Shown: positions 1 to 64,000 of the stretch, piece by piece
How positions within the stretch are numbered: the stretch's first letter is position 1
How the letters are laid out: the number at the start of each line of letters is the position of its first letter
From: a virus
Lineage: Duplodnaviria; Caudoviricetes
IMG/VR virus record: IMGVR_UViG_3300027804_002812
Span: 192,001-256,000 of that record
Direction: 5' to 3' (one strand)
DNA: 64,000 nt
Translations under genes and position numbers: made by a program
Notes under the pieces: generated by a model
Databases searched by the model: none
What the model saw: only the letters and a program-made list of their open reading frames with translations
What the model was told of the DNA's origin: nothing

Positions 1-1194
1 TCTCATATCAATCAATATTCTTGACACGTTCTGAGAATAATGGTTAGGTGTAATGATACCCCATTCTACTTGTCCTGCGATTGTTGTCGCATCAGTTGAA
101 ATCCATGTTGGGATACTCATGAATTGACCACTACCTACGGTGTATCCGTTTGGAAGAGTAACCAGTTGGTCAATACCCACAACTTGTGATAATAATTTTG
201 GTAAGTCTCCACCGTCAATGGTTTTGTTTCTGTTAATGTCCGCTGTGTATAGAGATTGTCCTGTATTGATTGTTTGTCCTTTACTTCCATCCAATCCCAT
301 AGTCGAGAATTCTCCTTGTGATGATGTGAAATCAGAAATTGTGATAGCATTATTATAAATCGTATTTAGTTTATCCATTTCATGCATTACAGAAACTTCA
401 TAAACTTTATTTTCAGATAACAAGGACTGATTTATATCAACATTACCATTTGACAAAACATCGAAAGTTTGACCAGTATTGGTTACAGTATCTTTGAAAG
501 AAACTTTCAATTTTGACAAATTAAGTAAATTAGTGTTTGCATCAACTTTCGCAGTAATCAATTTACCCGTGTTTTGATTCATGATTACATCAGTTGATAA
601 TGGTAAATCCATGATTGTAGGTACTCCTATCCCTTGTCCATTCCATCCAGCAACAAAGTTTAATTTAACAGGGTTAAATGCATTCGATGTAGATGTTGGT
701 TTCAATCTAAATCTTACAATTATTATTTGAGAAAACTCATTGAAAGGCATTGGAGAGGTTGTTGCCCATGTTAAAGTTGCTCTTATGATTGCATTGGAAC
801 TTGTTACATTATATGAATAAGCTAAACCTGTTGTATATCTTGTTGTTCCATTAGTATTAGTTGTGTTTCCAGCATAGCCATACCCAGGGTAGTTTTGCCA
901 AGATAGTTGTATATTAGATCCTGTTGGAAATACTCCTCCGTTTCCACCAGTACCTGTATGATTGATGGAAATTATTTCAAAGTTTGTTTGGTCGTATTGA
1001 AAGTCAAATAGTAATTGTCTTGTTACAGCATCACCATTACCATTCGCATGAACCATAACATCAAATTGGTCTCCTCTATCAATCACTCCCCCACTTATAT
1101 CTGTTAAAACTCTTGTGTCGGGGAACTTAAACCTAATTTGTCCAAATGAAGTGAACGAGATTAGGAAAAAAGATATTAGTAATATATTTTTCAT
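1..1194 (-). CDS. Secreted cohesin-like/dockerin-like (EF-hand) protein, partial (runs off window start)
   Basis: Not in ORF track. ATG at 1194 abuts the stop of the upstream gene; open frame to base 1. Signal peptide MKNILLISFFLISFTSFGQ, beta-rich N-terminal domain, dockerin-like Ca loop DINRNKTIDGGDL. Confidence 0.6.
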   Translation of the reverse strand, partial: MKNILLISFFLISFTSFGQIRFKFPDTRVLTDISGGVIDRGDQFDVMVHANGNGDAVTRQLLFDFQYDQTNFEIISINHTGTGGNGGVFPTGSNIQLSWQNYPGYGYAGNTTNTNGTTRYTTGLAYSYNVTSSNAIIRATLTWATTSPMPFNEFSQIIIVRFRLKPTSTSNAFNPVKLNFVAGWNGQGIGVPTIMDLPLSTDVIMNQNTGKLITAKVDANTNLLNLSKLKVSFKDTVTNTGQTFDVLSNGNVDINQSLLSENKVYEVSVMHEMDKLNTIYNNAITISDFTSSQGEFSTMGLDGSKGQTINTGQSLYTADINRNKTIDGGDLPKLLSQVVGIDQLVTLPNGYTVGSGQFMSIPTWISTDATTIAGQVEWGIITPNHYSQNVSRILIDMR

Positions 1195-1689
1195 TTAATT
1201 TGTTTCAAATAGTTTAGTAACCAAGTTATCACTTGCTTTCTTCAAAGCATTACTCAATGATTGCTGATTGAAATTTCCTCCGTTGTCCACAATCAGTGTT
1301 GACATAGAAATTTCAGATGATTCTTCTTCGACAATAACTTCTTTGATTTTTTTCCCATCAACCTTCAAAACTCCTCTAAGACGTATTACAACAGATTCAC
1401 TGTCTTTGTGAAATACAGAGACATTCGTCTTGGTTTTTAATACATCCAAGTAGATAATTTCAATAGATAATTTTTGTTTGGAGTCAGGGTTTAGATCGAA
1501 ATTTTTTTCTTGTAAAAATTCCTCTGTGATGTTTCTCAAACCGAATTCTAAGTTTCGATTTCCTGCGAGATTTCCCACTTGAATCTTGTTTACAACAGAT
1601 TCAACCCATATTTCATCAGTAAGATTTGTGGTGATATGGGGCATTATATATAGTATAATACCCGCCATAAACAGGGTTAATATTTTCAT
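1195..1689 (-). CDS. Exported protein, CsgG/LptE-like fold candidate
   Basis: N-terminal hydrophobic segment; translationally coupled to 1..1194; TATTTAT motif upstream (ATAAATA near 1709). Fold guess is weak. Confidence 0.45.
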   Translation of the reverse strand: MKILTLFMAGIILYIMPHITTNLTDEIWVESVVNKIQVGNLAGNRNLEFGLRNITEEFLQEKNFDLNPDSKQKLSIEIIYLDVLKTKTNVSVFHKDSESVVIRLRGVLKVDGKKIKEVIVEEESSEISMSTLIVDNGGNFNQQSLSNALKKASDNLVTKLFETN

Positions 1690-1812
1690 TCGATAGTATC
1701 TTGGTATTCATAAATACCACGAAATTTAATTTTGTCCTAAAGTTTTAGTTTATGTTAGTGTGAACTCTTTTATCCTAATGAGTCAATATTTATAGACATA
1801 AAATAAATTACT

Positions 1813-2640
1813 ATGATACTAAAGAACGGGTCTAAAGGGGAAGACGTTAAAAAACTCCAAGCAAAATTAGGTTTAGGTGCCGATGGTGTATTCGGTTCTG
1901 GTACAGAAGCTGCGGTTAAAAAATGGCAAGCGGCTAATGGATTAACTGCTGACGGTATTGTTGGTGAAGGTACTTGGGCAAAGATGTTCGGAGAGAAACA
2001 ATTAATTACAGAACCATCTACTCCAATCGTAAACGCAGGCCCTTTGAAGTTAGAAAATCTAAAGGGTCACATTCCTGATGCGGTAATCGCACAGATTCCT
2101 GACGCCGCAAAAAAATTCAACATTTCAAATCCACTAAGATTGGCTCACTTTTTAGCTCAGTGTGGACATGAATCTGCAGGATTCAAAGCAGTTCAAGAAA
2201 ATCTTAACTATTCTGCGGATGGTTTGAAAAAAATATTTCCAAAGTATTTCCCTGGAAACTTAGCGGAAGGTTACGCTAGAAATCCTGAAAAAATTGCATC
2301 CAAAGTTTATGGAAGTAGAATGGGTAACGGAGATGAAACTACAAAAGAAGGTTTCAAGTTTAGAGGTCGTGGTTATATCCAATTGACAGGAAAAGACAAC
2401 TACACTAAATTCGCTAAATTCATTGGCGAAGATACTGTAGGAAATCCTGACTTGGTTGCAACAAAATATCCTTTGGCGTCCGCGGCTTTTTTCTTTGATT
2501 CAAACAAATTGTGGGAAATCTGTGATAAAGGTGCTGATGACGCAACTGTTACTGCAGTAACAAAAAGAGTCAATGGTGGTACCATAGGACTTGCAGATAG
2601 AATCAAACACTTCAAAGAATATTTCGGTTTGTTGAAATAA
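1813..2640 (+). CDS. Endolysin: N-terminal peptidoglycan-binding domain + GH19 glycoside hydrolase
   Basis: LKNGSKGEDVKKLQ..DGVFGSGTEAAVKKWQ..DGIVG (PG_binding_1); AHFLAQCGHES, FRGRGYIQLTGKDNY, VTKRVNGG (GH19). Confidence 0.93.
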   Translation: MILKNGSKGEDVKKLQAKLGLGADGVFGSGTEAAVKKWQAANGLTADGIVGEGTWAKMFGEKQLITEPSTPIVNAGPLKLENLKGHIPDAVIAQIPDAAKKFNISNPLRLAHFLAQCGHESAGFKAVQENLNYSADGLKKIFPKYFPGNLAEGYARNPEKIASKVYGSRMGNGDETTKEGFKFRGRGYIQLTGKDNYTKFAKFIGEDTVGNPDLVATKYPLASAAFFFDSNKLWEICDKGADDATVTAVTKRVNGGTIGLADRIKHFKEYFGLLK

Positions 2641-2711
2641 GGAAGTTGAAGATAAACCTCAACAATTTTAATTATTTATTCTTGTGGGTTTCGCAGAGTA
2701 AATTTTTATTG

Positions 2712-2719
2712 TATCTTTG
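2712..2719 (+). promoter_or_regulatory. Bacteroidota housekeeping promoter -7 element (TATCTTTG)
   Basis: Matches TAnnTTTG, 17 nt before ORF 2736. Confidence 0.65.
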
Positions 2720-2735
2720 TTGTAAATAAATAACC

Positions 2736-2975
2736 ATGATGACAATGAATATGACTTCCGCAATCAAAGATTTCAAGTGGGTACTCAAACTACTCCAATC
2801 TTCGAAGAGTAAAGAACATCTGGATACAACACTTCGGTGTTTTAATCTTTGGGAAAACAAACACACCAAAGAAAAACTCACTGAGACAGATGCTGACGCG
2901 GTAAAACATATGAGATATCAATTTTGGTGTTTTTTCAAAAATAAATATTCGAGGTTCGGACTCTTGGTAAAGTAA
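2736..2975 (+). CDS. Hypothetical protein
   Basis: ORF follows a promoter motif; typical codon usage. Confidence 0.7.
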   Translation: MMTMNMTSAIKDFKWVLKLLQSSKSKEHLDTTLRCFNLWENKHTKEKLTETDADAVKHMRYQFWCFFKNKYSRFGLLVK

Positions 2976-3078
2976 AAAAAATTACTCTGTGAATACCGTC
3001 AATCGTATTTTTTTGAAAATTAACATATTTATTTATACAATCGCTCACAAAGTGAGTGTTCTCATATATCCCTTTATT

Positions 3079-3115
3079 TAAGACCCACATTTTTTTGGTG
3101 GGTCTTATTTTTTTT
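3079..3115 (+). terminator. Intrinsic terminator
   Basis: TAAGACCCAC/GTGGGTCTTA stem followed by a T run. Confidence 0.8.
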
Positions 3116-3117
3116 AC

Positions 3118-3125
3118 TATATTTG
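3118..3125 (+). promoter_or_regulatory. Bacteroidota -7 element (TATATTTG)
   Basis: TAnnTTTG 20 nt upstream of ATG 3145. Confidence 0.65.
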
Positions 3126-3144
3126 TATATTAAATCTAAAAACT

Positions 3145-3645
3145 ATGAACTGGCAACGCATCACTCATCCAATCCGAAGAAAATACCAACAAATCCAAAG
3201 AGTAATCGACTTCTTGCCGATTATTTGGAATGGATTTGATTTTGATTATATCTATTCTATTCAACTTTTCAAAAAACAATTGGAAAGACAGGCGAAATTC
3301 TTTGAATCAGGTAAATCATATTCAGATAGATCGAAACAGGATGCATCAAGAATCAGAACTGCAATTAGTTTGATGGATAAAGTTTATGATGAAGGATATA
3401 GCTCGGAATGGATCGATAAATTCATCGAGAAATACGGAAATGATGTATTAGACCACGACTTTGAAGAGACTGAACCAGGAAAAGAAACGTATTACCTTAG
3501 ATACAAATATGAAACTTGGGATAATGCTGAAGAAATCAGAAAAGTGAAATTTGAATTTATTAAAGAATCAGAAAAGAAACAAAAGAAAGGCGAACAATTA
3601 GTATGGAAATTTATAGGGCACAACATTCGTTATTGGTGGTCGTGA
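3145..3645 (+). CDS. Hypothetical phage protein
   Basis: 166-aa ORF, first in the operon. Confidence 0.8.
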   Translation: MNWQRITHPIRRKYQQIQRVIDFLPIIWNGFDFDYIYSIQLFKKQLERQAKFFESGKSYSDRSKQDASRIRTAISLMDKVYDEGYSSEWIDKFIEKYGNDVLDHDFEETEPGKETYYLRYKYETWDNAEEIRKVKFEFIKESEKKQKKGEQLVWKFIGHNIRYWWS

Positions 3646-3646
3646 T

Positions 3647-3778
3647 ATGAAAATATATGAAGTATACGGACAAATTTATATTTTTCCATTTGTAAAAATA
3701 ACCCATACAAGAAAACTTAACGGTGATTTGGAACTAATTATTGGTTGGTTAAAATGGGAATTGACGATATCATTATGA
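3647..3778 (+). CDS. Small hypothetical protein (43 aa)
   Basis: Not in track. MKIYEVYGQ...WELTISL; stop overlaps ATG 3775 (ATGA coupling). Confidence 0.65.
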   Translation: MKIYEVYGQIYIFPFVKITHTRKLNGDLELIIGWLKWELTISL

Positions 3779-4455
3779 AAAAGAAAATAACATTCATCTC
3801 TGACACTCACAACAAACACAAACACCTTACAAGTAAGGGGATGGGAAACATATTGGGTAGTGGTGATATTCTCGTACACGCAGGTGATTGCACAAGTATG
3901 GGGTACAAACACGAAATTAATGAGTTTTTGGATTGGTTTTCGAATACTGATTTCAAACATAAAATTTTCATTGCCGGAAATCACGATTTTGGATTTGAAC
4001 AACAAACAGATATTGCTCAAGAATATAAAAACATGGGAGTAACCTATTTGTTTGACAACGATGTCACCATTGATGGAATAAAATTTTATGGAAGTCCTTG
4101 GCAACCAGAGTTTCATAATTGGGCATTCAATTTATCAAGAGGAGAAGAGTTGGCAGAAAAATGGGAACAAATTCCAAACGATGTTGATGTGTTAATAACA
4201 CACGGGCCGGCATATGGTATTTTGGATTATGCCCCAATAGGTGGTCATGTTGGTTGTGAAGAACTATATCGCAAAATTGTGGAGGTAAAGCCAAAGATTC
4301 ACGTTTGTGGTCACATCCATGATGGTTATGGACAAAAAACGATGGCTGGGATTGAATTTCTTAATGCATCAGTTCTCAACGATAGATATGAATACGCTCA
4401 CAAACCAATCTTTGTTGAGTACGATACTGAAACAAAAGAAATTAATTATATCTAA
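3775..4455 (+). CDS. Calcineurin-like metallophosphoesterase (MPPED/239FB-like)
   Basis: SDTH, HAGD, GNHD, THGP, GHIH motifs; start at 3775 preferred because of ATGA overlap. Confidence 0.9.
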   Translation: MKKKITFISDTHNKHKHLTSKGMGNILGSGDILVHAGDCTSMGYKHEINEFLDWFSNTDFKHKIFIAGNHDFGFEQQTDIAQEYKNMGVTYLFDNDVTIDGIKFYGSPWQPEFHNWAFNLSRGEELAEKWEQIPNDVDVLITHGPAYGILDYAPIGGHVGCEELYRKIVEVKPKIHVCGHIHDGYGQKTMAGIEFLNASVLNDRYEYAHKPIFVEYDTETKEINYI

Positions 4456-4458
4456 AAA

Positions 4459-4875
4459 ATGGAAAAAATGTATAAAGTCTATTTGGATGACGTTAGAACT
4501 CCAATAGAAAATGATTGGGAAATTGCTAGAAATTATGACCAATTCGTAGAAATAATCCAAAGGTTAGGATTAGATAATATAGAAGTAATTTCTTTAGATC
4601 ATGATTTGGACGATTCAGCCATTGCAGAATATTATGCAAACGCCAAACCAAACAATATGTTGAATTACGACAACATATTGGAAAAAACTGGAATGGACTG
4701 TTGCAAGTTCTTGGTTGAGGAAAGCATGAACACAAACATTCCCTTACCTCAGGTTTATATTCATTCGTCTAATCCTCCAGGTAGAGAAAATATGATGAGT
4801 TTGATTAACAACTACTTGAAAAGTTGTGGATTACCCGAAACTTGTGAAAGAAAAATTGTGAAATTCACTGTATAA
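4459..4875 (+). CDS. Cyclic-phosphate-processing Receiver-domain protein
   Basis: VYLDDVRTP, ISLDHDL, TGMDC, IHSSNPPG motifs characteristic of this divergent Rec family. Confidence 0.8.
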   Translation: MEKMYKVYLDDVRTPIENDWEIARNYDQFVEIIQRLGLDNIEVISLDHDLDDSAIAEYYANAKPNNMLNYDNILEKTGMDCCKFLVEESMNTNIPLPQVYIHSSNPPGRENMMSLINNYLKSCGLPETCERKIVKFTV

Positions 4876-4900
4876 AAAAAAGATGGAGAAATCCATCTTT

Positions 4901-5137
4901 TTATTTTTTAACTCGGGTCTGCTTTCTCGCTTCTTTTGCCAAATCACCCAAAGTTTTCTTTTTCTGTTCTGTCGGATGTTTGAATCCTGGTTTGTGTCTA
5001 AATTCCACGGAAATGGGTCCGTTTTTATTAATATCGGAATTGTACTTGAATACGGATACCGATTCCTCGTCTTCGTAGGTTATTTCCCACTTTGTAGTTC
5101 CTGATGTTCTCATAGGACAAATATACTTAATTTTCAC
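4901..5137 (-). CDS. Hypothetical protein
   Basis: 78-aa ORF; the opposite-strand ORF 4883..5104 is its shadow. Confidence 0.7.
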   Translation of the reverse strand: MKIKYICPMRTSGTTKWEITYEDEESVSVFKYNSDINKNGPISVEFRHKPGFKHPTEQKKKTLGDLAKEARKQTRVKK

Positions 5138-5143
5138 ATAAAT

Positions 5144-5173
5144 AAAAAATCCCCACTATTTTAAGTGGGGATT
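5144..5173 (-). terminator. Intrinsic terminator (CCCCAC/GTGGGG family)
   Basis: ATCCCCAC-tattttaa-GTGGGGAT with a flanking A run, downstream of the minus-strand gene 5181..5432. Confidence 0.75.
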
Positions 5174-5180
5174 AGTTAAT

Positions 5181-5432
5181 TTACTCTTCGATTTGGTCTG
5201 ACTTTCCTTTGTTAATCCATTTGTCGACTGACCCGATTCCGAAGGAACCAAGAACTAACCATAAGAAGGCATTAAAGATGAATTCGTTTATCACTAGGTC
5301 TTTACCTAAAGATCCGGTTACAATATCCGCAATAGCGAATCCTGTCATCATTACAAACGCCATAAATCCTACGACGCTTTTTTCATTGATTGTGTTGTTG
5401 TCATCAAACAACTGAGATAAGAATTTTTTCAT
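5181..5432 (-). CDS. Two-TM membrane protein, holin candidate
   Basis: Two hydrophobic segments, charged C-terminus; TATTTAT upstream (ATAAATA near 5457). Confidence 0.6.
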   Translation of the reverse strand: MKKFLSQLFDDNNTINEKSVVGFMAFVMMTGFAIADIVTGSLGKDLVINEFIFNAFLWLVLGSFGIGSVDKWINKGKSDQIEE

Positions 5433-5764
5433 AGTATTTTGGTAATTTACTTACCAATAAATATCATAAAAAAAGGGAGATACCGTCGTACCTCCCAATT
5501 TTCTCCGTCGAGAAAATATAGCGTGTCTTTTTGGATTGGGCTGATCACAAACCCTAAGGATGGATGGTCCTTTGTTTTATTTATCGTCTCAAAACATCCA
5601 ATAGTGACGTGTTTAATTCTATCTTTTTCTAGGTCAAAGATACAGAAAACAACAACTTCTAACCTCCCATACCTGATTCTACGTTTTTCTAATTTATAAA
5701 GCGGAGAAGAAATTGTTAAGGTGAGTATGGGAAAACACCATGATAAAATATTCCGCTATCCATT

Positions 5765-5857
5765 TGGTGGTTGGGAGTGGGATCGAACCACTGGCTCATC
5801 GGGTTTCAACCGATTGCTCTACCATAAACTCTAAGGAGTTCCTGAGCTACCACAACC
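5765..5857 (-). tRNA. trnF: tRNA-Phe(GAA) with enlarged (24-nt) D-loop and bulged acceptor stem; encoded CCA
   Basis: Acceptor GGTTG(T)GG/CCCAACC-A-CCA; D stem GCTC/GAGC; anticodon arm ATCGG-TTGAAAC-CCGAT; T arm AGTGG-TTCGATC-CCACT. Confidence 0.9.
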
Positions 5858-5919
5858 ATATTGTTTCTCGGGGTTTGGAACCGAGTATCTTTCATCGCCT
5901 GTAAGTCCCAAACCCTTTA

Positions 5920-5951
5920 CAAATATAGAAAATTGTTTTCGGACTGTCAAA
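5920..5951 (-). promoter_or_regulatory. Bacteroidota promoter driving the tRNA
   Basis: Minus strand TTTG-N20-TATATTTG, a full match to the -33/-7 consensus. Confidence 0.85.
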
Positions 5952-6017
5952 CTATTTATGAAAAAAAGCCTCCCCTTTTTTGGGGCGTTTAGGACCGTTC
6001 CAGTTATGGGACAATTT

Positions 6018-6048
6018 AAGAGAACGATTCGCTACCGTTCTCTTTTTT
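6018..6048 (+). terminator. Hairpin + T run
   Basis: AAGAGAACG/CGTTCTCTT stem then TTTT. Confidence 0.6.
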
Positions 6049-6086
6049 ATTATTTCTCTATAAGATATTTATAATAAAAAAAAAAT

Positions 6087-6221
6087 ATGGCAAAAGGTTC
6101 AAAAGGGGGTTCATCTCCATCTCGTAAAATTTCTTTTGGTAAAAAAAGAACAGGTGTAGCAAAAAAATCTTATTCCAAATACGAACAAAAACCTAAGAAA
6201 TATCAGGGTCAAGGAAGATAA
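6087..6221 (+). CDS. Small highly basic protein (44 aa, ends KKYQGQGR)
   Basis: Not in track. MAKGSKGGSSPSRKISFGKKRTGVAKKSYSKYEQKPKKYQGQGR; TATTTAT at 6066. Confidence 0.8.
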   Translation: MAKGSKGGSSPSRKISFGKKRTGVAKKSYSKYEQKPKKYQGQGR

Positions 6222-6258
6222 CTTGAGATTTTTTTTATTTTTTTAATATATTTTTATC

Positions 6259-6549
6259 ATGTCAGATAAGAAACGTAGATTCTATCGCCTTTTGGAAACC
6301 TATATGAATGAGTCTCGGAAAGAAGATGTTGAACTTATGTATGGTAAAGACGCAAAAATAAAAGTTCATAATTGGACCCATAATGTCAAAGGAGACCAAT
6401 TTATATTTGAACTAATTGTTGTGTTGGGTAGTACTATTAATGAATCCGTTATGGATAAAAATCTTGCCGAAGTACTTTTAGAAGATGCCTTACAATATTT
6501 TTATCCCGAAGTGACGAAAATATGTTATATGGTAAGATTTGATGTCTAA
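6259..6549 (+). CDS. Hypothetical protein
   Basis: 96-aa ORF. Confidence 0.75.
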   Translation: MSDKKRRFYRLLETYMNESRKEDVELMYGKDAKIKVHNWTHNVKGDQFIFELIVVLGSTINESVMDKNLAEVLLEDALQYFYPEVTKICYMVRFDV

Positions 6550-6551
6550 TA

Positions 6552-6836
6552 TTAAAGACCTGTTGGATTTTTGGATTGTAAAAATTCCACTTTAACTGTT
6601 AGAGCCGCCACTTGTTCAGTAAGTTTTAATATTGTTGCTCTCATCTCATCTTTTTCTTTGGACGAATTTTCAAGAAGAGCTTCTAATTTAGCAATTCTGT
6701 CTTTGCAGTCGTGTCGGATGAAATCTTCATCTCTATCTCTTTTCATTGCTCTTTTCTCATAGAATCTCCAAGCTGAACCCCCACCTAAAACTGTGATCAA
6801 TGTAATTACTGCCGTCCAAATACTTTGTTCCTCCAT
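6552..6836 (-). CDS. N-terminal TM + coiled-coil protein (lysis accessory candidate)
   Basis: Start MEEQ (6836) follows a TATTTAT motif; TM WTAVITLITVLGGGSAW, then heptad-like repeats. Confidence 0.65.
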   Translation of the reverse strand: MEEQSIWTAVITLITVLGGGSAWRFYEKRAMKRDRDEDFIRHDCKDRIAKLEALLENSSKEKDEMRATILKLTEQVAALTVKVEFLQSKNPTGL

Positions 6837-6897
6837 TTTGTTTTTTACATAATAAATATGAGGAGTAATCAACTTTTACTCGGAAGGTCAATAAATA

Positions 6898-7281
6898 TTA
6901 TTCTACTTGTGACCATGTCATATCACTGTTTAATACTGTGGAGTAAAGATATTTTTGATTCCATAAAGAAGGTTCAATTATGGAAAGAAACTTCGTACCG
7001 TCCTTTTTCTCATAAAGGTGGTATATCTCCCCTATAATCGGCTCAAACTTATAAGATGAGTCGTAGACCTCTTGAGTAATATTAAACGATTTTTGGAGGG
7101 TTTCAGCCTCTTTTAAGAGTTCTTGATACCTTCGATTGAATATCTTGTTTGCTTTATCAGTACCATTTTGTTTGAATGGTGTCAAATCTACGGGTACAAT
7201 CTTCGGTGCTCCAACATGATGGGGGTATTCCATCAAATTTGGGGTCATATTAACTTTATCAATGTGAGATGGTGTAGACAT
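6898..7281 (-). CDS. DUF2452-like protein (Bacteroidota-type)
   Basis: YPHHVGAPKIVP...YKFEPIIGEIYHLY pattern recalled for this family. Confidence 0.6.
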   Translation of the reverse strand: MSTPSHIDKVNMTPNLMEYPHHVGAPKIVPVDLTPFKQNGTDKANKIFNRRYQELLKEAETLQKSFNITQEVYDSSYKFEPIIGEIYHLYEKKDGTKFLSIIEPSLWNQKYLYSTVLNSDMTWSQVE

Positions 7282-7337
7282 AAAAAAACCTCGGATATAC
7301 CGAGGTTAAATATAATTAAATTTTTATTGGATTCAAA

Positions 7338-7835
7338 TTATTCTCCTTTAATCATCGCCAATCCATGCTTCAAAAATTCCTTCGCTCTTTGTGAAACATT
7401 TGATAATGCATAAACCTTCTCGATGTCTTTTACAAGTTCTTCACCGTGTTCGTTCTCCTTATAAAGTTCAATAATTTTATCCATTGCCTTATTACATTCT
7501 TTTTTAGTCTCATCAAAGTAGTTGTAAGGTTTGAACTCTTTCAAATGATTCATAATGTTGTACGCTATGTGTTCCCCACCATCAGAAATATTTGGGTGGA
7601 TTCTCAAAGTCTTTAATAATTCGAGTCTATCAGTAAGACCTCCAACTCCATTCTTTCTAAGTTGGACCCCTTCAATGTAATCTTCAAGTTCATCAGACCC
7701 AACAATGTCTTCAAGAGTTTTTACATTTCCACCGTGGCAGAATTTTCTATCCTCTTTTTCTTCTGATTGTTCAATCATATATAATTTCTTGATTGACTCT
7801 TTTTCTTCTTCCGTAAGTACAAATCTTTTGCTCAT
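7338..7835 (-). CDS. Leader-tagged hypothetical protein
   Basis: Start MSKRFVLTEEEK; TATTTAT upstream. Confidence 0.75.
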   Translation of the reverse strand: MSKRFVLTEEEKESIKKLYMIEQSEEKEDRKFCHGGNVKTLEDIVGSDELEDYIEGVQLRKNGVGGLTDRLELLKTLRIHPNISDGGEHIAYNIMNHLKEFKPYNYFDETKKECNKAMDKIIELYKENEHGEELVKDIEKVYALSNVSQRAKEFLKHGLAMIKGE

Positions 7836-7890
7836 ACCGATAAATATATCAATCATTACAAATTGACAATCTATTTATTCTTAAAAACAT

Positions 7891-8538
7891 ATGAAAAGAT
7901 TTTTATATTCAATCACAATTGTTTTACTATCTCTATTATTTGTAAGTTCTGCACAAAATAAGAATGAAGTCGTACTAAAACACACAAACTACACATCAAC
8001 ATTTAGTATTTCCAAAAAATATCCTGTGGTGGTTGAATGGTGGGTAACAAAAGCAATGGTAAGTTGTCCGACACCACTAAAACGAAAAGATAATTTCAAA
8101 CCAGATCCATTATTACCACAACACACAGACATCGCAAAGGATTATGTCGGAAGTGGATACGATAGAGGTCATATGATGCCAGCGGCAGACAATCTATGTC
8201 AAACACAACAAATTCAAGATGAAAGTTTTTATTTTTCTAATATGGCGGCTCAGACACATAGACTAAATGCCGGAGATTGGAAATCATTAGAGACGTTCAC
8301 GAGAGATGAATCCAAATTAAAAGATTCAATTCACGTTTGGGCGGGAAATGTTGGTGAAATTAAGAAAATAGGAAGTGTGTCCGTTCCAAAATATTGTTGG
8401 AAAGTCATCCACATCAAAAAGGAAAATAAGTGGGTAGCGTACTTGTTTGAAAACAATACGTCAGCTCCTGATGGATTCAAAAACAACGAAGTTGCCCTTA
8501 AAGAAATTATGGCTTTAACGGGATTTACGTTTCGTTAG
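7891..8538 (+). CDS. DNA/RNA non-specific endonuclease (NucA/EndA beta-beta-alpha-Me family) with signal peptide
   Basis: GYDRGHMMPA active-site motif, NMAAQ, W..LE; hydrophobic N-terminus. Confidence 0.92.
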   Translation: MKRFLYSITIVLLSLLFVSSAQNKNEVVLKHTNYTSTFSISKKYPVVVEWWVTKAMVSCPTPLKRKDNFKPDPLLPQHTDIAKDYVGSGYDRGHMMPAADNLCQTQQIQDESFYFSNMAAQTHRLNAGDWKSLETFTRDESKLKDSIHVWAGNVGEIKKIGSVSVPKYCWKVIHIKKENKWVAYLFENNTSAPDGFKNNEVALKEIMALTGFTFR

Positions 8539-8546
8539 ACAACCAC

Positions 8547-8774
8547 TTACATTTCGTGAAACAAATACTTGTTGATATTATCCAAGGTATAAGTAGATTC
8601 TCGTTTATCGTAGACATGTTCCCATAAGGTTTTATTTTTGAGATATGGGTGAGGTTGAGACTTCGCCCATCTTTTTCCCATTTTATAATCTTTAACATTA
8701 TACGTTAATTTTTTTGTTGGTTGTTTAGCAAACCAACCTCTCACGGTCATTTTTAATTTGTGTAACATAAGCAT
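8547..8774 (-). CDS. Hypothetical protein
   Basis: 75-aa basic ORF. Confidence 0.65.
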   Translation of the reverse strand: MLMLHKLKMTVRGWFAKQPTKKLTYNVKDYKMGKRWAKSQPHPYLKNKTLWEHVYDKRESTYTLDNINKYLFHEM

Positions 8775-8809
8775 AAAAAAACCCCTAATATAAGGGGTCT
8801 AAATTTTGT

Positions 8810-9004
8810 TTATAGATATAATCTTTGTGTGTCCAAATAAAGTTGTTTCATTCGTGCTTCCAAAATAGTAATTTGTTTTTGGTCGGCTTCTGAAACATCA
8901 AAACTTTTGGCTTTAATCAGTCTAACTTGTTCCGCCATTTTTTCGTATCTGAATAACATGTCGTTGTAAAGTTTTGCTTTTTCGTCGTTTGTTAAGTAAC
9001 CCAT
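8810..9004 (-). CDS. Hypothetical coiled-coil protein
   Basis: 64 aa; TATTTAT upstream. Confidence 0.7.
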   Translation of the reverse strand: MGYLTNDEKAKLYNDMLFRYEKMAEQVRLIKAKSFDVSEADQKQITILEARMKQLYLDTQRLYL

Positions 9005-9070
9005 AGTGTCGTTTTTTATAAATATATTATGGGATTGATAATTGTAAATTAATTTAGTATTTTATAATTA

Positions 9071-10339
9071 ATGGGAAAATTTACATTGAACACGGTTTAT
9101 AATTTTTGGGACGGAGATAATCCAATACCAAATGGTAAATTTCAATATCCTAAAAAACATTTTTGGGATATCGAAGAATTTATAAAATTATACATAAATT
9201 CTTTTTCGGGTGAGGGTGATAAAATTACTGTAAAGAATACTAAAATTTCCGATGTATATGAAAATCCAAATCAAAAATATTTTTATTTTATCGGTCATGC
9301 AACAATGAATATTGATGAGATAATTGAGGATGATTTAATTATTAGTGAAGAAATCAAAAAGTGTTTAAGATTATGTGATAATTTTAATATTGTATTTCTC
9401 ACACATCATGAACCTGATGACGAAAATGGATTTATTAGATTGAATAATTTGGATTTACCAAAAAATCAAATATACATCATAAACAATAATCATAAATTGG
9501 CGGAATATGTGAATAAACATAATTCTAAAATTAAAGTTCATAGTGCCATGTACTTGCCCGTCGTGGTTTCGGAGTCATTAAGAGAATTGGGTGGAACAGA
9601 ATTTAGTACAGAAGAGAAAGAAAAATTTTTTATGAGCTTCAATAGGGTACCAAAAATACATAGGTATTCTTTGTTGGCGTTTATGATGAAAAATAATCTA
9701 TTGTCTGACACCAACTGGTCTTTGATTCCAGTTTATTTTGTTGACTTCAATTGTAACTCTTATGATAAAATATTTGAGATGGGTGAGTGTGAAAACTATT
9801 TAGAAGAGATTGATACTCTGAATAAATTGAAACGGAAAATAAGTGACCATGAATCAACAGAACTATCTTTTGATGACAATAATCGAATCACAGTATTAAA
9901 TCCAAAATATGCAAAGGTTTTGCTCCCACCCGAAATGCCTCTCAATTACGAAAACTCATATGTCAATATTGTAACCGAATCTAATTTTTTAGATAAAGAA
10001 AATGTGATTCAAATAACCGAAAAATCATTCAAACCATTTTTCTATTACCAATTCCCAATGATTTTGGCAACTCATCATCATACAAAATCCTTAAAAGAAA
10101 AATATGGGTTTGATTTTTTTGATGATATAATTGACCATAGTTACGATAATGAAATGGACCAAAAGAAAAGGTTCAGTATGTTTGTTAAGGAAGTGAAAAG
10201 ATTACATGATAATAAAGAAAGTTTGATTGAGTTTTATAACAACAATCAACATCGTTTCGAAGAAAATAAGAAAAAAGTTATTAGTATTGGAAATAATATA
10301 TCTGACTACCTTTTTATAAGGTCATTATCTAATTCATGA
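9071..10339 (+). CDS. Putative glycosyltransferase (GT10-like C-terminal motif)
   Basis: FMSFNRVPKIHR...SYVNIVTES...ITEKSFKPF. Confidence 0.55.
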   Translation: MGKFTLNTVYNFWDGDNPIPNGKFQYPKKHFWDIEEFIKLYINSFSGEGDKITVKNTKISDVYENPNQKYFYFIGHATMNIDEIIEDDLIISEEIKKCLRLCDNFNIVFLTHHEPDDENGFIRLNNLDLPKNQIYIINNNHKLAEYVNKHNSKIKVHSAMYLPVVVSESLRELGGTEFSTEEKEKFFMSFNRVPKIHRYSLLAFMMKNNLLSDTNWSLIPVYFVDFNCNSYDKIFEMGECENYLEEIDTLNKLKRKISDHESTELSFDDNNRITVLNPKYAKVLLPPEMPLNYENSYVNIVTESNFLDKENVIQITEKSFKPFFYYQFPMILATHHHTKSLKEKYGFDFFDDIIDHSYDNEMDQKKRFSMFVKEVKRLHDNKESLIEFYNNNQHRFEENKKKVISIGNNISDYLFIRSLSNS

Positions 10340-11073
10340 TAACATTTCACAATAAAATCATGAACTAATTCGGAAATCAATTTATATCCTTCAATATTTG
10401 GGTGTTGGGTGGGACGATCTTTATAATTGTCAATGTGCTCCCATATATCTTCCCTATTTGTATTATTCAAAAAATCTCGGATAGTTTTTTTGTTGAACTC
10501 CCAATAATTTTTGTTATCTATCAAATCTATTTTACTGTCATTCTCATTTACGTTGATTATCATGCTTTCAAACGCATCGAACATAACATATTTGATTTTG
10601 TAGAACTCAAACATTTTTTGTAAAAAAATAATATAGTTTTGATTGACGATGTTATAATAATTTTGGTTAAATAAATCTGTTATAAATAATTCTTTGAAGG
10701 AATATAAGAAGTTATTATATTTCTCATTTTCACTTTGGTATGATTCTATGAATTTGTGTGGGAGTTCGACTAAATGTTTTACAGACCAGCTTACCCACTC
10801 ATTCTTGGGTAGAAATGGCACAATGTCTCTTAATGATGATGACCACATAACAACGACAACATCATTTTCTTGAATTTTATTTTCTATCAGGTCGTCAACA
10901 ACTTTATTGAAAATACTTAAATTTGAATTTCCTGAAATACCGCTATTATTAGAGTTGATACCAAGTTTGTCGGATACGATTTTTACCCAAGAGTGGTTTT
11001 TCCACTCCTTTCTATCATTTGTTGTTCCTTGTCCTTCGGTCCAACTATCTCCATAAGCGTGTAAGTTCATCAA
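10306..11073 (-). CDS. SGNH/GDSL-like hydrolase paralog 1
   Basis: AYGDSW, GISGNSN, QHPNIEGY. Confidence 0.75.
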   Translation of the reverse strand: MMNLHAYGDSWTEGQGTTNDRKEWKNHSWVKIVSDKLGINSNNSGISGNSNLSIFNKVVDDLIENKIQENDVVVVMWSSSLRDIVPFLPKNEWVSWSVKHLVELPHKFIESYQSENEKYNNFLYSFKELFITDLFNQNYYNIVNQNYIIFLQKMFEFYKIKYVMFDAFESMIINVNENDSKIDLIDNKNYWEFNKKTIRDFLNNTNREDIWEHIDNYKDRPTQHPNIEGYKLISELVHDFIVKCYHELDNDLIKR

Positions 11074-11105
11074 TTAAAAAATACCAATAAACATATGGTT
11101 GTAAA

Positions 11106-11387
11106 TTACTTTTCGTATTTGATTTCTTCGTGGGCTTTCTTGATACCATCTAATCCTTTGTAGATTAAATCCTTAACTTCAGGACGAGTTTTCTTTCCTC
11201 CCTTGAACATGGATATCAACTCTTCCAAACTATCAATCACTTCTTCACTCGCATCGATTACATCCAAATTACCATTATCAGTATCTGTTTGCATAGGTTG
11301 TGTGTATATATCCAAATCCATGGCAACACTATTTGACCCTGTTTCAACTAATTTTTTATATTGATTTTCGCTAATAATGACTTTCAT
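11106..11387 (-). CDS. Leader-tagged hypothetical protein
   Basis: MKVIISENQYKKLVE leader. Confidence 0.75.
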   Translation of the reverse strand: MKVIISENQYKKLVETGSNSVAMDLDIYTQPMQTDTDNGNLDVIDASEEVIDSLEELISMFKGGKKTRPEVKDLIYKGLDGIKKAHEEIKYEK

Positions 11388-11401
11388 CGTAATCTGATTT
11401 A

Positions 11402-11413
11402 TATTTATAAATA
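11402..11413. promoter_or_regulatory. Palindromic TATTTATAAATA: back-to-back putative late promoter motif
   Basis: Lies between divergent genes 11387(-) and 11423(+); gives TATTTAT on both strands. Confidence 0.6.
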
Positions 11414-11422
11414 CATAAAAGT

Positions 11423-12043
11423 ATGCTTATGAGACAAATTATAAAATTAATCTTCGTTTTGTCATTAGTTATTATGACATCTTGTTCAACTCAACAACGA
11501 GTAGTTTATAGAAACTGCGATTGTAATACCACCACATTCGGATTTGGATGGAATAATAATCCGTATTGGGGGTTAAATAACCAATTTTATGGGTGGAATA
11601 ACCCATATTGGGGATGGAACAACTGGAATTGGTATCCATATCGAGTAATCCCAAGATATTACGTGTATCCCAATAGAATTCAACCATCTGAACCTTCAAG
11701 ATATGAGAGAAGACAATCTATTGGAGCTAGACCGAGTAGAAATTTTCAGAATGAACCCAATCGTACAGATAATTTGTATCCAGGAAGAACTGAACCGAAC
11801 AGATATCAGAATGAAACTCCAAATAGATGGGAATCTCCATCAAGAGTTCAACAAAGAACAAATTCTAATGTTACAACTCAACCAAATAGGGTAGAATCTC
11901 CATCAAGAGTTCAACAAAGAACAAATACACCTGTTACAACACAACCAAGTCGAGTAGAGACACCTTCAAGGGTTCAACAACGAACAAATACACCTGTTAC
12001 GACACAACCAACGAGAAGTAGAGTCCAAAATAGGGAAAATTAA
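11423..12043 (+). CDS. Lipoprotein with W/N/Y-rich segment and 21-aa tandem repeats
   Basis: Lipobox-like VIMTSC; WNNNPYWG..WNNPYWGWNNWNW; R/Q/T/P-rich tail. Confidence 0.7.
   Translation: MLMRQIIKLIFVLSLVIMTSCSTQQRVVYRNCDCNTTTFGFGWNNNPYWGLNNQFYGWNNPYWGWNNWNWYPYRVIPRYYVYPNRIQPSEPSRYERRQSIGARPSRNFQNEPNRTDNLYPGRTEPNRYQNETPNRWESPSRVQQRTNSNVTTQPNRVESPSRVQQRTNTPVTTQPSRVETPSRVQQRTNTPVTTQPTRSRVQNREN
11831..12013 (+). repeat. 63-bp in-frame tandem repeat x~3
   Basis: Units start at 11831, 11894 and 11957 (ESPSRVQQRTN.xVTTQP). Confidence 0.9.
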
Positions 12044-12249
12044 GGTTTTTTAGGTTTTTTTGAGGATTTTTCCTTCCATTCTAACCAAAAACCTGTTGCA
12101 ACAATGATATTCATGCCCATTGAGGCTAAAATTTCGTGTAAATCATGGTAAATGTTAGTTGTTAGGTGTACATGACCGACAACCCAAAAGGGAATTGATA
12201 GATTTGTTGCAATCCACTTGATAAAAAACTTAAAAAACTTCAATTTCAT
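12040..12249 (-). CDS. Small membrane protein
   Basis: Two hydrophobic segments, Lys-rich tail. Confidence 0.65.
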   Translation of the reverse strand: MKLKFFKFFIKWIATNLSIPFWVVGHVHLTTNIYHDLHEILASMGMNIIVATGFWLEWKEKSSKKPKKP

Positions 12250-12697
12250 GTAAAAAATGTTCTAATTTGATGTTTTTTTCGGGAATATGCTTTTTTAAGT
12301 CCAAAAATCGTCTTACAACACTATGTGGGAACCCATAACGTTCGTTAAGTTTCCAATTTTTAGTGGTTCCTCTTGTAATTCCGTCAATATAGTACGAAAT
12401 ATCCAAATTTCTCCTTGAAATTTGGTTTATTTGGTATCCAAAACCGATTTCAACCCATTTTTTTAACAAAATTTGATATTGTTTCTGTTCCAAAGAGAAA
12501 AAATAGAAAAAATCATCAAAAAACTTTGGATTATAGTTCAATTTTCCTTCACTATTGTACTGAAAATACCAATTTACTTCTTCCAAATCTAAAATCCAGA
12601 TATCTTTACCGTATGGATAGTAAATTTTATCCGACAATTCCTCAGAAAGTCGTTGATAAATGAATTTTCTTAATTTTACGTTGTCAATTATATCCAC
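12230..12697 (-). CDS. Hypothetical protein, paralog of the N-terminal domain of 20534..21190
   Basis: KLRKFIYQRLSEELS...IW..D....WY...FF..FF..FS.EQ......WVE shared; GTG start at 12697 is a guess (track start 12781). Confidence 0.7.
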   Translation of the reverse strand: MDIIDNVKLRKFIYQRLSEELSDKIYYPYGKDIWILDLEEVNWYFQYNSEGKLNYNPKFFDDFFYFFSLEQKQYQILLKKWVEIGFGYQINQISRRNLDISYYIDGITRGTTKNWKLNERYGFPHSVVRRFLDLKKHIPEKNIKLEHFLHEIEVF

Positions 12698-12849
12698 CAA
12701 GAAAAAAATATGTAATAAATCACATAAAGGACATAGGTACCGAACAAAATACCCGATACTAAGGCCAAAATGACTAACCATTCAAAAAATTTCTTAATCA
12801 TGATTAAATTATGTATTTTATAAATACGATTGTAAATAAAAACCCTCAA

Positions 12850-13035
12850 TTAATGAGGGTCTTGTTTAAGTTTTCTCTTTGTTAAAAAATAACGGATACC
12901 TTTGATATCAAAGAACTCAGTACCAACCTCAAAAATGTGCTTTTTTAATGGCTCGAAAGTTAAAATTTCATTAGGATATTTTAAGAGAATCTTGTTATCG
13001 TCGATTTTAATTAAATTGATATTTTCCATAATCAA
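12850..13035 (-). CDS. Hypothetical protein
   Basis: 61-aa ORF between terminators. Confidence 0.6.
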   Translation of the reverse strand: MIMENINLIKIDDNKILLKYPNEILTFEPLKKHIFEVGTEFFDIKGIRYFLTKRKLKQDPH

Positions 13036-13058
13036 AATATAATAAATAAATGTTAAAT

Positions 13059-13086
13059 AAAAAACCCCACTCTATTAGGTGGGGTC
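13059..13086 (-). terminator. Intrinsic terminator (CCCCAC family)
   Basis: A-run-ACCCCAC-tctattag-GTGGGGT. Confidence 0.75.
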
Positions 13087-13093
13087 TAATTTT

Positions 13094-13795
13094 TTATTTG
13101 TTTCCATCTGTGGGAAATTTCTTATCGGCGTATTGCTGAAACGCTGCTTGGACTCCTCGTGTATTTGGTGCTGCTGGAGGAGCGAGTAAAGCATTTATTG
13201 TTTCAGGGCCAACAATACCATCTTTCTCTAATGATTCTCCCTTATCGTTTTTATTTTCTGATTGGAATTTTTCAACTTGTGTTTTAGTCATGCGACCGAA
13301 CATACTGTCAGGTTTACCGGACTTACTAACGTCTTTATATCCTTTACCAATCAATAATTCTTGTATTTTACCAACGACATCACCTTTCATTCCTATCGAA
13401 ACACTTTTACCATTTTTCAAATCCTCTATAGTTAAAGTTGTTTCTTTCCATGAAAAACCTGAACCTCCACCAGAAGTTCCTGATGAACCCGTAGATCCTC
13501 CAGAAGAACTTGAACCAGTAGATGATGTGTCATCAGAATATTGATCAATACCATTTTCCTCGAAAAAAGATCTACTAACTTCACCTTCTTTTTCTTCATA
13601 CCCTCGGAAAGTTGTTTCCGGGTCAGGCATATTTGCCCGTCTAAATGCTTGTGGTAAAGTAGGTAATTGTCTAGAACCTAGTCCAGTACTAGCAGTATTG
13701 AAACGGGTATTCCCTAGTTGTTGCTCAGAAATCAATTTTTTATGTAAATTGAGTATTCTATTTTTTTCGTCTTCGTGTACTATAAACTTTTTCAT
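13094..13795 (-). CDS. Leader-tagged protein with PG-binding domain
   Basis: MKKFIVHEDEK..LISE leader; S/G linker; GMKGDVVGKIQ...DSMFG..T...VEKFQ..DGIVGPET. Confidence 0.8.
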   Translation of the reverse strand: MKKFIVHEDEKNRILNLHKKLISEQQLGNTRFNTASTGLGSRQLPTLPQAFRRANMPDPETTFRGYEEKEGEVSRSFFEENGIDQYSDDTSSTGSSSSGGSTGSSGTSGGGSGFSWKETTLTIEDLKNGKSVSIGMKGDVVGKIQELLIGKGYKDVSKSGKPDSMFGRMTKTQVEKFQSENKNDKGESLEKDGIVGPETINALLAPPAAPNTRGVQAAFQQYADKKFPTDGNK

Positions 13796-14529
13796 TTTAT
13801 CAATCCCTCCTTCCTTTGGTATTCTATTAGTTTATTTTCTGTTTGGGTATCAAATATCCCGTTCACAGTCAAAGGATTATTAGGTAACTTACTATTTAAG
13901 AATTTTTGTAATTTCACAACATTTGGACCTTTGCTACCGTATTTCAATGGAAATGTATCACGGTCTATTGTTGCCCAATTATCACTTCTACTGGAGTAAC
14001 TCTCATCATCAGTAAAAATGAAAAAATGGTGGTCTCCATCACAATTCCATTTTCCAGTAAATTCATTTACACCATCTTTGGACTGAACCCATTTTTTATC
14101 TTTGTAAAATATATGTGAAACTTTATTCGGTTCGTCTACAAAGAAAGATACAGAATTCCCATCTGAACTTACAGTAGCTACAGGACCACGTACATTTTTA
14201 TTTTTTAATATACAAGCAAATACAGAATTATTAACGTCAGACTCATCTTCTACAGATGGTCTTTCCACCCAACCTCCACCATCGGAAGACCAAGTGTGTT
14301 TCTCAGTGGTAATAATAAAATTATTATTACCTTTACATTCCCATGTTCCTGTTGACTTTTGTTCATATTTTCCATCAACGTTTGGTAGTAAATAAAACCA
14401 ATCACCATTGAAAGTAAATACGTACATTGAATTGTCCTGAGGATATTTTGTATATAAACGGTCAGTCATTTCCCTGACCTCTTGAGGTATTTTTTTATAA
14501 AATTCTATAATACATTTTTTATCTGGCAT
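13792..14529 (-). CDS. Protein with internal duplication and C-terminal PG-binding domain
   Basis: TGTWECKGNNNF / TGKWNCDGDHHF repeats; LKYGSKGPNVVKLQ..NGIFDTQT. Confidence 0.75.
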   Translation of the reverse strand: MPDKKCIIEFYKKIPQEVREMTDRLYTKYPQDNSMYVFTFNGDWFYLLPNVDGKYEQKSTGTWECKGNNNFIITTEKHTWSSDGGGWVERPSVEDESDVNNSVFACILKNKNVRGPVATVSSDGNSVSFFVDEPNKVSHIFYKDKKWVQSKDGVNEFTGKWNCDGDHHFFIFTDDESYSSRSDNWATIDRDTFPLKYGSKGPNVVKLQKFLNSKLPNNPLTVNGIFDTQTENKLIEYQRKEGLIK

Positions 14530-14573
14530 AATCGTTTTATTTATAAATATATTTAATAACCCAATGAGTCGAG

Positions 14574-16238
14574 TTAAATACTAGGAGGACCACCAGGAGG
14601 GCCTCCTGGTGCTGGTTGAGGATTTGGGGTTGTTATGTTTGGTTGTTGTGGGTTGATTCTAACGGAAGGTATTTGAGGTCGTTGTATATTAGGAATATTA
14701 TTTATCCTACGCATTTCACGATCGATTATTTCTTGATTTCTACGTTCGGTTTCATCTGCCCATCGTTTGAAACCTCCAGATTCAAACCAATCTAAACCGG
14801 TACCAATTTCATCCCAAAAAGTTGTAAATGGATTCAAAGCTTTCCAAATATTATATTGCTCCTCATCCAAACTATTTTTAGCTTGTTGGTCTATGTCTCT
14901 TTCCAATCCTAACGCAAATTCTTTGAACCTTTCAATAACAAATAGTTTGTATCTTTCCCAAAAACCTATACCTTGTTCATCAGTAGTTATCCCATGATAA
15001 AGTGAATCATATAACGCATACAATATTGGAACAATAGTACTTTTAATTACCTTCGATGTTGCAGCAAAATACAAAGATCCCAAAGCAACACCGTGTTTTC
15101 TAACATAACTGTTGAATATTTCGTTAATTTTGTAAATTGTACTTGTAGAAATAAACATTAATGTCCTTTGAATAAAATTACCCCACCAAATCATCCATGG
15201 AGACGGGTTAAATATTGTCTCATTTTTTCCTGGAAACCTTAACATTTTTCCGAGAGCCGACTCATCTGTCAAATATTTATAGTAACTCGGATAATCTTCA
15301 CTTAATTTATCATTTTTTTTCAATTTTTCTACGAAATCATAACCTCTTCCTCGTCCGAGCTTAGTTTCAACCGCATCTTGAATAACATTATAAATCTCAC
15401 TTTTGGTAAAATATTCGGTTTGCCTCAATGCTTCAATTTCAGCGTCTATTGCAGCAAATATTTGAGGTTTCGTTTCAAAAAATTTTTTATCACTGTCAAT
15501 TTGTTTAATTAGACCTATGATTTTTTCTAAAGACTTACTTTGCCCACCATCTATTCCGAGCCTCTTAATTTGAGTATTGTAGGCATTATTAAGTATGTAA
15601 TTTATTTTAGCTCTTAACCCACGAAACCATAGTTTATCTGTCAATAGGATTTTATCCTTGGCAGACAAACCTCTCGAAGTTATAATATCCCAATCTTCTA
15701 TTAGTTTACTAAGTTTACCCTCTGGTGTTGTATCATCAATTACTTTTACAGGTTTTGTAATTGCGTCTATTACGTCCTTTTTTATTATATCCTTAACTCC
15801 CTGAAATTCTGTATTTATACGGTTATCGACCAGTGATTCGATTGTTTTTTTCACTGAATCTAAGGTATGTTTTGGGTTTCCCTTCTCATCTTTTTCTTGT
15901 AAAAGTTTTTTTCCATGTGCAATTAAATCGTCAACAAATTGTAATACTTCAGCCTTTCTAGTTGACATGACTTTCGAGATAATAACATTTCTAAATGAAG
16001 GATTAACATCTGCCAACTTAGCAAGTGCTGCAATCGCCTCTTCATCATTTTTAGCATTTGCGAGGTCTCCGAATATCTTGGAGTATTTCATTTTAATATC
16101 AGGTAGATTATCTGCGGCTCTAAGAATTAAATCCGATAGCTCCTTAAAAACTAAAACACTTTCATTTATGAGGTAAACTTCCATCAAAACTTTAAGTCTA
16201 TCTAACTCCTCCTGAAGATTTTTTTTATTTTTTCTCAT
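14574..16238 (-). CDS. Large leader-tagged protein with hydrophobic segments
   Basis: NLQEELDRLKVLME..LINE leader; P/Q-rich tail. Confidence 0.8.
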   Translation of the reverse strand: MRKNKKNLQEELDRLKVLMEVYLINESVLVFKELSDLILRAADNLPDIKMKYSKIFGDLANAKNDEEAIAALAKLADVNPSFRNVIISKVMSTRKAEVLQFVDDLIAHGKKLLQEKDEKGNPKHTLDSVKKTIESLVDNRINTEFQGVKDIIKKDVIDAITKPVKVIDDTTPEGKLSKLIEDWDIITSRGLSAKDKILLTDKLWFRGLRAKINYILNNAYNTQIKRLGIDGGQSKSLEKIIGLIKQIDSDKKFFETKPQIFAAIDAEIEALRQTEYFTKSEIYNVIQDAVETKLGRGRGYDFVEKLKKNDKLSEDYPSYYKYLTDESALGKMLRFPGKNETIFNPSPWMIWWGNFIQRTLMFISTSTIYKINEIFNSYVRKHGVALGSLYFAATSKVIKSTIVPILYALYDSLYHGITTDEQGIGFWERYKLFVIERFKEFALGLERDIDQQAKNSLDEEQYNIWKALNPFTTFWDEIGTGLDWFESGGFKRWADETERRNQEIIDREMRRINNIPNIQRPQIPSVRINPQQPNITTPNPQPAPGGPPGGPPSI

Positions 16239-17481
16239 TTGATTTACTAATTATTTTCTTTAATGATTCTGAATCAACAACTCCAGTTTCTTTGAGTTTG
16301 TTTTGACTTTGAAATAGTAATACCGCATCGAATGTGTTATCTCCAAAATCTCCATCAATACTTTTTTTATTATCATCATATCCTTTCAAAGTATCTCCTA
16401 AATCTAAATTTTCTAACATCTCTTGGATTTTTCTGACTGATTCTCCCTTTTGCCCTTTTCTTATGACATAAGGTTCACCAGTGATGGGGTCTATTTGTTT
16501 TGATAAAACAATTTCAAATGAAGGAGATGTAGTTTTATTTTCATTTTGATTTATTAATTCTTCTTCTGACTTTGTGATATCTGATTTATATTCAGGATCA
16601 ATTTCTATTAACCTTTTTGGATCCTTTGATATTTGCTCGAAATTATAATTAAGGTACTCTTCAGCTTGTTTTTCTACGCTCTCCTGATTAGTAAGAACTT
16701 TAAGTAACCTAACTAATGTCTGAAATCCAGAATTAAAACGTAATTTCATTTTTTCTTTATCTGTTCCGTAAAGAGCTAAATATATTTCATCCCATGTATA
16801 ATATATTCCTGAAAGTAATGCGAAAGGCTTTCCGATTGCCCAACTTGTTTTAGATAATAATAACACTGTACCAAACAATTTTTTTCCTCCAGTTTTTATT
16901 ATATTTGATAATATTCTTGTAGTGTAATACTTTTGTGTAAGTTTTGCGATTTCATCAGCCTTTTCAGTAAGTGATTTTATCAAAGTATCGGCTTCTTTTA
17001 TAATGGCCTTTTCAGTGGTATCTAATACCTTTTTACCTGAAAGAGACTTTGCTTTTTTGAGCAAATCAATTGCATATTGTTTTCCTTTTTTAAGTACGCC
17101 TGTAGCCCCTGGTGCAATACGAATCCATTCTCCCAAAGGAATCAAACAAAAAGACAAAATTAATCCACCCATATACGGGTCATTTTCTTTGAAATATAGC
17201 GCAGCATCGGCGTGACACGCCACTAATGACGCTCCCAAAAGAAATGGCGCCGCAGGTGTCGGAAACATACCCAAAAGACCTGTGGTAATATCAACAAAAG
17301 TTAACCAATCATGTTCATTGAAACTTTTGAACCAATTAAAAGTTTTGAGGAGTCCACCCATACCCCCTATTGGTGTGAGTAAATTCCCAACACTTATTTG
17401 TTCATTGACCGCATAAACTCCCATCAAACTTTGAATTCGTTCGATTTCAATTTCATAAAGATATTTACCCTCTTGTACCAC
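16225..17481 (-). CDS. Leader-tagged protein: hydrophobic hairpin domain + C-terminal PG-binding domain
   Basis: YEIEIERIQSLMG..VNE; DITTGLLGMFP..APFLLGASL; RKGQKGESVRKIQ..DGDFGDNTFDAV..FQ. Confidence 0.8.
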   Translation of the reverse strand: MVQEGKYLYEIEIERIQSLMGVYAVNEQISVGNLLTPIGGMGGLLKTFNWFKSFNEHDWLTFVDITTGLLGMFPTPAAPFLLGASLVACHADAALYFKENDPYMGGLILSFCLIPLGEWIRIAPGATGVLKKGKQYAIDLLKKAKSLSGKKVLDTTEKAIIKEADTLIKSLTEKADEIAKLTQKYYTTRILSNIIKTGGKKLFGTVLLLSKTSWAIGKPFALLSGIYYTWDEIYLALYGTDKEKMKLRFNSGFQTLVRLLKVLTNQESVEKQAEEYLNYNFEQISKDPKRLIEIDPEYKSDITKSEEELINQNENKTTSPSFEIVLSKQIDPITGEPYVIRKGQKGESVRKIQEMLENLDLGDTLKGYDDNKKSIDGDFGDNTFDAVLLFQSQNKLKETGVVDSESLKKIISKSNEKK

Positions 17482-17530
17482 AAACTAATCTTTTTTATAT
17501 AAATATAATGGTAACATCAATTATTTTGTT

Positions 17531-17538
17531 TATCTTTG
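17531..17538 (+). promoter_or_regulatory. Bacteroidota -7 element (TATCTTTG)
   Basis: Directly before ATG 17543 (near-leaderless). Confidence 0.55.
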
Positions 17539-17542
17539 TTTC

Positions 17543-17812
17543 ATGATAAACTTCAACATTGGACAAAAAATAAAGTCCCTAACAAAAAAATCAACACACG
17601 TTATCGAGTCTATCGAAACTGTAGAAGGTAAAACTGTGATTTTCACAGAAGATGTAAAATGTTTTCCAATCGAAGACGTGGAACGGCATTATGATTCGTT
17701 TGTTTCTGAGTACTTCATAAAAATTTTCTCAGGAGGCACTCCAACAAAAGAGGAAGATGAAAAATTAAACAAAATATTTCAAGGAATGAATTTGGTAACG
17801 TTGAAAAAGTAA
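17543..17812 (+). CDS. Hypothetical protein
   Basis: 89-aa ORF. Confidence 0.7.
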   Translation: MINFNIGQKIKSLTKKSTHVIESIETVEGKTVIFTEDVKCFPIEDVERHYDSFVSEYFIKIFSGGTPTKEEDEKLNKIFQGMNLVTLKK

Positions 17813-17814
17813 TT

Positions 17815-20073
17815 TTACTTCTTCAAATGATTGAACCTGAAGACAATATTCTCCTCTTCAGGTTTATCTGAGAATTTCGGTCCCAAATAATTTTGAAAAT
17901 TGTTTCTCAACTTTGTCTCGATTTGTTTTTCAACCTTTTCAGGAGTTACGTTTGGTATTTCACCTTTCAAATAATTTTCAGGTGTTGGAACTTGTTTTCC
18001 GTCTACCACTTTCAAAACGTCTTGAATGTCCACGTTCACGACGTTTTTGTCGTCAATATCTTCAACGGAAGAAATTTTGAATTTGATGCTAATTTTTGGT
18101 TCCATACCATAGGACGAAGATTTTGCGGTCGAAACTTTTTGGGAAATCAATGAAGGAGCAAGTTCTCTGAATGCCTTTCGTTTAAGTTCCATCACTTTCT
18201 CGTGAGTAGCCCCTCTCTCAATCATTTCCATTTCTTGACGAGACAATAGATAAACTTGAGAGTCCAAAGTATCATTCCATCTATATGGTTGAGAAGCATA
18301 CATTTGTTTTCCTGTGGACGATGAATATCTATCTGAGGTTTCATACCACTTTCCATCTTTGAAGATATAAACTGGATACCATCCATAAGACTCGACAATA
18401 TATATCTTTCCGTCCATTGTTGTTCTCCAATATCCCCTCAAGTTTGAACCTTCAAATGGAAGTTGAGCTTTGGTATAAACTTTGGCGTTATAATTCGGAG
18501 TACGTTTACCTTTCATCTTTCTTGGATCGATAAAGTTATCCTTTGTCAATGATGAATAATCACCATCTTCTCGATAATTCAAAAGATATAATTCCAAAAT
18601 ATATGAAGCATAATCTGCGTCAATCCCAAAATAAGGTAAATAATCCTTGATTGCGGTTTGTAAGTCTCTTTTGTTGTTATAATTACTTTTTTGGGTATTA
18701 AGAATTTTGAATAGTTTGACAATCACCTTATTTGGTTCAATATCGACCGCCTCATTCATCATGTTATCATCAACGCAAGCGGTTAGATAATATTCCATCA
18801 AATCATCACCATACCAACTCTGACACAGTGCAAAAATTCTGTCAATAAATTCTTCATAACTATTCTCAGTAAAATAATCTTCGTTAACCGCAAAAAAATG
18901 TTCAATCGCCATCGCAATAATGTTACCGGAATATTCGTATTCATCATCATAGTCTCCACAAAGATCCGGAAATTCCTCCTGTGTCTCAAGAATATATTTC
19001 ATGAAGGATTCCTTAGTAACCCTCCGTTTCAATCTATCCATTAAGGATGACTCAGATAATAATTCGTGCTGTGATTCAATTACTCTTTCAAGTTGTGATT
19101 CAGTAATAATATATTCTTTTTTTAATTTTTGTTCTGTTAAATTAGATGGGTCATTCCATCCTAACTTTGGATAATTCGAACTTAAATAAAGTTGATTCGG
19201 ACTTTCCAATCCAGCAAGTAATTCTTTTTCAATGTTATTAAAATCGGTATAAGCGATTCTTATTAATTTAATATTATTTTGACTTGTGTATTGATTTTTG
19301 ATTGTATCATAATTTACTCTTTCTTTGAATCTCGTTTCTCCTCCATGTTTCGCATTTGGCTTGAAATGTGGCTCTCCATCGTATTCAACTAAAATTTCTC
19401 TGTTTTCCTTATCCTTCAAATAAAAATCAAATTTCAATCGGGTACATCTATTCGATTCTTTTCCACTTTTACAATCTGAGAATTTTTTTTCTTTTTCGAA
19501 ATCTTTATAACCCTTTTCTATTAAAATATCGTTTAATTTTTTCGCGCCAATAGACCCTTCAGCTTTTCTACATATGGGGCATCCAGTTTTGCCTTGGCGA
19601 AGATTATCTATATTGACCCCATCTTTAGCAAAAACTCCATGGGTATTACCATTTTCGTCTTTTTTTGTACAAAATACATCTTTAACATATCTTCTTATAG
19701 TGTTTCCTCTTGTTTCACGATAAAATGTACTTTGGTCAAAGTTATAACCCCTATCTTTTGGAAAATTTTTTACGTACTCATCGAAGTCCACTCTTTTAGG
19801 TCCCATGCTTAGACGACGACATTCCCTACAACCACCCTCTCCTCTATATAAATAAGAGACTTTCAAATTATTACTGACACCATGTGGATTTCCATTTTCA
19901 TCTTTGATAGGACAATATAAGTTATTCAAATATCTCTGTCCTTTCATATTCGGGCTTAATTCCCCTTTATCAAAGTAATATTCAACATTAGAAAAATCCC
20001 ATTGAGGATATAACGCTTGGAGTTCGGCGGTTACTTGTTCATCGGGTTTCTTGGCTTCAAAAATTAATTTCAT
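17815..20073 (-). CDS. Fusion: Zn-finger repeats + Vsr/PD-(D/E)xK-like endonuclease + leader-tagged hypothetical domains
   Basis: Two C..DENGN.HGV...GC..C repeats; LKFDFYL..ILVEYDGEPHF..KLIRIAY; internal EYIITESQLERVIE; start MKLIFE follows TATTTAT. Confidence 0.75.
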   Translation of the reverse strand: MKLIFEAKKPDEQVTAELQALYPQWDFSNVEYYFDKGELSPNMKGQRYLNNLYCPIKDENGNPHGVSNNLKVSYLYRGEGGCRECRRLSMGPKRVDFDEYVKNFPKDRGYNFDQSTFYRETRGNTIRRYVKDVFCTKKDENGNTHGVFAKDGVNIDNLRQGKTGCPICRKAEGSIGAKKLNDILIEKGYKDFEKEKKFSDCKSGKESNRCTRLKFDFYLKDKENREILVEYDGEPHFKPNAKHGGETRFKERVNYDTIKNQYTSQNNIKLIRIAYTDFNNIEKELLAGLESPNQLYLSSNYPKLGWNDPSNLTEQKLKKEYIITESQLERVIESQHELLSESSLMDRLKRRVTKESFMKYILETQEEFPDLCGDYDDEYEYSGNIIAMAIEHFFAVNEDYFTENSYEEFIDRIFALCQSWYGDDLMEYYLTACVDDNMMNEAVDIEPNKVIVKLFKILNTQKSNYNNKRDLQTAIKDYLPYFGIDADYASYILELYLLNYREDGDYSSLTKDNFIDPRKMKGKRTPNYNAKVYTKAQLPFEGSNLRGYWRTTMDGKIYIVESYGWYPVYIFKDGKWYETSDRYSSSTGKQMYASQPYRWNDTLDSQVYLLSRQEMEMIERGATHEKVMELKRKAFRELAPSLISQKVSTAKSSSYGMEPKISIKFKISSVEDIDDKNVVNVDIQDVLKVVDGKQVPTPENYLKGEIPNVTPEKVEKQIETKLRNNFQNYLGPKFSDKPEEENIVFRFNHLKK

Positions 20074-20126
20074 ATTCATAAATACCCCAAAAAAACAAAA
20101 TCCCTTCAAAATTGTGGGATTATATA

Positions 20127-20483
20127 TTAGTTGTTAGGAAATTCGGTTGAAATTTTACCATTTTCATAGAAAGTGTAATTTTTAAGTAAATTGTGTTCTT
20201 TATACCACCATTTCAACTTTCCAACAAAAGTACCATTATATTTTTCGGAAATGTCTATTACTTTATTCATCACCTCTTCATCGCATTGATAATTCCAGTC
20301 TTGAAGGTTTCTCCCTGAAAATATAACTTGGCCATTTTCCAATTCAGGGGTCAATAAAGCTTTCCGAAGAACAATACATTCATATGTTTGTTCATCTAAC
20401 TCTCGATAAATGTTTTCCAACAATTTTGACTTGTCCCCTGATACAAATTCCAAATTGATGGCATAGTTAAAAATTCCTGTCAT
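20127..20483 (-). CDS. Hypothetical protein
   Basis: 118-aa ORF. Confidence 0.7.
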   Translation of the reverse strand: MTGIFNYAINLEFVSGDKSKLLENIYRELDEQTYECIVLRKALLTPELENGQVIFSGRNLQDWNYQCDEEVMNKVIDISEKYNGTFVGKLKWWYKEHNLLKNYTFYENGKISTEFPNN

Positions 20484-20533
20484 ATTTTTTTTTATTGAAT
20501 ATAAATAGTATCTTTACCTTAAGAAGCATAATT

Positions 20534-21190
20534 ATGAACCCTCGTCTCAAAAATATCATCAAGAATAAACTTTCCGAAGATTTGTCTTCGGTGAGCATTA
20601 TCAATTATAATGGTTCTATTTGGTTTATTGATCCCAAATCCAAATATTGGTACCTTGAACTTTACAAAAAAACTAAAACACTATGGTGGAGATTAGATTT
20701 TTTTGAAGAGTTCTTTATATTGTTCAGCATGGAACAACGTGAGTTTGTGCCAATAATTATTGAGTGGGTGGAAGAGGTATTGAATTCAAGGGTTTATATA
20801 ACAAAAGTGTGGAGGGGTATTGACAGCAACGGGGTGGAAGAGGTATTGAATGGTGAGGTTGTTTCAACTGATGGTCCAGGTGCTGCGAGTACCCGTAGGG
20901 TGGAAGAGGTATTGGATGGTAAGATTCTTTCAACATTAGGTGACCTTCCTCCATCCCAAGTGATGGTGGAAAAGGTATTGAATGGTGAGGTTGTTTCAAC
21001 ACGCCGTCAAAAATTGAGACAAGAAACCCAAGTGGAAGAAATATTGAATGCTGAAGGAGTTTCTGCCGACAGCCAAATTTTTGTTCAAGAAGCAATCGTT
21101 CAGGCGTTAATGAAAAATGTGATTGAGACCACAACTCCTGACTCCAATTCCGATTATTCCCGTGTAGAAGATGCTTTGAATTCAATATAA
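20534..21190 (+). CDS. Hypothetical protein with 22-aa repeat/variable C-terminal array
   Basis: N-domain paralogous to 12230; VEEVLN.. recurs every 22 aa. Confidence 0.8.
   Translation: MNPRLKNIIKNKLSEDLSSVSIINYNGSIWFIDPKSKYWYLELYKKTKTLWWRLDFFEEFFILFSMEQREFVPIIIEWVEEVLNSRVYITKVWRGIDSNGVEEVLNGEVVSTDGPGAASTRRVEEVLDGKILSTLGDLPPSQVMVEKVLNGEVVSTRRQKLRQETQVEEILNAEGVSADSQIFVQEAIVQALMKNVIETTTPDSNSDYSRVEDALNSI
20768..21097 (+). repeat. 66-bp periodic in-frame array: ~35-bp conserved repeat + 31-bp unique segment
   Basis: GTGGAAGAGGTATTGAATGGTGAGGTTGTTTCAAC-type units at 20768, 20834, 20900, 20966, 21032; protein periodicity continues two more degenerate units. Confidence 0.9.
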
Positions 21191-21251
21191 TTCATTTACA
21201 TCTCCATACGTTTATTATGGAGGTTTGATTTTTTTTTGTTATATTTTTTAT

Positions 21252-21635
21252 ATGGAAAAACCTAAAGTTCATAATGTAACGGAATGCCCCTCATGCAAAA
21301 TACCGAAAGGATGGGGTGAAGAAATCATTATCACAAATAATGAATTATATTGTGGTAAATTATTGTGTTTCAAGGAAGGTGCGAAATTCTCAATGCACTA
21401 CCACATGATTAAAGATGAAACTTGGTATGTTGATGAAGGTCAATTCATTTATAGATGGATTGATACAGAAACTGCACAAGTTAATGAACAAATCCTCAAT
21501 GTCGGAGATGTCGTAAGACAACGACCAGGACAACCACATCAACTCGAAGCTCTAACCAAAGGTGTGGTCTTTGAAGTATCAACAGAACATTTTGATTCTG
21601 ATTCATATAGAATATGGAAGGGGGATACGCTATGA
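21252..21635 (+). CDS. Cupin (mannose-6-P isomerase-like) protein
   Basis: PKGWG.E, FSMHYHMIKDETWYV, PGQPHQL.A, EVST.H. Confidence 0.8.
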   Translation: MEKPKVHNVTECPSCKIPKGWGEEIIITNNELYCGKLLCFKEGAKFSMHYHMIKDETWYVDEGQFIYRWIDTETAQVNEQILNVGDVVRQRPGQPHQLEALTKGVVFEVSTEHFDSDSYRIWKGDTL

Positions 21636-22033
21636 AGATTTGGTTAAATGGTTGTTTTGATATCCTACATCACGGACACTTCAAATTAATACAACACGCC
21701 GCATCATTCGGTGGTCAAGTCATAATCGGAATTGATTCTGATGAACGAGTAAAAAAACTGAAAGGAGAAGGAAGACCATTCCATTCTGAAAGTGAAAGAT
21801 CATTTAATCTTAAACAAATCAAAGGTGTTGATACCGTAGTGGTGTTCGATTCTGATGAAAAATTAAGAGAACTTCTTGAACGATATAAACCTGATAAATT
21901 TTTTATTGGATCAGATTATCTTGGTAAAGAAATAATCGGGCAAGAATTTGCAAAGCAAGTTGTAATCTTCAATAGATTAGATAAATTTTCTACCACCGAC
22001 ATATTAAATTATGCAAATAACAATAATAGGTGA
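21632..22033 (+). CDS. hldC: Cytidylyl/adenylyltransferase (RfaE domain II / HldC-like)
   Basis: NGCFDILHHGH HIGH motif, GIDSDERVKKLKG.GRP, GSDY, STT. Confidence 0.82.
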   Translation: MKIWLNGCFDILHHGHFKLIQHAASFGGQVIIGIDSDERVKKLKGEGRPFHSESERSFNLKQIKGVDTVVVFDSDEKLRELLERYKPDKFFIGSDYLGKEIIGQEFAKQVVIFNRLDKFSTTDILNYANNNNR

Positions 22034-22754
22034 ATTATGTCATGATGTGTTCATCTATGGTGATGTAAAACGTTTATGTCCCGAAGCTCCTGTTCCAGTT
22101 CTCACAGACATTGTAACAGAGTCGAATTTGGGAATGGCAGGAAACGTAAGAGAAAACCTATGGGCACACAATCCCTCATTAAAAATATCGATAATCAATC
22201 AAACCAATTCAATTAAGAAAACAAGATACATCGATGAGAAAACAAACCATATGTTTCTCCGAGTCGACGAAGGTGAAGATAATATCGATTCATTAGTACT
22301 TACTCCAGAAAAAATTGAAGATATTTCAGAATCCGATTTGGTAATTGTTAGTGATTATAACAAAGGATTCTTAAGTGAAGAAACCCTGATTCAAATTGGT
22401 AAATTATCAAAACTATCCGTAATCGATACCAAAAAAATAATCACGGAAGACCTTATCAACTCATTCACATTCATAAAACTAAATGAACATGAATATCAAA
22501 GAAATAAAAATATTTCTGATAAGAATAAAGATAAGTTTATAATTACATTAGGAATGAACGGAGCAAAACATAACGACATTGTATTTCCATCACCGTCTCC
22601 AAAACAAACCATAGACGTGAGTGGAGCTGGAGATACATTCACAGCATTTTTTAGTTTGAAATATTCTGAAACAAAAAATATTTCAGAATCAATAACATTT
22701 GCAAATCAGATGGCATCAATTGTAGTATCCAAAAGGGGAGTTGCAACACCTTAA
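22011..22754 (+). CDS. hldA: PfkB-family heptose kinase (RfaE domain I / HldA-like)
   Basis: RLCPEAPVPV, GMAGNV, SDYNKG, DVSGAGDTF. Confidence 0.85.
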   Translation: MQITIIGELCHDVFIYGDVKRLCPEAPVPVLTDIVTESNLGMAGNVRENLWAHNPSLKISIINQTNSIKKTRYIDEKTNHMFLRVDEGEDNIDSLVLTPEKIEDISESDLVIVSDYNKGFLSEETLIQIGKLSKLSVIDTKKIITEDLINSFTFIKLNEHEYQRNKNISDKNKDKFIITLGMNGAKHNDIVFPSPSPKQTIDVSGAGDTFTAFFSLKYSETKNISESITFANQMASIVVSKRGVATP

Positions 22755-22766
22755 ATAAAAACACTT

Positions 22767-23720
22767 ATGAGAAAATATTTTTATTATCCACATACACAAG
22801 AAAATAGAATTACAGAGGATTCCAAACTTTTAATTGGGATTGGTGATAGTTTTTGTGCAGGACGAGGAGCATGTTCCATAGAGATATGGGAAAAATATGG
22901 CTGGGACATGGAAAGAATGTATGGTGAAGGTGGAGCGGAAGTGGAGGAATCAAACTACGCAAACTCTTGGGTAAATCAACTGTGTAAAAATCATATGCCA
23001 GATTGGACACCATTGAATTTAGGAATGTCAGGTAAAGGGAATCGATACGCAATAAAAGAATTGATGGTTAATCCACTTTTAGGTATTGAAAAGGCAAAAG
23101 AGAAAATTGTAGTTTTTGCGGTTTCAGGATTCGAAAGATTTGACTTGGCAAAAGATTTAGTTGGCGAAGAACATTTTACAACACAATGGCCTGTCTATGG
23201 TGGTTACAAAGAAAAAAAGTTAGGGTATTCAGAATTAACTTTAGAAAATGGTGATTCTCTTTATTCTGAAAAATTTGTAATAAGTGAATTTATTTTGAAC
23301 ATTATTGAATTGATGAATTGGTGTAAACTACACAATGCAAAACTATTGTTAATGAGTGCGTTTACACCAGAATTTAATAAAAATCATTTTATCGATGTAT
23401 TATCTCCAAATGTAACATCAGTTTTAGGTCAAATGAAATTAGATGAATTAATATGGTCTGTTCCATGGGAAAGAATAATTCGACCACTTGGTTTTAGTTG
23501 TATCACTGACATGTTGATGCATTTAGAAGGGTGGGATAAGGATTTACCTGGATACGGTTTTAGAAATGTGAAAATTGACACTATCGGGCCAAATGGTTAC
23601 ATGACCAAATGTCAACATCCAAGTGAAAAAGGTCACAAACTTTTAGCAGAAATTATTTACGAACACATTTTGAAGTATGACGAAATATCTCCGAATGTTA
23701 AAAAAACAAGAATGATTTAA
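22767..23720 (+). CDS. SGNH-like paralog 2
   Basis: IGDSF, NLGMSGKGN, QHPSEKGH. Confidence 0.75.
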   Translation: MRKYFYYPHTQENRITEDSKLLIGIGDSFCAGRGACSIEIWEKYGWDMERMYGEGGAEVEESNYANSWVNQLCKNHMPDWTPLNLGMSGKGNRYAIKELMVNPLLGIEKAKEKIVVFAVSGFERFDLAKDLVGEEHFTTQWPVYGGYKEKKLGYSELTLENGDSLYSEKFVISEFILNIIELMNWCKLHNAKLLLMSAFTPEFNKNHFIDVLSPNVTSVLGQMKLDELIWSVPWERIIRPLGFSCITDMLMHLEGWDKDLPGYGFRNVKIDTIGPNGYMTKCQHPSEKGHKLLAEIIYEHILKYDEISPNVKKTRMI

Positions 23721-23723
23721 TTA

Positions 23724-24053
23724 TTAAAGACTAAAACTTTCACCACAACCACAGGTTCTTGTTGCGTTTGGGTTCTTCCATTCAAACCCTTTACCATTCA
23801 GACCATCTCCATAATCCAACTCGGTTCCTGCCAAGTATAAGAGAGATAATTTATTAATACAGACCTTAATAGAATCGAGGTCAACGATTGTATCACTTGG
23901 TTCCTCCTTATCATCAAATTTCATTTGATAAGATAATCCACTACATCCTCCTCCAATTACTCCGACTCTTAACTTATGAGTTTCAGGGGATATACCCTCA
24001 TTCTCCATTAAAATTAAAAGTTGATTTTTTGCTCGTTCAGAAACAGTTACCAT
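23724..24053 (-). CDS. iscA: A-type Fe-S cluster carrier (IscA/HesB family)
   Basis: LRVGVIGGGCSGLSY, GTELDY, NPNATRTCGCGESF. Confidence 0.95.
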   Translation of the reverse strand: MVTVSERAKNQLLILMENEGISPETHKLRVGVIGGGCSGLSYQMKFDDKEEPSDTIVDLDSIKVCINKLSLLYLAGTELDYGDGLNGKGFEWKNPNATRTCGCGESFSL

Positions 24054-24078
24054 TTTAATAGTTTTTACGATGAATATA

Positions 24079-24381
24079 TTAAAGAATACTTAATTCGGCA
24101 ACTTCTACGCCAGTTAAATCATATAAAAGTTTTCTTATTATTTTTTGGACTTCTTTGTCACTGAGTAAAAATAAGTTCATAATTGAACCGAAAATATTTC
24201 CATCAATACTGAAATAATACGCGTTCATTTCAGGTGAATAGGATAACAGTGCAGTTTCATATCCATTTTTAACAAAAATCTCCAATGTTGGAATTTCGGA
24301 CTTTTTCAACTCCCCTAATTCGTCGAGTAAGTATTTCGTTGCAATTGTCTGTAATCTTGATTGGTTAATTTGATATTTCAT
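24079..24381 (-). CDS. ~100-aa paralog family member (variant leader)
   Basis: MKYQINQSRLQ..KYL..F.L....I.. Confidence 0.7.
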   Translation of the reverse strand: MKYQINQSRLQTIATKYLLDELGELKKSEIPTLEIFVKNGYETALLSYSPEMNAYYFSIDGNIFGSIMNLFLLSDKEVQKIIRKLLYDLTGVEVAELSIL

Positions 24382-24709
24382 CTAAATCGATATGATTAAA
24401 GCTTCCAAAATAAATTTTTGTCGGTGGTTCGATACCAAGGTAGTTAGAGAACCATTTTCTAATTGACTCTTTTTTTTGTTCATAGTCAAGTGAAAACATA
24501 TTTTCTAATGGATCCGAAATTTTTGCTCTGTCAAAGACTATTTTATCTTCAGGTTTTGACCACATAAAAACTATTTCCCCATCTTTCAAATAAAAATCCC
24601 AGTTTTTATATAATTTTCCACCTGAAAACGAATCCAAATTGTTATAGGTATCATTCAAAAAATATGCTCCCAAGTCAATCAGTCTCGATTCTGTAATTAT
24701 TACCTTCAT
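24365..24709 (-). CDS. ~100-aa paralog family member (leader-tagged)
   Basis: MKVIITESRL..MFSL..IRKWF. Confidence 0.75.
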   Translation of the reverse strand: MKVIITESRLIDLGAYFLNDTYNNLDSFSGGKLYKNWDFYLKDGEIVFMWSKPEDKIVFDRAKISDPLENMFSLDYEQKKESIRKWFSNYLGIEPPTKIYFGSFNHIDLDEISN

Positions 24710-24721
24710 GAATAATAAATA

Positions 24722-25507
24722 TCAAAACAAATCCGATTCCAATTTTTTAATGATTGAATTGGCAACTATACGATGACATTTCAAAGATGGATGAAAATCT
24801 TTGGGAGGTTCTTCAAAATTATCAGTGTCATTAATTATCATTAGTTTTTTATCAAATGCAAAAAGGTCACCAAAGTTTTTGAAGGTAGTTCCATTATATT
24901 CAATATCAATAAATCTACTTTTGATAAACTCATCATTTTTTATTAAATCAAAATAATCATCGGTAATTGCCAGCATATAACATTTGATACCTTTGTCTTC
25001 GAGAAAAAGGAACAAATCCCTTATTTTATTATAGTATGTTATTTTCAATTCTTTCCAAAACTCTTTAACATTTGGAGAAATGTTGGGATAATTTTTCCAT
25101 ACTTTCGCCAAATCTCCAATCCATATTTCTTTACCGTCCTTAATCAAAGAACATCTATCCAAATAACTTGTCTGAAAAACAAGATGAGAAATTTCACTAA
25201 AATCTAAATCTACTTTCGCCCATTTTGGTTCCCACGTATTGAATCTTAGTAATTCAGGAACAAATTCTAAATTCAATTTATCAGATCCAGAAGTAAAATC
25301 TCTAATAACCTCGGGAGTCCCAAAATATTTACTCACTAATCTTGGGAATCGGTTTTTTCTCATAAAATCCAAACTCACAGGAAACTCTTTTGGGGACACC
25401 CATACATCATCTTTTGACATCCCTTCTTCTTTGGTATATTGCCATAATCCATGTCCGTACGTAAATGAACATCCTGCAAAAATTATACGTTTCATTTTAT
25501 AGTCCAT
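24722..25507 (-). CDS. SGNH-like paralog 3
   Basis: AGCSFTYG, DFHPS. Confidence 0.72.
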   Translation of the reverse strand: MDYKMKRIIFAGCSFTYGHGLWQYTKEEGMSKDDVWVSPKEFPVSLDFMRKNRFPRLVSKYFGTPEVIRDFTSGSDKLNLEFVPELLRFNTWEPKWAKVDLDFSEISHLVFQTSYLDRCSLIKDGKEIWIGDLAKVWKNYPNISPNVKEFWKELKITYYNKIRDLFLFLEDKGIKCYMLAITDDYFDLIKNDEFIKSRFIDIEYNGTTFKNFGDLFAFDKKLMIINDTDNFEEPPKDFHPSLKCHRIVANSIIKKLESDLF

Positions 25508-26255
25508 GTTTTTTATTCATGTAAGTTATTAAATTATCCGCCCACCATTCACAAATTGGATACGTTGGATGTCCGTTATTTTCATTACCATCAAAATCTT
25601 TATGATTGTTCATTGCGACAAACATATTACCTAAATCAGAGAAAAAAGTATCATCATTCAAAATACTTTTCCTCACATTTGAATCGAATAATTGTAAAGA
25701 TGCTTTAATACAATTCACATCCTTTTCATAATCGGGAAGATAATCCATAATTGACCCTATACCCTCAAACATTACGAAATCAATATTTTTCGATATTAAA
25801 TAGTTTTTTACCAATATCATGTAATGGATTGTTCGGAGTATATTTTCTTGATAATCCCACCAAATTGAGTTAAAAAACTTTTCGTTTTTTTCAAAAACAT
25901 CTTTATCTTCAAATTTTATCCAAGGGATTGAATAGGTTTGTCCCTTGAAAATATCCGAATTAACTACATTATATAATTTATCATCACTGTTCCAAACCTC
26001 TCTTCTGACTGATTGACTCCATTGAATTCCAACACAAATATCCGTCATATCATTATTTTCACAATAAGAAATACATTGAGACATTATTGTATAATTTGTT
26101 GAGCCCGGCATCCCGACAGGAATTTTTTCACAACCAAGTCGTTTAGCCAATGAATCTCCCCAAGAATAATCTTTAGTAAAATTATCTCCTTGAGTAAATG
26201 AACATCCACAAACTAAAAGTGATTTATATTTTTTTGAAGGATTGATTAATCCCAT
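25497..26255 (-). CDS. SGNH-like paralog 4
   Basis: CGCSFTQG, GMPGSTN, NGHPT. Confidence 0.72.
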   Translation of the reverse strand: MGLINPSKKYKSLLVCGCSFTQGDNFTKDYSWGDSLAKRLGCEKIPVGMPGSTNYTIMSQCISYCENNDMTDICVGIQWSQSVRREVWNSDDKLYNVVNSDIFKGQTYSIPWIKFEDKDVFEKNEKFFNSIWWDYQENILRTIHYMILVKNYLISKNIDFVMFEGIGSIMDYLPDYEKDVNCIKASLQLFDSNVRKSILNDDTFFSDLGNMFVAMNNHKDFDGNENNGHPTYPICEWWADNLITYMNKKHGL

Positions 26256-26269
26256 ATTATGTGATTGAT

Positions 26270-26971
26270 TTAATTGAAAAATTTATTTAACAAGTATCTA
26301 CCAAAATGTAAATTCATTTTGTAACTCCAATGAAAATCCCCTTCTAATCCATAACAACCATCTGTGGATAAAAAAACATCTTGATGAGTTTCCCAAAATC
26401 CAATGTTATCCTCCAAGGTATTTCTATCTTCTATTTTTTGAGATTTGATGTCCATGTTATCCCAAGAAAATACGTAAGTTCTACATTTTGTCAATTCGAT
26501 CAAGGATTCAATAACTTCGATTGTTGTTTTTTGATTTGAGATTGACGTATTAATAATTTCTTGGTGAGATAGTTCGTTTTCAAAGTATTTCCAAGAGTAT
26601 TCCTGACCCCAAAATTCTAAAGATGTGTAATCATTATTGTATGATGGAGTCCCCACAAATCGAGTATAAAGTATATCCTCGTCAATTTTTGATTGAGTGT
26701 AGTGGTTTTCCAAAAGTGGTAATCTAGTTCGTCTGAAGTATGGGAGACAAATGATTAAAAAATCATCTTCCTTCAAATTTTTAATAACTCGAATCCAATT
26801 TTCGATTATTGTTTGCACGTCTCGGCTAGGGAAAGAATCAACTATTACCCGATAATCAACAAGTTTATCTTTTAATACATCGGGCCAAAAATTCTTGGAT
26901 TCATTTGGTTGGGGTTCAACCCAATCCATTCTTCCGCAAAAACTATCACCAATTATTATTATTTTATTCAT
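26270..26971 (-). CDS. SGNH-like paralog 5
   Basis: IGDSF, DFHWS. Confidence 0.7.
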   Translation of the reverse strand: MNKIIIIGDSFCGRMDWVEPQPNESKNFWPDVLKDKLVDYRVIVDSFPSRDVQTIIENWIRVIKNLKEDDFLIICLPYFRRTRLPLLENHYTQSKIDEDILYTRFVGTPSYNNDYTSLEFWGQEYSWKYFENELSHQEIINTSISNQKTTIEVIESLIELTKCRTYVFSWDNMDIKSQKIEDRNTLEDNIGFWETHQDVFLSTDGCYGLEGDFHWSYKMNLHFGRYLLNKFFN

Positions 26972-27675
26972 CAGATTAATTTGTCTTTGATATGAGAATA
27001 AAAAATTTCACCTAAAATTCGATGCCCACTTTCTCCGAAGTGTAAATCTTTTATCAGTCCATTAGTTTCTTCCAATAATCTTTGTCCTTTTCTTCTAAAA
27101 ACTTCGTCAAATATTGTTTCTCCATTCTTAATATATCCGTTCCCAATATATTTCGATTGTTTATTTATCTTTTCATTTGGATAGATTATTTGATAGTCGG
27201 CAGACCAAAAATATAATTTGAAACCAACTGATTTTGATAACGCTTCAATGATTTTTTCAAAATCATAAATTTGTTCGATATATAATTCGTGAGTACGATT
27301 GATAATAATATTATTGTGTGTGTTTTCCTCAATAATATCAGGTGTCACATTATCAGGACCTAAACTTTGCCAATGATTACCAAGAAAATGGGCCCACCTG
27401 AATCTGATAATATAAGACCATTCGATAATTACAGTATCACTTGAAGTAAATTCGGAACAATGTTTACATACATCCTGAAAGATTTGGTCATTTCCGTTCC
27501 CTCCTCTACCATAGTTAACCAAATCTAAATTTAGTTTATTGGCAAGAACTTGTCCCCAAGTCGGAGGAAAATTATATCCCCTAAACTTATAGTAATCCAA
27601 ATAAAACTGATTCAACCCAGGCCCATGACTAAATTCGGCAGTATAACTACATCCAAACAAAAATAATTTCCCCAT
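26971..27675 (-). CDS. SGNH-like paralog 6
   Basis: FGCSY, NYGRGGNGN, DLHFGESGH. Confidence 0.75.
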   Translation of the reverse strand: MGKLFLFGCSYTAEFSHGPGLNQFYLDYYKFRGYNFPPTWGQVLANKLNLDLVNYGRGGNGNDQIFQDVCKHCSEFTSSDTVIIEWSYIIRFRWAHFLGNHWQSLGPDNVTPDIIEENTHNNIIINRTHELYIEQIYDFEKIIEALSKSVGFKLYFWSADYQIIYPNEKINKQSKYIGNGYIKNGETIFDEVFRRKGQRLLEETNGLIKDLHFGESGHRILGEIFYSHIKDKLI

Positions 27676-27684
27676 ACTTAAAAA

Positions 27685-27903
27685 TTAATACAGCTCTAAT
27701 ATATCTCCCTCCACATCATCGATGTTTCCAGGTGTATCATCATCCCAAGATATTTCAATCCATTTTTGTTCACCCTTCATTTCACTAACTTCTACTGAAA
27801 AAGGATAGATAGCACCTTTATTATCAGTATAATAACCGTAAGAAGTTTTCACGACCATAAAATTTTTTTTATCAATTGTAATCCCCATATCTTTTTTTTT
27901 CAA
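27685..27903 (-). CDS. Hypothetical protein
   Basis: Start may be 27888 (MGITID). Confidence 0.65.
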   Translation of the reverse strand: MKKKDMGITIDKKNFMVVKTSYGYYTDNKGAIYPFSVEVSEMKGEQKWIEISWDDDTPGNIDDVEGDILELY

Positions 27904-27981
27904 AAATAATAAATTTCAGTTAAAATTCAAAAAAAAACCCAACTATTAATAGTTGGGGGTTTTGATAATATTTTGAGAATC

Positions 27982-28257
27982 TTAAAGTCCTTTTGTTACT
28001 TGGTCTATTTTGTGATTCAACCAAAATAATCCAATGAAATTTCTTCCTGTATTATCTGTGAATCCTTCCCATTGTTCTGGTCCATTTATGCCTTCGATTG
28101 TGATGACATTATCAGGGACTGACATTGCTGGATTGAGGTAGACTATACGAAATTCTCCATCGATACCAGTATTCTTAATTGTCACTTGGTCATTCTCATC
28201 GTTGTACCGAAGAGTTATAAAATTTCCCAATCCGTCAGTTATAGTTTCTTCCACCAT
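27982..28257 (-). CDS. Hypothetical protein
   Basis: 91 aa; TATTTAT upstream; terminator downstream (about 27930-27963). Confidence 0.7.
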   Translation of the reverse strand: MVEETITDGLGNFITLRYNDENDQVTIKNTGIDGEFRIVYLNPAMSVPDNVITIEGINGPEQWEGFTDNTGRNFIGLFWLNHKIDQVTKGL

Positions 28258-28299
28258 TTTATTTTTTAACTATAAATATTCGGGTTATAAGGTTATTTA

Positions 28300-28959
28300 T
28301 TGAAAAAAGAAAAAATGATATATGTTTTCGGTGATAGTTTTTCAGAAGATACAAAAAACCCCAAAAAATCAACGTACATAGACAAATATTTTGAATATAA
28401 AGGAAGAAGAACCAAATTTTATACGGAACTTTTGTCCGAAAAATTTATCCAACCAATAAAAAATTTTTCAAGGGGAGGAATGGGTAATGATTACATTTTT
28501 TTAGAGTTCATGAAAAACTATAAAAACATTACTAATGGGGATATTGTAATTTTTGGATGGGCGGATATACAAAGAATTTTAATCCCAAATAAGGATATGT
28601 GGTATAGTAATTTACACGGATTCAATATTCTATCCAAAAGTACTCAAGATGAAATTAGGGTAATGAGAATGGATCCGTTATTTACCAAAAGACAATTAGA
28701 AATTATTGAATTCATCGATAATTGTTTATCTGACGATATCACTGTAATTCATTGGACTTGGGCAACCGTACCTCACAAACATTCGTTATCAATTTACACT
28801 GAAACCAAAGGACTTATCGATGATAGTCACTATAGTGAGGAGGGTCACTATGATTTGTATAAAAAAATTTTAGAACAACTTGAATACACGAACAGAGTCA
28901 AAATAAATCTATGGGACCGAATCGATCCTCATGTTGTTGCGGGAATTAATCTTAAATAA
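28300..28959 (+). CDS. SGNH-like paralog 7
   Basis: FGDSF, NFSRGGMGN, DSHYSEEGH; start may be ATG 28315. Confidence 0.75.
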   Translation: MKKEKMIYVFGDSFSEDTKNPKKSTYIDKYFEYKGRRTKFYTELLSEKFIQPIKNFSRGGMGNDYIFLEFMKNYKNITNGDIVIFGWADIQRILIPNKDMWYSNLHGFNILSKSTQDEIRVMRMDPLFTKRQLEIIEFIDNCLSDDITVIHWTWATVPHKHSLSIYTETKGLIDDSHYSEEGHYDLYKKILEQLEYTNRVKINLWDRIDPHVVAGINLK

Positions 28960-29575
28960 GATTACGATTCTTGATATGATTTTCGATTAAATCATTCAAA
29001 TATCTATCCATTTCTTTATTTTCAATTCTAAGTTTGTGCCTTGAATCATAAATGTCTGTTTGAGATTTTAATCCGAGATATTCTTCAATTCTTTTCTGTC
29101 CAGTATTCTCAACGAATATCTCTTCGTATGAAATAAGGAGTCCAACTCCAAGGTCTTTCATCTCTTGATTATCCTTTTCAGAAGATTTCATTGTTCTGAA
29201 AATTTCGGCATAATGAGTATCACAAAATTCTTTTGTTATTTCATAGTACGCATCGAACTTACCATCACTATGTTGAAAACGTTTGCTGACTATTGTATGT
29301 AAATTACTTATTGATTGTTCAAATGTATTTTTTCGATAAAGACAAATGATTTTATCAAAACATTCAAACTTTATTGGTTGTCTATCAGACATCCATTGGT
29401 CACTAACTTCAGTATTATATTTTGGTCTGAAATAAATTTTACGGATAAAATTATCATTGTTTTCATAATCAAATTCTACACTCTCGGCAATAAAAGGAAG
29501 TTTCAATTCTCGAGATAACCACCTACCTAAAGAATGAGAACCAACTCTACCACTAGAATAAATTAAAATTTTCAT
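28952..29575 (-). CDS. Sulfotransferase-like (Stf0-type) P-loop protein
   Basis: IYSSGRVGSHSL 5'-PSB-like loop, ICLYRKNTFEQSIS, ISYEE. Confidence 0.6.
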   Translation of the reverse strand: MKILIYSSGRVGSHSLGRWLSRELKLPFIAESVEFDYENNDNFIRKIYFRPKYNTEVSDQWMSDRQPIKFECFDKIICLYRKNTFEQSISNLHTIVSKRFQHSDGKFDAYYEITKEFCDTHYAEIFRTMKSSEKDNQEMKDLGVGLLISYEEIFVENTGQKRIEEYLGLKSQTDIYDSRHKLRIENKEMDRYLNDLIENHIKNRNLI

Positions 29576-29580
29576 ACAAT

Positions 29581-30390
29581 CTAACCTTTTATAACTCCCA
29601 TTAAATCAACATTTCTTTGATATGGATCCCAACCTAAACTCAACATATCAATTGGTTCATTACTCAAATCTATTTTTTCAGTCCATTCATTGATGAATTC
29701 AATTGTTTTTGGATGTAAATCAATTTTGAATTTCGGTAAAATGAATTCGGTCAAATATGAGAAATGTTCCTTTGGAGTTGGATGTTCTTCCTTGAAGATT
29801 TGTTTGTTTTCCCCATAATAAACTTCAGGTCCAATTCTTTTCAAATCTCTTTTCATAAAATCCATCACGGGAATAGAATGCATTTTCATATCATCACCGT
29901 AATATTCAATAACTTTATTTGTATAGTCGGTAATTTTGTTCGCGTCATTTTCATCTTCCTCCAATTTATTCATTGAAAAAAAATGATAATTACATCCAAT
30001 ACTTTCCAAAATAGTTTTTACCGCAGAAATCATTGCACAGTCCCTGAAATAATAATGAATTGGGTCAACCCACTTTTCATTGAATTCTTTTGGATACACA
30101 TTTTGAGTCAACACATTTCCAGTTGTTTCCCATCCTCTACCCGATATGTACCTATCCTCCCTACATATAGAAGTCCAGCAAAATATAATCAAATCATCTT
30201 TATTGAATTTGAACTTTGCATTCATTTCCATAAATTTTATAAAACTATATTGATTGCTTGAAGCATGCTTTCCCCAATTAACTCCTTTTAACCCATTACT
30301 TTCGAAATGATGAATTAAAAAATCGGCCCAAGTCGGCCACCTGAACGCTGTGAAACTACAACCAAAAGTAAAAACTCTGTTCATAATCAA
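29581..30390 (-). CDS. SGNH-like paralog 8
   Basis: FGCSFT..WPTWAD, NWGKHASSN, EEHPTP. Confidence 0.72.
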   Translation of the reverse strand: MIMNRVFTFGCSFTAFRWPTWADFLIHHFESNGLKGVNWGKHASSNQYSFIKFMEMNAKFKFNKDDLIIFCWTSICREDRYISGRGWETTGNVLTQNVYPKEFNEKWVDPIHYYFRDCAMISAVKTILESIGCNYHFFSMNKLEEDENDANKITDYTNKVIEYYGDDMKMHSIPVMDFMKRDLKRIGPEVYYGENKQIFKEEHPTPKEHFSYLTEFILPKFKIDLHPKTIEFINEWTEKIDLSNEPIDMLSLGWDPYQRNVDLMGVIKG

Positions 30391-30391
30391 A

Positions 30392-31291
30392 TTATCCCAT
30401 AGATGGAGTCCAATTTAACCCATTTTTTAATGCGACAATTTTTATGTCAACGGATTTCCATTTAGCAAGATTCAAAAAGTTTGAATGGACATCTCCAAAG
30501 AAATTGAATGAAAACACTTCATTTGAATCTGATATGGTTAAGGATTCAACTGCAGCATCTATTGTTCTTTCCTCATATTCACTTTTTCCAAATTCTCCTG
30601 TAAACGGTAATGCTGATAAGTGATTTCCGAATTCTTGTTCGAATGGCAAATCATACATGAAAACATTCGGAGAATTGAACGATTTGATATACTCCTTGAA
30701 TTTATATGAATTGGAACAAATAAATACTTTCCCTTTATTGAATATTATATCCTTGAACTCATCTTCGTGGTCAATATATAAATCAACATTATCCTGATGG
30801 TCTTTCGCTCTGAAATGAAGTGACTTATATTCTTCATTTTTATGAACGTTAGTTTGTTCATACCTCTCTATCACATAGTCAGAGAAAAAATTAACAAATT
30901 TGGGTACTATTACGTCATAGAAGTATAGTCCCAAGCTATTTTTGAAATAATAAAATATTGGTGCATCTTGATTTATAAAAATATCGAACTGGTTAAACCC
31001 AATTTTGTTTTCCCCATTCACATAAAAAAAAGACAAACCATTATAATCAGGATTGGTTATTGCAACATCAGAAACTACAATCTCATCAAATAACGTTTCG
31101 AATAAGGATTTTTTATATAATCTGAAGAAAAAATCTTTATCAAACATTGTACTTTCTTTCATATTCACATGAAGACCAATTTTTGTAAATCCATTTTCTC
31201 TCATTTTATCTACCAAATGAAAATACCTAAACATTCCATTAGTATAGTCACCCAAGCCGGCTCTTACATTATGTTGAATTAAAACTTCCAT
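30392..31291 (-). CDS. O-fucosyltransferase-like GT-B enzyme (GT11/GT23/NodZ-like)
   Basis: AGLGDY, SLHFRAKD, VFICSNS; start MEVLIQ preferred. Confidence 0.6.
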   Translation of the reverse strand: MEVLIQHNVRAGLGDYTNGMFRYFHLVDKMRENGFTKIGLHVNMKESTMFDKDFFFRLYKKSLFETLFDEIVVSDVAITNPDYNGLSFFYVNGENKIGFNQFDIFINQDAPIFYYFKNSLGLYFYDVIVPKFVNFFSDYVIERYEQTNVHKNEEYKSLHFRAKDHQDNVDLYIDHEDEFKDIIFNKGKVFICSNSYKFKEYIKSFNSPNVFMYDLPFEQEFGNHLSALPFTGEFGKSEYEERTIDAAVESLTISDSNEVFSFNFFGDVHSNFLNLAKWKSVDIKIVALKNGLNWTPSMG

Positions 31292-31370
31292 GAGAAAATT
31301 ATAAGAAAAATTTTTAATAAAAAAACCCCACCTATATAAGATGGGGTTTATCAAAAAATTTTTTTTTTAA

Positions 31371-31910
31371 TTATGGTTGAAAATCTGGTGTTGCATCGAT
31401 ATCTGCAGCACAACCGAAAGCTTTGAATAATATATCTGAAAGTGCAGGGTTACTTGCACCCATATATCCGTTCGACAATTGATAAGTGCTTGCTTCGGTG
31501 TGTCCTACCCGCTGCATTCCCTTTGCATAAAAAGTTTTGGGGTTTTTACATCCTTTCCATGTTAGTGTATTAATTTTAACCTGTCCAAATTCTAAAGGAC
31601 TTTTATCAACTCCTCTATTATCTACAGCTTTCAAATCTTTTCCTCTCATAATTAGTTGTTCACCAGTGTTATTAGTAGTTGCGTCCTCGATTAAGAAAGT
31701 AGTAAAGACATCTCCAGCTTGGAAGTTTGTTTTCGTGTCAATCCCTTCAGGGTGGAACTTTCCAGTATTAGATGTCAAACCCACCTTTTTTCCGACGATT
31801 TGTTTTTTAATTGCCTCTAAATCAGGAGTTTTTGCTGCAGCTTGTTCTCTGATAACTCTTTTAACCAATCTTGTCAAATCAGATTCGGTCATTCTTATAA
31901 TTTTTTTCAT
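31371..31910 (-). CDS. Leader-tagged hypothetical protein
   Basis: MKKIIRMTESDLTRLVKRVIRE. Confidence 0.8.
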   Translation of the reverse strand: MKKIIRMTESDLTRLVKRVIREQAAAKTPDLEAIKKQIVGKKVGLTSNTGKFHPEGIDTKTNFQAGDVFTTFLIEDATTNNTGEQLIMRGKDLKAVDNRGVDKSPLEFGQVKINTLTWKGCKNPKTFYAKGMQRVGHTEASTYQLSNGYMGASNPALSDILFKAFGCAADIDATPDFQP

Positions 31911-31995
31911 ATTGTTGTTTCAGTTTATAATAAATATTACAATATTGAAAAAAAATATATCATCACAAAAAAAAAGGGGTTGGGGTTATTAAACC

Positions 31996-33417
31996 TCAAC
32001 TTAGAAATAGTGTCGATTCATAGTCTCGTCTTCGGTCCAACGATGAATAGTTTATTCCAGTCTTTGCTCCAGTTGTCGGACCTTGACTTATATAAGCAGC
32101 AGCTGCCTCCATATCACCATCATCAATCGCATCTTTTATTTTTTGACCGTAATCTCTGGCGGTTATAAAATATGGACCAACATTATATGAGAAACTCATC
32201 AATGATGCTTTTTGTTTATCATTCAACCCATCCCAATTACTTACACCAAGTTGTTTGGCAATCAAAGGTGCAAATGTATTTTTTAATTGGTAATCCAAAG
32301 TTTCCTCAGCTTCTTCTTTTGTCCATCGAGTATCTGCGGTAACATCTTCTAATTTACCATTTACCAATTTCTTACTTGACCCATATCCCCCTCTCCATGT
32401 ACCTTCATCCTCAGAAGGTCTACTTGTAAAAGTTTCGAATTTTCTTATAAGTTGTTTTGACATTTCCAACCAATCACCTGTCAAAGATATTTTTTCCCCT
32501 CCCACTGTTGGGTCAGATAATTTATTTATGTCCTCAGAGGTAATCCCTTTTTGTTTCAACATATCAATCAGTTTATTCAACATCTCAGGAGTCGCCTTAC
32601 CCATAGGTTTTGAAGTACCTACCGCTGCCTTGGATAATCCTGTTGCCAAATCACTCAAATTACCTGAAGATATTGCAACGTGAACATGAGGAGTAATACC
32701 TCCACCTTGCATGATTTTACCAATTACATCACCTTGTTTTACTGTATCACCAACTTTTAGTGGAGAATCGATGTGGGTATAAAATACGTCTGGTCCATCA
32801 GTACTTTTGATTACAACTTGGTCTCCATATATTTTTTTGACTCCACTTTTAACAACATTGGAGTCCCCCCCTTTGAAAAGTTCGACAACTCCGTTGGTTA
32901 GTGAATAAACTTCCGTACCTACAGGAGCTGTAATGTCCCACGCATTATTATTATACCAACCTGATGCACTGTGGGTACCTTGACCTGGTGTACCAATTAT
33001 TCCACCACCTTGTGCAACCAATTTTACGGCTTCATTCATGGATTCATCAGTTCCCAAGTTTTCTTCAGTGAACTTATTAACTGCTGCAGCAGTCTCAGGT
33101 CCAAATAATCCATCAACACCATGAATTGGCAAATCATATCCAAGAAGAATCAAACCAATTTGCATTGATTCAACTTCTTTTTTGAATTCGTAACTACCTC
33201 GTTGTTGTTCAGAGATTCCACCACTTTGTGCCGCAGATTCCAATGTACTATAAAACTCATCTACATCATCACCAACCAAATCAGCTTTAGTCGGGTCATC
33301 TTCTTTTCTGTATCCCAAGTCTTTCAAAAATTTATCAACGAATTCTTGTTCAACAATTTGATTACCATACATCATGGAATGCATTCTCACCAATTCTTCG
33401 GTCAATGTTTTTTTCAT
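31996..33417 (-). CDS. Leader-tagged multidomain PG hydrolase: PG-binding + M23 peptidase + GH24 lysozyme
   Basis: DGLFGPETAAAV..F; H...WDI.AP.GT..Y, PHVHV (M23); LIRKFE..EG.W..GYG..QKASLMSFSYNVG..RRRDYE (GH24). Confidence 0.85.
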   Translation of the reverse strand: MKKTLTEELVRMHSMMYGNQIVEQEFVDKFLKDLGYRKEDDPTKADLVGDDVDEFYSTLESAAQSGGISEQQRGSYEFKKEVESMQIGLILLGYDLPIHGVDGLFGPETAAAVNKFTEENLGTDESMNEAVKLVAQGGGIIGTPGQGTHSASGWYNNNAWDITAPVGTEVYSLTNGVVELFKGGDSNVVKSGVKKIYGDQVVIKSTDGPDVFYTHIDSPLKVGDTVKQGDVIGKIMQGGGITPHVHVAISSGNLSDLATGLSKAAVGTSKPMGKATPEMLNKLIDMLKQKGITSEDINKLSDPTVGGEKISLTGDWLEMSKQLIRKFETFTSRPSEDEGTWRGGYGSSKKLVNGKLEDVTADTRWTKEEAEETLDYQLKNTFAPLIAKQLGVSNWDGLNDKQKASLMSFSYNVGPYFITARDYGQKIKDAIDDGDMEAAAAYISQGPTTGAKTGINYSSLDRRRDYESTLFLS

Positions 33418-33433
33418 AACAATAAATATACAA

Positions 33434-34705
33434 TTACAAAAGTTTGTTGAACTTAGTTATTCTATCCCATTCTTTTTTGGACAATGTGATATTGTGTTTG
33501 GTAATCCCATCATAGTTATAATCTTCCATGTATTTCTCCCAAATGAACTTTTCGAATTCAGGTTTGACCTTAACAAAATTACAATTAAACGCGACCTTAT
33601 TCCATAACATGATATATGAAATTAAATTTGGATGATGTCCATAATTTGGTAAAACTTCATCGACACCAAAATTATAATCCAATTTGTTTGGACTAATTTC
33701 CACATATCCAAGTTCGGTCATGTTATCCATTGCCCACTCATCAATACCACCTCTTCTAAACCTTTCAGATTCATACATCCAAAAGTTATCGAAATTTATT
33801 TGATCCATTTTGAATTTAATCTCAGGCATAATCTTTTCGATATCAGATTCGGGATTATTGATGGGATTAAAATTTGGACTCAATACCACACGATTACTAA
33901 TAATCTCATATTGTTGTCTTCCTCCATTAAATAATGGGTGGGTAATTACTCCACTTTTGGAGATATCCCAATCTGATAAGGTGGATTGCATGAACAAAAA
34001 ATTATATCTCAACTTATTTTTCTCCAAATAATATTGGGTTCGCAATATGTTATCAAAATAAGTTTTGATTTTATTTTCCAATGGGAATTCATGTTCAATT
34101 CTTGAAATGTCATCATGGAAAAATTCATAATCAGGTCCCAACTCTGAATAGGCATTATGACTGGTATGAGCAGGAATCATATAAATCCTATCTTCGATTT
34201 TACCCCAATTAGACCCATTCTTTGAACGGAATAACTTGAAATATTCATAAAAAAATTCCAAATCTTCTTTTACATCTCCATTGGTCAGAGTAATTCCACG
34301 TTGTATCTCATAAAATTCAAATCTACACATCGGCCCAAAATCGAACCCCTTAAATTCAAACTTATTAAAATCCAAACCATAATGATGCGGGGGATGGATG
34401 GCAAACCGATGCCATTGCGACCATTCTACCAAACAAAAAATATTCTCAGGTTTAACTCCCAACTTCAACAACCCGTCGACAACATACGTCAACGAATCAG
34501 ATTGCCAATCCGAACCCTGACTACCCATAGATAAATTGATAGATACTATCTTGTTCCCCTCAATGCACAACCAATCAACTTGTCCATATTCATCTTTCAA
34601 TCTTTCACCCTCAATCAAATAATTAAAGATATTGAATACATAATCTGCAAGTCGGCCATAACTACAACCGCTCGATACAACAAACTTATATTTAGAAAAA
34701 TCCAT
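33434..34705 (-). CDS. SGNH-like paralog 9 (long)
   Basis: SGCSY, NLSMGSQGS, GHHPN. Confidence 0.68.
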   Translation of the reverse strand: MDFSKYKFVVSSGCSYGRLADYVFNIFNYLIEGERLKDEYGQVDWLCIEGNKIVSINLSMGSQGSDWQSDSLTYVVDGLLKLGVKPENIFCLVEWSQWHRFAIHPPHHYGLDFNKFEFKGFDFGPMCRFEFYEIQRGITLTNGDVKEDLEFFYEYFKLFRSKNGSNWGKIEDRIYMIPAHTSHNAYSELGPDYEFFHDDISRIEHEFPLENKIKTYFDNILRTQYYLEKNKLRYNFLFMQSTLSDWDISKSGVITHPLFNGGRQQYEIISNRVVLSPNFNPINNPESDIEKIMPEIKFKMDQINFDNFWMYESERFRRGGIDEWAMDNMTELGYVEISPNKLDYNFGVDEVLPNYGHHPNLISYIMLWNKVAFNCNFVKVKPEFEKFIWEKYMEDYNYDGITKHNITLSKKEWDRITKFNKLL

Positions 34706-34740
34706 ATCAAATTATAAAAACGAATATAATATTTATCAAT

Positions 34741-35376
34741 ATGAAAAAATTATGGATAATAGGAGATTCATTCAGTACCAATTTTTATGAACCAAATGAC
34801 GCCGATAACTGTTGGAAAAATCTATACTGTAAACATAAAGGATACCATCCAAAGTTTTTTGGTGAATTTGTTTCAGAAGACCTCAATATGGATTATGAAG
34901 TTTTAACCAAAGGTATTTTTGACAACTATAAAATGATTGAACTATTCATAGACAACATGGATAGATTCAATGAAGGTGATATCGTATCCTTTGGATGGAC
35001 CGCAACTTCAAGAATAAGATTTGTAAATGAATCTACCAATCAATGGGAGGTAATAAACTCCTATGGAATGAAAGGGGATTATTTCCAAGGAATGGCAGTA
35101 AGCACACTCGCAGACATAGCCGCAAATAGATACCACAAATTATATAAAATTGAATTAATCAAGTGGGCAAAATTAATTAGTAAATCTTTACCTAATATTT
35201 CAATAATACATTGGACATGGACCAATAACTCATACTTCCGTTATGAAACAATATCTGACGAAACGGAAAAAAAATTAAATGATTTACATTGGTCTGAAAA
35301 CGGACACAGACAATTTGCGGATTGGTTTATTGGGGTTCATAATAAACAAATCGAAAATAAATGTTTTGACTTATGA
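34741..35376 (+). CDS. SGNH-like paralog 10
   Basis: IGDSF, DLHWSENGH; TATTTAT at about 34731. Confidence 0.75.
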   Translation: MKKLWIIGDSFSTNFYEPNDADNCWKNLYCKHKGYHPKFFGEFVSEDLNMDYEVLTKGIFDNYKMIELFIDNMDRFNEGDIVSFGWTATSRIRFVNESTNQWEVINSYGMKGDYFQGMAVSTLADIAANRYHKLYKIELIKWAKLISKSLPNISIIHWTWTNNSYFRYETISDETEKKLNDLHWSENGHRQFADWFIGVHNKQIENKCFDL

Positions 35377-35408
35377 TAAAAAAACCCACCGAAAAAAGGT
35401 GGGAGGAT

Positions 35409-36641
35409 TTATTTATACAAGATAAAATCATTTTTCCGATCTTTCAAATCAACAACTTGAAATTCGGTTGGAGTTATAGGATAAACAAGATAATCGACCG
35501 CTTCCTTATTTTTCTTTGATTCAAATCTTTTAGCATCTGATTCAGATGATTTGACTTGAATTGTTATAGCATCCTTACCTCTTCCCATAATCAAGTCAAC
35601 GGAAAAAATCATATCAATAAAATTGCCATTTCCTCCACGATATAAGAGTTTATATCCCTTATTCTCGAATGCCTTGGAAACGTCAGTTTCCATTTGGTCT
35701 CCATATTTGGAAAATTTTGTTGAATATTTGGTGAAGTTCATTAAGTCTGTTTTACTTTCCAAATATTTTTCGAACAACTGTTCCTTGAAATCTCCTTTAT
35801 ATTTTAGAAGAACTTTTTTCATGGTTTCCGTATCAGTTGTATTAGATATTGTATCATATATTTGGGTAGAGGCTTTACTTCCAAGATTTTTGGCTTTTTC
35901 CAAATAAGTGGATAAAAGATCTGCTAAATCAGAATAGTTAGTGTTCAATTTGTTAACATAATGCCATTTTCCATTTGGGTCCAAATTACCTTCATCGTCA
36001 ACATATACCAATTTTCTATCGTATATGTATTTAACAAAATATTTATATCTCCATTGAGTTACTTTTCCATATGAAACCAATATATTCGCACCTTTAATAT
36101 TATCCTCAATATCTTTTTGTTGAATGTTAAATGTTATTCCCGACAAAATATCACCTATCACTTTTTTAAGATTTAATCCCTTTTCATCTTCAAGCCAAGA
36201 TCCGAGAGAATTTAATTTGTTATATACACTTCCACCCAACACGTTTGGGATACTCTTGTTAATTTTTTCTTCTTCTTGTCGGGAAAGAATTTTATCAACC
36301 GCCTCTCTATTCTTGTTTTGGTATCCAATGCAACCAAATGGAATTTGCAACCCACCAAATTTTGTGATTACCATACGTTTACAAGCATATGAGCTCATAT
36401 CCAACTCAAGAGCATCATCACCAATTTTAATCTCCAAATATCCCTTATTACCATACAACTGAGATAAATCATTGGCAGTTAATTTACCTTCACCTCCATC
36501 AATAACAACAGGATTGTTCACATAATAAAAATTACCCTTTGAGCCCAACGAACTACCTTTGATGACAGCAATATTTACACCCGTCTGGATGACCTCAACC
36601 AAATGATTTAACTGTTCCTCCGTAACAATGAAATTTCTCAT
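35409..36641 (-). CDS. Leader-tagged protein with C-terminal PD-(D/E)xK nuclease-like domain
   Basis: MRNFIVTEEQL; E..V...F...G Y...D....VDL.......IQVKS. Confidence 0.7.
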   Translation of the reverse strand: MRNFIVTEEQLNHLVEVIQTGVNIAVIKGSSLGSKGNFYYVNNPVVIDGGEGKLTANDLSQLYGNKGYLEIKIGDDALELDMSSYACKRMVITKFGGLQIPFGCIGYQNKNREAVDKILSRQEEEKINKSIPNVLGGSVYNKLNSLGSWLEDEKGLNLKKVIGDILSGITFNIQQKDIEDNIKGANILVSYGKVTQWRYKYFVKYIYDRKLVYVDDEGNLDPNGKWHYVNKLNTNYSDLADLLSTYLEKAKNLGSKASTQIYDTISNTTDTETMKKVLLKYKGDFKEQLFEKYLESKTDLMNFTKYSTKFSKYGDQMETDVSKAFENKGYKLLYRGGNGNFIDMIFSVDLIMGRGKDAITIQVKSSESDAKRFESKKNKEAVDYLVYPITPTEFQVVDLKDRKNDFILYK

Positions 36642-36682
36642 ATATCAATAAATACCCCACCTATTAATATGGGGTTGGATAA

Positions 36683-37273
36683 TTAAAATCTTAAAATTCT
36701 TTCTTTGTTTTGAATATCTACGATGTGTAAATATATATCGTCAAGGTCTTCGCCTGATTCAATTTTGTCAATAACATCTTCCTTTTTATAAAGAGTGTTT
36801 CTAACAATATAGTCAATCATCTCTTCATCTGTGATTCCTTTAGGTTTTTCAGGTTCAGGAGTACACTCGTATTCTCTATCCGATGTGCCAATGTCTTCAA
36901 TAGATAACCCCGACTCTCCAACAATTTGTTCGAACTTAGGAACCATCGTCTCATCATACCATTCAAGAATCACATGCAAAACATATGACTTTCTTATGCT
37001 CAATAATTCTGAAAGAGTATCAACAAGACCTTTGGATACCATCAAATATCCTTGGTCAAATCTACCATCCTCAAAATAATAAATTGCGGTAATTGTTTCT
37101 TTTCCATCAAAACACCAATCCTCACGAAGATTTCCGTAATTACGTGCCTTCGGAATGACCTTACGTTTACCATTACCAATATATTGATTCATATATTTGA
37201 CAATAAAATTACTAATGGACTGACTACTCTTGTTAAGTCTTCTATATTGTTCTTCTGTTAGTATATATTTCAT
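36683..37273 (-). CDS. Leader-tagged protein (paralog-family domain plus extension)
   Basis: MKYILTEEQYRRL. Confidence 0.78.
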   Translation of the reverse strand: MKYILTEEQYRRLNKSSQSISNFIVKYMNQYIGNGKRKVIPKARNYGNLREDWCFDGKETITAIYYFEDGRFDQGYLMVSKGLVDTLSELLSIRKSYVLHVILEWYDETMVPKFEQIVGESGLSIEDIGTSDREYECTPEPEKPKGITDEEMIDYIVRNTLYKKEDVIDKIESGEDLDDIYLHIVDIQNKERILRF

Positions 37274-37274
37274 A

Positions 37275-37610
37275 TTAACTTTTTTTTATTTTGAACTCAG
37301 CCCAAGTGCTATAAGGAACAACTTGAGTACGTTCAACTCTCAGATTATATTTGCTTTCGAAATACTTTCCAAAAAAGTGACGAGCAGTACCTACGTCTAC
37401 CGAAAACATAGACATAACGTCCTTAATTAAATCCGTTAAAATGTATAAATCGTCAGTGAAGTTATGCCCTATTATCCCGTGTTCTTCACCAGGAAACGCA
37501 AAGACAGTATCAAGATACCTACCTCTCTTTTTCTTAATCCCCTTCAATCTACTATCCAAGTATTTGAATACAATACTCTCTAATCTACTTTCCGTGATGA
37601 TGTATTTCAT
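37275..37610 (-). CDS. ~110-aa paralog family member
   Basis: MKYIITESRLESIVFKYLDS. Confidence 0.8.
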   Translation of the reverse strand: MKYIITESRLESIVFKYLDSRLKGIKKKRGRYLDTVFAFPGEEHGIIGHNFTDDLYILTDLIKDVMSMFSVDVGTARHFFGKYFESKYNLRVERTQVVPYSTWAEFKIKKS

Positions 37611-37611
37611 A

Positions 37612-37992
37612 TTATTCTTTATCAAGTATTAAGTAAGTTCTGTCAAATCTATCATTATCAACCACACTACCAAACATACTTTTAATCCTCGGAGCATAAT
37701 CCACTTTCATGTTGTATCTACTTTCAAGATATTTCCCAATTACCTCAAGAACATCACCCTCTTTCATAGAAAACATAGTTTGTATTTCCTCAAAGAATGG
37801 AAAATAAATGTGTAAATAATTATCCCCTTTTTTATGATACTTATTCACCGCAAATAACCCAACATCTTTACCAGGAACGGAAAAAACAAAATCCGAAAAT
37901 TTCCCTTTCTTTATAACGGTTCCTTCCAGCTTACTATCCAAAAATTTGAATAAAACTTTTTCTAATTTACTTTCCGTAATGATGTATTTCAT
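37612..37992 (-). CDS. ~110-aa paralog family member
   Basis: MKYIITESKLEKVLFKFLDS. Confidence 0.8.
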   Translation of the reverse strand: MKYIITESKLEKVLFKFLDSKLEGTVIKKGKFSDFVFSVPGKDVGLFAVNKYHKKGDNYLHIYFPFFEEIQTMFSMKEGDVLEVIGKYLESRYNMKVDYAPRIKSMFGSVVDNDRFDRTYLILDKE

Positions 37993-38010
37993 ATCTTATA
38001 AATATCCCAA

Positions 38011-38169
38011 TCATTTATTACATTCACCCTTCTTTCCGCATACCTCACAGACATTCCCCTGTGAAGCACAAGTTCCCTTAAACTCACCTCCCTTAAGAAA
38101 TATCAATCTTACGGACATCAATATAAAAAATAAAGAAATAAATCCAATGGTTATTAGTAGTGTTATCAT
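38011..38169 (-). CDS. Small TM protein with 4 Cys (NqrM/DUF539-like)
   Basis: Not in track. MITLLITIGFISLFFILMSVRLIFLKGGEFKGTCASQGNVCEVCGKKGECNK; ATGA overlap with 38166..38528. Confidence 0.7.
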   Translation of the reverse strand: MITLLITIGFISLFFILMSVRLIFLKGGEFKGTCASQGNVCEVCGKKGECNK

Positions 38170-38528
38170 ATCCCATCTACTTTCAATGCTGAAAACTCAA
38201 AACCACAATTCCAAGTTGCAGAAGTGATATTCAAATTATATCTATTTTCAATATACCTTGCAATTGTTTTCAAAGATTCTTCCGATTGTAGAGAGAACAT
38301 GTTTTCCACCTCACGACCCAATAATAGAAAAACATATAATTTTCCTCCTTTATCAGTTTTTTCCCATCCCAATATTCCAAGTTCTTTATCTCCGTTAGGT
38401 GCCATTTTAGGAGAGATAAAAACAACATCCGAAAATTTTCCCTTCACAAGTTCGACACCTTCCAATTTACTATCCAAGAATTTGAATATGATATTTTCTA
38501 ACCGACTTTCCGTGATGATGTATTTCAT
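38166..38528 (-). CDS. ~110-aa paralog family member
   Basis: MKYIITESRLENIIFKFLDS. Confidence 0.8.
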   Translation of the reverse strand: MKYIITESRLENIIFKFLDSKLEGVELVKGKFSDVVFISPKMAPNGDKELGILGWEKTDKGGKLYVFLLLGREVENMFSLQSEESLKTIARYIENRYNLNITSATWNCGFEFSALKVDGI

Positions 38529-38529
38529 A

Positions 38530-38865
38530 TTAATAACTATCTACTTTTAACGGTTTCAAATTGAAAATACGCAAGTACTTGTTGGCATCCACCTTCAAAT
38601 TGTATCTACTTTCAACATACCTTCCGATAACATCAAGAACATCAGATTCATCCATTGAAAACACATTTTTAACTTCATCAACAATTTCGTAATAAGAGAA
38701 TAATTGATTAGATTTTTTCCATCCCATCAATCCAAATTCTTCACCAGGAAACACAAAGACAATATCAGAATAATCTCCTTTCTTGAGTTCAATACCCTCC
38801 AACTTCTCATTCAAAAATTTGAATATTAAGTTTTCCAATCTGCTTTCCGTGATGATGTATCTCAT
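38530..38865 (-). CDS. ~110-aa paralog family member
   Basis: MRYIITESRLENLIFKFLNE. Confidence 0.8.
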   Translation of the reverse strand: MRYIITESRLENLIFKFLNEKLEGIELKKGDYSDIVFVFPGEEFGLMGWKKSNQLFSYYEIVDEVKNVFSMDESDVLDVIGRYVESRYNLKVDANKYLRIFNLKPLKVDSY

Positions 38866-38887
38866 AACTTCTTCTTTGAATAGGGGG

Positions 38888-39205
38888 TTAATAATATATT
38901 GAGTAATAAACCGCCTTAATGGGATTATCAGGATATTTTTTTTCAAACCATCTTTGAATTAAATCTTCAGTCTCAGAAAAATTCCTGTTGAACAATCCAC
39001 TAATTGTTAAGAACAAATGCTGACTAACTCCCAAGTGTTGGTCAAGAAACTGAAATATCATATTTTCATTTTTATCAACAAGGTCGAAGTCCTCCTCCGT
39101 CCCAATTGTATGACTTGAATCTCTTTCGATAAGTTCCCCCACCACTAAAGTAATATACTTATCAACCAATTTTACAAGTCTATCTTCTGAAATAATATAA
39201 TCCAT
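38888..39205 (-). CDS. ~100-aa paralog family member
   Basis: MDYIISEDRL..WFEKKY. Confidence 0.78.
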   Translation of the reverse strand: MDYIISEDRLVKLVDKYITLVVGELIERDSSHTIGTEEDFDLVDKNENMIFQFLDQHLGVSQHLFLTISGLFNRNFSETEDLIQRWFEKKYPDNPIKAVYYSIYY

Positions 39206-39227
39206 AATTTATAAATACCAATAAAAT

Positions 39228-39255
39228 AAAAAACCCCACCTATAAAGATGGGGTT
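39228..39255 (-). terminator. Intrinsic terminator (CCCCACC family)
   Basis: A-run-ACCCCACC-tataaa-GATGGGGT; near-copies at about 31321, 36655, 41210, 43320 and 44483. Confidence 0.7.
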
Positions 39256-39279
39256 ATACTATAGATTGTGTTTTCGAAA

Positions 39280-39909
39280 TTACTTACCAGTTCTTGAAGT
39301 ATATCCTGTTGACGGTCTTTCCCCTTTTGCTGTCCGTATTAAAGCCTCTCGTTCTAGTTCCTCTTTTTCACCCGGTTTCAACGGTGGATAGGGTGTATCG
39401 TCTGAGGGTTGGAAGTTCGTTACCAAATTTCTAATAGGTCTCATAATTCTAGCCCATTCAGATTCATTAGAAATATCAGAACTCAAATCCGTGTATAAAT
39501 CAACATTGTAACTACTTTTATAAGCCTTTACCAATGCACAAAATTCACTAAATGATTTCAAATTTTCAAATGCTTTATAGATTAATTCTTCATTCGTTCC
39601 AACCCCTTGTACCGCATCTCTTATCATATCAGCAAACTGATTCACACGACCCCTATCTCTGTAAGAAGAATTTTCTTTGTTACATATATCACAAAACTCC
39701 TTAACTTTTTTGTCTGAATCTCCAAATCCAGTTAGGACTTGATTCAGCATACCCATCAAGTCTTGTTCATTAACCAAAGGTTTCACATCCCCAAGTTTCG
39801 AATTTAACAATTTAGAGAAACTCTCAGTCATAACCTTCATCCCTCCTGTATGTTGTTCACGGATGGAGTTCTTCTCCTGTTCCGATAAATCGTTTAATAT
39901 ATGTTTCAT
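39280..39909 (-). CDS. Leader-tagged protein with annexin-like repeat
   Basis: ADMIRDAVQGVGTNEELIYKAF...LVKAYKSSYNVDLYTDLSSDIS. Confidence 0.75.
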   Translation of the reverse strand: MKHILNDLSEQEKNSIREQHTGGMKVMTESFSKLLNSKLGDVKPLVNEQDLMGMLNQVLTGFGDSDKKVKEFCDICNKENSSYRDRGRVNQFADMIRDAVQGVGTNEELIYKAFENLKSFSEFCALVKAYKSSYNVDLYTDLSSDISNESEWARIMRPIRNLVTNFQPSDDTPYPPLKPGEKEELEREALIRTAKGERPSTGYTSRTGK

Positions 39910-39943
39910 AATTTTTAATTTATTATAAATATCTCAAACATTC

Positions 39944-40002
39944 AAAAAAAAGGGGTTGGGGATTTCCACGACCGAAGGGAGAAAGCGGATCCGAATACAA
40001 AT
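39944..40002. repeat. Intergenic cassette element, copy 1
   Basis: AAAAAAAGGGGTTGGGGATT-N4-ACGACCGAAGGGAGAA; 3' 40 nt identical to copy 2. Confidence 0.9.
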
Positions 40003-40030
40003 AAAAAACCCCACCTTTATGGGGTGGGGT
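40003..40030 (-). terminator. Intrinsic terminator
   Basis: ACCCCACC-tttatg-GGGTGGGG, identical to 40710..40737. Confidence 0.75.
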
Positions 40031-40049
40031 AAATAACAGATTGAATTTT

Positions 40050-40676
40050 TTATGCTAAGTTAGATTGTTGTGGTTTGCCGGTACTAGCATATGTTCCTTT
40101 TGGAACTGATGATCCACCAGAACCTACAGTACAAAAATCTTTTTTCAACTTATCAGTAAAATATTTTGAATATAGAGCAATCCCCTGAGGACCCGTAAAA
40201 AGTTTGGTGTCAAATGGGATTAATTGGTCGGGTTTATCACATGAGTAGCTCAAAAAATAAACATGGTCACTATTACCAACTCGGTAGTCTGTTCCATCAC
40301 TTAGTTTAACCTCTTCGTATTTATATGCAATAACTATTTTTCCAAGTTTATCTTTAGAGTCACCTAACCCACTATACATATAATCAATTCTAATTTGTCT
40401 TTTGAACTTTCTATTTTCACGATCAGTGTAAAGATTTACCGTATTTCCCTTGAAGGATTCAAATTTTTCTTCACTAAACGCATTGACTTTGTCTTGAGGA
40501 GTATCACCAGAGATTTCAGGTATCGCTTTGGACATCGGAGGGTTAATTTTGGTTTTTGTTCCAGGGTTTTCACCAGTTTGAGTCACCGTTGTTTGAACTT
40601 GCTCACTCATAAGTCGTTTCTCTAATCTCTGATTGACTTCTTGAATGTGTCTGATTTTACTATAACTTCTATTCAT
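40050..40676 (-). CDS. Leader-tagged hypothetical protein
   Basis: MNRSYSKIRHIQEVNQRLEKRLMSE, shared with 42591..43283. Confidence 0.8.
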   Translation of the reverse strand: MNRSYSKIRHIQEVNQRLEKRLMSEQVQTTVTQTGENPGTKTKINPPMSKAIPEISGDTPQDKVNAFSEEKFESFKGNTVNLYTDRENRKFKRQIRIDYMYSGLGDSKDKLGKIVIAYKYEEVKLSDGTDYRVGNSDHVYFLSYSCDKPDQLIPFDTKLFTGPQGIALYSKYFTDKLKKDFCTVGSGGSSVPKGTYASTGKPQQSNLA

Positions 40677-40763
40677 AATATTGTATTTCCAATAAATATC
40701 ATTAAACACAAAAAAACCCCACCTTTATGGGGTGGGGAGATATTAACTTCAATACTTAATATA

Positions 40764-41168
40764 TTATTGAGGTTGTTGAGGTGCTTGTGCTCTTGCAATT
40801 GCTTGTGCCAAAGCATCAAGTGGTGCCAATACATTGGAAATTGCCGGTAAATATGGTTTGAACGATTCCGTATTTTGATATTGAGAAACAGCTTTTTTAA
40901 TAGTATCAGGAAGATTACCAAGTTGTCTTCTGATTTTCAAAATGTCATAAATTGCATTTATTTCATTTTGTTGTGCCTGACTTGTTGCTCGGTTTGTTTG
41001 TCTCAAATCTTGTCTTGCATCTCTTCTTGCGTCCCTTGCATCTCGAACACCTGCTCTAGCGGCATCAAGTCCTTGTTGTGCGGCTATTTGTTGACTAGTT
41101 TGTTCTTGTAATGTTTTTTTAACCAATCTTGCCAAATCAGCTTCGGTCATTCTTATAATTTTTCCCAT
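40764..41168 (-). CDS. Leader-tagged coiled-coil protein
   Basis: MGKIIRMTEADLARLVKKTLQE; ARDA repeats. Confidence 0.8.
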   Translation of the reverse strand: MGKIIRMTEADLARLVKKTLQEQTSQQIAAQQGLDAARAGVRDARDARRDARQDLRQTNRATSQAQQNEINAIYDILKIRRQLGNLPDTIKKAVSQYQNTESFKPYLPAISNVLAPLDALAQAIARAQAPQQPQ

Positions 41169-41239
41169 AATAGTTTCAGTTTACAATAAATATCACAATA
41201 CTGAAAAAAAACCCCCACCTATTAAGATGGGGTTATCAA

Positions 41240-41827
41240 TTAAATTATTTCCCAATCGATTTCACCGTATTGGTCGTATTCATCATTCTCATCGTGAGTG
41301 GAACCGTCAATATCTTCATGAAGTTTTCTATAAGCCTCACAAGAACTTCTTGCCATCACAGTATGAGTCCAAGTCTGAACGCAACTCCTTGATGCTTGAA
41401 TTGTATATTCTGTTTCCTCATTCTCTTCCCATCCTTCTTCATCCTCACAATCATCATCAACAACATTCTTAACATCCTCAGGAACTCTACCAAACTTATC
41501 GATTGATTCCATCAGACTATTGCGAAACGCAATCAAATCTTTCAAAGAATAAATCTTAAAGGAATAACTTGATGCGGGAGAACCATTAACCCCAATCTCA
41601 ACATATTCCTTTGTCCCATCAGATCCGTCCCAATGATAAATGGAAAGACCCGATGCATTATCGAATTCCAAAGTTGAATCATTAACATACAAATAATTCA
41701 AGTTCCAATTATCAGGATTGGAATCCTTCATTTCCTGATACTCTTTTTCCAAGTCTCTAATCTGAGACAATGCTTTGGAATACTTCTTCTCAAAAGACTT
41801 CTTCCATTTATCTGTAAATTCTGCCAT
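41240..41827 (-). CDS. Acidic hypothetical protein
   Basis: C-terminal domain resembles 54691..54939. Confidence 0.75.
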   Translation of the reverse strand: MAEFTDKWKKSFEKKYSKALSQIRDLEKEYQEMKDSNPDNWNLNYLYVNDSTLEFDNASGLSIYHWDGSDGTKEYVEIGVNGSPASSYSFKIYSLKDLIAFRNSLMESIDKFGRVPEDVKNVVDDDCEDEEGWEENEETEYTIQASRSCVQTWTHTVMARSSCEAYRKLHEDIDGSTHDENDEYDQYGEIDWEII

Positions 41828-41903
41828 AACAAATTTTTTTATAATGATAAACAAAATTTTTTAATAAAAAAACCCCTCCTTTATGGGGAGGGGTTATATT
41901 ACA

Positions 41904-42581
41904 CTAATTTTTATCACTTAAGGCAACCCTGAGTTTATTTACATCTTCGTCCTCTTTTTTGGCATCGAAATAGTTTTTTGTAATATCATATCCAACACTA
42001 TATCCTACACCCACTCCCAAGTATTTTAATCCTGTTTTACCCAAATTTGCTAATGATGTTTTTATAGATGAAGATAATGGTTTTGATGCAGCTTGTTGAG
42101 CCAAAGTTTTGACGTGAGTGTCCAAAGAACTCTTAACAAAATCGGTTCCTTTTTTTATACCCTCAATGACGGCCAACTCTACTGAATCAGTAATTTTATC
42201 ACCTTTAGCTATTTTTTCAGCTAAGGCAGACATTCCTTTAACTCCTAGTTGTTTGATTGCAGGAATTCTATTTATAATAGCTAAAGCACCAGGCATCAAA
42301 GAAAATATTGCCACCAAACCTGCGGTTTTCGTGTCACCTTCTTTGTAATATAATGAGGCGTCCCCCAATCCGATTCCTGCTGATAAGAATGGACCAACGA
42401 AAGGTACAAAAGAACTTGCAAAGGCCAAAAGAGGTAAAAAGAAATGAGCATCTTTCACCATTAGTTCGCCCATCTTCATAATTGCCTCTGGTTTTTGGTA
42501 GTCATAACCACCTACAGGCCCTAAACCTATTGGTTGCTCAATGAGTAAATTATATTGACGTTCGGAAATAATATATTTCAT
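41904..42581 (-). CDS. Leader-tagged protein with hydrophobic hairpin domain
   Basis: MKYIISERQYNLLIE; SFVPFVGPFLSAGIGLGDA.LY.KEGD...GL..IFSLMP. Confidence 0.8.
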   Translation of the reverse strand: MKYIISERQYNLLIEQPIGLGPVGGYDYQKPEAIMKMGELMVKDAHFFLPLLAFASSFVPFVGPFLSAGIGLGDASLYYKEGDTKTAGLVAIFSLMPGALAIINRIPAIKQLGVKGMSALAEKIAKGDKITDSVELAVIEGIKKGTDFVKSSLDTHVKTLAQQAASKPLSSSIKTSLANLGKTGLKYLGVGVGYSVGYDITKNYFDAKKEDEDVNKLRVALSDKN

Positions 42582-42590
42582 GAAAAAAAA

Positions 42591-43283
42591 TTATTTAGTA
42601 ATAATATCCGCAATCGCGTCATCAAATTTTACAATAGCATCATCAAGATTCTGTTTGAAAATTTGAAATACCCTTTTGTTTCCCGGATCTAATTGTAAAG
42701 TTAAATCAAGATCACCTAATGATTTTCTAGCCCTCTTCAAAGCCAAATAGATATCGGCTAAATCTACAGCCTGTCCCTTCGGTGTTTGGAGTTTGTCAAG
42801 ATTTCTTGCCAAGTCATCTCCAACGTATTTGAGTCTAAGGAAAGCATTAGTTGCCACATCATTACCATAGGGTAATTTTGGTTGAGGTAAGGTAGACATA
42901 ATATTTTTGAAGTCTCTTAAGGCTACAACTACTTCATCTCTTACAGGAGACAAAAATCGAGTCAAAACATCTGACATTTTAAGCGTACCAAGTTTCGACA
43001 ATAATCTTGCGGTACTACCCGATGCCCCTGCCTTCACCAAACGAGAAATCATTTCGTCCGCAGTTTCTGGTTTTGGAGGAGCAATCCATGGCTTTGACGT
43101 AGTACCCATGGCTTTTTTAACAAGGTTTTTACCTCCTTGAACTAAACCTTTAGCCAATCCTGTAATTGCGGGAACAATTTGTTCGTTAACGTCTCCTTCG
43201 GTGATTACATTCTCAACCAATCTTTTTTCTAATCTTTGGTTGGCTTCTTGAATATGTCTGATTTTACTATAACTTCTATTCAT
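42591..43283 (-). CDS. Leader-tagged hypothetical protein
   Basis: MNRSYSKIRHIQEANQRLEKRLVE..VITE..VNE. Confidence 0.8.
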   Translation of the reverse strand: MNRSYSKIRHIQEANQRLEKRLVENVITEGDVNEQIVPAITGLAKGLVQGGKNLVKKAMGTTSKPWIAPPKPETADEMISRLVKAGASGSTARLLSKLGTLKMSDVLTRFLSPVRDEVVVALRDFKNIMSTLPQPKLPYGNDVATNAFLRLKYVGDDLARNLDKLQTPKGQAVDLADIYLALKRARKSLGDLDLTLQLDPGNKRVFQIFKQNLDDAIVKFDDAIADIITK

Positions 43284-43351
43284 AACTTTGTATTTCCAAT
43301 AAATATCATACGGCACAAAAAAACCCCACCTAAAAAGATGGGGTAGGATAA

Positions 43352-43834
43352 TCAATCTCTTGGAATTCTAATCTTCTCAACTCCACGATTTTCTTTCATA
43401 AATCTAATATAATCATCAAGCAAAGATTTTACCTCTTCAAGAACACCAGCGTCTTTGGCAACAGCGAATAGATTAAAATAACGATTATTATCGTTGTGAA
43501 TTTCCAAATAGTTATTGTAAAGATTGAAAGCAAATTTACCAGTTCCGAATTTCTCTCTAATTTCGGGATTTTTAATCATAATCATACTAACATCCGATTG
43601 TCTATCAATATATCCCTGAAAAGTAGATTCCCCCTTGTTGCCAGTCACACACCACTTGGTGTCAGATCCATATTTACAAGACGCTGTAAATGTCAATGGA
43701 ACAACTTGTAAAAAATTTTCTGTATCCGATATAACAATTCTTTCATCTTTGGAAATCTTATATTTTGTCTCATCAATCACTCGTCTAACCAATCTTGTTA
43801 AATCTGACTCGGTTAATCTTACAACTTTTTTCAT
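43352..43834 (-). CDS. Leader-tagged hypothetical protein
   Basis: MKKVVRLTESDLTRLVRRVIDE; ASCKYG..TKWCVT. Confidence 0.8.
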   Translation of the reverse strand: MKKVVRLTESDLTRLVRRVIDETKYKISKDERIVISDTENFLQVVPLTFTASCKYGSDTKWCVTGNKGESTFQGYIDRQSDVSMIMIKNPEIREKFGTGKFAFNLYNNYLEIHNDNNRYFNLFAVAKDAGVLEEVKSLLDDYIRFMKENRGVEKIRIPRD

Positions 43835-43852
43835 AATGTATTTTCAGTTCAT

Positions 43853-44398
43853 TTATTGTAAAAGTTCATCAAAATCGTCCCTCATATTTTTTTGTCTTTC
43901 GATTTCGTCCAAGAAAAATTCATAAATGTAGGCATCAACCTCACCCAAATCCAATCCTGCGCAATCTGGGAATGCATCAGAATTTACGAGTTCCTCCAAA
44001 TAATTGATAAATCTCTCTCGACAATCCTCAGTATTTTCAGGAGTTTCATTGTTGTTCCACACGTAAAGATCCCCACCTTCGTGGTTGACATAATTTCCAT
44101 TTTCATCAAATTCAACCTCGGATTGTTCAAACATGAACTCTATGTAAGATCTAAGACATTCAAGTTCATCATCCATAAAATCTTCCGAATCTCCTGTCAC
44201 CGGAACTTTAGTCATCTCAACATCAGGATTATCCAATATAAATTTTTCGTCATCAGTTAAAGATTCAATCCCCTGAGAACTAATCTTATCCAAGATAGCG
44301 TCAATCATATCTTGATTCTTCAATCTTTTTGCCTCAGTAATCATTTTCTTAACCAATGATACCAACTCAGACTCTGTTAACCTTAAAACCTTTTTCAT
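43853..44398 (-). CDS. Leader-tagged acidic protein with DUF6576-like motif
   Basis: MKKVLRLTESEL; IDAILDKISSQGIESLTDDEKFIL. Confidence 0.78.
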   Translation of the reverse strand: MKKVLRLTESELVSLVKKMITEAKRLKNQDMIDAILDKISSQGIESLTDDEKFILDNPDVEMTKVPVTGDSEDFMDDELECLRSYIEFMFEQSEVEFDENGNYVNHEGGDLYVWNNNETPENTEDCRERFINYLEELVNSDAFPDCAGLDLGEVDAYIYEFFLDEIERQKNMRDDFDELLQ

Positions 44399-44420
44399 AT
44401 CAATAAATATTCAACATTCC

Positions 44421-44478
44421 AAAAAAGGGGTTGGGGATTAGAACGACCGAAGGGAGAAAGCGGATCCGAATACAAATA
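44421..44478. repeat. Intergenic cassette element, copy 2
   Basis: AAAAAAGGGGTTGGGGATTAGAACGACCGAAGGGAGAAAGCGGATCCGAATACAAATA. Confidence 0.9.
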
Positions 44479-44512
44479 AAAATCCCCACCTAATAAGATG
44501 GGGTTGGATAAT

Positions 44513-44878
44513 TCATATTATGTAATTATTGACATCCCCTCCATTTTTTTCTATAGAGTTGATTACTTGATAATATTTCTCATCACTCCAATCATTTTGA
44601 CTATCTTGTACATATGGAATACAATCGGGTAAAGGATGTTTGATTGCTTCCAATCTCCACGGATTTAATTCAATTTGTTCGTCAGTTAAGTTTTCAAGTG
44701 TAATTACACTACAATCACCTTCCCAATTTGGTTCAGCAACTCCACCTTGGCCATCACCAGGTTTTGTAACAAATATAATATTGTTGTCAACAAGTTTTTG
44801 GATATCAAAAGTCATACGAGAATTATCCATTCCCATCATTATCTCGTGTATTCTTTTTATGTTCTCTTGTAAGTTCAT
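44513..44878 (-). CDS. Leader-tagged hypothetical protein
   Basis: MNLQENIKRIHEIMMG. Confidence 0.78.
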   Translation of the reverse strand: MNLQENIKRIHEIMMGMDNSRMTFDIQKLVDNNIIFVTKPGDGQGGVAEPNWEGDCSVITLENLTDEQIELNPWRLEAIKHPLPDCIPYVQDSQNDWSDEKYYQVINSIEKNGGDVNNYII

Positions 44879-44906
44879 AATGTTTTTTGTTTATAGATAA
44901 ATAGTC

Positions 44907-44944
44907 AAAAAAGGGGTTGGGGATTGGAACGACCGAAGGGAGAA
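44907..44944. repeat. Intergenic cassette element, copy 3
   Basis: AAAAAAGGGGTTGGGGATTGGAACGACCGAAGGGAGAA. Confidence 0.9.
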
Positions 44945-44950
44945 GACGGA

Positions 44951-45592
44951 TTAGGATGGATGGGCAACCCAGCTCTTTCCTTTTATTTCAGGAATCTTTC
45001 CTTGCTCATATAATTTCATCAAGGCAATAAGACGATTCCATCCTTCGTTCCATTTATACATGCCATCAACCATTTCAACAACAAAAGGTTCATTGTCAGT
45101 CAAGGTTTCAACACCATCTTTTAATGCCCTTCTCATCTGAACTTCAATACGTTCCTTACCACCTTCAACGGATTCTTTGTAAGGAATGAATTTCATTGTT
45201 TCAGGATGAATTTGGTCAGGGGTAACAGAAATTGTTTCCAAACTTATTTTGGAAAACTTATTTTTGTATCTGTCAACCCTCTCTTCCATTGTGACAAATT
45301 CATCAGGACCAACTTGCATATTTTTTGGATCCAAATCTATAAAATAATGACTAGGATTATCCTTATTTGGGGGAAGAAGAGGAAACATCATTTCTTTAAT
45401 TGCCTCCACAGGAAAATCACTTTCTCCCGCAATACAAGAAAATATTTTTGAAAGTTCGTCCCTACCATATTTCTTCCCTGGCTCATAGTCAGATGGATAA
45501 CAATCCGTTTCTTCTTCAGGTTGAATGTCCTCATCCTCTTTTAGAATCCCCATCAACTCTTTAAGTCGATATATGTTTTCGTTTAAGTTCAT
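44951..45592 (-). CDS. Leader-tagged protein with ParB/Srx-like motif
   Basis: MNLNENIYRLKELMGILKE; PFVVEMVDGMYKWNEGWNRLIAL. Confidence 0.7.
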   Translation of the reverse strand: MNLNENIYRLKELMGILKEDEDIQPEEETDCYPSDYEPGKKYGRDELSKIFSCIAGESDFPVEAIKEMMFPLLPPNKDNPSHYFIDLDPKNMQVGPDEFVTMEERVDRYKNKFSKISLETISVTPDQIHPETMKFIPYKESVEGGKERIEVQMRRALKDGVETLTDNEPFVVEMVDGMYKWNEGWNRLIALMKLYEQGKIPEIKGKSWVAHPS

Positions 45593-45613
45593 ATTCATAA
45601 ATATCAATTATTC

Positions 45614-45652
45614 AAAAAAAGGGGTTGGGGATTGGAACGACCGAAGGGAGAA
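45614..45652. repeat. Intergenic cassette element, copy 4
   Basis: Same core as copy 3. Confidence 0.9.
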
Positions 45653-45670
45653 AACGAATCGACAGGTTAA

Positions 45671-46441
45671 TTACAAATAAAGAAGTTCTTTAATACGGAT
45701 GATTTCTTCTTGCAATTTTTCATCAACCAATGATACGTTGCCTATCACTTGTGTATCTTCAGGAAAATCCAACATAAGTTCAGGAATGTGTCCATCTCCG
45801 ATGAATGCAACTCCTCCGTTCATCAATTTATTCTTTAGATTCTCTCTCCTTAATTTAGTTCCTTGTTTGGCATAATGAGATAAACTCCCCTCGGGTCCAC
45901 CAGTTTTTACATCATAATTATCCCACATCAAACTCTCACCTTTTTTCAAAAAGTTAATTATATTTTCGGGTGTTGGTTCGGCAGATAATTCTTCTTCTGA
46001 GAAATTATTATCCAATAAAGTTTCGAAATCCGCGATGTTAGAGACAGATAAACTATTTTGTGTTGCAATTCCTTGATTGGCAGCATTTACAATCACATCT
46101 TTGACAGTATCTCCTTGTACACCAAGCAATTTATTCAATGTTTCTTTGTTTGCCTCAATATTCGAAAACATTACATAACCATTATAGAACCCCAAATCCA
46201 AATCATCGAATGTTCCGTTATTTTTTGCAGATATACCCAATGAGTTTAGGAAACTTCTTTCTCTCCCTTCACCACCTCCACAGTTGTCTTCTCCACAACC
46301 TTCGAAATAAAACCCATTCCCACCCGATTTTTTGATATATTCTATTAATTCGGGATTTGAAATGGTACCAACTGAAGGAGCATTATGGTCTGAAGGTATT
46401 ACCACACCATTTCCTAGTCTTATAATTTCAGTATAACTCAT
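45671..46441 (-). CDS. Hypothetical protein with leader-like motif at its C-terminus
   Basis: Ends KLQEEIIRIKELLYL; AFIGDGHIPEL. Confidence 0.75.
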   Translation of the reverse strand: MSYTEIIRLGNGVVIPSDHNAPSVGTISNPELIEYIKKSGGNGFYFEGCGEDNCGGGEGRERSFLNSLGISAKNNGTFDDLDLGFYNGYVMFSNIEANKETLNKLLGVQGDTVKDVIVNAANQGIATQNSLSVSNIADFETLLDNNFSEEELSAEPTPENIINFLKKGESLMWDNYDVKTGGPEGSLSHYAKQGTKLRRENLKNKLMNGGVAFIGDGHIPELMLDFPEDTQVIGNVSLVDEKLQEEIIRIKELLYL

Positions 46442-46477
46442 TGTATTATATTTTTACAACAATAAATATCTATCATC

Positions 46478-46527
46478 AAAAAAAGGGGTTGGGGATTAGA
46501 ACGACCGAAGGGAGAACGGGGCGGTAT
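46478..46527. repeat. Intergenic cassette element, copy 5
   Basis: Core followed by CGGGGCGGTAT, shared with copy 6. Confidence 0.9.
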
Positions 46528-46544
46528 TCGAATATCCCCACCTA

Positions 46545-46829
46545 TTAATTAACAAACATTTTCCCCAACTCTTCACCAAGTCCCTCCACCACAATGGGTT
46601 CACCGAACTTAACCTCATGGGAGATGTACTCATAGAGAGAATGCTCATTGCTCTGAGCCTCCACCATCTTGATAAGAGCATTTTTCAAATCCTCCTTATA
46701 AGCATACATCACCAAATCGGAATCAACAGGAAATGAAAAATCCACCCCACCCTTCGGCTTCCAATAAGGAATATTGGAACCAGAATAATTCTCGTAGTAT
46801 TGAGCGGAAACTAAAATAGAAATCATCAT
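46545..46829 (-). CDS. Hypothetical protein
   Basis: Follows a Bacteroidota promoter. Confidence 0.75.
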   Translation of the reverse strand: MMISILVSAQYYENYSGSNIPYWKPKGGVDFSFPVDSDLVMYAYKEDLKNALIKMVEAQSNEHSLYEYISHEVKFGEPIVVEGLGEELGKMFVN

Positions 46830-46855
46830 ATCGTATAGAGGTTATCGTTGAAGTA

Positions 46856-46886
46856 CAAAGATACAATAATTTTCATACCACACAAA
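46856..46886 (-). promoter_or_regulatory. Bacteroidota promoter
   Basis: Minus strand TTTG-N19-TATCTTTG. Confidence 0.8.
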
Positions 46887-46894
46887 ATATTTTC

Positions 46895-46953
46895 AAAAAA
46901 AAGGGCTGGGGATTTCCACGAACGAAGTGAGAACGGACGGGGCGGTATACAAA
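46895..46953. repeat. Intergenic cassette element, copy 6 (variant)
   Basis: AAAAAAAAGGGCTGGGGATTTCCACGAACGAAGTGAGAA; CCGAAGG changed to ACGAAGT. Confidence 0.85.
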
Positions 46954-46957
46954 TAAC

Positions 46958-47485
46958 TCACTTTACCAAATGAGGATATTTCTCCATCATTTTATTCACC
47001 TTTGTAATTGTATTAATACAAACCCCCAACTCTTCAGATATCCTATTATGCCTCCATCCCAACTTTTTTAATTCAACAATTTTCTTAATCTTTACTTTTT
47101 CAAAAAATAATTCAGGACTTTCACTTGTACCAACTTTTCTACCTGTATAAATTCCAAGTTCCTTTGCCCTTTTTATTCCCTTCATTCTCATCTCCTTAGA
47201 GTCTCTATTTATCACCAATTCCACAATCCCCAATAGATACTGCTGAATATAAAACGGTATAAACTTACACCTATATCCCTTCGAAATATTTTCCTTTAAT
47301 GGAAGAAATTGAATATTTCTCAAATCTGCAATATACTCAGGGGGTACGTTCAATCTATATCCAAATGAAACAGGAAACTTGTGGTCTATCGTCATTCCCT
47401 CAGGAACAATAATTCCTTTATAATTCAAATTTTGATTAGTATACCAATCAACCTTTCTTCTATAACTATTCATTGAAATTTCCAT
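46958..47485 (-). CDS. HNH-like nuclease fused to resolvase-type HTH
   Basis: TIDHKFPVS.G..NIQFLPLKENISKG; GIKRAKELGIYTGRK..RISEELGVCINTITKV. Confidence 0.65.
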   Translation of the reverse strand: MEISMNSYRRKVDWYTNQNLNYKGIIVPEGMTIDHKFPVSFGYRLNVPPEYIADLRNIQFLPLKENISKGYRCKFIPFYIQQYLLGIVELVINRDSKEMRMKGIKRAKELGIYTGRKVGTSESPELFFEKVKIKKIVELKKLGWRHNRISEELGVCINTITKVNKMMEKYPHLVK

Positions 47486-47617
47486 AACTAAAAAATAAAC
47501 AATACCACAAATTTTGTAAAATTTTTCCAAAAATTTTTTTTAACGTTGAAGGAGTATTTCCAAATAGGGGGTCAATGTTTAGAAAATAAAAAACCCCTCT
47601 GTTGGGAGGGGTTAATA

Positions 47618-47905
47618 TTAGTTCAACTTCTTTATGTATTGACCAACACCTGTACTCATGAATCCATTTTTCCTCAACTTACTTTTAATCCTAAGACCTG
47701 TATCCTTATCAAACCCATTCCATCCAAAATAACTTGGACTTTCCACATCCACCACAACATAACCCCCAATATATTTTACAGTCACACATTCAGAGTCCAT
47801 ATACTGTTTCAAATCATCAAGAATATCAATATCTCGGACTTCTTTAATCACCCCTCGTATAATCTTAATCAATTCAGATTCCGTAAGTCTTACAATTTTT
47901 TTCAT
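47618..47905 (-). CDS. Leader-tagged hypothetical protein
   Basis: MKKIVRLTESELIKIIRGVIKE; TATTTAT upstream. Confidence 0.78.
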   Translation of the reverse strand: MKKIVRLTESELIKIIRGVIKEVRDIDILDDLKQYMDSECVTVKYIGGYVVVDVESPSYFGWNGFDKDTGLRIKSKLRKNGFMSTGVGQYIKKLN

Positions 47906-47995
47906 ATTAATAAATACCCAAAAAAGGTCATTTTTTTCCCAAAAATTATTTTGCATAACATAGGGGATTATCCCCCCAAAACTGACATTCTGACA

Positions 47996-48063
47996 GGAGG
48001 GAAGGGGGGATACGGGGGGTAGGGGCCCCATATGGGGGGGTGGACCCCATGCCAGAGGGGAGG
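47996..48063 (+). other. G-rich tract with G-quadruplex pattern and palindromes
   Basis: GGG-aa-GGGGGG-atac-GGGGGG-ta-GGGG..GGGGGGG; CCCCATATGGGG. Confidence 0.75.
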
Positions 48064-48100
48064 TATTAGATATATTTATTTATCCCCCACCCCCTATGAG

Positions 48101-48163
48101 TTATCCACAACTTATCAATGTGGATAACTTGTGGAGGTAAACAGAATAATATATTGTGGATAA
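48101..48163. promoter_or_regulatory. DnaA-box cluster 1
   Basis: TTATCCACA at 48101(+), 48119(-), 48155(-). Confidence 0.8.
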
Positions 48164-48352
48164 GTGGTATGACAGGCAGTCAGGAATAAAAACCACGTAG
48201 GGGTAACCAAAGAATGTTCTGTATACACAGTACAATTATATCTTGGAATCGTACGCACTACTTAACATAATCTAGATTATATAACATACTTCTATAACTC
48301 CCCCAACCTTTTATTGTATTATGTGGGGAATGTTTAGACACACCTTAAAAGT

Positions 48353-48787
48353 TTAGATAGTCATGAAAGGTTGTTGACCTTCCTTACGATTGATGTGCCA
48401 TGTCCCCACTTCAAGATTACGTCCCCTAATCTTAAACTCATCAGGAATGGCGGGGTTCTCAGTAACATCTTTGATTACAGACCTTATCCCATCACGGACT
48501 GACTTGTACTGTTCATACTCCATATCGTTAATAAGGTTGGGGTAAGACCAATCCAAATACTTCCCCTCATCAATCAACTCCTGAATCCATTCCTTCGTCT
48601 CAAAACCATAAGCCTCAGAAAACTCAGTGGGGTCGAACTCAAAGTTCAAAAAAATTGTTGTATAGAGATCCAAGTCCTCCTGTCTGACAAACACATCCTT
48701 AATCCATGGGTACTTCTTTTTTAATGCTCTCTTAATCAACTTGAAAACATATACGTTATAAATTTGTTCAGGTGTAATCTTCCCCAT
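48353..48787 (-). CDS. Hypothetical protein
   Basis: 144 aa; TATTTAT upstream. Confidence 0.78.
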   Translation of the reverse strand: MGKITPEQIYNVYVFKLIKRALKKKYPWIKDVFVRQEDLDLYTTIFLNFEFDPTEFSEAYGFETKEWIQELIDEGKYLDWSYPNLINDMEYEQYKSVRDGIRSVIKDVTENPAIPDEFKIRGRNLEVGTWHINRKEGQQPFMTI

Positions 48788-48801
48788 GGTAATACTGTTT
48801 A

Positions 48802-49038
48802 TTATAAATACTCAGTCTTTATCATCTTTTGACATACCTCCACAATATCCTTGGGGAATATCTCATAGTCAGACACTTCGTACAACTTCTCAATCTTGGC
48901 ATCAACACAAACCCAAGCATCCATACTTAATGGTTTATTCGTAAACCCCCTCTTCGCTTTCTCAAAATACAGAGAACCAACCTCTTCCTCTTTGAAGGAG
49001 ATAATAAACCGTATTCTCCCCTCCTCTATCTTGTCCAT
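48802..49038 (-). CDS. Hypothetical protein
   Basis: Start MDKIEE (49038) directly after TATTTAT; the longer track start runs into DnaA boxes. Confidence 0.7.
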   Translation of the reverse strand: MDKIEEGRIRFIISFKEEEVGSLYFEKAKRGFTNKPLSMDAWVCVDAKIEKLYEVSDYEIFPKDIVEVCQKMIKTEYL

Positions 49039-49058
49039 CTTATAAATAAAATCTGTCA

Positions 49059-49162
49059 TGTGGATAAGTATACATTCGGAACATATAAAAATAAAGTTAT
49101 CCACACACTGACATTATGTCTGGCGGGGTCGTCATGTGGAAAACTTTTTCCATTGTGGATAA
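49059..49162. promoter_or_regulatory. DnaA-box cluster 2
   Basis: TTATCCACA at 49059(-), 49097(+), 49154(-); TTTTCCACA at 49135(-); one-mismatch boxes at 49766 and 49800. Confidence 0.8.
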
Positions 49163-49858
49163 CTATTATGACCAAAAAACTTGATTTTGTCAAAATGTCA
49201 GGGGAGCGTTACATGGGGGATAATCCCTTTGGGGATATTCGGTTCCCCCACTCTCTACCACATTCCCCCACCATGAGTAGTGAATTTATGGCTGGTTATA
49301 GTGTAATGACCACTTTTTCCCCCCTGACGATAGCAGGAAGACCATTTTTTTACTATGTCTGTTTTCTAGCAAAAAAAGGATTAGTAAGTGAGACCCCGCG
49401 TGTAACGAACGTAGTGAGTGTTTTAATCCCCCTTCAACGAATCACCATGGTTATATAGACCATATGAGATGACCATTACATTCCCCTTCAAGGGACATAT
49501 CGTGGATGGTGGTAAGAAGTGGGAGTAAGTATATGACATGGTATTATGAACCGAAGGTATTATCTTATATGTCATCTCACTATAGAACTGTATGTGAAAT
49601 AATATATGTTAATTCGGAAATTCCCCGAATGGGGATGGTTTATTTAACATCTCACCTTCACACTATACACCATCTCGTTTGATGTCCCCTCATTTAGCGG
49701 GGATTAGTTTGGCGGGGATTATACAACAAGAGAGAGAATAAGGGACAATCCACGGAACAAAGTGTAGTGGATAATGTCTGTCCCGAAATGAACGAACTTG
49801 GTGGATAATCATCACAATTATTTAATATGGTGTGAGTTTCTTTATTCTATTTATTGCT

Positions 49859-50557
49859 ATGATAAAAGACTTACTAACAATCGTTATACCCTGTAAGAAT
49901 GAAATGGAGTTAATTGATTTGACTCTGAGTTTAATTAACAAACAAGAGGGCATATCAGGTACAAGAGTTATTATTGCTGATTCCTCTGATGATTCGACAA
50001 GGGACATTATATTATCAGGAGGACATGATAATTTGAACATTACTATTATTGATGGTGGTTATCCGAGCGTAGCAAGAAACAAGGGTTCTGAGTTATGTAC
50101 AACCCCCTATATATTATTCTTGGATGCTGATATATTCTTGATTGATAATACCACCATTAAGAAGTGTATGGATATTATACAGAAACAGTCATTGGAGTTA
50201 TTAACCTGTAAGTTTAGATGTGAAGGCAGGTATTCATTTGTCTTCCCCATCTTTGAATTCTTTAGAGATTTATCTGTTAGATATTCCCCATGTGCGATTG
50301 GTGGTTTTATGTTGTTTGAATATGATACCTTTATTAGAGTTGGAGGATTTGATGATGAAGATAAGTTTGCTGAGGATTTTCATCTTAGTAGTAAAATCTC
50401 CCCTAAGTTATTTAAGGTGGTGAATAAGAAGATATATACTACGGATAGAAGATTTAAGAAGAAAGGATTATTTTATATGGTTAAAGTTGCCATTCTATCC
50501 ATAATGAATAAGAACAACCCCGCGTTTTTTAAGTATGACCACAACTACTGGCTATAA
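49859..50557 (+). CDS. GT2 glycosyltransferase
   Basis: TIVIPCKNE, IADSSDD, ARNKG, LFLDADI, EDFHL. Confidence 0.9.
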   Translation: MIKDLLTIVIPCKNEMELIDLTLSLINKQEGISGTRVIIADSSDDSTRDIILSGGHDNLNITIIDGGYPSVARNKGSELCTTPYILFLDADIFLIDNTTIKKCMDIIQKQSLELLTCKFRCEGRYSFVFPIFEFFRDLSVRYSPCAIGGFMLFEYDTFIRVGGFDDEDKFAEDFHLSSKISPKLFKVVNKKIYTTDRRFKKKGLFYMVKVAILSIMNKNNPAFFKYDHNYWL

Positions 50558-51260
50558 GGTCGTGATAATGTCCGACCTCCACTTGGGAATGAAAGACTCT
50601 TCCCCTAAAAAGATATTGGAATTCTTGGATTCCATTCATACCGACCTGCTAATCCTTAATGGAGATATCATCGATATGGACGCCCTTAAACGTGGAAGCA
50701 AATGGAAAAATAAACATACAAAAGTTATTATGAAACTTCTTGATATGTCCCGTGATACTGATATCATATATCTTCGTGGAAACCATGACTCAGACTTGGA
50801 AGATGTTTATGGATATAAATTTGGAAACATAAAGTTTATGGATGAATACATCTATAATCATGAAGATAAAAAGATGTTGATATTTCATGGTGATAAAATT
50901 GATGTCACCGTCAAATATAAATTTCTTAGTCAGATCGGATCCATCGGTTATGACGTTGCCCTTCGACTGAACACTTTATATAATGAATATCGAATGAGAA
51001 CTGGCAAACCATATTACTCCATATCCAAATGGATTAAAAAAAATGTGAAGAATGCAATCTCCTTCGTTAACGACTTTGAAATAAATGCTTGTGAATACGC
51101 CAAATCCAAGAAATGTGATTCCGTCATATGTGGACATATTCATATCCCCGTGATTAAAAAAATTGATGAAATCGATTACTACAACTCAGGTGATTGGGTT
51201 GAAAACTTCTCCTGTCTTGTGTTGACTTCAGAAAATGAATGGAAATTAATTGAAAGGTAA
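50535..51260 (+). CDS. UDP-2,3-diacylglucosamine hydrolase-like metallophosphoesterase (LpxH-like)
   Basis: SDLHLG, NGDIID, GNHD, FHGD, CGHIH, YYNSGDWVE. Confidence 0.85.
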   Translation: MTTTTGYKVVIMSDLHLGMKDSSPKKILEFLDSIHTDLLILNGDIIDMDALKRGSKWKNKHTKVIMKLLDMSRDTDIIYLRGNHDSDLEDVYGYKFGNIKFMDEYIYNHEDKKMLIFHGDKIDVTVKYKFLSQIGSIGYDVALRLNTLYNEYRMRTGKPYYSISKWIKKNVKNAISFVNDFEINACEYAKSKKCDSVICGHIHIPVIKKIDEIDYYNSGDWVENFSCLVLTSENEWKLIER

Positions 51261-51285
51261 TCCGAAAAGTATTACCTTTGGGACT

Positions 51286-51639
51286 ATGAAGAATACCCTG
51301 AAACTTAAGAGATTAATGATGTCGTACTTAAACACCACGTACCCTGAGATTTACCTATTGAAGTTGGATTTCTTGGGGGATATCGTACAGACCTTTGATG
51401 AAAGTAAACAAAAGGGATGGTTCGACGAAAATGGAGTGAATAGTAGTCCTGATAGTTGGTGGGTCATGAGAAAGAAAATCATCTCGAGATTGGAGTTGAT
51501 GTTCTCTGTGGATTATGTCACCGCTGACAGCGTATTGAATGATTGGGTGAACTGTAGACCTAAATATGAGTATGTCAGAAACTCTATGAACGAGCAAGTC
51601 CTTGTCCGTGTGATGGAGGAATGTCATACGACATTATAA
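51286..51639 (+). CDS. Hypothetical protein (distant paralog-family member)
   Basis: YLNTTYPE..LMFSVD..VLNDWVN. Confidence 0.65.
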   Translation: MKNTLKLKRLMMSYLNTTYPEIYLLKLDFLGDIVQTFDESKQKGWFDENGVNSSPDSWWVMRKKIISRLELMFSVDYVTADSVLNDWVNCRPKYEYVRNSMNEQVLVRVMEECHTTL

Positions 51640-51702
51640 CTGTCATTTGCCGGGATTGATTATCCCCCAACCCCCTTTTTTATTTTAATGATATTTATTA
51701 CT

Positions 51703-52014
51703 ATGAAGTATATTATATCTGAGCACAGATTCGAAAGATTTATAATAAAGTACTTAAACACTTTGGACTTTATTGATGATAACCATAGTGAAGATGGCTT
51801 TGATGTGATGTATAACGGTAGTGAAGCGATGGCTTACCGAAGTCGTCATAAAAAATTATACATTAGCACTGACTTAATTAAAGATATGAAATCCCTTTTT
51901 AATTTGAGTCAAAAAGAAGTCATGGACTATATAAGAACGTGGTTTCGTAATGAATATGATGTGGAAGTAAATACCTTATGGTTTTTATTTCCTGATGAAC
52001 CATTTACCTATTAA
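51703..52014 (+). CDS. ~100-aa paralog family member (leader-tagged)
   Basis: MKYIISEHRFE..FNL..WFRNEY.VEV; preceded by CCCCAACCCCCTTTTTT and TATTTAT. Confidence 0.8.
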   Translation: MKYIISEHRFERFIIKYLNTLDFIDDNHSEDGFDVMYNGSEAMAYRSRHKKLYISTDLIKDMKSLFNLSQKEVMDYIRTWFRNEYDVEVNTLWFLFPDEPFTY

Positions 52015-52023
52015 ATCTGTCAT

Positions 52024-52329
52024 ATGCCGGGATTGAATTTACCCCCTACCCCCTTTGATGTTGAAAAAACTTTACGTAGAGTTGTTGACAAAATCATCTT
52101 ACCCAAGTTCCCCGAGGTTAAGACTTATGTTATCACACCAACTGAAGTTGATTGGCCAGGAAAGGTAACTGAATATTATCATCTATATTACGGTATTACC
52201 GCAGATATCTCGATTGAACGTGCCAGAGAATTATATGAGGACTCTTATAGATTGTTTAACATGTTGGGTTTCGATAACGCCAAACTAAATGTATCCACGA
52301 AACGGGTGATGGATGGAATGTCTATCTGA
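52024..52329 (+). CDS. Hypothetical protein
   Basis: 101-aa ORF. Confidence 0.7.
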   Translation: MPGLNLPPTPFDVEKTLRRVVDKIILPKFPEVKTYVITPTEVDWPGKVTEYYHLYYGITADISIERARELYEDSYRLFNMLGFDNAKLNVSTKRVMDGMSI

Positions 52330-52350
52330 TTAATTAACCTATATTAGAAT

Positions 52351-52635
52351 ATGAAATACATTATCTCCGAGAGTCGACTTGATAACATCATGAAAAAGTA
52401 TTTGGACTCTTTCTTATTGGGTAAGAATGTAGTCGATAATAAAAGGGTTATTGCAGTGTATAGTGATGAGGAGGATTATTTACAATATTTCCCGAGAAAA
52501 AAAGAACTATTTATATTGGATGAATTCTTGGATGAGTTCGAGGCTATGTTTGGTCTTACTCGAAAAGAATCAATTAGATTCATTATGGATTGGTTCGAAA
52601 ATGAATTTCATGTGAAAGTTCAGATGGCTGGATAA
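52351..52635 (+). CDS. ~100-aa paralog family member (leader-tagged)
   Basis: MKYIISESRLD..MFGL..WFENEF.VKV. Confidence 0.8.
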   Translation: MKYIISESRLDNIMKKYLDSFLLGKNVVDNKRVIAVYSDEEDYLQYFPRKKELFILDEFLDEFEAMFGLTRKESIRFIMDWFENEFHVKVQMAG

Positions 52636-52642
52636 TTGGTTT

Positions 52643-52984
52643 CTACCCAACATATTTTTTGGCGCCACGTGTATATAAAGACACAAACTTCTCCAACAAT
52701 TCCTTATCACTATTGATTAAATTACGAAGTCCGTCTTCTAATTCTTCCATTTGTCGAACGTGGATATCAGCATAATCCGTAGGTATTACACTTATAATCC
52801 CCGAGTATATTGCTCTATCTAAGTATGTTTGAAAGTCAGGCATAAATGATGGCATGTACCAATCTGCCGCTAGAATAACTGCGTTGATAAGTTCGGGCAT
52901 TCTTCTCTTGAGATATGGATCTACGGAGCCTTCATTAATCCCCATCACTTCTTTAATTCTATCTATATCTTCTTGTAAGTTCAT
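52643..52984 (-). CDS. Leader-tagged single-domain paralog
   Basis: MNLQEDIDRIKEVMGINE + KRR...DF..YLDRAI domain. Confidence 0.8.
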   Translation of the reverse strand: MNLQEDIDRIKEVMGINEGSVDPYLKRRMPELINAVILAADWYMPSFMPDFQTYLDRAIYSGIISVIPTDYADIHVRQMEELEDGLRNLINSDKELLEKFVSLYTRGAKKYVG

Positions 52985-53325
52985 ATTAAATCGAGTTTGC
53001 TTATGTAAATTTGTTGAAGTTTTTGGAATAGTTCTCTGTCTCTATTGATTATTCTCCATAAAATAATTTCGAGTTCCTTTAATTCATCGTGAGTCAAATC
53101 ATAAGTTGCTATTACGTCTCTAATTGAACCAAATATTGCCCTGTCTACAAAATTCAGAAAATCGTGATCAGAATATTCTCTGTCACTCCTAACATATATT
53201 GCGTCAGCAATATCAACAATTGCCTCCACAAACGCAGGAATTCTTCTTCTTAAATATGGATTAAGAAAACCTTCAGTGATCCCCATCACCTCTTTGATCC
53301 TATCTATATCTTCTAATAAATTCAT
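52981..53325 (-). CDS. Leader-tagged single-domain paralog
   Basis: MNLLEDIDRIKEVMGITE + same domain. Confidence 0.8.
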   Translation of the reverse strand: MNLLEDIDRIKEVMGITEGFLNPYLRRRIPAFVEAIVDIADAIYVRSDREYSDHDFLNFVDRAIFGSIRDVIATYDLTHDELKELEIILWRIINRDRELFQKLQQIYISKLDLI

Positions 53326-53329
53326 TTGG

Positions 53330-54292
53330 CTATATGTTGGAGATATAGTGATCGTAAATCTCATCGTATATTGAATGTTTCTTTATTAACTCCAATATCA
53401 TCGGCTCTAACTCCTCACGAATCTTTAACTGTTCCTCGTATTCCCCTCCTATTTCATCGTGAACAAAATCTCTTGTTGCTGAGAATACAACCCTCTTTAG
53501 AAAATCATTAAAGTTATCGTATGCTCTTGGCGATAACCAATCATATGAAGCCTCAACATAATCAATTAAAGCATCCATTCTTCTTTTGACACGATTAATT
53601 TCTTTGGATTCATTCAATCCGTTCACTTTTTCAAAGGAAGTTTCATTAGGGTCACCCCAACCACCTTCTGAGAAAAAGTAATTATGAATCTCGTCATACA
53701 TTTCTTTATTGGTATTTATGTAGTTCAACATTTTTGGTTCGAAGTCATCCATCATCTTTGACATATCATCAAAATCTTCGGAATCAAAAAAATCCATGGC
53801 AATATGCCTAGTTGTGTCATGTACAACTCTCCTTAAAAAATGGTCAAAGTTGTCGAATCTACTAGCAGCTAAATCACTATATTGAGAACGTATGTCATTA
53901 TTTAACCTACCTAATCTTCTTTTGATAGGAAGTGCGTAATCGGATTCATCGATTCTTGAAGTAACCCTATAATTTATGTAATTACGTTTGATTCTTTTGA
54001 ATAACCTCTCATCATTACGTAATATTCTAAGAGCAATTGGAAGTAACTCATCTATTTCTTCACTGGTCACAAGAATATCATTATGACCGAAGAAACTGTC
54101 TATTGCATGCATCAAAATCTCCTCGACATATTCTTCAAAACTATCACTATCAGTTTCCTCTACATCAATCCACTCGAAAGAATTAATAATATCATCTATA
54201 AATTCCTCCTGTCTTCGTATAAAAAAAGTGTTGCGGTTTTCGTTAATACCCATCACTTCTTTAATCCGATTTATGTCTTCCTGTAGATTCAT
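53330..54292 (-). CDS. Leader-tagged protein with three copies of the same domain
   Basis: MNLQEDINRIKEVMGINE; copies preceded by INE, IDE, LNE. Confidence 0.82.
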   Translation of the reverse strand: MNLQEDINRIKEVMGINENRNTFFIRRQEEFIDDIINSFEWIDVEETDSDSFEEYVEEILMHAIDSFFGHNDILVTSEEIDELLPIALRILRNDERLFKRIKRNYINYRVTSRIDESDYALPIKRRLGRLNNDIRSQYSDLAASRFDNFDHFLRRVVHDTTRHIAMDFFDSEDFDDMSKMMDDFEPKMLNYINTNKEMYDEIHNYFFSEGGWGDPNETSFEKVNGLNESKEINRVKRRMDALIDYVEASYDWLSPRAYDNFNDFLKRVVFSATRDFVHDEIGGEYEEQLKIREELEPMILELIKKHSIYDEIYDHYISNI

Positions 54293-54346
54293 GTTAATAA
54301 ATATCTGTGTAATGAAAAACCCCCACCTTTTGGGTGAGGGTCTTAA

Positions 54347-54685
54347 TTAAAATACTCTTAGAAAATGTCCCAAGAGACCCGTTACTCCAATCATGATTGG
54401 AATGTAGGTTTTTGCTCCACCCATAAGTGATAGATGTATTACTGTTGCAGCACTCATGAATGATGCGATTAGAATTGCTCCGAACAATGATGTTGCAGGA
54501 ATCAATAGTAATACAACTCCTAATAGTTCACCTAATCCTGTAACAACTCTATACTTATCTAACTTCATGTACGCGAAATTACCCACCATTTCTTTAGTTC
54601 CGATTAGTTTTTCGATAGCGCCTTTTCCCAAAAATAGTGCTGTTACCACGGATAGTGCCCATCCGATAATTGATAAAATTTCCAT
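54347..54685 (-). CDS. DoxX-like membrane protein
   Basis: Four hydrophobic segments; G..E..G..LLLIP.T...GA.L....M.AA...H. Confidence 0.75.
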   Translation of the reverse strand: MEILSIIGWALSVVTALFLGKGAIEKLIGTKEMVGNFAYMKLDKYRVVTGLGELLGVVLLLIPATSLFGAILIASFMSAATVIHLSLMGGAKTYIPIMIGVTGLLGHFLRVF

Positions 54686-54690
54686 AGTTT

Positions 54691-54939
54691 TTATTTTTTA
54701 TATAATTGTGTTAATCTTTCTAATTCTTGTTCATCCAATTCTTGTTCATCGTCTAAAAAAAATTCGATGTCATCAGTGTAAACCTTTTCATCGTCGTGGT
54801 GGTAAATGTCATCGCATCCACCATCAGCACATGAATCGATAAGATCACGTGCCTCGTCTTCATCTTCTGCTAATACACTATACGTCCAAGCGGTAACAAG
54901 TGTTCTTTCACCAATAAATGTAAATTTTTTCTTTGCCAT
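54691..54939 (-). CDS. Acidic hypothetical protein
   Basis: 82 aa. Confidence 0.72.
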   Translation of the reverse strand: MAKKKFTFIGERTLVTAWTYSVLAEDEDEARDLIDSCADGGCDDIYHHDDEKVYTDDIEFFLDDEQELDEQELERLTQLYKK

Positions 54940-54995
54940 AAATTTTTTATTTAACTTTAATAATTTATTTTGGGATTGTCAAATAGAGACAATAC

Positions 54996-55121
54996 CTATT
55001 TTCCCCTTAAGAAAAATAATACTATTGCTCCTATAATTAGGTATGTCATAAAGTTTGGAATATTGGTCATACCCCAAACAATGATGAATCCTACAATCAA
55101 AACATTAATAAGTCGTAACAT
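54996..55121 (-). CDS. Small two-TM protein (41 aa)
   Basis: Not in track. MLRLINVLIVGFIIVWGMTNIPNFMTYLIIGAIVLFFLRGK. Confidence 0.6.
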   Translation of the reverse strand: MLRLINVLIVGFIIVWGMTNIPNFMTYLIIGAIVLFFLRGK

Positions 55122-55185
55122 GAGTTATTTTTTTTAGGTGTGTACCAAATATAAAAAAAATATTTGAATAAAAAAACTTTTGTCC

Positions 55186-55869
55186 TTATATCAAATTAGA
55201 AGGTATAGTAAATTTCTTGTAAAGAATCTCCGCAAATCTTTTATGCCCCGCAAATGAAAAATGATAATCGAAAATACCACTATCTTGCCAAATAGTCTGC
55301 ATACTTAAAACAATAGGATCCTGTATTTGAAATGTAATGGTTTGACATTTCTTTTTATTTAACTCTTTGATAATAAAATTGAAACGCTTTTCCCACCTGT
55401 CTTTCCACAATGGACTTTCTGAAAAAAAATATTGATAGTCAATTATTGTATTCCAAAGTTTTTCCTCACTAATATGGTTTTTCAAAAAATTTCTTAAATT
55501 TTTCTCTCCTCTGTCTTCAAACATTGATATAATGCTAATCCATGATTGGTACATTGGTATATCCATTCTAGCCCAACTTGTCATACCAATTATGACCTTA
55601 TCATTTTCTTTTATTTGTTCGAAATTATCAAGGACCCAATCAAATATTTTGTCGTTGCTGGCCCCCGATTGAGATACATTTTTAATATCTTCGTTCAACC
55701 ATTCACCAAGCCATTCAATCCAAACCTTGTCTCCTTCTTTTTTGTGTTTGATATAATATTCATGTATTGGATAATCTGTGTGTCCGAATCCCCAACCTGG
55801 TCTACAGCCATGTCCCCATGTGAAACTATCTCCAAATCCCCATATCATGTTAAATAACTCCTTTGTCAA
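55186..55869 (-). CDS. SGNH-like paralog 11
   Basis: FGDSFTWG, NVSQSGASN, DYHFSFAGH. Confidence 0.78.
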   Translation of the reverse strand: MTKELFNMIWGFGDSFTWGHGCRPGWGFGHTDYPIHEYYIKHKKEGDKVWIEWLGEWLNEDIKNVSQSGASNDKIFDWVLDNFEQIKENDKVIIGMTSWARMDIPMYQSWISIISMFEDRGEKNLRNFLKNHISEEKLWNTIIDYQYFFSESPLWKDRWEKRFNFIIKELNKKKCQTITFQIQDPIVLSMQTIWQDSGIFDYHFSFAGHKRFAEILYKKFTIPSNLI

Positions 55870-56566
55870 CCATTTCCTCCATCACAGCAAGTTGTTCAGG
55901 ACTAGGAGGTTCTAACCATGAAATGGCTGTGTCAAAAACCCAATTCAATTCAGGTGTTAATAAATTTCTCTCTTTTAATATAGATTTTACGTATGACAAT
56001 CCTTGTTTCAATTTTTCAACTTGTTTTACTAAAACGTCAACACTCAAGGTTTTTGTCATTTTCAACAAGAGCAACCACCAAGAATAATTCCAACCTGTTT
56101 TGCCAAACAAAATTCGATATTTAATTATTCCTTTACTTATTGCCCACCTTTGAATTTCGTCTGGAGTTAATTTCAATACATTTTTAATCCCTTCCTTAAT
56201 TCCTGCGGATGCCACGTTTCCTCCAACTGGAACAAATCCCAGTGCTGCGGTCGCCAACCCTAAAAGAATAAACTCGGTCCTTTCGAGACCTGATGTCATG
56301 GCGGCTCTTGCAAAATAAGATATAGCATGAATTTCATCTATTGCAAATGACACTACATTACCCACACCTGGTACAACATCTATTGCCGCGGAAACGGTAT
56401 CAATCATAAAATCAGGGTTAATAGGGGTTTTTGAATCGATTGCTCCTTTGGATTGTCCGAAATTTTTAGGTGGTGCAGATTTTGGAGCAAGTGTTTTTCC
56501 TTTCAATTCAAGAGATGTTTGCTCCATAACCTCTTTGATTCTATGTATATCCTCTTGTAAGTTCAT
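55850..56566 (-). CDS. Leader-tagged protein with hydrophobic hairpin domain
   Basis: MNLQEDIHRIKEVME; DTVSAAIDVVPGVGNVVS..LGFVPVGG. Confidence 0.8.
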   Translation of the reverse strand: MNLQEDIHRIKEVMEQTSLELKGKTLAPKSAPPKNFGQSKGAIDSKTPINPDFMIDTVSAAIDVVPGVGNVVSFAIDEIHAISYFARAAMTSGLERTEFILLGLATAALGFVPVGGNVASAGIKEGIKNVLKLTPDEIQRWAISKGIIKYRILFGKTGWNYSWWLLLLKMTKTLSVDVLVKQVEKLKQGLSYVKSILKERNLLTPELNWVFDTAISWLEPPSPEQLAVMEEMVDKGVI

Positions 56567-56567
56567 C

Positions 56568-56993
56568 TTATTTCTTTTTCTTAACACAGTTCGGATATCT
56601 TTTACCAAACATGGTTTTCATTCCTTTTTGAGTATATCCTTTCCAACATCTTTCGGTAATTTCACCTTCAGATAGGTCTTCTGTGTCCTCACAATCACTA
56701 ACAAATCTTGATTGCAATAAAGGTGGAATTTCAAAATAATTATTAATGAGCAAATATATCTCATTCATGATATCTTGATGAAAATAGTGAGTAAGAATGT
56801 TGTCACCAGTTTTGAAAACAACTGAAACCCAATATCTTGGATATGTTTTCTCAATCCCATATCCCTTAACAACGATTTTACAAATGTCATCAGGATATTT
56901 GGATACAATAGTATTATCCAATAACCTTTGAATGTATTTGGTCAAATCTTTCTTTGTTTCTTCTTTTAATATTTTTCTGATAAGGTCTCTCAT
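56568..56993 (-). CDS. Leader-tagged protein with C-terminal CWKGY...PNCV motif
   Basis: MRDLIRKILKEE; LSEGEITE-RCWKGYTQKGMKTMFGKRYPNCVKK. Confidence 0.78.
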   Translation of the reverse strand: MRDLIRKILKEETKKDLTKYIQRLLDNTIVSKYPDDICKIVVKGYGIEKTYPRYWVSVVFKTGDNILTHYFHQDIMNEIYLLINNYFEIPPLLQSRFVSDCEDTEDLSEGEITERCWKGYTQKGMKTMFGKRYPNCVKKKK

Positions 56994-57013
56994 TGTATAT
57001 AAATACAAAGAAA

Positions 57014-57358
57014 TTAAAATAACTTTGATAAAATTCTACGTGTGAATTCTTCAGTTTTTGTAAGCCCTCTAACTGTCCACAATTCCTTATCAATTAACCT
57101 TTCAAATTTTTTATATAAAGAATTTCTTAAAAACAAAAAATCCCAATGGTCAACAACAAACCTTTTAACATAAGTTTTATTTGGTAACCTGAAAGAAAAC
57201 GCTAATAATGAACTCTCATGTAATTTATTAAGGACTGTGAAAACTCTGAAGTTGAATGCAGAAGAATCTCCATAATATCCAATAGTGAATAAACTAACTT
57301 TGAAACTGACTCTATGTAGTTTCCATGAAACTTTTTCTAAAAACTTATTTATACCCAT
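57014..57358 (-). CDS. Hypothetical protein
   Basis: Start MGINK preferred. Confidence 0.65.
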   Translation of the reverse strand: MGINKFLEKVSWKLHRVSFKVSLFTIGYYGDSSAFNFRVFTVLNKLHESSLLAFSFRLPNKTYVKRFVVDHWDFLFLRNSLYKKFERLIDKELWTVRGLTKTEEFTRRILSKLF

Positions 57359-57441
57359 ATTAAAAAAATAATAAAAAGTTGTACGATAATAAAGAAATTG
57401 GAATAGTTTTTCCAATCTTATTTTTTGTTATATTTCTTAAT

Positions 57442-57705
57442 ATGACAACAATCGAAAAACATATCGTGAAATATATTGATGATAAATTTGGTTTCCCTTA
57501 TCTACATTATAGCCGAGAGGAACAAACTTGGGTAAATGAATTTTTTTTATTCGACATCAAAACAAAGACAATGTATATTTCAGATTTGGTTAAGTTTGAT
57601 TTGAATAAAAAATATGGTAAAGGTTATATTGATAATGTACTTTTGACTGTGGTTAATTATTGGTTCAAAAAAACATATAAACTTGAAGTAAAGGAAGTTG
57701 AATAA
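57442..57705 (+). CDS. Paralog-family member lacking the leader
   Basis: IVKYID..MYIS..WFKKTYKLEV. Confidence 0.68.
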   Translation: MTTIEKHIVKYIDDKFGFPYLHYSREEQTWVNEFFLFDIKTKTMYISDLVKFDLNKKYGKGYIDNVLLTVVNYWFKKTYKLEVKEVE

Positions 57706-57717
57706 CTATTTACTGAT

Positions 57718-58371
57718 ATGAGTTACTTAGTTGCAAACATCCCGCCCGTAGAGGTTTTTATAGATAAAAAGTTTTTATACGATTTTCAAAAAGATGAATC
57801 AGGAAATTACTTAGGTGATGGAGAGTGGGAAAAAGGACATTGGGTCAGCGTAAAATCTATTCCAAATCGAGCCTTGTTATTCGAAACTTATGTTGATAAG
57901 TTTGGTGCGGTTTACGACAAATTACCAATTCACGCATTTCGTTGGAAGGAACCACAACCAACAGATAAAGTGTTTCCATTGGACTTCTTGCAACTTTGGG
58001 ATTGCCTGTCATACAACATATCTGTAATTGAGAAACGTGTCCTGAGAGGTGTTAAAACCTATACTACGATGAAGGACCAAAGTATTGTTGAAGGTGAATA
58101 TTTGTTCACAATAGATACGACTCACTCGGATCCAAATGAAATAGATTGTGGATGGAGCGAAACTCCTAATGAACACAAATGTTACAATATATCTAAATTA
58201 GAAAATGGACAGATATGTGCTCAACCTAATAACCGAACAAGATGGTATCAACCGAGCAGAACTTCGGACATAACACAAATTCCTTATTTCAGATATTCAA
58301 CAAAAATTTGGAAATCAGAGGACTATAGTAAATGGCGTCCTTCAGATGAAAATTGGGACTACACTCCTTAA
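57718..58371 (+). CDS. Conserved phage hypothetical protein
   Basis: YDKLPIHAF, LQLWDCLSY, EHK, AQPNNR motifs of the kind seen in large myovirus proteins (from memory). Confidence 0.75.
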   Translation: MSYLVANIPPVEVFIDKKFLYDFQKDESGNYLGDGEWEKGHWVSVKSIPNRALLFETYVDKFGAVYDKLPIHAFRWKEPQPTDKVFPLDFLQLWDCLSYNISVIEKRVLRGVKTYTTMKDQSIVEGEYLFTIDTTHSDPNEIDCGWSETPNEHKCYNISKLENGQICAQPNNRTRWYQPSRTSDITQIPYFRYSTKIWKSEDYSKWRPSDENWDYTP

Positions 58372-58374
58372 TGA

Positions 58375-59193
58375 CTATTGTAGTTCACCAATCAAAACCA
58401 TAGGAGTCATTCCTAATGCCGCCGCAGTTGAAAGTCTTGTATTACCAGCAACCAAGTAATATCTATCACCAAACTTAAGTATCATCGGTCTATGGTAATC
58501 TCCTCCTAATAGTGCTTTAGCTAATTTTGTTGGATTGGTTTTGTTGAATTCTTTGGCGATTTTCCTTACCTTGTCCATTTCACCCACCTTGATTTGGTTG
58601 GAATGTGTGTTTTCTAATTTTCTCCACACTTCAAAAGGAATTTCAATTTCAACACCGTTTCTGAATGCTCTCACAACATCTTTAACTGATGTATCGACTC
58701 CATAGTTTCTCGATAAATCCTCCACCGTTCTTTCGATTTCTTCTATTTCATCATCGATGGGGTCTTTTTTTCTCCGAAGAGAAACGACTTTTTTATCTTC
58801 ATAAAGCCTCTCTTTGAATTCAGGATTTTGTTTGTCGAACTTCTTAATAAAAATACCTGAGAGAACGTTACTCATGTTCTCCTCAGGTCCTCCGATGTCT
58901 TGTATTTTTTCTTTTTCGTCAACACCCATTTCTTGAGTCTGATACTCATGAACCCATTCATGTGATAAAGTTCTTAAGATGTCAATTAACATTCTACCTT
59001 TAGATAAAATGACAATCTTACTATTTGGCATTCTCACACCTGTAGTGACAGTTTGATTTCGATCATCTACAAATTTTACCTCTACATCTGAAGACAACGG
59101 AAGCTGGCTTTGTAAAAATTTGATAAAGGAGGAAATAACCTCCATTTGTTCCTTACTAACTCCTGATTTTGCGACTTTGATACAAACTTTCAT
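58375..59193 (-). CDS. HExxH metallopeptidase-like domain fused to ParB/Srx-like domain
   Basis: ILRTLSHEWVHEYQ; PMILKFGDRYYLVAGNTRL. Confidence 0.68.
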   Translation of the reverse strand: MKVCIKVAKSGVSKEQMEVISSFIKFLQSQLPLSSDVEVKFVDDRNQTVTTGVRMPNSKIVILSKGRMLIDILRTLSHEWVHEYQTQEMGVDEKEKIQDIGGPEENMSNVLSGIFIKKFDKQNPEFKERLYEDKKVVSLRRKKDPIDDEIEEIERTVEDLSRNYGVDTSVKDVVRAFRNGVEIEIPFEVWRKLENTHSNQIKVGEMDKVRKIAKEFNKTNPTKLAKALLGGDYHRPMILKFGDRYYLVAGNTRLSTAAALGMTPMVLIGELQ

Positions 59194-59223
59194 CAGGTAT
59201 AAATATTATGAAATATTGTTATT

Positions 59224-59361
59224 TTATTTGACGGTTACTTTTCGTTTTTTACTTTCAATCCTTTTACACTCTTTTGAAATAACTTTGACCAACTCTCCCA
59301 TTGGATTATTTGCTAAAAAAAACCTCATTCTTGTGTCTGATTCTAATGTTCTTAAGTTCAT
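59224..59361 (-). CDS. Small basic protein (45 aa)
   Basis: Not in track. MNLRTLESDTRMRFFLANNP...KKRKVTVK. Confidence 0.5.
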   Translation of the reverse strand: MNLRTLESDTRMRFFLANNPMGELVKVISKECKRIESKKRKVTVK

Positions 59362-59411
59362 ATTTTTGTTATTATTTACTAATTTAATAAATAGTCGCAT
59401 TTCACCAAATA

Positions 59412-59663
59412 TTATTTGGTGTGATGTGATTTGTCAATCGTCTTAATACACTTTTTCATCGCCTCGAACTGACCCCAAGTCAACATGAATCGAGTTGGTC
59501 CACTCAAATCTTCAATGTGAATATCATATCCTTCTCCGTTGGTCCATTCAGTGACTTCCAAAAAGTCACCTTTACCTTTCCTGTCTCCCAAAGACCCAAC
59601 ACAGTAATCTTCTAAATGAACAAATGCGGATTTTCGCATTTCGATTTTTATTTCTTTTTTCAT
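59412..59663 (-). CDS. Hypothetical protein
   Basis: EVTEWTNGEGYDI..LTWGQF. Confidence 0.75.
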   Translation of the reverse strand: MKKEIKIEMRKSAFVHLEDYCVGSLGDRKGKGDFLEVTEWTNGEGYDIHIEDLSGPTRFMLTWGQFEAMKKCIKTIDKSHHTK

Positions 59664-59667
59664 AATA

Positions 59668-60030
59668 TTATATTTGGTCTACATCATATGCTTTAGGTGA
59701 GGGTAAACCACTGTACTCACAGTAAAGTTCTTCACGTTGTTTTTCGAGTTCGTCTTTAATTTCTTCAGGAAAATACATTCCATCGGACTCCATATCAGAA
59801 ATGGTCCTGTCGATAGTTTTTAATAAATTCTTTTTTTCTTTTACGGACAATTTATCATCGTTGAATAAATTTTCCAAGAGATTATAAAGTGCGTCTCTAC
59901 CGAATACAGGTTTTTTATACTGATACGGTTCCTTCTCCATTTTGGAGATTTCTTTAATAGATGCGATGATGAAAACCAAAAATGCTATCATCACAAATAT
60001 TGACAAAATTAAAATCCCTATGTTATCCAT
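59668..60030 (-). CDS. N-terminal TM hypothetical protein
   Basis: TM segment, then YCEYSGLPS. Confidence 0.75.
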   Translation of the reverse strand: MDNIGILILSIFVMIAFLVFIIASIKEISKMEKEPYQYKKPVFGRDALYNLLENLFNDDKLSVKEKKNLLKTIDRTISDMESDGMYFPEEIKDELEKQREELYCEYSGLPSPKAYDVDQI

Positions 60031-60202
60031 TTCTTTTTTTCAAGTTAAAAATCATTACGAATCCTAAAATGGTAGGACACCATAGCCCGATAAAGATGGC
60101 TTTGAGGGGTTCATTCAAGAACACAAAGTAGTATTCCGATATCATGATGAGAATTAACACCAATACCAATAGTGCCAACTCTGATTTTTTGAATTTGTTC
60201 AT
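60023..60202 (-). CDS. Small two-TM protein (59 aa)
   Basis: Not in track. MNKFKKSELALLVLVL...IFIGLWCPTILGF; overlaps the next ATG. Confidence 0.7.
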   Translation of the reverse strand: MNKFKKSELALLVLVLILIMISEYYFVFLNEPLKAIFIGLWCPTILGFVMIFNLKKRNG

Positions 60203-60282
60203 ATCTTTTTTTTAGTGAGTTTCAACCCCTAAAAGTAAAGAAAAAAATCTATTAAAAAAAATAAGTGGTTAAAATTAACCAC

Positions 60283-60681
60283 TTATTTTTTCTGCCAACT
60301 TCCTTCTGAAATGATTGTTGGTTTATCGTTCCTATCAATCATAATCCATTCAGATTTCACAAGTCCGAATGGTTCGAAACAATCCATGACTTGTTCCAAT
60401 GTAAAACACTTACAACTGTAAATGTCAAACTGTATCATGGGTAACTCCAAATTGTCCCAAATGTGAATGGAAGCATGAGAAGTCGCCAACGTCACGGTTC
60501 CCGTTAATCCTTCATTACCTGGATCTGAAACATATACACTTGTAGGTCCTGCCACAACTTTCATCCCCACCGTTTCAACCAAGTTTATAAACCATTTGTT
60601 TAATTCCTCCTCCTGTTTTGGAGGATTAGTTGCCCAACATTTAACAAGTAAGTGTTGGTGATAAGGATTGAATTTCTTCAT
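60283..60681 (-). CDS. speD: S-adenosylmethionine decarboxylase-family (pyruvoyl) proenzyme
   Basis: HQHLLV, GLTGTVTLATSHASIHIW, QFDIYSC. Confidence 0.82.
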   Translation of the reverse strand: MKKFNPYHQHLLVKCWATNPPKQEEELNKWFINLVETVGMKVVAGPTSVYVSDPGNEGLTGTVTLATSHASIHIWDNLELPMIQFDIYSCKCFTLEQVMDCFEPFGLVKSEWIMIDRNDKPTIISEGSWQKK

Positions 60682-60729
60682 CTATAATATATGTATTTTT
60701 TTACATATATATCAGGAATTCAAGAAAAA

Positions 60730-61818
60730 TTAAAATTTGAATCCTGTAACTCTTTCATATAGTTTTTCACCATTGGAGAGTGTATCAATTCCAAAACTTG
60801 GATATACGGATTTATAATAGTTATGTATCTTTCTAATCCATTCCTCACCATAGTTTTTGTGAATATAACCTATACAAATACATTGTAATATTTCGTCCCA
60901 CTTTCTGTATGTTAGATGTTGAACCCCAAAGAAATCAAAGTCAAACAGTTTAACCAAATCCTGCTCTGTATTAACTATAATTTCCCTTTCATTTCGATTA
61001 TCATGAGAAGATGACATCAAACTATGATACTGCCCATAACCTTTGGGTGTTGTAACAATGAACTTGAAAGGGAATTGGTAATTACTATTTGTAATCCCCA
61101 TATACTCCTGTTCGAGCATCAGGAATTCTTTATGTGATAAGAATGTACTTTTATTTTTAACTTGTTCTCTATACCTTTCATTAATTTCCATCAGATTCAA
61201 ATGAATCATCAATTGCTCAATATAACATTCACCACCCGCTCCATCAATAAATTTTCTATTTCTGTTGTAATGGTCAATTGATTTTTTTGCAGCCAAGTTC
61301 ATGGACTCATAATCTTTGGCATAAATAACAGACATATTAGGAATTTCTGAAACTCTGAAATTATCTTTTATAAAATCGCTATGTTGTTCCTGTAATACAT
61401 AAAAAGGGCCAGCATAAGTTTTAACAAGATTAGGAAAATCGTTTTCATTCAAACCTTCAGGCCCTACGTCACTTGGACTTGAAAATATAAATTCTCTCCC
61501 CGAATCTTGGAAGTGGAAATTTTTATATAGAATTGTATCGGTATCAATATGTAAAAACTCTTCTTTTATATTTTCAAATACCTTCAGTTTGTAATAACTA
61601 TACATCTTACTTTTCTCCTTATTTAATAAAGAGGTATTAATATAGTCATAAGGCAATCCAATATCCTTTAATTGTTTTTTTGTTGGAGTGTTTGTATAAA
61701 TTGAAATGTTCCCGTAGTTCTTCTTTGCCTCAAGAACACTCAATAGTTGTGGATACATTTCTTCTTTCCAAATAATTGCGGATTCTCTTGGTATGTACGT
61801 ATGATAGACGTTCAACAT
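60730..61818 (-). CDS. DxD-type glycosyltransferase-like protein
   Basis: YKLKVF..IKEEFLHIDTDTILY, IPNMSVI, YIEQ. Confidence 0.55.
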   Translation of the reverse strand: MLNVYHTYIPRESAIIWKEEMYPQLLSVLEAKKNYGNISIYTNTPTKKQLKDIGLPYDYINTSLLNKEKSKMYSYYKLKVFENIKEEFLHIDTDTILYKNFHFQDSGREFIFSSPSDVGPEGLNENDFPNLVKTYAGPFYVLQEQHSDFIKDNFRVSEIPNMSVIYAKDYESMNLAAKKSIDHYNRNRKFIDGAGGECYIEQLMIHLNLMEINERYREQVKNKSTFLSHKEFLMLEQEYMGITNSNYQFPFKFIVTTPKGYGQYHSLMSSSHDNRNEREIIVNTEQDLVKLFDFDFFGVQHLTYRKWDEILQCICIGYIHKNYGEEWIRKIHNYYKSVYPSFGIDTLSNGEKLYERVTGFKF

Positions 61819-61829
61819 TCTAATAATGA

Positions 61830-62144
61830 TTAATCACAATTATCAGGGTGAGGACAAGCTTGGCCAGCGCCTTCAATGTATCCATATCTTTGATGGATAT
61901 TTGTGGTTTTGAGGTATGGAGTTACCTTTCCACACACAACACAAGTATCGTAGTCATCAGGACGATGTATTGCGGTCACCAGTCCATCTTCATTAATAGT
62001 TAAACCAACATGTTCATCATCAATTCGAGGTCCTTCTAAGTCCCTCTTTGCTTGCCAAAATCTATCATGGACTTTTTTACCCATATCATAATAGTTTGAT
62101 GTTGATAAAATCTCTTCTTCAGTGAAAGTAATTTTGATTGACAT
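61830..62144 (-). CDS. Hypothetical protein with C-terminal Cys motif
   Basis: CVVCGK..GYIEGAGQAC. Confidence 0.75.
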   Translation of the reverse strand: MSIKITFTEEEILSTSNYYDMGKKVHDRFWQAKRDLEGPRIDDEHVGLTINEDGLVTAIHRPDDYDTCVVCGKVTPYLKTTNIHQRYGYIEGAGQACPHPDNCD

Positions 62145-62198
62145 AATATGTTTTTTATATTCAAAACATAATTAGGTAAAAAGAAAAAATAAATGTAT

Positions 62199-62256
62199 TT
62201 ATCAATATGATTAACATAAAAACATTATCAATATGATTAACATAAAAACATTATCA
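62199..62256 (+). repeat. 26-bp tandem duplication of a gene start
   Basis: TTATCAATATGATTAACATAAAAACA x2 (+TTATCA); ATGs at 62207 and 62233. Confidence 0.9.
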
Positions 62257-62598
62257 GAAAAGTTAAAATATTTAATCGGAGAAGAATCTAATAGACAATT
62301 TGAAATATTTGATTTGGATGTGGATTTTTATGACGGAAATAGTGGTTATCAATTATTCATTAAGTTTGATTACTTTGGGGGATTCGATTCTCAGATGCCC
62401 GGCTTTACAACGGATATATCTAAAATGATAGAAAAAATAGAAAAAATTGTATCCAAAGTTACAATCACACCTGAAAGAAAATTATCTTTGTCTCAGGAAG
62501 TTAATGTCGAATCTTTTATCGATCAAATTGATTATAAGATTGAAGATAGACATATTTTTACTATTTCTTTTTTAGTTCACTACCCTGACAAAAATTAA
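62233..62598 (+). CDS. Hypothetical protein
   Basis: 121 aa. Confidence 0.75.
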   Translation: MINIKTLSEKLKYLIGEESNRQFEIFDLDVDFYDGNSGYQLFIKFDYFGGFDSQMPGFTTDISKMIEKIEKIVSKVTITPERKLSLSQEVNVESFIDQIDYKIEDRHIFTISFLVHYPDKN

Positions 62599-62601
62599 AT
62601 T

Positions 62602-63426
62602 ATGGATGAGAAAATAAAAAAAACTGCCACCAAACTTCAAGGTTTAGTAAAACATTACGATAACCCTAGTGAAGTTTATTACGATGTTAGAAAGATTGCC
62701 GAAACACAAAGTGATTACTTCCAATACTTAGGTCCTGACAATATAATCAAATTAACATTATACATCTATTCACTCAAGAAAACTGGAGATTTGAAAATGG
62801 GTGAAAAAATGATTAACAATTTATCTTTTGTACAACTTTTAACAACTGACAACGAACCCACAATAAAAGAGTGCGAATCATGTGAAGGAAGTGGTACGGA
62901 AAGATGTGAAAGATGTAAAGGTTCTGGTATGATAGAATGTCCAACATGTGATGGTGATGGTGAAGTATCTTGTGAATGGTGCGACGACTATGAATATGAG
63001 GAATGTGAGGAATGTAATGGAAGTGAAACTATGAATTGTAATAGTTGTGAAGGTAGCGGCGACGTATATTGTCCTTCATGTAATAGGGATGGTGAAACAG
63101 TTTGTGAAACATGTGGAGGTGAAGGTGAAGTCACAAGTGAAGACGAAGTATCCTATGAGACTTATTTTATTGCAACTTGGAACAAACAGATTCAAGATCT
63201 TTGTGAATTACGTGTTGAGACATTAGAACCAATTATGTCTTTGACGCAGTTTCTCAAGTTAAACGACGATTATTTGGAGTTGATTAGGTGGAACGGATCG
63301 TCTAATCTCAATGTAGATAAAGACCAAATGTATTGTACTGATTACTCTAACGAGCCAGAAATCTACCTACAAAAAAATATGCTCATCAGACCAAGACACA
63401 TTCGAGATTCAGATTATTTGAAATAG
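62602..63426 (+). CDS. Protein with DnaJ-type CxxCxGxG zinc-finger array
   Basis: Eight CxxC motifs (CESCEGSG, CERCKGSG, CPTCDGDG, CEWC, CEEC, CNSCEGSG, CPSC, CETCGGEG); no J domain/HPD. Confidence 0.82.
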   Translation: MDEKIKKTATKLQGLVKHYDNPSEVYYDVRKIAETQSDYFQYLGPDNIIKLTLYIYSLKKTGDLKMGEKMINNLSFVQLLTTDNEPTIKECESCEGSGTERCERCKGSGMIECPTCDGDGEVSCEWCDDYEYEECEECNGSETMNCNSCEGSGDVYCPSCNRDGETVCETCGGEGEVTSEDEVSYETYFIATWNKQIQDLCELRVETLEPIMSLTQFLKLNDDYLELIRWNGSSNLNVDKDQMYCTDYSNEPEIYLQKNMLIRPRHIRDSDYLK

Positions 63427-63450
63427 AAAAAGGAGACCGAAGTCTCCTTT
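63427..63450. terminator. Bidirectional terminator
   Basis: AAAAGGAGAC-CGAA-GTCTCCTTT between convergent genes. Confidence 0.8.
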
Positions 63451-63491
63451 ATAGGGCTGTACAGGTTTTGTACAACTTCCACCACCAAGTT

Positions 63492-63791
63492 TTATCGGAC
63501 TTGGAAACCGTTGTTTCTGAAAATAGAGTTAGCCAATTCCTCCAATTTTTCAGCGTTCATATAACCAATCACATCTTCACCAATTTCAGGGAAGAAATAC
63601 ATAGTGACAAAATTTCTATCTTTAGTATCCAAGATTGCAACTTCAAAAGTTTCATCAAAATCACCATATAATCCTTTTGCCCCACCAACAATAGACAATT
63701 CATATTTACGGTTGAAGATGTTTGTCATTCTCCCACCTTTCCCGATTGGATGAGGTTTTGACCAATTTTTTATGTCTTTAATTCTAATCAT
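63492..63791 (-). CDS. Hypothetical phage protein
   Basis: YELSIVGG...LYG...TFEVAI..DVIGY. Confidence 0.78.
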   Translation of the reverse strand: MIRIKDIKNWSKPHPIGKGGRMTNIFNRKYELSIVGGAKGLYGDFDETFEVAILDTKDRNFVTMYFFPEIGEDVIGYMNAEKLEELANSIFRNNGFQVR

Positions 63792-64000
63792 TTTGATACC
63801 TCCGCTTCGATTTTAGATTTATTAATAAGATGTTCCGCTAATGTATAAGTATCCACATTTGTGGTTATGATGGATTCAACCAAATGTTTATAAGGAACGT
63901 GAACGAAGAAATCCACTCCATTAAAAAACGTCAAATCGTTTTTCAATTCAATACTTCCCTGAATCATCTTAAGAAAAAGCTTGAATTGAGTTCCATTTAC
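63788..64000 (-). CDS. Hypothetical protein, partial (starts beyond window)
   Basis: Open frame from 64000 to TGA at 63788, overlapping ATG 63791. Confidence 0.6.
   Translation of the reverse strand, partial: VNGTQFKLFLKMIQGSIELKNDLTFFNGVDFFVHVPYKHLVESIITTNVDTYTLAEHLINKSKIEAEVSK

Follow-up and report, generated by a model that had tools for sequence, protein, structure and literature searches.

In phage T4, the sole element common to the diverse internal proteins is a capsid-targeting sequence (CTS) of 10 to 20 residues (PMC3012670, PMC9026906), which is removed from IPI, IPII, IPIII, and Alt by the prohead protease gp21 (PMC9026906, PMC3012670, PMC5694885). Among T-even phages, the internal proteins are variable and the CTS is constant (PMC9026906, PMC3012670, PMC5694885). 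In phiKZ, 201phi2-1, and SPN3US, inner-body or ejection propeptides are cut by gp175/gp245 (PMC5694885, PMC9026906), and more than one cut site within a propeptide is on record for T4, phiKZ, and SPN3US (PMC5694885).

Here, we analyzed a window of 64,000 nucleotides from the 326-kb genome of an uncultured phage from freshwater whose head is of the T4 type. An earlier note had proposed that 34 ORFs in it, most of them unrelated, begin with one of four leader types (A to D) that send late-made proteins into the head. In our reading, to which we assign a probability of about 0.55, the leaders are T4-CTS-like capsid-targeting propeptides of 18 to 25 residues, comprising at least three modular classes and a related A class. 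Like the T4 CTS, these leaders, known here from sequence alone, are N-terminal peptides with an L/I-x-E end on otherwise unrelated bodies, and they occur with a gp21-family S77 protease, a gp23/gp20-type head, and co-regulation with head genes. They differ in being longer (18 to 25 residues versus 10), in falling into at least three to four dissimilar classes within one genome that are exchanged between homologous bodies, in carrying two or three candidate cut sites each, in number (about 24 solid genes in the window versus a handful in T4), in a cargo heavy in peptidoglycan-binding and membrane-hairpin proteins, and in showing, by eye, no likeness to MKTYQEFIAE. This giant phage would be like phiKZ, 201phi2-1, and SPN3US in that a gp21-related protease processes many head-internal proteins after Glu, that each propeptide offers several sites, and that the cargo includes paralog families. 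Those phages belong to another lineage, however, and their propeptides mostly exceed 100 residues, use the motif S/A/G-x-E, and are not short tags common to unrelated proteins; here, the motif is I/L-x-E and the head is clearly of the T4 type. LXG or MIX effectors combine a constant N-terminal trafficking module with variable C-terminal domains; they resemble the present system in a conserved N-terminal address, exchangeable payloads, and rapid-turnover tandem arrays, but they use a secretion system rather than a virion route, the present tag is far shorter than their module, and the two are not homologous. A published description of this leader system was not found in the literature.

All 34 coordinates proved to be genuine ORFs, 32 on the minus strand, listed by their stop ends, and two, 51703 and 52351, on the plus strand, listed by their starts. 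Leader HMMs were searched against the 4,647 six-frame ORFs of the whole genome, and a wide E-value gap set members and noise apart. The type B HMM yielded 10 matches at E values of ≤3e-4, all beginning at Met, and the following match stood at 0.4 to 0.6; six matches were obtained for type C (E <1e-9), two for type D (E ~1e-18), and 10 for type A (E <1e-8), plus 11106 at 4e-5. A statistically clear leader was thereby assigned to 24 of the 34 ORFs (A, 11; B, 5; C, 6; D, 2), and the original count was inflated by 10 loose or unsupported cases (7338, 13094, 24079, 35409, 14574, 16225, 31996, 39280, 56568, and the N-terminus of 17815). Nor are more than 30 bodies unrelated: about 15 distinct bodies stand on the 24 solid genes, because eight type A genes (24365, 37275, 37612, 38166, 38530, 38888, 51703, and 52351; ~100 amino acids [aa]) and three type C genes (52643, 52981, and 53330) form two separate full-length paralog families in all-versus-all BLASTP. 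Members of types B and D, by the same comparison, share the leader only, being alike over no more than their first 22 to 25 residues.

The type B, C, and D genes are all on the minus strand. Five of type B lie in the window: 31371..31910 (179 aa; MKKIIRMTESDLTRLVKRVIRE followed by Q and a unique body; TATTTAT at 31930-31936), 40764..41168 (134 aa; TATTTAT at 41186-41192), 43352..43834 (160 aa; the second gene of an operon), 43853..44398 (181 aa; a DUF6576 match at residues 23 to 56; TATTTAT at 44403-44409), and 47618..47905 (95 aa from the ATG at 47905; TATTTAT at 47910-47916). Type C comprises 44513..44878 (121 aa; TATTTAT at 44897-44903), 44951..45592 (213 aa from the ATG at 45592; TATTTAT at 45597-45603), 55850..56566 (238 aa, with a Gly-rich hydrophobic hairpin), and the paralogs 52643..52984, 52981..53325, and 53330..54292 (320 aa, with two 52643-type domains in its body; TATTTAT at 54297-54303). 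The type D genes, 40050..40676 (208 aa; MNRSYSKIRHIQE through RLMSE, followed by Q; TATTTAT at 40692-40698) and 42591..43283 (230 aa; TATTTAT at 43299-43305), have only their first 23 aa in common.

Type A is dominated by a tandem array of five full-length paralogs of ~100 to 126 aa on the minus strand (37275..39205; members at 37275-37610, 37612-37992, 38166-38528, 38530-38865, and 38888-39205); members 2 and 3 are separated by a small ORF (38011-38169) that has no leader. The same family includes 24365..24709 (minus; TATTTAT at 24715-24721), 51703..52014 (plus; TATTTAT at 51692-51698), and 52351..52635 (plus). Other bodies are found in 36683..37273 (196 aa), 41904..42581 (a Gly-rich hydrophobic hairpin body related to 16225), and the type A-like 11106..11387 (93 aa; TATTTAT at 11407-11413), all on the minus strand.

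The loose cases described below are likewise on the minus strand. The 473-aa protein of 31996..33417 (TATTTAT at 33422-33428) combines PG_binding_1, peptidase M23, and a GH24 lysozyme domain and is a candidate virion-associated wall hydrolase; its N-terminus, MKKTLTEELVRMHSMMYG leading to IVE, is only loosely C-like and, as with 16225, the likeness is by eye only. The latter gene (16225..17481; EIERIQSLMGVYAVNE; GTG start) encodes hydrophobic hairpins and a C-terminal PG_binding_1 domain, and 14574..16238 (554 aa; NLQEELDRLKVLMEVYLINE) is a weak type C match (E 0.08). The leader of 13094..13795 (EDEKNRILNLHKKLISE followed by Q), which also has PG_binding_1, is of a different kind. Also loose are 39280..39909, an annexin-like repeat protein with the N-terminal motif EQEKNSIREQH, 7338..7835 (MSKRFVLTEEEKESIKKLY; TATTTAT at 7840-7846), and 35409..36641 (MRNFIVTEEQLNHLVEVI; type A HMM E 0.26). 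In 17815..20079, a 754-aa in-frame fusion, a homing endonuclease (aa ~69 to 287) is followed by an internal A-like leader (KKEYIITESQLERVIESQHELLSE, at ~19122-19048; E 6e-4) and a body. The tripeptide (I/L)-x-E had been said to recur at internal domain junctions; this was borne out in two fusions only, 17815 and an ortholog in a relative (L100:1204-1953).

The association with TATTTAT was upheld. This motif lies ≤45 nt upstream of 90 of 397 genes, and units headed by it hold all 24 strong leader genes (14 directly, 10 tightly linked downstream). Such units contain 31 of the 34 listed genes versus 142 of 363 other genes (Fisher p = 3e-9). TATTTAT precedes the fibre, baseplate, sheath, tube, portal, protease, and scaffold genes and was not found ahead of polymerase or RNR genes.

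Mapping with the HMMs recovered the families genome-wide and in IMG/VR relatives, where 6 to 11 type B genes occur per genome. Type B is represented there by 93 proteins in 79 body clusters, type C by 74 in 38, and type D by 45 in 32; of the 56 type A proteins outside this genome, 36 belong to one family. In types B, C, and D, conservation stops abruptly at an invariant Glu, with I, L, or M at P3 and P2 free. Type B has L/M/I-T-E at residues 7 to 9, and its conserved block stops at I/L-x-E (residues 20 to 22); E22 is present in 93 of 93 leaders, position 21 takes at least eight different residues, and the linker after E22 varies in length among orthologs. Type C ends in G-(I/L)-(I)-x-E and type D in (L/M)-x-E at residue 25. 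Type A has I-(T/S)-E at residues 5 to 7, and its conservation extends to about residue 20. By our own count, the consensus leaders hold eight [IL]xE motifs in 86 residues versus ~1.4 expected. In this AT-rich genome the motif is frequent (~1 per 70 residues), and its depletion from leader bodies is modest, with an observed/expected ratio of 0.88 (CI, 0.75 to 1.02) versus 1.18 (1.12 to 1.25) in other genes; no depletion was seen in the D, Q, and K controls or at the mirrored offset, and Glu at offset +3 was depleted too.

Three leader swaps on homologous bodies were identified. In the clearest, a type C leader ending in MMGVITE runs into GKDPKTGTGKKP and a type B leader ending in SRILKE runs into SDPKVGTGKKP; the bodies are 62% identical over 120 aa, and homology begins directly after the Glu, so the junction is exact. 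The other two swaps each involve a window gene: relatives carry an A-type leader on homologues of the 47618 (type B) and 55850 (type C) bodies. Types B, C, and D are true autonomous, swappable modules.

The head module lies at 135 to 151 kb of the genome, outside the window, and is of the T4 gp23/gp20/gp21 type, with a Gp23-family major capsid protein (MCP; E 4e-72) and a T4-type portal. A Glu-specific prohead protease, as the earlier note had anticipated, is predicted from a Peptidase_S77 gene (E 5e-22) that matches the T4 gp21 structure 5JBL and whose motifs ELNHP and SSRGxGS are conserved across the clade. In the MCP, L-I-N-E followed by A is the sole [IL]xE between the ENQ and VRR motifs and is invariant in 74 relatives. 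By our own comparison, the N-terminal part of this protein resembles that of T4 gp23, and the site lies at the equivalent of the T4 cut; the VRR block alone was aligned by a tool. The N-terminus of the S77 protease retains G-I-L-(I/V)-E, resembling LIE-9 at the N-terminus of the T4 protease (PMC9026906), and there is sequence-level evidence that it keeps a T4-like specificity. Leaders and the S77 protease occur together on 17 of 19 contigs; since the contigs with leaders all come from a single clade (MCP, 74 to 97% identical), this co-occurrence is not independent evidence. Among cultured phages, the B leader is absent from the relative Flavobacterium phage immuto, LR756508 gave a single weak leader match (E 0.03), and no cultured relative with leaders was found.

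For types B, C, and D, the computational predictions of the capsid-targeting reading held (the S77 protease, I-N-E followed by A in the MCP, TATTTAT, and swappable (I/L)-x-E modules). The tagged proteins would be made late from TATTTAT promoters alongside virion proteins, and the tag, an N-terminal strand and amphipathic helix, would dock them onto the scaffolding core of a T4-type prohead. The S77 protease would then cut after the (I/L)-x-E sites, two or three per tag, the final one marking the tag end, and the mature bodies would be retained in the head and exit together with the DNA when a cell is infected. Among the bodies are peptidoglycan-binding proteins, hydrophobic-hairpin proteins, an OmpA-like domain, and a wall hydrolase of three domains. 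From the cargo first listed, PG_binding_1, M23, GH24, and the annexin-like repeat were recovered; a ParB-like domain was not found, and the sole clear nuclease is the homing endonuclease fused upstream of the leader in 17815. Because there is a separate, tag-less endolysin candidate (1813-2640; PG_binding_1 plus GH19), the M23/GH24 hydrolase fits a virion-borne role.

The tags could instead be uncut docking or oligomerisation helices that tie diverse proteins to one partner, which might be a chaperone, a host target, or a site on the virion surface or tail. This is unlikely. The AlphaFold2 model of 38166 (pLDDT 87) has a helix at residues 7 to 21 (~95 for residues 11 to 20), and the type A leader helix may belong to the fold of the body; the leader reading for type A is weakened by this helix and by the predominance of one paralog family. 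The model of a type B ortholog was of low confidence (pLDDT 57). In type B, the invariant T8, E9, D11, and L12 are helix N-cap-like, and L-T-E at residues 7 to 9 may have a structural role and not be cut; moreover, leaders serve as internal linkers in the two fusion proteins, and a free N-terminus is perhaps unneeded. Docking helices, however, leave unexplained why the Glu at the end of three unrelated classes is invariant, always behind a free P2 and I/L/M at P3, why the clearest swap junction falls exactly at that Glu, and why [IL]xE is scarce in bodies, and a candidate partner gene travelling with the leader genes was not found. Alternatively, and with lower probability, the genes would be fast-diverging tandem paralogs in which the N-terminus alone is still recognisable and has no sorting role. 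The tandem arrays, the full-length paralogs of types A and C, the single family behind most external A proteins, and the likeness of the two D genes over the upstream 40 nt agree with such decay, but the bodies include unrelated known folds (PG_binding_1, M23 plus GH24, the annexin-like repeat, and OmpA-like), homologous bodies carry different leader classes, the conservation boundary is step-like rather than gradual, and 79 body clusters in 93 B proteins are excessive for simple decay.

It is improbable that the tags are handles for another machine, either a RiPP-like or radical-SAM modifying enzyme or a periplasmic export route, even though many bodies are envelope-acting. The three radical-SAM genes lie in glycan islands at 16 to 19 and 310 kb and lack a SPASM domain, no non-leader neighbour family recurs (the commonest is at 12 of 159 loci), and the tags are charged and amphipathic, without a hydrophobic core or twin-arginine motif. 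Least credible is a conserved unit of DNA or RNA, that is, a mobile promoter and 5′-end cassette kept for recombination or to control translation. Many leader genes have a terminator, TATTTAT, and the start codon closely packed at their upstream end, and the D pair has upstream sequence in common. Yet all synonymous codons are used at invariant residues (T8, ACA/ACT/ACC/ACG; S10, both codon families; R18, AGA/CGT/CGA/AGG), and selection therefore acts on the peptide.

Since T-even phages are known to have diverse internal proteins that share only the CTS, we view the putative capsid-targeting leader system as an enlarged and diversified form of a known principle, not a new one. If this reading is true, the tags would be addresses by which proteins are loaded into the capsid and later injected.

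The earlier note had proposed that more than 30 unrelated ORFs of the window share a few N-terminal leaders (types A to D), the remainder of each protein being referred to as the body. All ORFs on its 34-entry list exist, although by HMM and BLASTP the claim narrows to 24 solid leader genes with only about 15 distinct bodies. The genome-wide mapping proposed there, relatives included, was carried out: when all 4,647 six-frame ORFs were searched with leader HMMs, strong members separated cleanly from noise, and the leaders recur in IMG/VR. Type B heads 10 genes in the genome, 5 of which lie inside the window; all ten start at Met, with E values of 3e-4 or lower and the next match at E 0.4 to 0.6. 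The HMMs assigned two genes to type D, six strong genes and a weak one to type C, and ten strong genes plus 11106 to type A (bare gene numbers are window ORF coordinates), while 10 of the 34 listed ORFs are loose. Unsupervised clustering of all N-termini recovered the same four classes together with a small fifth, with a motif like EE(K/R)NRILxLH. This loose motif, (S/T/D)-E-E-(K/R)-N-x-I-L-x-L-H, is found at window 13094-13795, 7338-7835, and 39280-39909 and, in full-record coordinates, at genome 135472-136650 and 178044-179519; the carrier at genome 135472 has an OmpA-like domain, and its gene lies immediately downstream of that for the capsid protein. In all-versus-all BLASTP, the similarity among B and among D members was confined to the first 22 to 25 residues. 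Eight type A genes and three type C genes are full-length paralogs, and the other A and C genes as well as B and D are devoid of whole-length similarity.

IMG/VR was then scanned with an alignment of each leader class. Type B was present at more than 447 loci, and its 93 non-redundant proteins fell into 79 body clusters; 74 type C proteins yielded 38 clusters, and 45 type D proteins yielded 32. For type A, 56 proteins gave just 13 clusters, 36 of the proteins belonging to a single family of ~100 aa. A short N-terminal peptide on otherwise unrelated proteins is thus the rule for B, C, and D and holds partly for A, in which one cluster dominates. The B leader is invariant at T8, E9, L12, and E22 (E22 in 93/93), positions 1 to 9 being constrained by the search pattern and 10 to 22 unconstrained; position 20 is I or L in 88 of the 93, position 21 takes at least 8 residue types, and conservation is nil from position 24 on. 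The C leader, which exists in two lengths, closes with G-(I/L/V)-(I)-x-E, and the D leader closes with (L/M/I)23-x-E25, after which comes Q or K. The A leader carries I-T/S-E at positions 5 to 7, yet its conservation runs further. One B-leader protein outside the window (genome 133153-133620; 6153-6617 of the stretch L346) is conserved in the clade and adjoins structural genes, and its orthologs retain E9, V19, and E22, with a linker of variable length preceding the conserved body. This protein has a Cys-rich C-terminus (KVYPSAYANGYAVQVCKG...C..YC), and its ortholog in one relative (1204-1953 of the stretch L100) is fused behind a 97-aa domain, which renders the leader internal, with V-N-E just before it.

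Homologous bodies were found behind different leader classes, both in relatives and for window genes. In the clearest swap, two relatives' proteins (MNLQENINRIKEMMGVITE followed by GKDPKTGTGKKP versus MGKIVRLTESDLAKIISRILKE followed by SDPKVGTGKKP) share 62% identity over 120 residues, starting directly after Glu. The body of window gene 47618, which has a B leader, stands behind an A leader in a relative, and that of 55850, which has a C leader, is likewise found behind an A leader. Since homologous bodies carry different leaders, the leader classes are, as judged by these alignments, functionally exchangeable, and the swap point in the clearest case is (I/L)-x-E.

In T4, the prohead protease gp21 cleaves after L/I-x-E, internal proteins carry propeptides of 10 to 20 residues that are capsid targeting sequences (CTS), and several cleavage sites per propeptide are usual (PMC9026906, PMC5694885, PMC3012670). 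The source record (326,291 bp, with the window at bases 192,001-256,000; 34% G+C, "complete" by CheckV) contains a T4-type head module at genome 135-151 kb, outside the window, comprising a major capsid protein (MCP; Gp23 family, PF07068, E 4e-72), T4-type portal, large terminase, an acidic 523-aa scaffold candidate (genome 138501-140072), and prohead protease (genome 140410-141126; Peptidase_S77, PF03420, E 5e-22; phrog_207; match to the T4 gp21 structure 5JBL, E 5e-13). The Gp23 and Portal_T4 genes adjoin that of the S77 protease, whose ELNHP and SSRGxGS motifs are conserved in 16 relatives. Its N-terminus retains G-I-L-(I/V)-E in 16 relatives, a predicted site like T4's LIE-9. The HMMER alignment of the MCP with T4 gp23 begins at the VRR block, and by our own comparison the N-terminal part of the MCP also resembles that of gp23 (NKW...LEG, ENQ). 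The sole [IL]xE between the ENQ and VRR motifs, L-I-N-E followed by A, stands at the position equivalent to that in T4, is invariant in 74 relatives, and is a predicted site.

The consensus leaders hold 8 [IL]xE in 86 residues versus ~1.4 expected, by our own count. In the leader-bearing bodies, counted as one per cluster (n = 145), the observed/expected ratio of [IL]xE was 0.88 (bootstrap CI 0.75-1.02) versus 1.18 (1.12-1.25) in the other genes of the genome, and the controls [IL]xD, [IL]xQ, [IL]xK, and Ex[IL] were at background; because Glu at offset +3 is likewise low in the bodies (0.83), this depletion is regarded as suggestive only. Two likenesses to the B leader in the head module were discarded: that of the protease N-terminus (MKNLRILE) is not kept in relatives, and a stretch in a 304-aa protein (KLTESQINILHSRLISE), spotted by eye, was without HMM support. 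A 402-aa head-module protein outside the window (genome 148849-150057; 13849-15057 of the stretch L003) has no assigned function, and its look-up in the ESM Atlas gave unnamed viral clusters only. Its N-terminus, GSEKLQGMDKIRRIMEIARYNE in all four orthologs whose N-termini were read, resembles the type C leader (ENIQRIKEMMGLNE), a weak link (blastp-short E < 0.05) that could point to the origin or docking partner of the C leader.

The phage belongs to a widespread clade. At least 597 same-clade capsid loci are present in IMG/VR, the best 80 of which are full-length matches at 80 to 96% identity, with one partial match at 100%, and window DNA was detected in freshwater metagenomes from 19 studies. 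The closest named relatives by MCP are only 35 to 45% identical (an uncultured 484-kb phage, Flavobacterium phage immuto, a Microcystis phage, and Rhodothermus phage RM378). Neither MegaBLAST with 20 kb of the window nor tBLASTn with a 25-aa B leader matched anything in a set of 50,697 phage records; when the records nearest by MCP were searched with the B profile, no B leader turned up in the immuto phage and only a single weak match in LR756508 (E 0.03). A database-wide search with a 95-aa B protein returned orthologs only, all named hypothetical, the leader alone being too short for significance at such scale, and no paper describing the leaders turned up when full texts were searched for their strings. 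The expected co-occurrence of leaders and S77 protease was observed in 17 of 19 contigs, but it does not constitute independent evidence, because all leader-bearing contigs belong to one clade (MCP 74 to 97% identical).

Most bodies remained unnamed by Pfam and PHROGs. A PG_binding_1 domain recurs in 13094, 16225, 31996, genome 175238, and two relatives; 31996 is a three-domain hydrolase (PG_binding_1, M23, and GH24), 39280 has an annexin-like repeat, and 16225, 41904, and 55850 have Gly-rich hydrophobic hairpins. The cargo named in the earlier note was recovered only in part: no ParB-like domain was found by Pfam or PHROGs, and a homing endonuclease in 17815-20079 (−) (phrog_559, E 5e-27, aa ~69-287) is the sole clear nuclease. 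This endonuclease is joined in frame, with no stop or start between, upstream of an internal A-like leader without Met (KKEYIITESQ...), an arrangement that suggests insertion of a mobile endonuclease gene immediately ahead of a leader gene. A leaderless protein with PG_binding_1 and GH19, encoded at window 1813-2640 (+) behind TATTTAT, is likely the endolysin. The protein of 56568-56993 (−) ends in a basic Cys-containing module, E-R-C-W-K-G-Y-T-Q-K-G-M-K-T-M-F-G-K-R-Y-P-N-C-V, which likewise closes many small proteins of relatives that otherwise differ from one another (~36 of 159 related loci), ~60% of them also with an N-terminal leader. Scattered among the leader genes and glycan islands is a 12-member paralog family (window 10306-11073, 26971-27675, 28315-28959, 29581-30384, 34741-35376, and 55186-55848, plus six genes elsewhere in the genome) with an N-terminal G-D-S-(F/W)-(S/T) typical of SGNH/GDSL hydrolases.

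Of 397 genes, 90 have the motif TATTTAT no more than 45 nt upstream (89 if a 60-nt span is taken and start codons are left unadjusted). It precedes fibre, baseplate, sheath, tube, portal, protease, and scaffold genes, and a whole-genome scan found it absent before the polymerase and ribonucleotide reductase genes. All 24 strong leader genes lie in TATTTAT units, as do 31 of the 34 listed genes versus 142 of 363 others (p 3e-9). From the association of TATTTAT with structural genes, and from this only, we infer late expression of the leader genes. The spacing to the start codon is bimodal, 4 to 6 nt or 15 to 19 nt, with one mode exemplified at 24715-24721, 33422-33428, 44403-44409, and 54297-54303 and the other at 31930-31936, 41186-41192, and 43299-43305. 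A 5′ untranslated region would not fit into the short spacing, so leaderless mRNAs may be common among late messages; a Shine-Dalgarno sequence was not visible. Short, error-free contigs from four freshwater RNA libraries fall on several leader genes and prove neither timing nor, strictly, transcription. At window 41117-41163, 43246-43289, and 40617-40684, they match the leader-coding stretch only and then continue into unrelated sequence, and they are probably derived from different leader genes carried by related phages in those samples.

Taken together, we favor, at a probability of roughly 0.55, the reading that types B, C, and D, and probably residues 1 to 7 of A as well, are capsid-targeting propeptides like the T4 CTS, with packaging and cleavage predicted. 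The principle is already known from T4; in contrast to the T4 CTS, the tags here are longer, fall into several exchangeable classes, and head a bigger repertoire of envelope-directed cargo. No likeness to the T4 CTS MKTYQEFIAE is seen by eye except the M-K start and the I-x-E end. Separation of the leader from a shared fold stood only in part for type A: in an AF2 model of 38166 (pLDDT 87, pTM 0.81), residues 1 to 6 are coil and 7 to 21 a high-confidence helix, so this helix may be integral to a fold, a concern that does not extend to MKYIITE itself. Foldseek with the type A model found nothing below E 0.03 in the PDB. The model of a B ortholog (helix 9-22, coil 23-28) was poor (pLDDT 57) and too weak to judge packing.

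Two rivals of this reading explain part of the data. A docking helix that is retained in the mature protein would account for the helix-cap conservation and the internal leader copies, but it leaves the common Glu-ended boundary unexplained; plain decay of paralogs, which accounts for part of A and C, fails on the leader swaps, the step-like boundary, and the unrelated known folds. The conserved unit is not a DNA cassette, since the invariant leader residues are encoded by all synonymous codons, placing the constraint on the peptide rather than on DNA or RNA. A RiPP-like tag for a radical-SAM/SPASM modifying enzyme also fails as an explanation, no dedicated enzyme of this kind being seen beside the tagged genes: Radical_SAM matches are confined to the glycan islands (genome 16-19 kb and 310 kb), the SPASM domain is absent from the genome, and no neighbor family recurs beside leader genes. 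Sec, Tat, and lipoprotein signal peptides were rejected by inspection, for the leaders are charged and amphipathic, with no hydrophobic core, twin-arginine motif, or lipobox; they also look unlike the genuine signal peptides found in other parts of this genome, which suggest a host in the Bacteroidota.

If the tags are capsid-loading signals, they would allow the injected proteome of widespread freshwater jumbo phages, a group without a cultured member, to be listed by a rule based on sequence. The list would consist of wall-binding, wall-degrading, and membrane-active proteins and ~150 body families of unknown function, the latter being candidate early host-takeover or anti-defence effectors. 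More speculatively, and we consider this unlikely, the leader classes could be non-redundant and form a sorting code that sets where a cargo protein docks, in how many copies it is present, or when it is ejected, within a very large T4-type head, such that one abundant freshwater jumbo-phage clade loads at least 25 proteins per virion, from hundreds of unrelated effector families readable off metagenomes by their tags alone. If the capsid-loading reading is true, longer natural tags would be at hand for putting foreign proteins into large phage heads, and the T4 CTS principle would scale up and diversify into multiple exchangeable leader classes.

Follow-up and report, generated by a model that had tools for sequence, protein, structure and literature searches.

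Annexins are known from textbooks as eukaryotic Ca2+/membrane proteins; their prokaryotic history is obscure and there is no agreed account of their origin. The ligands of the annexin type II Ca2+ site are the backbone carbonyls of a (M/L)-K-G-x-G-T loop and a bidentate acidic residue located approximately 38 residues downstream. A survey of bacterial annexins reported approximately 30 proteins from 17 species, mostly aquatic Bacteroidetes, and names no phage (Kodavali et al., 2014; PMC3894181). Further, our literature searches found no publication on a phage or viral annexin. The 10-residue capsid-targeting sequence (CTS) of phage T4 suffices for foreign proteins to be loaded into heads and delivered into the host, and the T4 gp21 protease cleaves after L/I-x-E (PMC9026906).

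The stretch of DNA analysed here, 64,000 nucleotides long and hereafter called the window, comprises bases 192001-256000 of a 326,291-bp IMG/VR virus genome that is 100% complete according to CheckV. The GC content is approximately 33%, and small genes are densely packed. Encoded in this genome are a gp21-type S77 prohead protease (PF03420, 78 bits; G000 140410-141126), a gp23-type capsid protein (PF07068, 209 bits) and a T4-type portal (phrog_213, 224 bits), and its head genes, together with that of an acidic scaffold-like protein, are arranged in T4 order. When the MCP gene was compared with 50,697 cultured-phage records, distant DNA matches were detected to the Flavobacterium myophages vB_FspM_immuto only, which fits a Bacteroidota host. 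This uncultured T4-type jumbo phage probably infects freshwater Bacteroidota.

The first-pass annotation of the window had claimed an annexin-like repeat in a phage protein. The peptide in question was found exactly, at approximately nt 39469-39633 on the minus strand, within the interval 39465-39640 that had been given for it; the plus-strand frame of that interval is riddled with stops. The peptide corresponds to residues 93-147 of a 209-aa ORF, P0001 (window 39280-39909, minus strand), whose start, MKHILN, is common to all P0001 homologues. The features of the locus, in the direction of transcription, are as follows.

40008..40030, minus strand: terminator-like hairpin of the upstream gene, at the 5' edge of the cassette (hairpin search)
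39925..39932, minus strand: promoter-like motif ATATTTAT, 16 nt before the ATG (the same motif precedes head genes)
39280..39909, minus strand: whole P0001 gene, 209 aa, consisting of leader, two-helix extension, one annexin repeat and disordered tail (ORF and translation)
39766..39909, minus strand: class-C leader, aa 1-48, MKHILNDLSEQEKNSIREQHTGG MKVMTESFSKLLNSKLGDVKPLVNE, a candidate capsid-targeting propeptide ending in V-N-E (at least 90% conservation across payloads)
39655..39765, minus strand: family-specific extension, aa 49-85, with helices 48-60 and 65-78 (AF2 pLDDT 85-90)
39418..39654, minus strand: annexin repeat, aa 86-164, five helices (Pfam PF00191, PDB profile, Foldseek and VIA)
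39595..39606, minus strand: AB loop G102-V-G104-T105, the loop of a putative annexin type II Ca2+ site (invariant G102, G104 and T105)
39475..39477, minus strand: D145, acidic cap residue of the putative Ca2+ site, at T105+40 (conservation and HMM alignments)
39283..39417, minus strand: C-terminal tail, aa 165-209, Pro/Lys/Glu/Thr-rich and predicted to be disordered (pLDDT 41-54)
39232..39255, minus strand: intrinsic-terminator-like hairpin with a 10-pair stem and a T-run, at the end of the cassette (hairpin search and sequence)

P0001 is a self-contained, stand-alone cassette gene, in which the terminator of the upstream gene is followed by an intergenic repeat, ATATTTAT, P0001 and the hairpin and T-run of P0001 itself. 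The portal, protease and scaffold genes, like several others of the head module, also have TATTTAT or the full ATATTTAT in the 80 nt that precede them. The full 8-mer precedes 44 of 380 ORFs, where composition predicts well under 1%. From its presence before head genes, which is the sole basis for the label "late", we infer that ATATTTAT is a late promoter of this phage lineage. PHROGs returned nothing for P0001 or for most of its neighbours. The mature protein (approximately residues 49-209) would have a mass of 18 kDa and a pI of 5.2; the pI of neighbouring payloads ranges from 4.1 to 10.1, and payload charge does not discriminate among the hypotheses considered below.

The identity of the repeat was examined by HMM, profile and fold searches, which are partly independent of one another. 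The Pfam annexin model PF00191 matched residues 91-150 of P0001 (HMM positions 1-59 of 66) with an E-value of 9.5e-6 and a score of 26.1 bits, which exceeds the curated cut-off (25) by little and is marginal when standing alone. When all of the 326-kb genome was scanned in six frames with the same model, P0001 was the one place matched (27.4 bits, E 1.1e-6), and none of 14 control genomes contained a match above the cut-off. Further, 31 of 34 homologues individually matched PF00191 at E<=0.01 (best 1.1e-8). When a profile of the family was compared with the PDB, 88 sequences were matched, and the 60 listed were all annexins; single-repeat matches were obtained down to an i-E of 1.4e-5, and annexin VI scored 126.7 bits summed over six repeats.

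A template-free AF2 model of P0001 (pLDDT 85-94 for residues 50-165) exhibited the five-helix (A-E) annexin repeat fold of approximately 70 residues, with helices at 86-101, 107-115, 120-134, 138-145 and 149-164, preceded by the two helices of the extension. The best 50 Foldseek matches to this model were annexins throughout, with E-values starting at 5e-3, which are modest, as is to be expected of a single short repeat; 1yii, for example, superposed over 72 columns (26% identity) with a deviation of 2.2 A. A VIA-align fold search covering 48,161 chains placed annexins, giardins or annexin-A2 fusion constructs in the nine best positions (Z 7.0-8.8), including the isolated domain 1 of annexin I (Z 7.5). 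These superposed at 2.3-2.6 A over approximately 74 residues (model span 85-162), with the best Z of 8.8 at 2.3 A. The next rows were astrotactin-2 (Z 6.9) and a cotton annexin (Z 5.7), and all others were at or below 5.2.

Thus, the repeat claimed in the first-pass annotation withstands the two comparisons by which that annotation had proposed to refute it, an annexin HMM and a structural match, and three results agree: the Pfam score is above the cut-off (26.1 vs. 25 bits), the PDB sequences listed for the family profile are all annexins, and the fold superposes on annexin repeats (VIA Z 8.8, 2.3 A over 74 residues). We are nearly certain that P0001 carries one genuine annexin repeat. Canonical annexins possess four or eight repeats and form a membrane-binding disc; here, there is one repeat in the protein and in the genome. 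P0001 thus belongs with the single-domain annexin-repeat proteins of bacteria and is not a canonical annexin.

The AB loop of P0001 reads V100-Q-G102-V-G104-T105-N-E107. G102, G104 and T105 are invariant among the 34 homologues, which were chosen by E-value and some of which are just 40-45% identical, and E107 is kept in 91 of 92 relatives. The position of D145 is occupied by D in 89 of the 92 and by E in two; HMM alignments place it opposite the cap Glu of annexin VI repeats (KSEL), and its spacing (T105+40) amounts to a one-residue insertion. The GxGT loop and downstream acidic residue to which the first-pass annotation had pointed are thus conserved family-wide, with GxGT invariant in 34 proteins and D/E at position 145 in 91 of 92. 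As judged from these residues, the predicted type II Ca2+ site of P0001 (GVGT loop and D145) is intact, and the repeat would bind Ca2+ and acidic lipids. The acidic run is denser in most relatives (DLDGDIDxE) than in P0001, which has S143 and S147 where 60-61 of the 92 have D. A lone annexin repeat may bind membranes weakly unless it is oligomeric. Two cysteines are also conserved, C76 of the extra helix in 88 and C124 of helix C in 87 of the 92 relatives, and this pair would suit an oxidising compartment.

We found no relative of the locus, of P0001 or of the class-A leader in the 50,697 cultured-phage records (DNA and tblastn), and INPHARED contained no match to P0001 or the leaders. Among 90%-identity clusters, P0001 has 990 relatives at E<=0.01, all metagenomic, many of which have the leader alone in common with it. 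A profile of the core only (A2), run against 1.84 billion 50%-identity representatives, matched 2,331 proteins at E<=1e-3, of which 760 reached E<=1e-10. Among the best 150 of these matches, approximately 61 are short (130-400 aa), match the whole profile once and represent the phage family. The others are long (up to 3,341 aa), have 3-14 repeats and match the annexin part alone; these are taken to be cellular annexins. The extension of P0001, in which G63, S65, V69 and C76 are conserved, likewise matches short phage-type proteins only and not multi-repeat annexins.

Because A2 was too divergent, the A3 alignment was used to scan cellular genomes. Six weak loci were detected among 185,579 species, three of which are true multi-repeat annexins (of Exilibacterium, Streptomyces and a Solirubrobacteraceae MAG). 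Of 401 genomes sampled from the phylum to which a Bacteroidales MAG belongs, 2 exceeded the Pfam cut-off. A close cellular counterpart was found neither in the 185,579 species nor in the 401 genomes of the phylum. The annexin core is present in three of five large relatives of this phage and is therefore an accessory domain.

In the relatives, the annexin core follows leaders of classes A, C, a shortened C2, D and E (MVQPKYSPEEAL...) and of a MKKLYFLDEEEK... class. In 25 of 39 single-repeat representatives, leader and core are separated by an uncharged run, Gly/Ala-rich or hydrophobic, of 18 residues or more, and a DG.FG..T motif follows the core in 7 of the 39. Neither a membrane segment nor a signal peptide is present in P0001 and 14 of the 39 relatives, and P0001 also lacks a wall-binding domain. 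The tails of relatives are rich in Pro, Thr and Gln and vary in length. The long forms (L051-L056, L059, which is G001, and L060, which is G002) consist of a leader, a Gly-zipper/TM segment, the annexin repeat, a Gly linker and a Cys-rich module. In one relative, the leader and Gly-zipper matched P22_gp7 with 21.4 bits, below the cut-off of 28, which we regard as a hint.

The C-terminal Cys-rich module of the long forms was not recognised by Pfam or BLASTP. Its AF2 model (pLDDT approximately 90 for residues 10-60) matched just 19 chains at Z>=2 in VIA, and the top 15 were nearly all of the PG_binding_1 type, from endolysins, SleB/SleC, L,D-transpeptidases and phiKZ gp144 (Z 5.1-6.8; 4xxt at 2.4 A over 59 residues). 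The top five Foldseek matches were also peptidoglycan-binding domains, and the three PDB sequence matches in all, weak but consistent, were each PG-binding. Since Pfam and BLASTP failed and the fold and the weak PDB matches agree, we assign the module at the level of the fold, as a predicted PG_binding_1-type fold.

These architectures support a location of the annexin repeat at the membrane, to which it is tethered in most relatives, and in some between membrane and wall, i.e., in the periplasm. Ca2+ is high in freshwater and in the periplasm and is submicromolar in the cytoplasm. The periplasm therefore suits the annexin site, and it suits the conserved Cys pairs as well. Action at the membrane, which the first-pass annotation had proposed, or at the envelope gains only indirect support from the position of the core after a Gly-zipper or hydrophobic segment (25 of 39) and from the PG-binding fold in some relatives.

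The leader of P0001 recurs on other proteins. Residues 1-48 show at least 90% conservation across a dozen or more payload families that are unrelated to one another, and in 197 proteins the conservation halts abruptly at KP[LMI][VL]xE, after which the next residue is mostly Q and sometimes A, G or E. The payloads behind it cluster at lengths of 118-137, 210, 237 and approximately 270 aa, and some carry PG_binding_1 or OmpA-like domains. The leader has low pLDDT in the AF2 model and was absent from the 185,579 cellular species genomes searched. Other leader classes occur on neighbouring minus-strand genes of the window, and the following were counted genome-wide or in this phage.

Leader class A: MKKxxR[LM]TE[SA]DLxRLV...E[QTA], nine genes genome-wide
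Leader class B: MKYIITE..., eight genes
Leader class D: MNRSYSKIRHIQE..., two genes

Nearly all leader classes terminate in hydrophobic-x-Glu, a short motif that easily arises by chance. The leader of P0001 ends in V-N-E48, within the general form [LMIV][VL]-x-E, and LSE10, IRE18 and MTE29 lie upstream; the L/I-x-E of T4 may differ from the preference of this lineage. The MCP reads ...HLINE/ASS..., which we take to be the type of position at which T4 gp23 is cut. Three or four similarly tagged genes adjoin the MCP gene. The S77 protease was found in 8 of 10 contigs that contain the leader or the annexin core; the two contigs without it have completeness values of 23% and 61%, and it is encoded in each of the four whose completeness is 88% or more. 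A tagged neighbour combines PG_binding_1, peptidase M23 and lysozyme, and in the syntenic gene of this phage (G000 175238-176755) a class-E leader is directly followed by PG_binding_1 (51 bits), with no annexin. The tagged payloads and the annexin architectures together suggest that the leaders carry envelope-directed cargo. By analogy, the leader of P0001 most likely works like the T4 capsid-targeting sequence.

For P0001 we infer packaging into the particle, cleavage and ejection, followed by Ca2+ and lipid binding at a periplasmic site and by a biological role there, in the following order. P0001 would be synthesised late and loaded into the prohead by its 48-residue leader, which the gp21-type S77 protease would remove after V-N-E48, so that the mature N-terminus would read QDLMGMLNQVLTGFGDSDK. 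At infection, the mature annexin protein would exit the particle with the DNA. The repeat, buttressed by the two family-specific helices and followed by the disordered tail, would then bind Ca2+ and thereby the acidic lipid head groups on the periplasm-facing surface of a host membrane; this surface is proposed because Ca2+ is plentiful there and too scarce in the bacterial cytoplasm. P0001 could in this way anchor, stabilise or seal the entry site; its relatives would contribute a glycine-zipper insert and a wall anchor as well.

The links of this proposal differ in strength. P0001 is probably directed to the envelope or membrane, a role that is extrapolated from its relatives, since both a membrane segment and a wall-binding domain are missing from P0001. 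The reading as an injected protein, also put forward in the first-pass annotation, is plausible in view of the CTS-like swappable leader, the gp21-type protease and the late-type motif; the role in entry or membrane resealing that accompanied it is speculation. The entire chain, from late cassette through leader loading, cleavage and ejection to Ca2+-bridged envelope binding, is a tentative account, about as likely to be right as wrong. Given that P0001 has no signal peptide or membrane segment, arrival from outside would be its simplest route to Ca2+ and to the periplasmic face, and it is chiefly for this reason that we favour delivery over an action from inside the cell.

The same features could be those of an envelope protein that is made and used late inside the infected cell, for lysis timing, superinfection exclusion or envelope remodelling, in the manner of T4 Imm, Sp and RI, with the leader as a tag for cytoplasmic sorting, oligomerisation or regulation. 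The long-form relatives do resemble periplasmic proteins anchored N-in/C-out, since a charged leader, a hydrophobic segment, the annexin repeat and the PG-binding fold follow in that order; a late-type promoter would fit lysis genes equally well, and wall-binding payloads without signal peptides look endolysin-like. However, P0001 and the 14 of 39 relatives without a membrane segment would then remain in the low-Ca2+ cytoplasm, where an annexin site would be useless, and glycine zippers typify segments that insert from outside. Such an origin of the protein would also leave unexplained why approximately 20 unrelated proteins carry leaders that end in a protease-type site and why tagged genes lie within the head module. 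We consider action from within unlikely. It counts against delivery that payloads with wall-binding domains but no signal peptide might just as well be lysis proteins, released via holin lesions. A displayed adhesin on the virion surface or tail, which would bind lipids of the host outer membrane via Ca2+ and whose Pro/Thr-rich tail would be a possibly glycosylated stalk, is improbable: the late-type promoter, the variable Pro/Thr-rich tails of relatives and the Ca2+ of freshwater, which suits an external site, are all compatible with it, but no fibre, decoration or baseplate domain is recognisable in P0001, and PHROGs yielded no structural match for it. Further, the membrane-inserting segments and wall-binding domains of relatives point below the outer membrane, and the leader is common to enzymes, such as the M23/lysozyme protein, that are unlikely surface decorations.

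The repeat might alternatively be a compact helical scaffold for contacts with other proteins (e.g., the scaffold or other cargo) that has no Ca2+ or lipid function. This would agree with the presence of one repeat where canonical annexins need four to form the membrane-binding disc, with the partial loss of loop acidity in P0001 and with an insertion that disrupts the loop in the relative L060. The near-invariance of the Ca2+-ligand positions across proteins that are otherwise just 40-50% identical and the repeated pairing of the core with membrane segments argue against it, and we regard a purely structural role as quite improbable. We also considered whether the leader is an export signal, its first 23 residues being like a double-glycine bacteriocin leader that is secreted by a peptidase-containing ABC exporter of the host. 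LSEQEKNSIREQHTGG is similar to leaders of the form LSxxELxxIxGG, and the G22-G23 pair shows at least 90% conservation. In contrast, the NCBIfam GG-leader families had no match and the C39 peptidase (PF03412) is absent from the phage, the conservation extends 25 residues beyond the GG, the GG is missing in the other leader classes, and the folded-domain payloads far exceed the typical size of GG cargo. Double-glycine (PCAT) export was rejected on the first two of these findings, and we judge it extremely unlikely. Delivery from the particle, with Ca2+-bridged binding at the envelope, is the reading that we prefer.

The annexin repeat of P0001 is a known domain in an undescribed setting: it is phage-encoded and single, follows a modular protease-type leader and has envelope-directed relatives. 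A far broader proposition, which we consider doubtful, is that T4-type jumbo phages of aquatic Bacteroidota run a large interchangeable system of address tags and cargo that brings envelope-directed proteins into the head, with annexin repeats as standard cargo; these would be the first viral annexins and would serve as Ca2+-bridged membrane grips at DNA entry, and phages would form the chief reservoir of annexin repeats among prokaryotes and would also be their main vehicle. If phages were indeed such a reservoir or vehicle, this could explain the patchy distribution of annexins in bacteria. A large, phage-only family of single-repeat annexins in which the Ca2+-site residues are conserved would bring viruses into the history of annexins, and a protein of the P0001 type would offer a minimal one-repeat model for annexin biochemistry. 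Its connection to membrane segments, wall-binding domains and leaders yields a testable proposal, namely that a myovirus uses Ca2+-bridged lipid binding at the envelope. The annexin cargo would likewise provide an easy assay for whether the widespread leaders are capsid-loading tags.

Eukaryotic annexin repeats (A4, A5, A6 and giardins) resemble that of P0001 in forming a five-helix repeat of approximately 70 residues, in which a GxGT AB loop is followed by (D/N)E and by an acidic cap approximately 39 residues downstream; identity is 20-26% and superposition 2.2-2.6 A. P0001 differs from them in having one repeat instead of four or eight, and Gln in place of the Lys before the loop. Unlike eukaryotic annexins, P0001 is encoded by a phage, possesses two further helices on its N-terminal side together with a conserved Cys pair, and carries a 48-aa leader before the repeat and a disordered tail after it. 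Bacterial annexins are also repeats of the prokaryotic world, some of them single-domain (Cytophaga hutchinsonii) or fused, and are concentrated in the likely host phylum of this phage (PMC3894181). In contrast to them, the proteins described here form a large, phage-only single-repeat family for which the cellular genomes scanned contained no close counterpart.

The ejection proteins of P22 (gp7, gp16 and gp20) and T7 (gp14-16) are comparable with the P0001 group as virion-carried proteins with membrane-inserting or wall-active parts. The P0001 group has no significant homology to them, and the present phage is a T4-type myovirus; to our knowledge, no annexin repeat occurs in the ejection proteins of P22 or T7. 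Like IPI-III and Alt of T4 with their CTS, P0001 bears an N-terminal tag that is common to unrelated payloads and has a hydrophobic-x-Glu end (PMC9026906), and, as for the T4 internal proteins, a gp21-type protease is encoded and each gene forms a cassette of its own within a variable locus. The P0001 tag is 48 aa long and those of the other classes 7-35 aa, unlike the T4 CTS of 10 aa; the last site of the P0001 leader is V-x-E, unlike the L/I-x-E of T4; and there are several interchangeable tag classes, unlike in T4. A further difference is that the payloads appear to be envelope-directed (annexin, PG-binding, OmpA-like and M23/lysozyme). As an analogue of the T4 CTS, the P0001 leader would therefore be a good but imperfect match.

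The leader-bearing products of the window were encoded in an array, within whose span a small paralogous family and an intergenic repeat were also located:

Window 31371-48031 (-) and 52351-52635 (+): array comprising some 20 stand-alone cassettes whose genes encode leader-bearing products
Window 37275-38946 (-): tandem cluster of four paralogues (111-126 aa) with the N-terminus MK/RYIITES[RK]LE...
Window 36683, 38888, 41904 and 52351: genes related to these paralogues
Window about 39945-39990, 44400-44440, 44890-44930, 45610-45650 and 46450-46490 (-): repeated intergenic element

Four leader classes (MKKxxRLTESDL..., MKYIITE..., MKHILN... and MNRSYSKIRHIQE...) accounted for the N-termini of the array products, and the leader ended in hydrophobic-x-Glu in nearly all of the cassettes. 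The payloads behind these leaders were mutually unrelated, and no family match was found for the four tandem paralogues and their related genes. The intergenic element had the sequence ...TCCCTTCGGTCGT..AATCCCCAACCCCTTTTTT; in several cassettes, an upstream terminator was followed by this element and then by the promoter-like ATATTTAT motif.

Further proteins with leaders, or related to the annexin-repeat protein P0001, were encoded in the window, in the whole phage genome (G000) and in the related contig G002:

G000 133153-136650: three or four leader-tagged genes of the head module, adjoining the MCP gene
G000 175238-176755 (-), equivalent to L061:1239-2756: 505-aa protein, class-E leader plus PG_binding_1
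Window 31996-33417 (-): protein of 473 aa whose N-terminus (MKKTLTEE...IVEQ) is leader-like
L060:2133-3197 of G002 (-): long-form annexin relative

Among the genes near MCP, a 392-aa ORF had the N-terminus ...ISNEERNRILSLHES...LMSEQ, which resembled the class-C and MKKLYFL leaders. In the 505-aa protein, the class-E leader (MVQPKYSPEEAL...) ended in ILVSEQ and was directly followed by PG_binding_1 (51 bits). The same position, in a conserved five-gene neighbourhood, was occupied by the long annexin form in the relatives G001 and G002. The leader-like N-terminus of the 473-aa protein preceded PG_binding_1, peptidase M23 and phage lysozyme domains; this protein could be a wall-degrading enzyme carried in the virion or an endolysin.

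The L060 relative possessed a 7-residue insertion in the annexin AB loop (...VNDSYGFQGGTDE), and its Ca site is therefore probably altered. This protein also contained a Gly/Ala-rich hydrophobic sequence of about 80 residues.

Other ORFs of the window were as follows:

Window 24722-27675, 29581-30390 and 33434-34705 (-): series of paralogues carrying G[CD]S[FY], an SGNH-hydrolase-like motif, close to the N-terminus
Window 17815-20109 (-): 764-aa ORF matching the HNH/homing-endonuclease family phrog_559 (PHROG, 95 bits)

The class-C leader of P0001 may consist of two tags in tandem, with four candidate x-E sites. Residues 24-48 (MKVMTES...) looked like an additional leader unit similar to class B, and the first part of the leader (residues 1-23; window 39841-39909) resembled a double-glycine bacteriocin leader.

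Follow-up and report, generated by a model that had tools for sequence, protein, structure and literature searches.

Organisation of the box-bearing module

The DnaA-type boxes of this phage sit in a single-copy module of about 1.9 kb, formed by two inverted non-coding arms around two small conserved genes. Within 1,062 bp (48101–49162) of the window, by which we mean the whole 64-kb stretch of DNA analysed, six perfect copies of TTATCCACA and one TTTTCCACA were found, making seven sites that fit TTWTNCACA. Three perfect boxes lie in the left arm, one on the plus strand (48101–48109) and two on the minus strand (48119–48127 and 48155–48163), whereas at the opposite end of the module there are perfect boxes at 49059–49067 (minus), 49097–49105 (plus) and 49154–49162 (minus), with TTTTCCACA at 49135–49143 (minus). 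Neighbouring boxes are separated by 9, 27, 29, 29, and 10 nt. Along the 326-kb genome, perfect copies of TTATCCACA number 11 against about 4.2 expected, and six of these 11 fall in the 1,062 bp, where about 0.014 would be expected (Poisson P for at least six, about 1e-14, by arithmetic from the genome-wide count). The window holds eight perfect boxes, compared to a mean of 1.17 in dinucleotide shuffles, none of 100 reaching eight. The nine sites listed in the initial annotation were all recovered at their coordinates and strands, but its count of a single perfect box elsewhere in the window (22784) has to be corrected, as a second one was found at 26363 on the minus strand, giving a window total of eight rather than seven. 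One-mismatch boxes as a class showed no enrichment in the window (33 vs. 28 expected), and the two included in that list, TTATCCACT and TTATCCACC (starting at 49766 and 49800, within 49766–49808, minus strand), are present but doubtful, being conserved only in close relatives and missing from G001, a relative of 321 kb.

Both arms follow the same plan, with one to four DnaA-type boxes on the inner side and, on the outer side, a composite element that joins GGGATAATCCC to a double TGTCA/TGACA. The left non-coding arm (IGR1, 47907–48352) extends from the start of a minus-strand gene (47618–47906) to the end of gene A. Its outer element, composed of GGGGATTATCCCCCC, AAAA, and CTGACATTCTGACA (47963–47996, plus strand), reads CTGTCA-18-GATAAT on the minus strand, a promoter-like arrangement, and is an inverted copy of the right one (I13, 13/13; I14, 93%), conserved in relatives; the pair is unique within the phage genome. 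A conserved A/T tract (47918–47957) adjoins the −10-like GATAAT of this arm, and no such tract was found directly downstream of the promoter-like element of the right arm. Next to the left element there is a G-run tract (AAGGGGGGATACGGGGGG...GGGGCCCC...CCCCATGCCAGAGGGG) followed by a C-run patch (47996–48094, plus strand), whose 2-kb bin contains 17 G5 runs against no more than eight in every other bin, and the 18-mer AAGGGGGGATACGGGGGG was found in 26 IMG/VR contigs. The AT-rich palindrome ATAATCTAGATTAT, pointed out in the initial annotation at 48268, does exist and is part of the least stable 40-bp segment of the region according to the nearest-neighbour profile (48258–48297, 95 bp from the closest box), but this segment is kept only in the nearest relative, L129.

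The two genes between the arms are both encoded on the minus strand. Gene A (48353–48787, 144 aa) has homologues between the arms in about 20 relatives, with around 30% identity, and the ATG of gene B (48802–49059, 85 aa), also conserved, shares its A with the box at 49059–49067, so that both overlap by one base. Pfam and PHROG searches with A, B, and their neighbours yielded no family. The AF2 models of A (pLDDT 89.5) and B (pLDDT 80) gave no convincing and no significant fold match, respectively, as Foldseek searches against PDB and BFVD together with VIA-align returned generic alpha/beta folds only (Z ≤ 5.1, E ≥ 0.09).

Upstream of gene B, at a distance of 19–37 nt, there is a conserved 19-mer, GGAACATATAAAAATAAAG (49078–49096), with boxes on either side, the one at 49097–49105 abutting it. 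This 19-mer is invariant in nine lineages and has one copy in the genome of this phage. The right outer composite element, TTGATTTTGTCAAAATGTCAGGGGAGCG...GGGGGATAATCCC (49181–49227, plus strand), reads ATGTCA-18-GATAAT on the plus strand and is followed by a conserved non-coding tract of about 490 nt (49228–49720, 72% identity to G001), made of sequence blocks such as GACCACTTTTTCCCC, TAGCAAAAAAAGG, CTTCAACGA, and ATGGTGG, with tandem GCGGGGA repeats at its end. A terminator-like hairpin (49620–49636, plus strand) is kept between lineages with a wholly different stem sequence. No RNA genes were detected by Rfam (E up to 1) or tRNA scans, the 490-nt tract giving no Rfam match, and its candidacy as a structured ncRNA was rejected, with RNAalifold values of −11 and −4 kcal/mol, almost no covariation, and MFE z-scores of −0.76 and −2.0 for the plus and minus strands, respectively. 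We read it as sequence blocks conserved at the level of DNA, together with one or two hairpins of variable stem. As to the surroundings, the initial annotation had placed the boxes in the largest non-coding stretches of the window, at a divergent transcription switch; the non-coding stretches proper are 47907–48352 and 49060–49860, and the switch corresponds to the second of them, between gene B on the minus strand and a glycosyltransferase gene on the plus strand.

Conservation in related phages and candidate host

The whole genome of the phage (326,291 bp, GC 33.7%) is that of a T4-like jumbo phage of freshwater Bacteroidota, encoding T4-type virion genes (large terminase, portal, and capsid), a family B polymerase, and a DnaB-like helicase. 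A search of the genome found neither DnaA nor DnaA domain IV, in agreement with the host protein being the one invoked by the initial annotation, and no recognisable initiator gene was detected despite the phage having its own helicase and polymerase. A TonB-type receptor gene of the phage shows 60% identity to Aquirufa genes, and the host is likely an Aquirufa-like member of the Cytophagales (Bacteroidota). The oriC-like locus of Aquirufa contains nine perfect copies of TTATCCACA, the same 9-mer as the phage boxes, and this type of host also carries a small cluster of three boxes outside oriC. The capture of the phage module from the host oriC was considered and rejected, as the similarity to the Aquirufa oriC is confined to the boxes themselves. 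When the region 47500–50500 was compared by blastn with GenBank phages, no match was found.

Relatives were identified in IMG/VR through the portal protein and exact non-coding motifs, whereas a peptide-pattern search with gene A against the same database found nothing. At least 25 related contigs preserve the layout of the module, and the alignment of the left arm took in 18 distinct relatives. Box-like sites were present in 30 of 31 distinct arms, conservation in relatives being one of the checks proposed in the initial annotation. Consensus boxes reached 9.7 per kb in the arms against 0.14 per kb in the parts of these loci lying beyond 2.5 kb, and TTATNAACA variants 4.7 against 0.19 per kb, so that box density in the arms was roughly 25- to 70-fold that of the same contigs beyond 2.5 kb. 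The arms are also among the few stretches of the 14-kb neighbourhood that can be aligned with G001 at the DNA level; the segment 47905–48109 shows 76% identity to this relative, while its flanking genes are unalignable as DNA. These comparisons clearly point to purifying selection on the module.

The form of the boxes is more variable: all along the family they are maintained, but lineages differ in how many there are, which way they point, and how far apart they lie. The box beside the conserved 19-mer is on the plus strand in this phage and on the minus strand in the G001 lineage. The position of TTTTCCACA (49135–49143) is kept in most relatives, and the site homologous to the box at 49154–49162 is TTATCAACA, TTATTAACA, or TTATGAACA in other lineages. 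Whole lineages carry the candidate variants TTATTAACA or TTATCAACA at homologous positions in both arms, and some are reduced to one or two weak variant boxes per arm. In L104 and L105, both close relatives, the box over the gene B start codon is TTATCAACA.

Origin-like and promoter-like features

A chromosome-style origin opened by DnaA is disfavoured by the sequence of the module, because none of the boxes is followed by DnaA-trios or by an unwinding element that is conserved, and because box orientation and position are variable. Applying the rule of at least three NAN trios located 0–16 nt 3' of a box (PMC8287927), the longest run was two at every phage box, compared to an average of 2.44 at random positions, whereas the same script detected runs of 8 and 6 in the host oriC, where tandem boxes are followed by eight trios and an AT-rich tract. 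No conserved AT-rich unwinding element was found beside the phage boxes. In addition, their orientation and position at any putative unwinding site change between lineages, whereas in Bacillus subtilis reversing boxes 6/7 inactivates incC (PMC6669920). Cumulative GC skew, proposed in the initial annotation as a check, could be computed over the genome, but it tracks gene orientation, with its global extremes at the record ends, and thus says nothing about the origin.

With respect to transcription, a −10-like GATAAT with TGTCA 18 nt upstream is conserved in both arms. Neither sigma-70-type nor Bacteroidota-type (TAnnTTTG) motifs are enriched upstream of the genes of this phage, where the dominant motif is TATTTAT; the outward "promoters" are therefore consensus matches only. 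On the minus strand, TTGACA (49193–49188) and CATAAT (49170–49165, just outside the right element) are separated by 17 nt, forming a sigma-70-like promoter (TTGACA-17-CATAAT, 11/12) over the box at 49154, which was rejected as its −10 is not conserved and the class is not enriched. Metatranscriptome contigs overlap 47930–48340 and 49034–49402. They belong to relatives, have low depth, and lack strand information, and we take them as a weak hint, as this cover of the arms could be DNA carry-over or alignment bias; the uncovered parts of the arms carry no meaning.

Possible roles of host DnaA at the module

From the boxes and their conservation, host DnaA very probably docks at this control region of the phage. 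As no DnaA is encoded by the phage, the protein binding both arms would be that of the host. The proposal of the initial annotation was well supported regarding the sites for host DnaA, which match the host oriC 9-mer and are conserved in a phage lacking DnaA, whereas its two suggested functions, initiation or datA-like titration, are conjectural. Our tentative reading, possible though short of probable, is that host DnaA plays an architectural or regulatory role at a hub for transcription and, possibly, for a T4-type origin. It would bind both arms without opening the DNA in the manner of a chromosome origin. At gene B it would cover the start codon and the conserved 19-mer close to the promoter, and it would lie 60–200 bp upstream of both promoter-like elements that face outward. 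We infer from this placement a step from binding to transcriptional control, in which DnaA occupancy, reflecting the replication state of the host, would set the timing of hub transcription. More speculatively, and by analogy with the R-loop origins of T4, this gating may also decide when the initial rounds of phage replication take place. The drift in box orientation, number, and spacing, with presence kept, agrees more readily with sites that work by occupancy than with an ordered filament for unwinding.

This regulatory reading finds partial parallels in known systems. In the oriF and oriG origins of T4, a promoter and a downstream A+T-rich element serve for R-loop priming (PMC3016281), and in our phage, also T4-like, conserved non-coding DNA lies beyond the promoter-like elements, with a conserved A/T tract just past the −10-like hexamer in the left arm. 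However, the T4 origins span about 100 bp and depend on MotA-dependent middle promoters without DnaA, whereas the promoters here are consensus matches. The systems of DnaA regulation or titration (autoregulation of the dnaA promoter, stimulation of lambda pR, the B. subtilis DnaA-box clusters, and E. coli datA; see also PMC5835720) share with the phage module boxes at a gene start, boxes flanking a conserved promoter-proximal element, and a cluster away from the origin; however, they are cellular or belong to temperate phages, in contrast to the inverted bipartite module of a lytic jumbo phage.

Among the other explanations, a true host-DnaA-dependent lytic origin appears unlikely. Here DnaA would open nearby DNA, either the A/T tract at 47918–47957 or the low-stability segment at 48258–48297, for loading of the phage DnaB-like helicase and bidirectional replication. 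One site per genome with a large, conserved, and symmetric non-coding architecture is what would be expected of a replication origin, and DnaA boxes serve in origin opening in P1 oriR and many plasmids; the lack of a recognisable initiator beside a phage helicase and polymerase also speaks for it, as does a cluster of three to four boxes with the same high-affinity 9-mer as the likely host oriC. Against this, the basal unwinding system of bacterial oriC (PMC8287927, PMC6669920) has trios and an unwinding element that are absent from the phage module, where no more than two trios follow any box, the least stable segment is not conserved, and the orientation of the boxes is not fixed. T4-type phages, moreover, have no known need for DnaA (PMC3016281), and the skew is uninformative. 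If the amplified copies of the genome, with about seven boxes each, titrated DnaA and stopped host re-initiation, the module would be a sink of the datA or box-cluster type, which we consider improbable. The function of datA requires IHF and promotes DnaA-ATP hydrolysis. The phage cluster, made of high-affinity sites outside any demonstrated origin as in titration-type clusters, free in orientation and spacing and conserved in presence rather than geometry, would suit such a sink, and so would the three-box cluster of the host, but titration leaves unexplained the strict placement in an inverted two-gene module, the conserved neighbouring elements, and the lineages with so few and weak boxes, and the gain for a lytic phage is not evident.

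The closest described case is the injection stop signal (iss) of T5 (bioRxiv 10.1101/866236), organised as IRC-spacer-IRD and IRD'-spacer-IRC' with about eight DnaA boxes. Both phages are virulent, both have a large untranslated region better conserved than the surrounding genes, with two inverted units 1.8–4.3 kb (roughly 1–4 kb) apart and DnaA boxes in each, and both use the repertoire TTATCCACA, TTATCAACA, and TTATTAACA. This strikingly parallel architecture, variant boxes included, would fit an entry or anchoring site where membrane-associated DnaA catches the inverted arms and holds or positions the incoming genome. Such a role has a low probability for our phage: the T5 model is itself a hypothesis, there is no sequence similarity between both regions, and the T5 boxes form pairs 3 bp apart in the terminal repeat that enters first, whereas ours are single boxes with gaps of 9–29 nt in a phage whose T4-type large terminase, portal, and capsid normally mean headful packaging with no fixed first-entering end. 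The module further differs in the two conserved genes between its arms and in the attached G-run tracts and 490-nt block-conserved tract. Finally, it is very doubtful that the sites are mere look-alikes bound by a phage-encoded protein. The lineage-wide presence of TTATTAACA or TTATCAACA in both arms looks as if the specificity of a binder had shifted, and two genes of uncharacterised function are at hand within the module, but the 9-mer of the host oriC is present in six exact copies, next to the classical variants TTTTCCACA and TTATTCACA, and DnaA domain IV is absent from the phage. That A or B should be the binder is unlikely, as box type differs even between close relatives whose A and B proteins are nearly the same.

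Among phages, DnaA boxes have been described chiefly for replicons of the temperate or plasmid-like type, P1 oriR and lambda among them, the T5 iss having stood as an unexplained curiosity. The present family, which is not related to T5 and is abundant in freshwater, adds a second one of virulent phages in which a bipartite inverted module with DnaA boxes is maintained, here lacking the chromosomal unwinding elements. This case points to a recurrent use of the host initiator by lytic phages. The module is also a concrete and testable object: its arms are delimited, its boxes vary naturally between lineages, the candidate host genus has strains in culture, and two conserved genes accompany it. 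Should phage transcription or replication be gated by DnaA, phage development and the cell cycle of the host would be coupled.

A bolder and rather unlikely proposal is that of a hybrid origin, in which host DnaA on the mirror-image arms would license outward transcripts that prime bidirectional replication of the T4 style, DnaA-box arrays being a general "host-state sensor" of unrelated lytic phages. Before committing to replication, a lytic jumbo phage would in that case sense the initiation state of its host, and the sensor would have been reused by T5-like phages, by this family, and by the unrelated IMG/VR contigs, at least 119 of them, in which we found triple perfect boxes.

Architecture and box content of the module

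The DnaA-type 9-mers (boxes) lie in a module of about 1.9 kb in which two mutually inverted non-coding arms, IGR1 on the left (47907-48352) and IGR2 on the right (49060-49860), flank two small genes on the minus strand: gene A, of 144 aa, at 48353-48787, and gene B, of 85 aa, at 48802-49059. Each arm has one outer composite element, GGGGATTATCCCCCC-AAAA-CTGACATTCTGACA in the left (47963-47996) and TGTCAAAATGTCAG-N13-GGGGGATAATCCC in the right (49188-49227), a pair unique in the genome, as well as inner boxes, three in the left arm and four in the right. The left arm includes a tract with G5 runs far denser than anywhere else in the genome, and the right one runs on into about 490 nt of non-coding DNA that is conserved in blocks. 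Box 49059-49067 overlaps the ATG of gene B by one base. The 19-mer at 49078-49096, which lies 19-37 nt upstream of gene B and does not vary between lineages, is directly adjoined by box 49097. Searches by sequence or fold for relatives of A and B (confident models, with pLDDT of 89.5 and 80, respectively) gave none that was informative.

The window contains eight perfect copies of TTATCCACA against a shuffle mean of 1.17 (0 of 100 shuffles reached eight), and the whole 326,291-bp record (GC 33.7%), of which the window spans bases 192001-256000, contains 11 against about 4.2 expected, six of them within 1,062 bp (48101-49162). All the sites named in the initial annotation, which had proposed a host-DnaA-dependent origin or a DnaA sink at 48101-49808, were recovered at their positions; the cluster was confirmed, but one isolated perfect box (26363) had been overlooked. 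One-mismatch boxes are not enriched as a class (33 in the window versus 28 expected), TTTTCCACA at 49135 being meaningful because it is kept by relatives; the two one-mismatch sites reported at 49766 and 49800 are present, but their conservation stops at close relatives.

Conservation and candidate host

A portal-protein search of IMG/VR retrieved hundreds of related contigs at 83-100% identity. DNA alignment of the 14-kb neighbourhood to G001, a complete relative of 321 kb, succeeds in short patches only, the arms ranking among the best of them (72-76% identity), and G001 has its boxes at the homologous places. Exact searches with two conserved arm 18-19-mers yielded about 45 contigs, with genes A and B between the arms throughout. 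Conservation of the boxes, left as a check in the initial annotation, was borne out: box-like sites occurred in 30 of 31 distinct 150-bp arm zones, and 20 zones had two or more. Consensus boxes reached 9.7 per kb in these zones versus 0.14 per kb more than 2.5 kb away in the same loci, and TTATNAACA variants 4.7 versus 0.19 per kb. In some lineages TTATCAACA, TTATTAACA or TTATGAACA replaces TTATCCACA at exactly the same positions; box number, spacing and even orientation vary, and presence is kept. The module is real, conserved and under selection. In G001, a 152-aa ORF with an HTH-like end (L096:7734-8192) separates the conserved tract from the GATTATACAACAAG block; the right arm can accommodate such a mobile-looking insertion.

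Conservation of the 490-nt tract is at the level of sequence blocks, not of RNA folding: RNAalifold energies were -11 and -4 kcal/mol and covariation was nearly absent, MFE z-scores were -0.76 and -2.0, and a search of the tract in Rfam produced no match. Two short right-arm hairpins (49395-49420 and 49620-49636) are fixed in position, with stems wholly different between lineages (GTTCCC-TTT-AGGGAAC vs GTCCCC-TTT-AGGGGAC; TCCCCGAATGGGGA vs ATCGTGGGTATCCACGAT). In the studied phage the first forms a purine-rich mini-hairpin; the second looks like a terminator.

The genome is that of a T4-like jumbo phage (gp20 portal, gp23 capsid protein, T4-type large terminase, tail sheath), encoding a family B polymerase, a ribonucleotide reductase and a DnaB-family helicase; a search for a phage-encoded DnaA, or DnaA domain IV, found neither in the genome. 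DNA runs containing the stretch are labelled freshwater metagenomes. Bacteroidota-type genes include SprB repeats and a TonB-dependent receptor with a CarboxypepD_reg domain, 60% identical over its full length to genes of Aquirufa (Cytophagales). The oriC of Aquirufa antheringensis holds nine perfect TTATCCACA in about 410 bp, adjoining a textbook unwinding module; the 9-mer of the phage boxes is therefore that of the likely host's oriC. Outside oriC, this candidate host has three tandem perfect boxes with start-to-start distances of 11 and 22 nt (L162:1955-2005; G006:C3:607462-607503), a cluster about as large as one arm of the phage module and possibly a host regulatory or titration site.

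Possible roles of DnaA

Origin features were sought with the rule of Pelliciari et al. (PMC8287927), under which three or more NAN trios must come within 0-16 nt after a box. At the host oriC, tandem boxes lead directly into eight trios plus an AT-rich tract, and a second box has six trios, whereas no phage box had more than two, below the random mean of 2.44. The AT-rich palindrome reported earlier does fall in the least stable 40-bp window (48258-48297), but this is conserved in the nearest relative only. Unwinding boxes of B. subtilis are inactivated by reversing their orientation (PMC6669920); in contrast, phage box orientation is not conserved. The defining features of an oriC-type unwinding origin are therefore missing from the module, which may yet be an origin of another type. 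GC skew, proposed as a further check, tracks gene orientation and carries no origin signal.

As for transcription, the predominant motif in the 40 nt ahead of start codons, genome-wide, is TATTTAT (extended form ATATTTATA). Within 120 nt of 314 gene starts it was counted 82 times, versus 12.9 expected, and it is probably the main promoter of the phage family; minus-strand examples lie at 47891-47897 and 48809-48815, upstream of the 47906 gene and gene A. Sigma-70-type and Bacteroidota TAnnTTTG motifs were not enriched upstream of phage genes, and the strongest sigma-70-like match, overlying box 49154, was discarded as a promoter, not being conserved in relatives. Both arms retain an outward-facing, -10-like GATAAT behind a G-run, a candidate promoter element. 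Both are also overlapped by low-depth metatranscriptome contigs from relatives, a weak hint only.

That host DnaA binds the boxes is very probable and well supported. Box type differs between close relatives whose A and B proteins are near-identical, which argues against either as the binder, and recognition by a phage-encoded protein instead of DnaA appears the least probable reading. Our tentative preference is for an architectural or regulatory role of DnaA at a transcription hub, where it would gate genes B and A plus the outward units; it might also gate a T4-type transcription-primed origin, since T4 origins consist of a promoter and a downstream A+T-rich element (PMC3016281). The origin-or-sink proposal is supported only in part, by the very probable host-DnaA sites, but the absence of oriC-type unwinding features makes a true DnaA-opened origin unlikely, and a DnaA sink is more doubtful still.

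Equally doubtful is an entry or anchoring site like the T5 iss region, the nearest described object: a conserved untranslated region with two inverted units kilobases apart, DnaA boxes in each, and a function that is hypothesised only (bioRxiv 10.1101/866236). It includes the variant boxes TTATCAACA and TTATTAACA, as some lineages of the module do, and differs from the module in box pairing, genomic location, packaging type and enclosed genes.

Other DnaA-box regions and neighbouring elements

DnaA-box "oriC" predictions for other phages are software output only. Three perfect TTATCCACA in +,-,- arrangement occur in at least 119 IMG/VR viral contigs (GC 34-63%). Many of these are short, and box numbers reach 23 (L210); part of the set may be wrongly classified sequence from bacterial oriC regions or plasmids, and none of the 79 in which the module was sought (L163-L241) carries it. 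DnaA-box clusters thus extend beyond the module-bearing phage family, and the module is a variant, not described before, of little-understood phage DnaA-box regions.

Elsewhere, host-like auxiliary genes (L009:17112-19598, L005:8708-10246, L002:13125-15260) encode a TonB-dependent receptor-like outer-membrane protein, a 512-aa fusion protein containing an Fe/Mn superoxide dismutase, and an SprB-repeat protein. Mobile-element-type genes (window 17815-20109 and 46958-47530; L015:7765-10020) encode a 764-aa protein matching HNH or homing endonucleases, a 190-aa protein beside the module, which weakly matches a PHROG of unknown function and, in its C-terminal part, DNA-invertase and HTH DNA-binding families, and a Hint/intein-domain protein of 751 aa. 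Finally, two palindromic TGACA-N3-TGTCA sites 43 bp apart (L009:10102-10157, genome 154102-154157), with a half-site akin to the module's direct TGACA repeats, look like an operator pair ahead of a ClpB/Hsp104-like AAA+ ATPase gene (L009:10213-12225).
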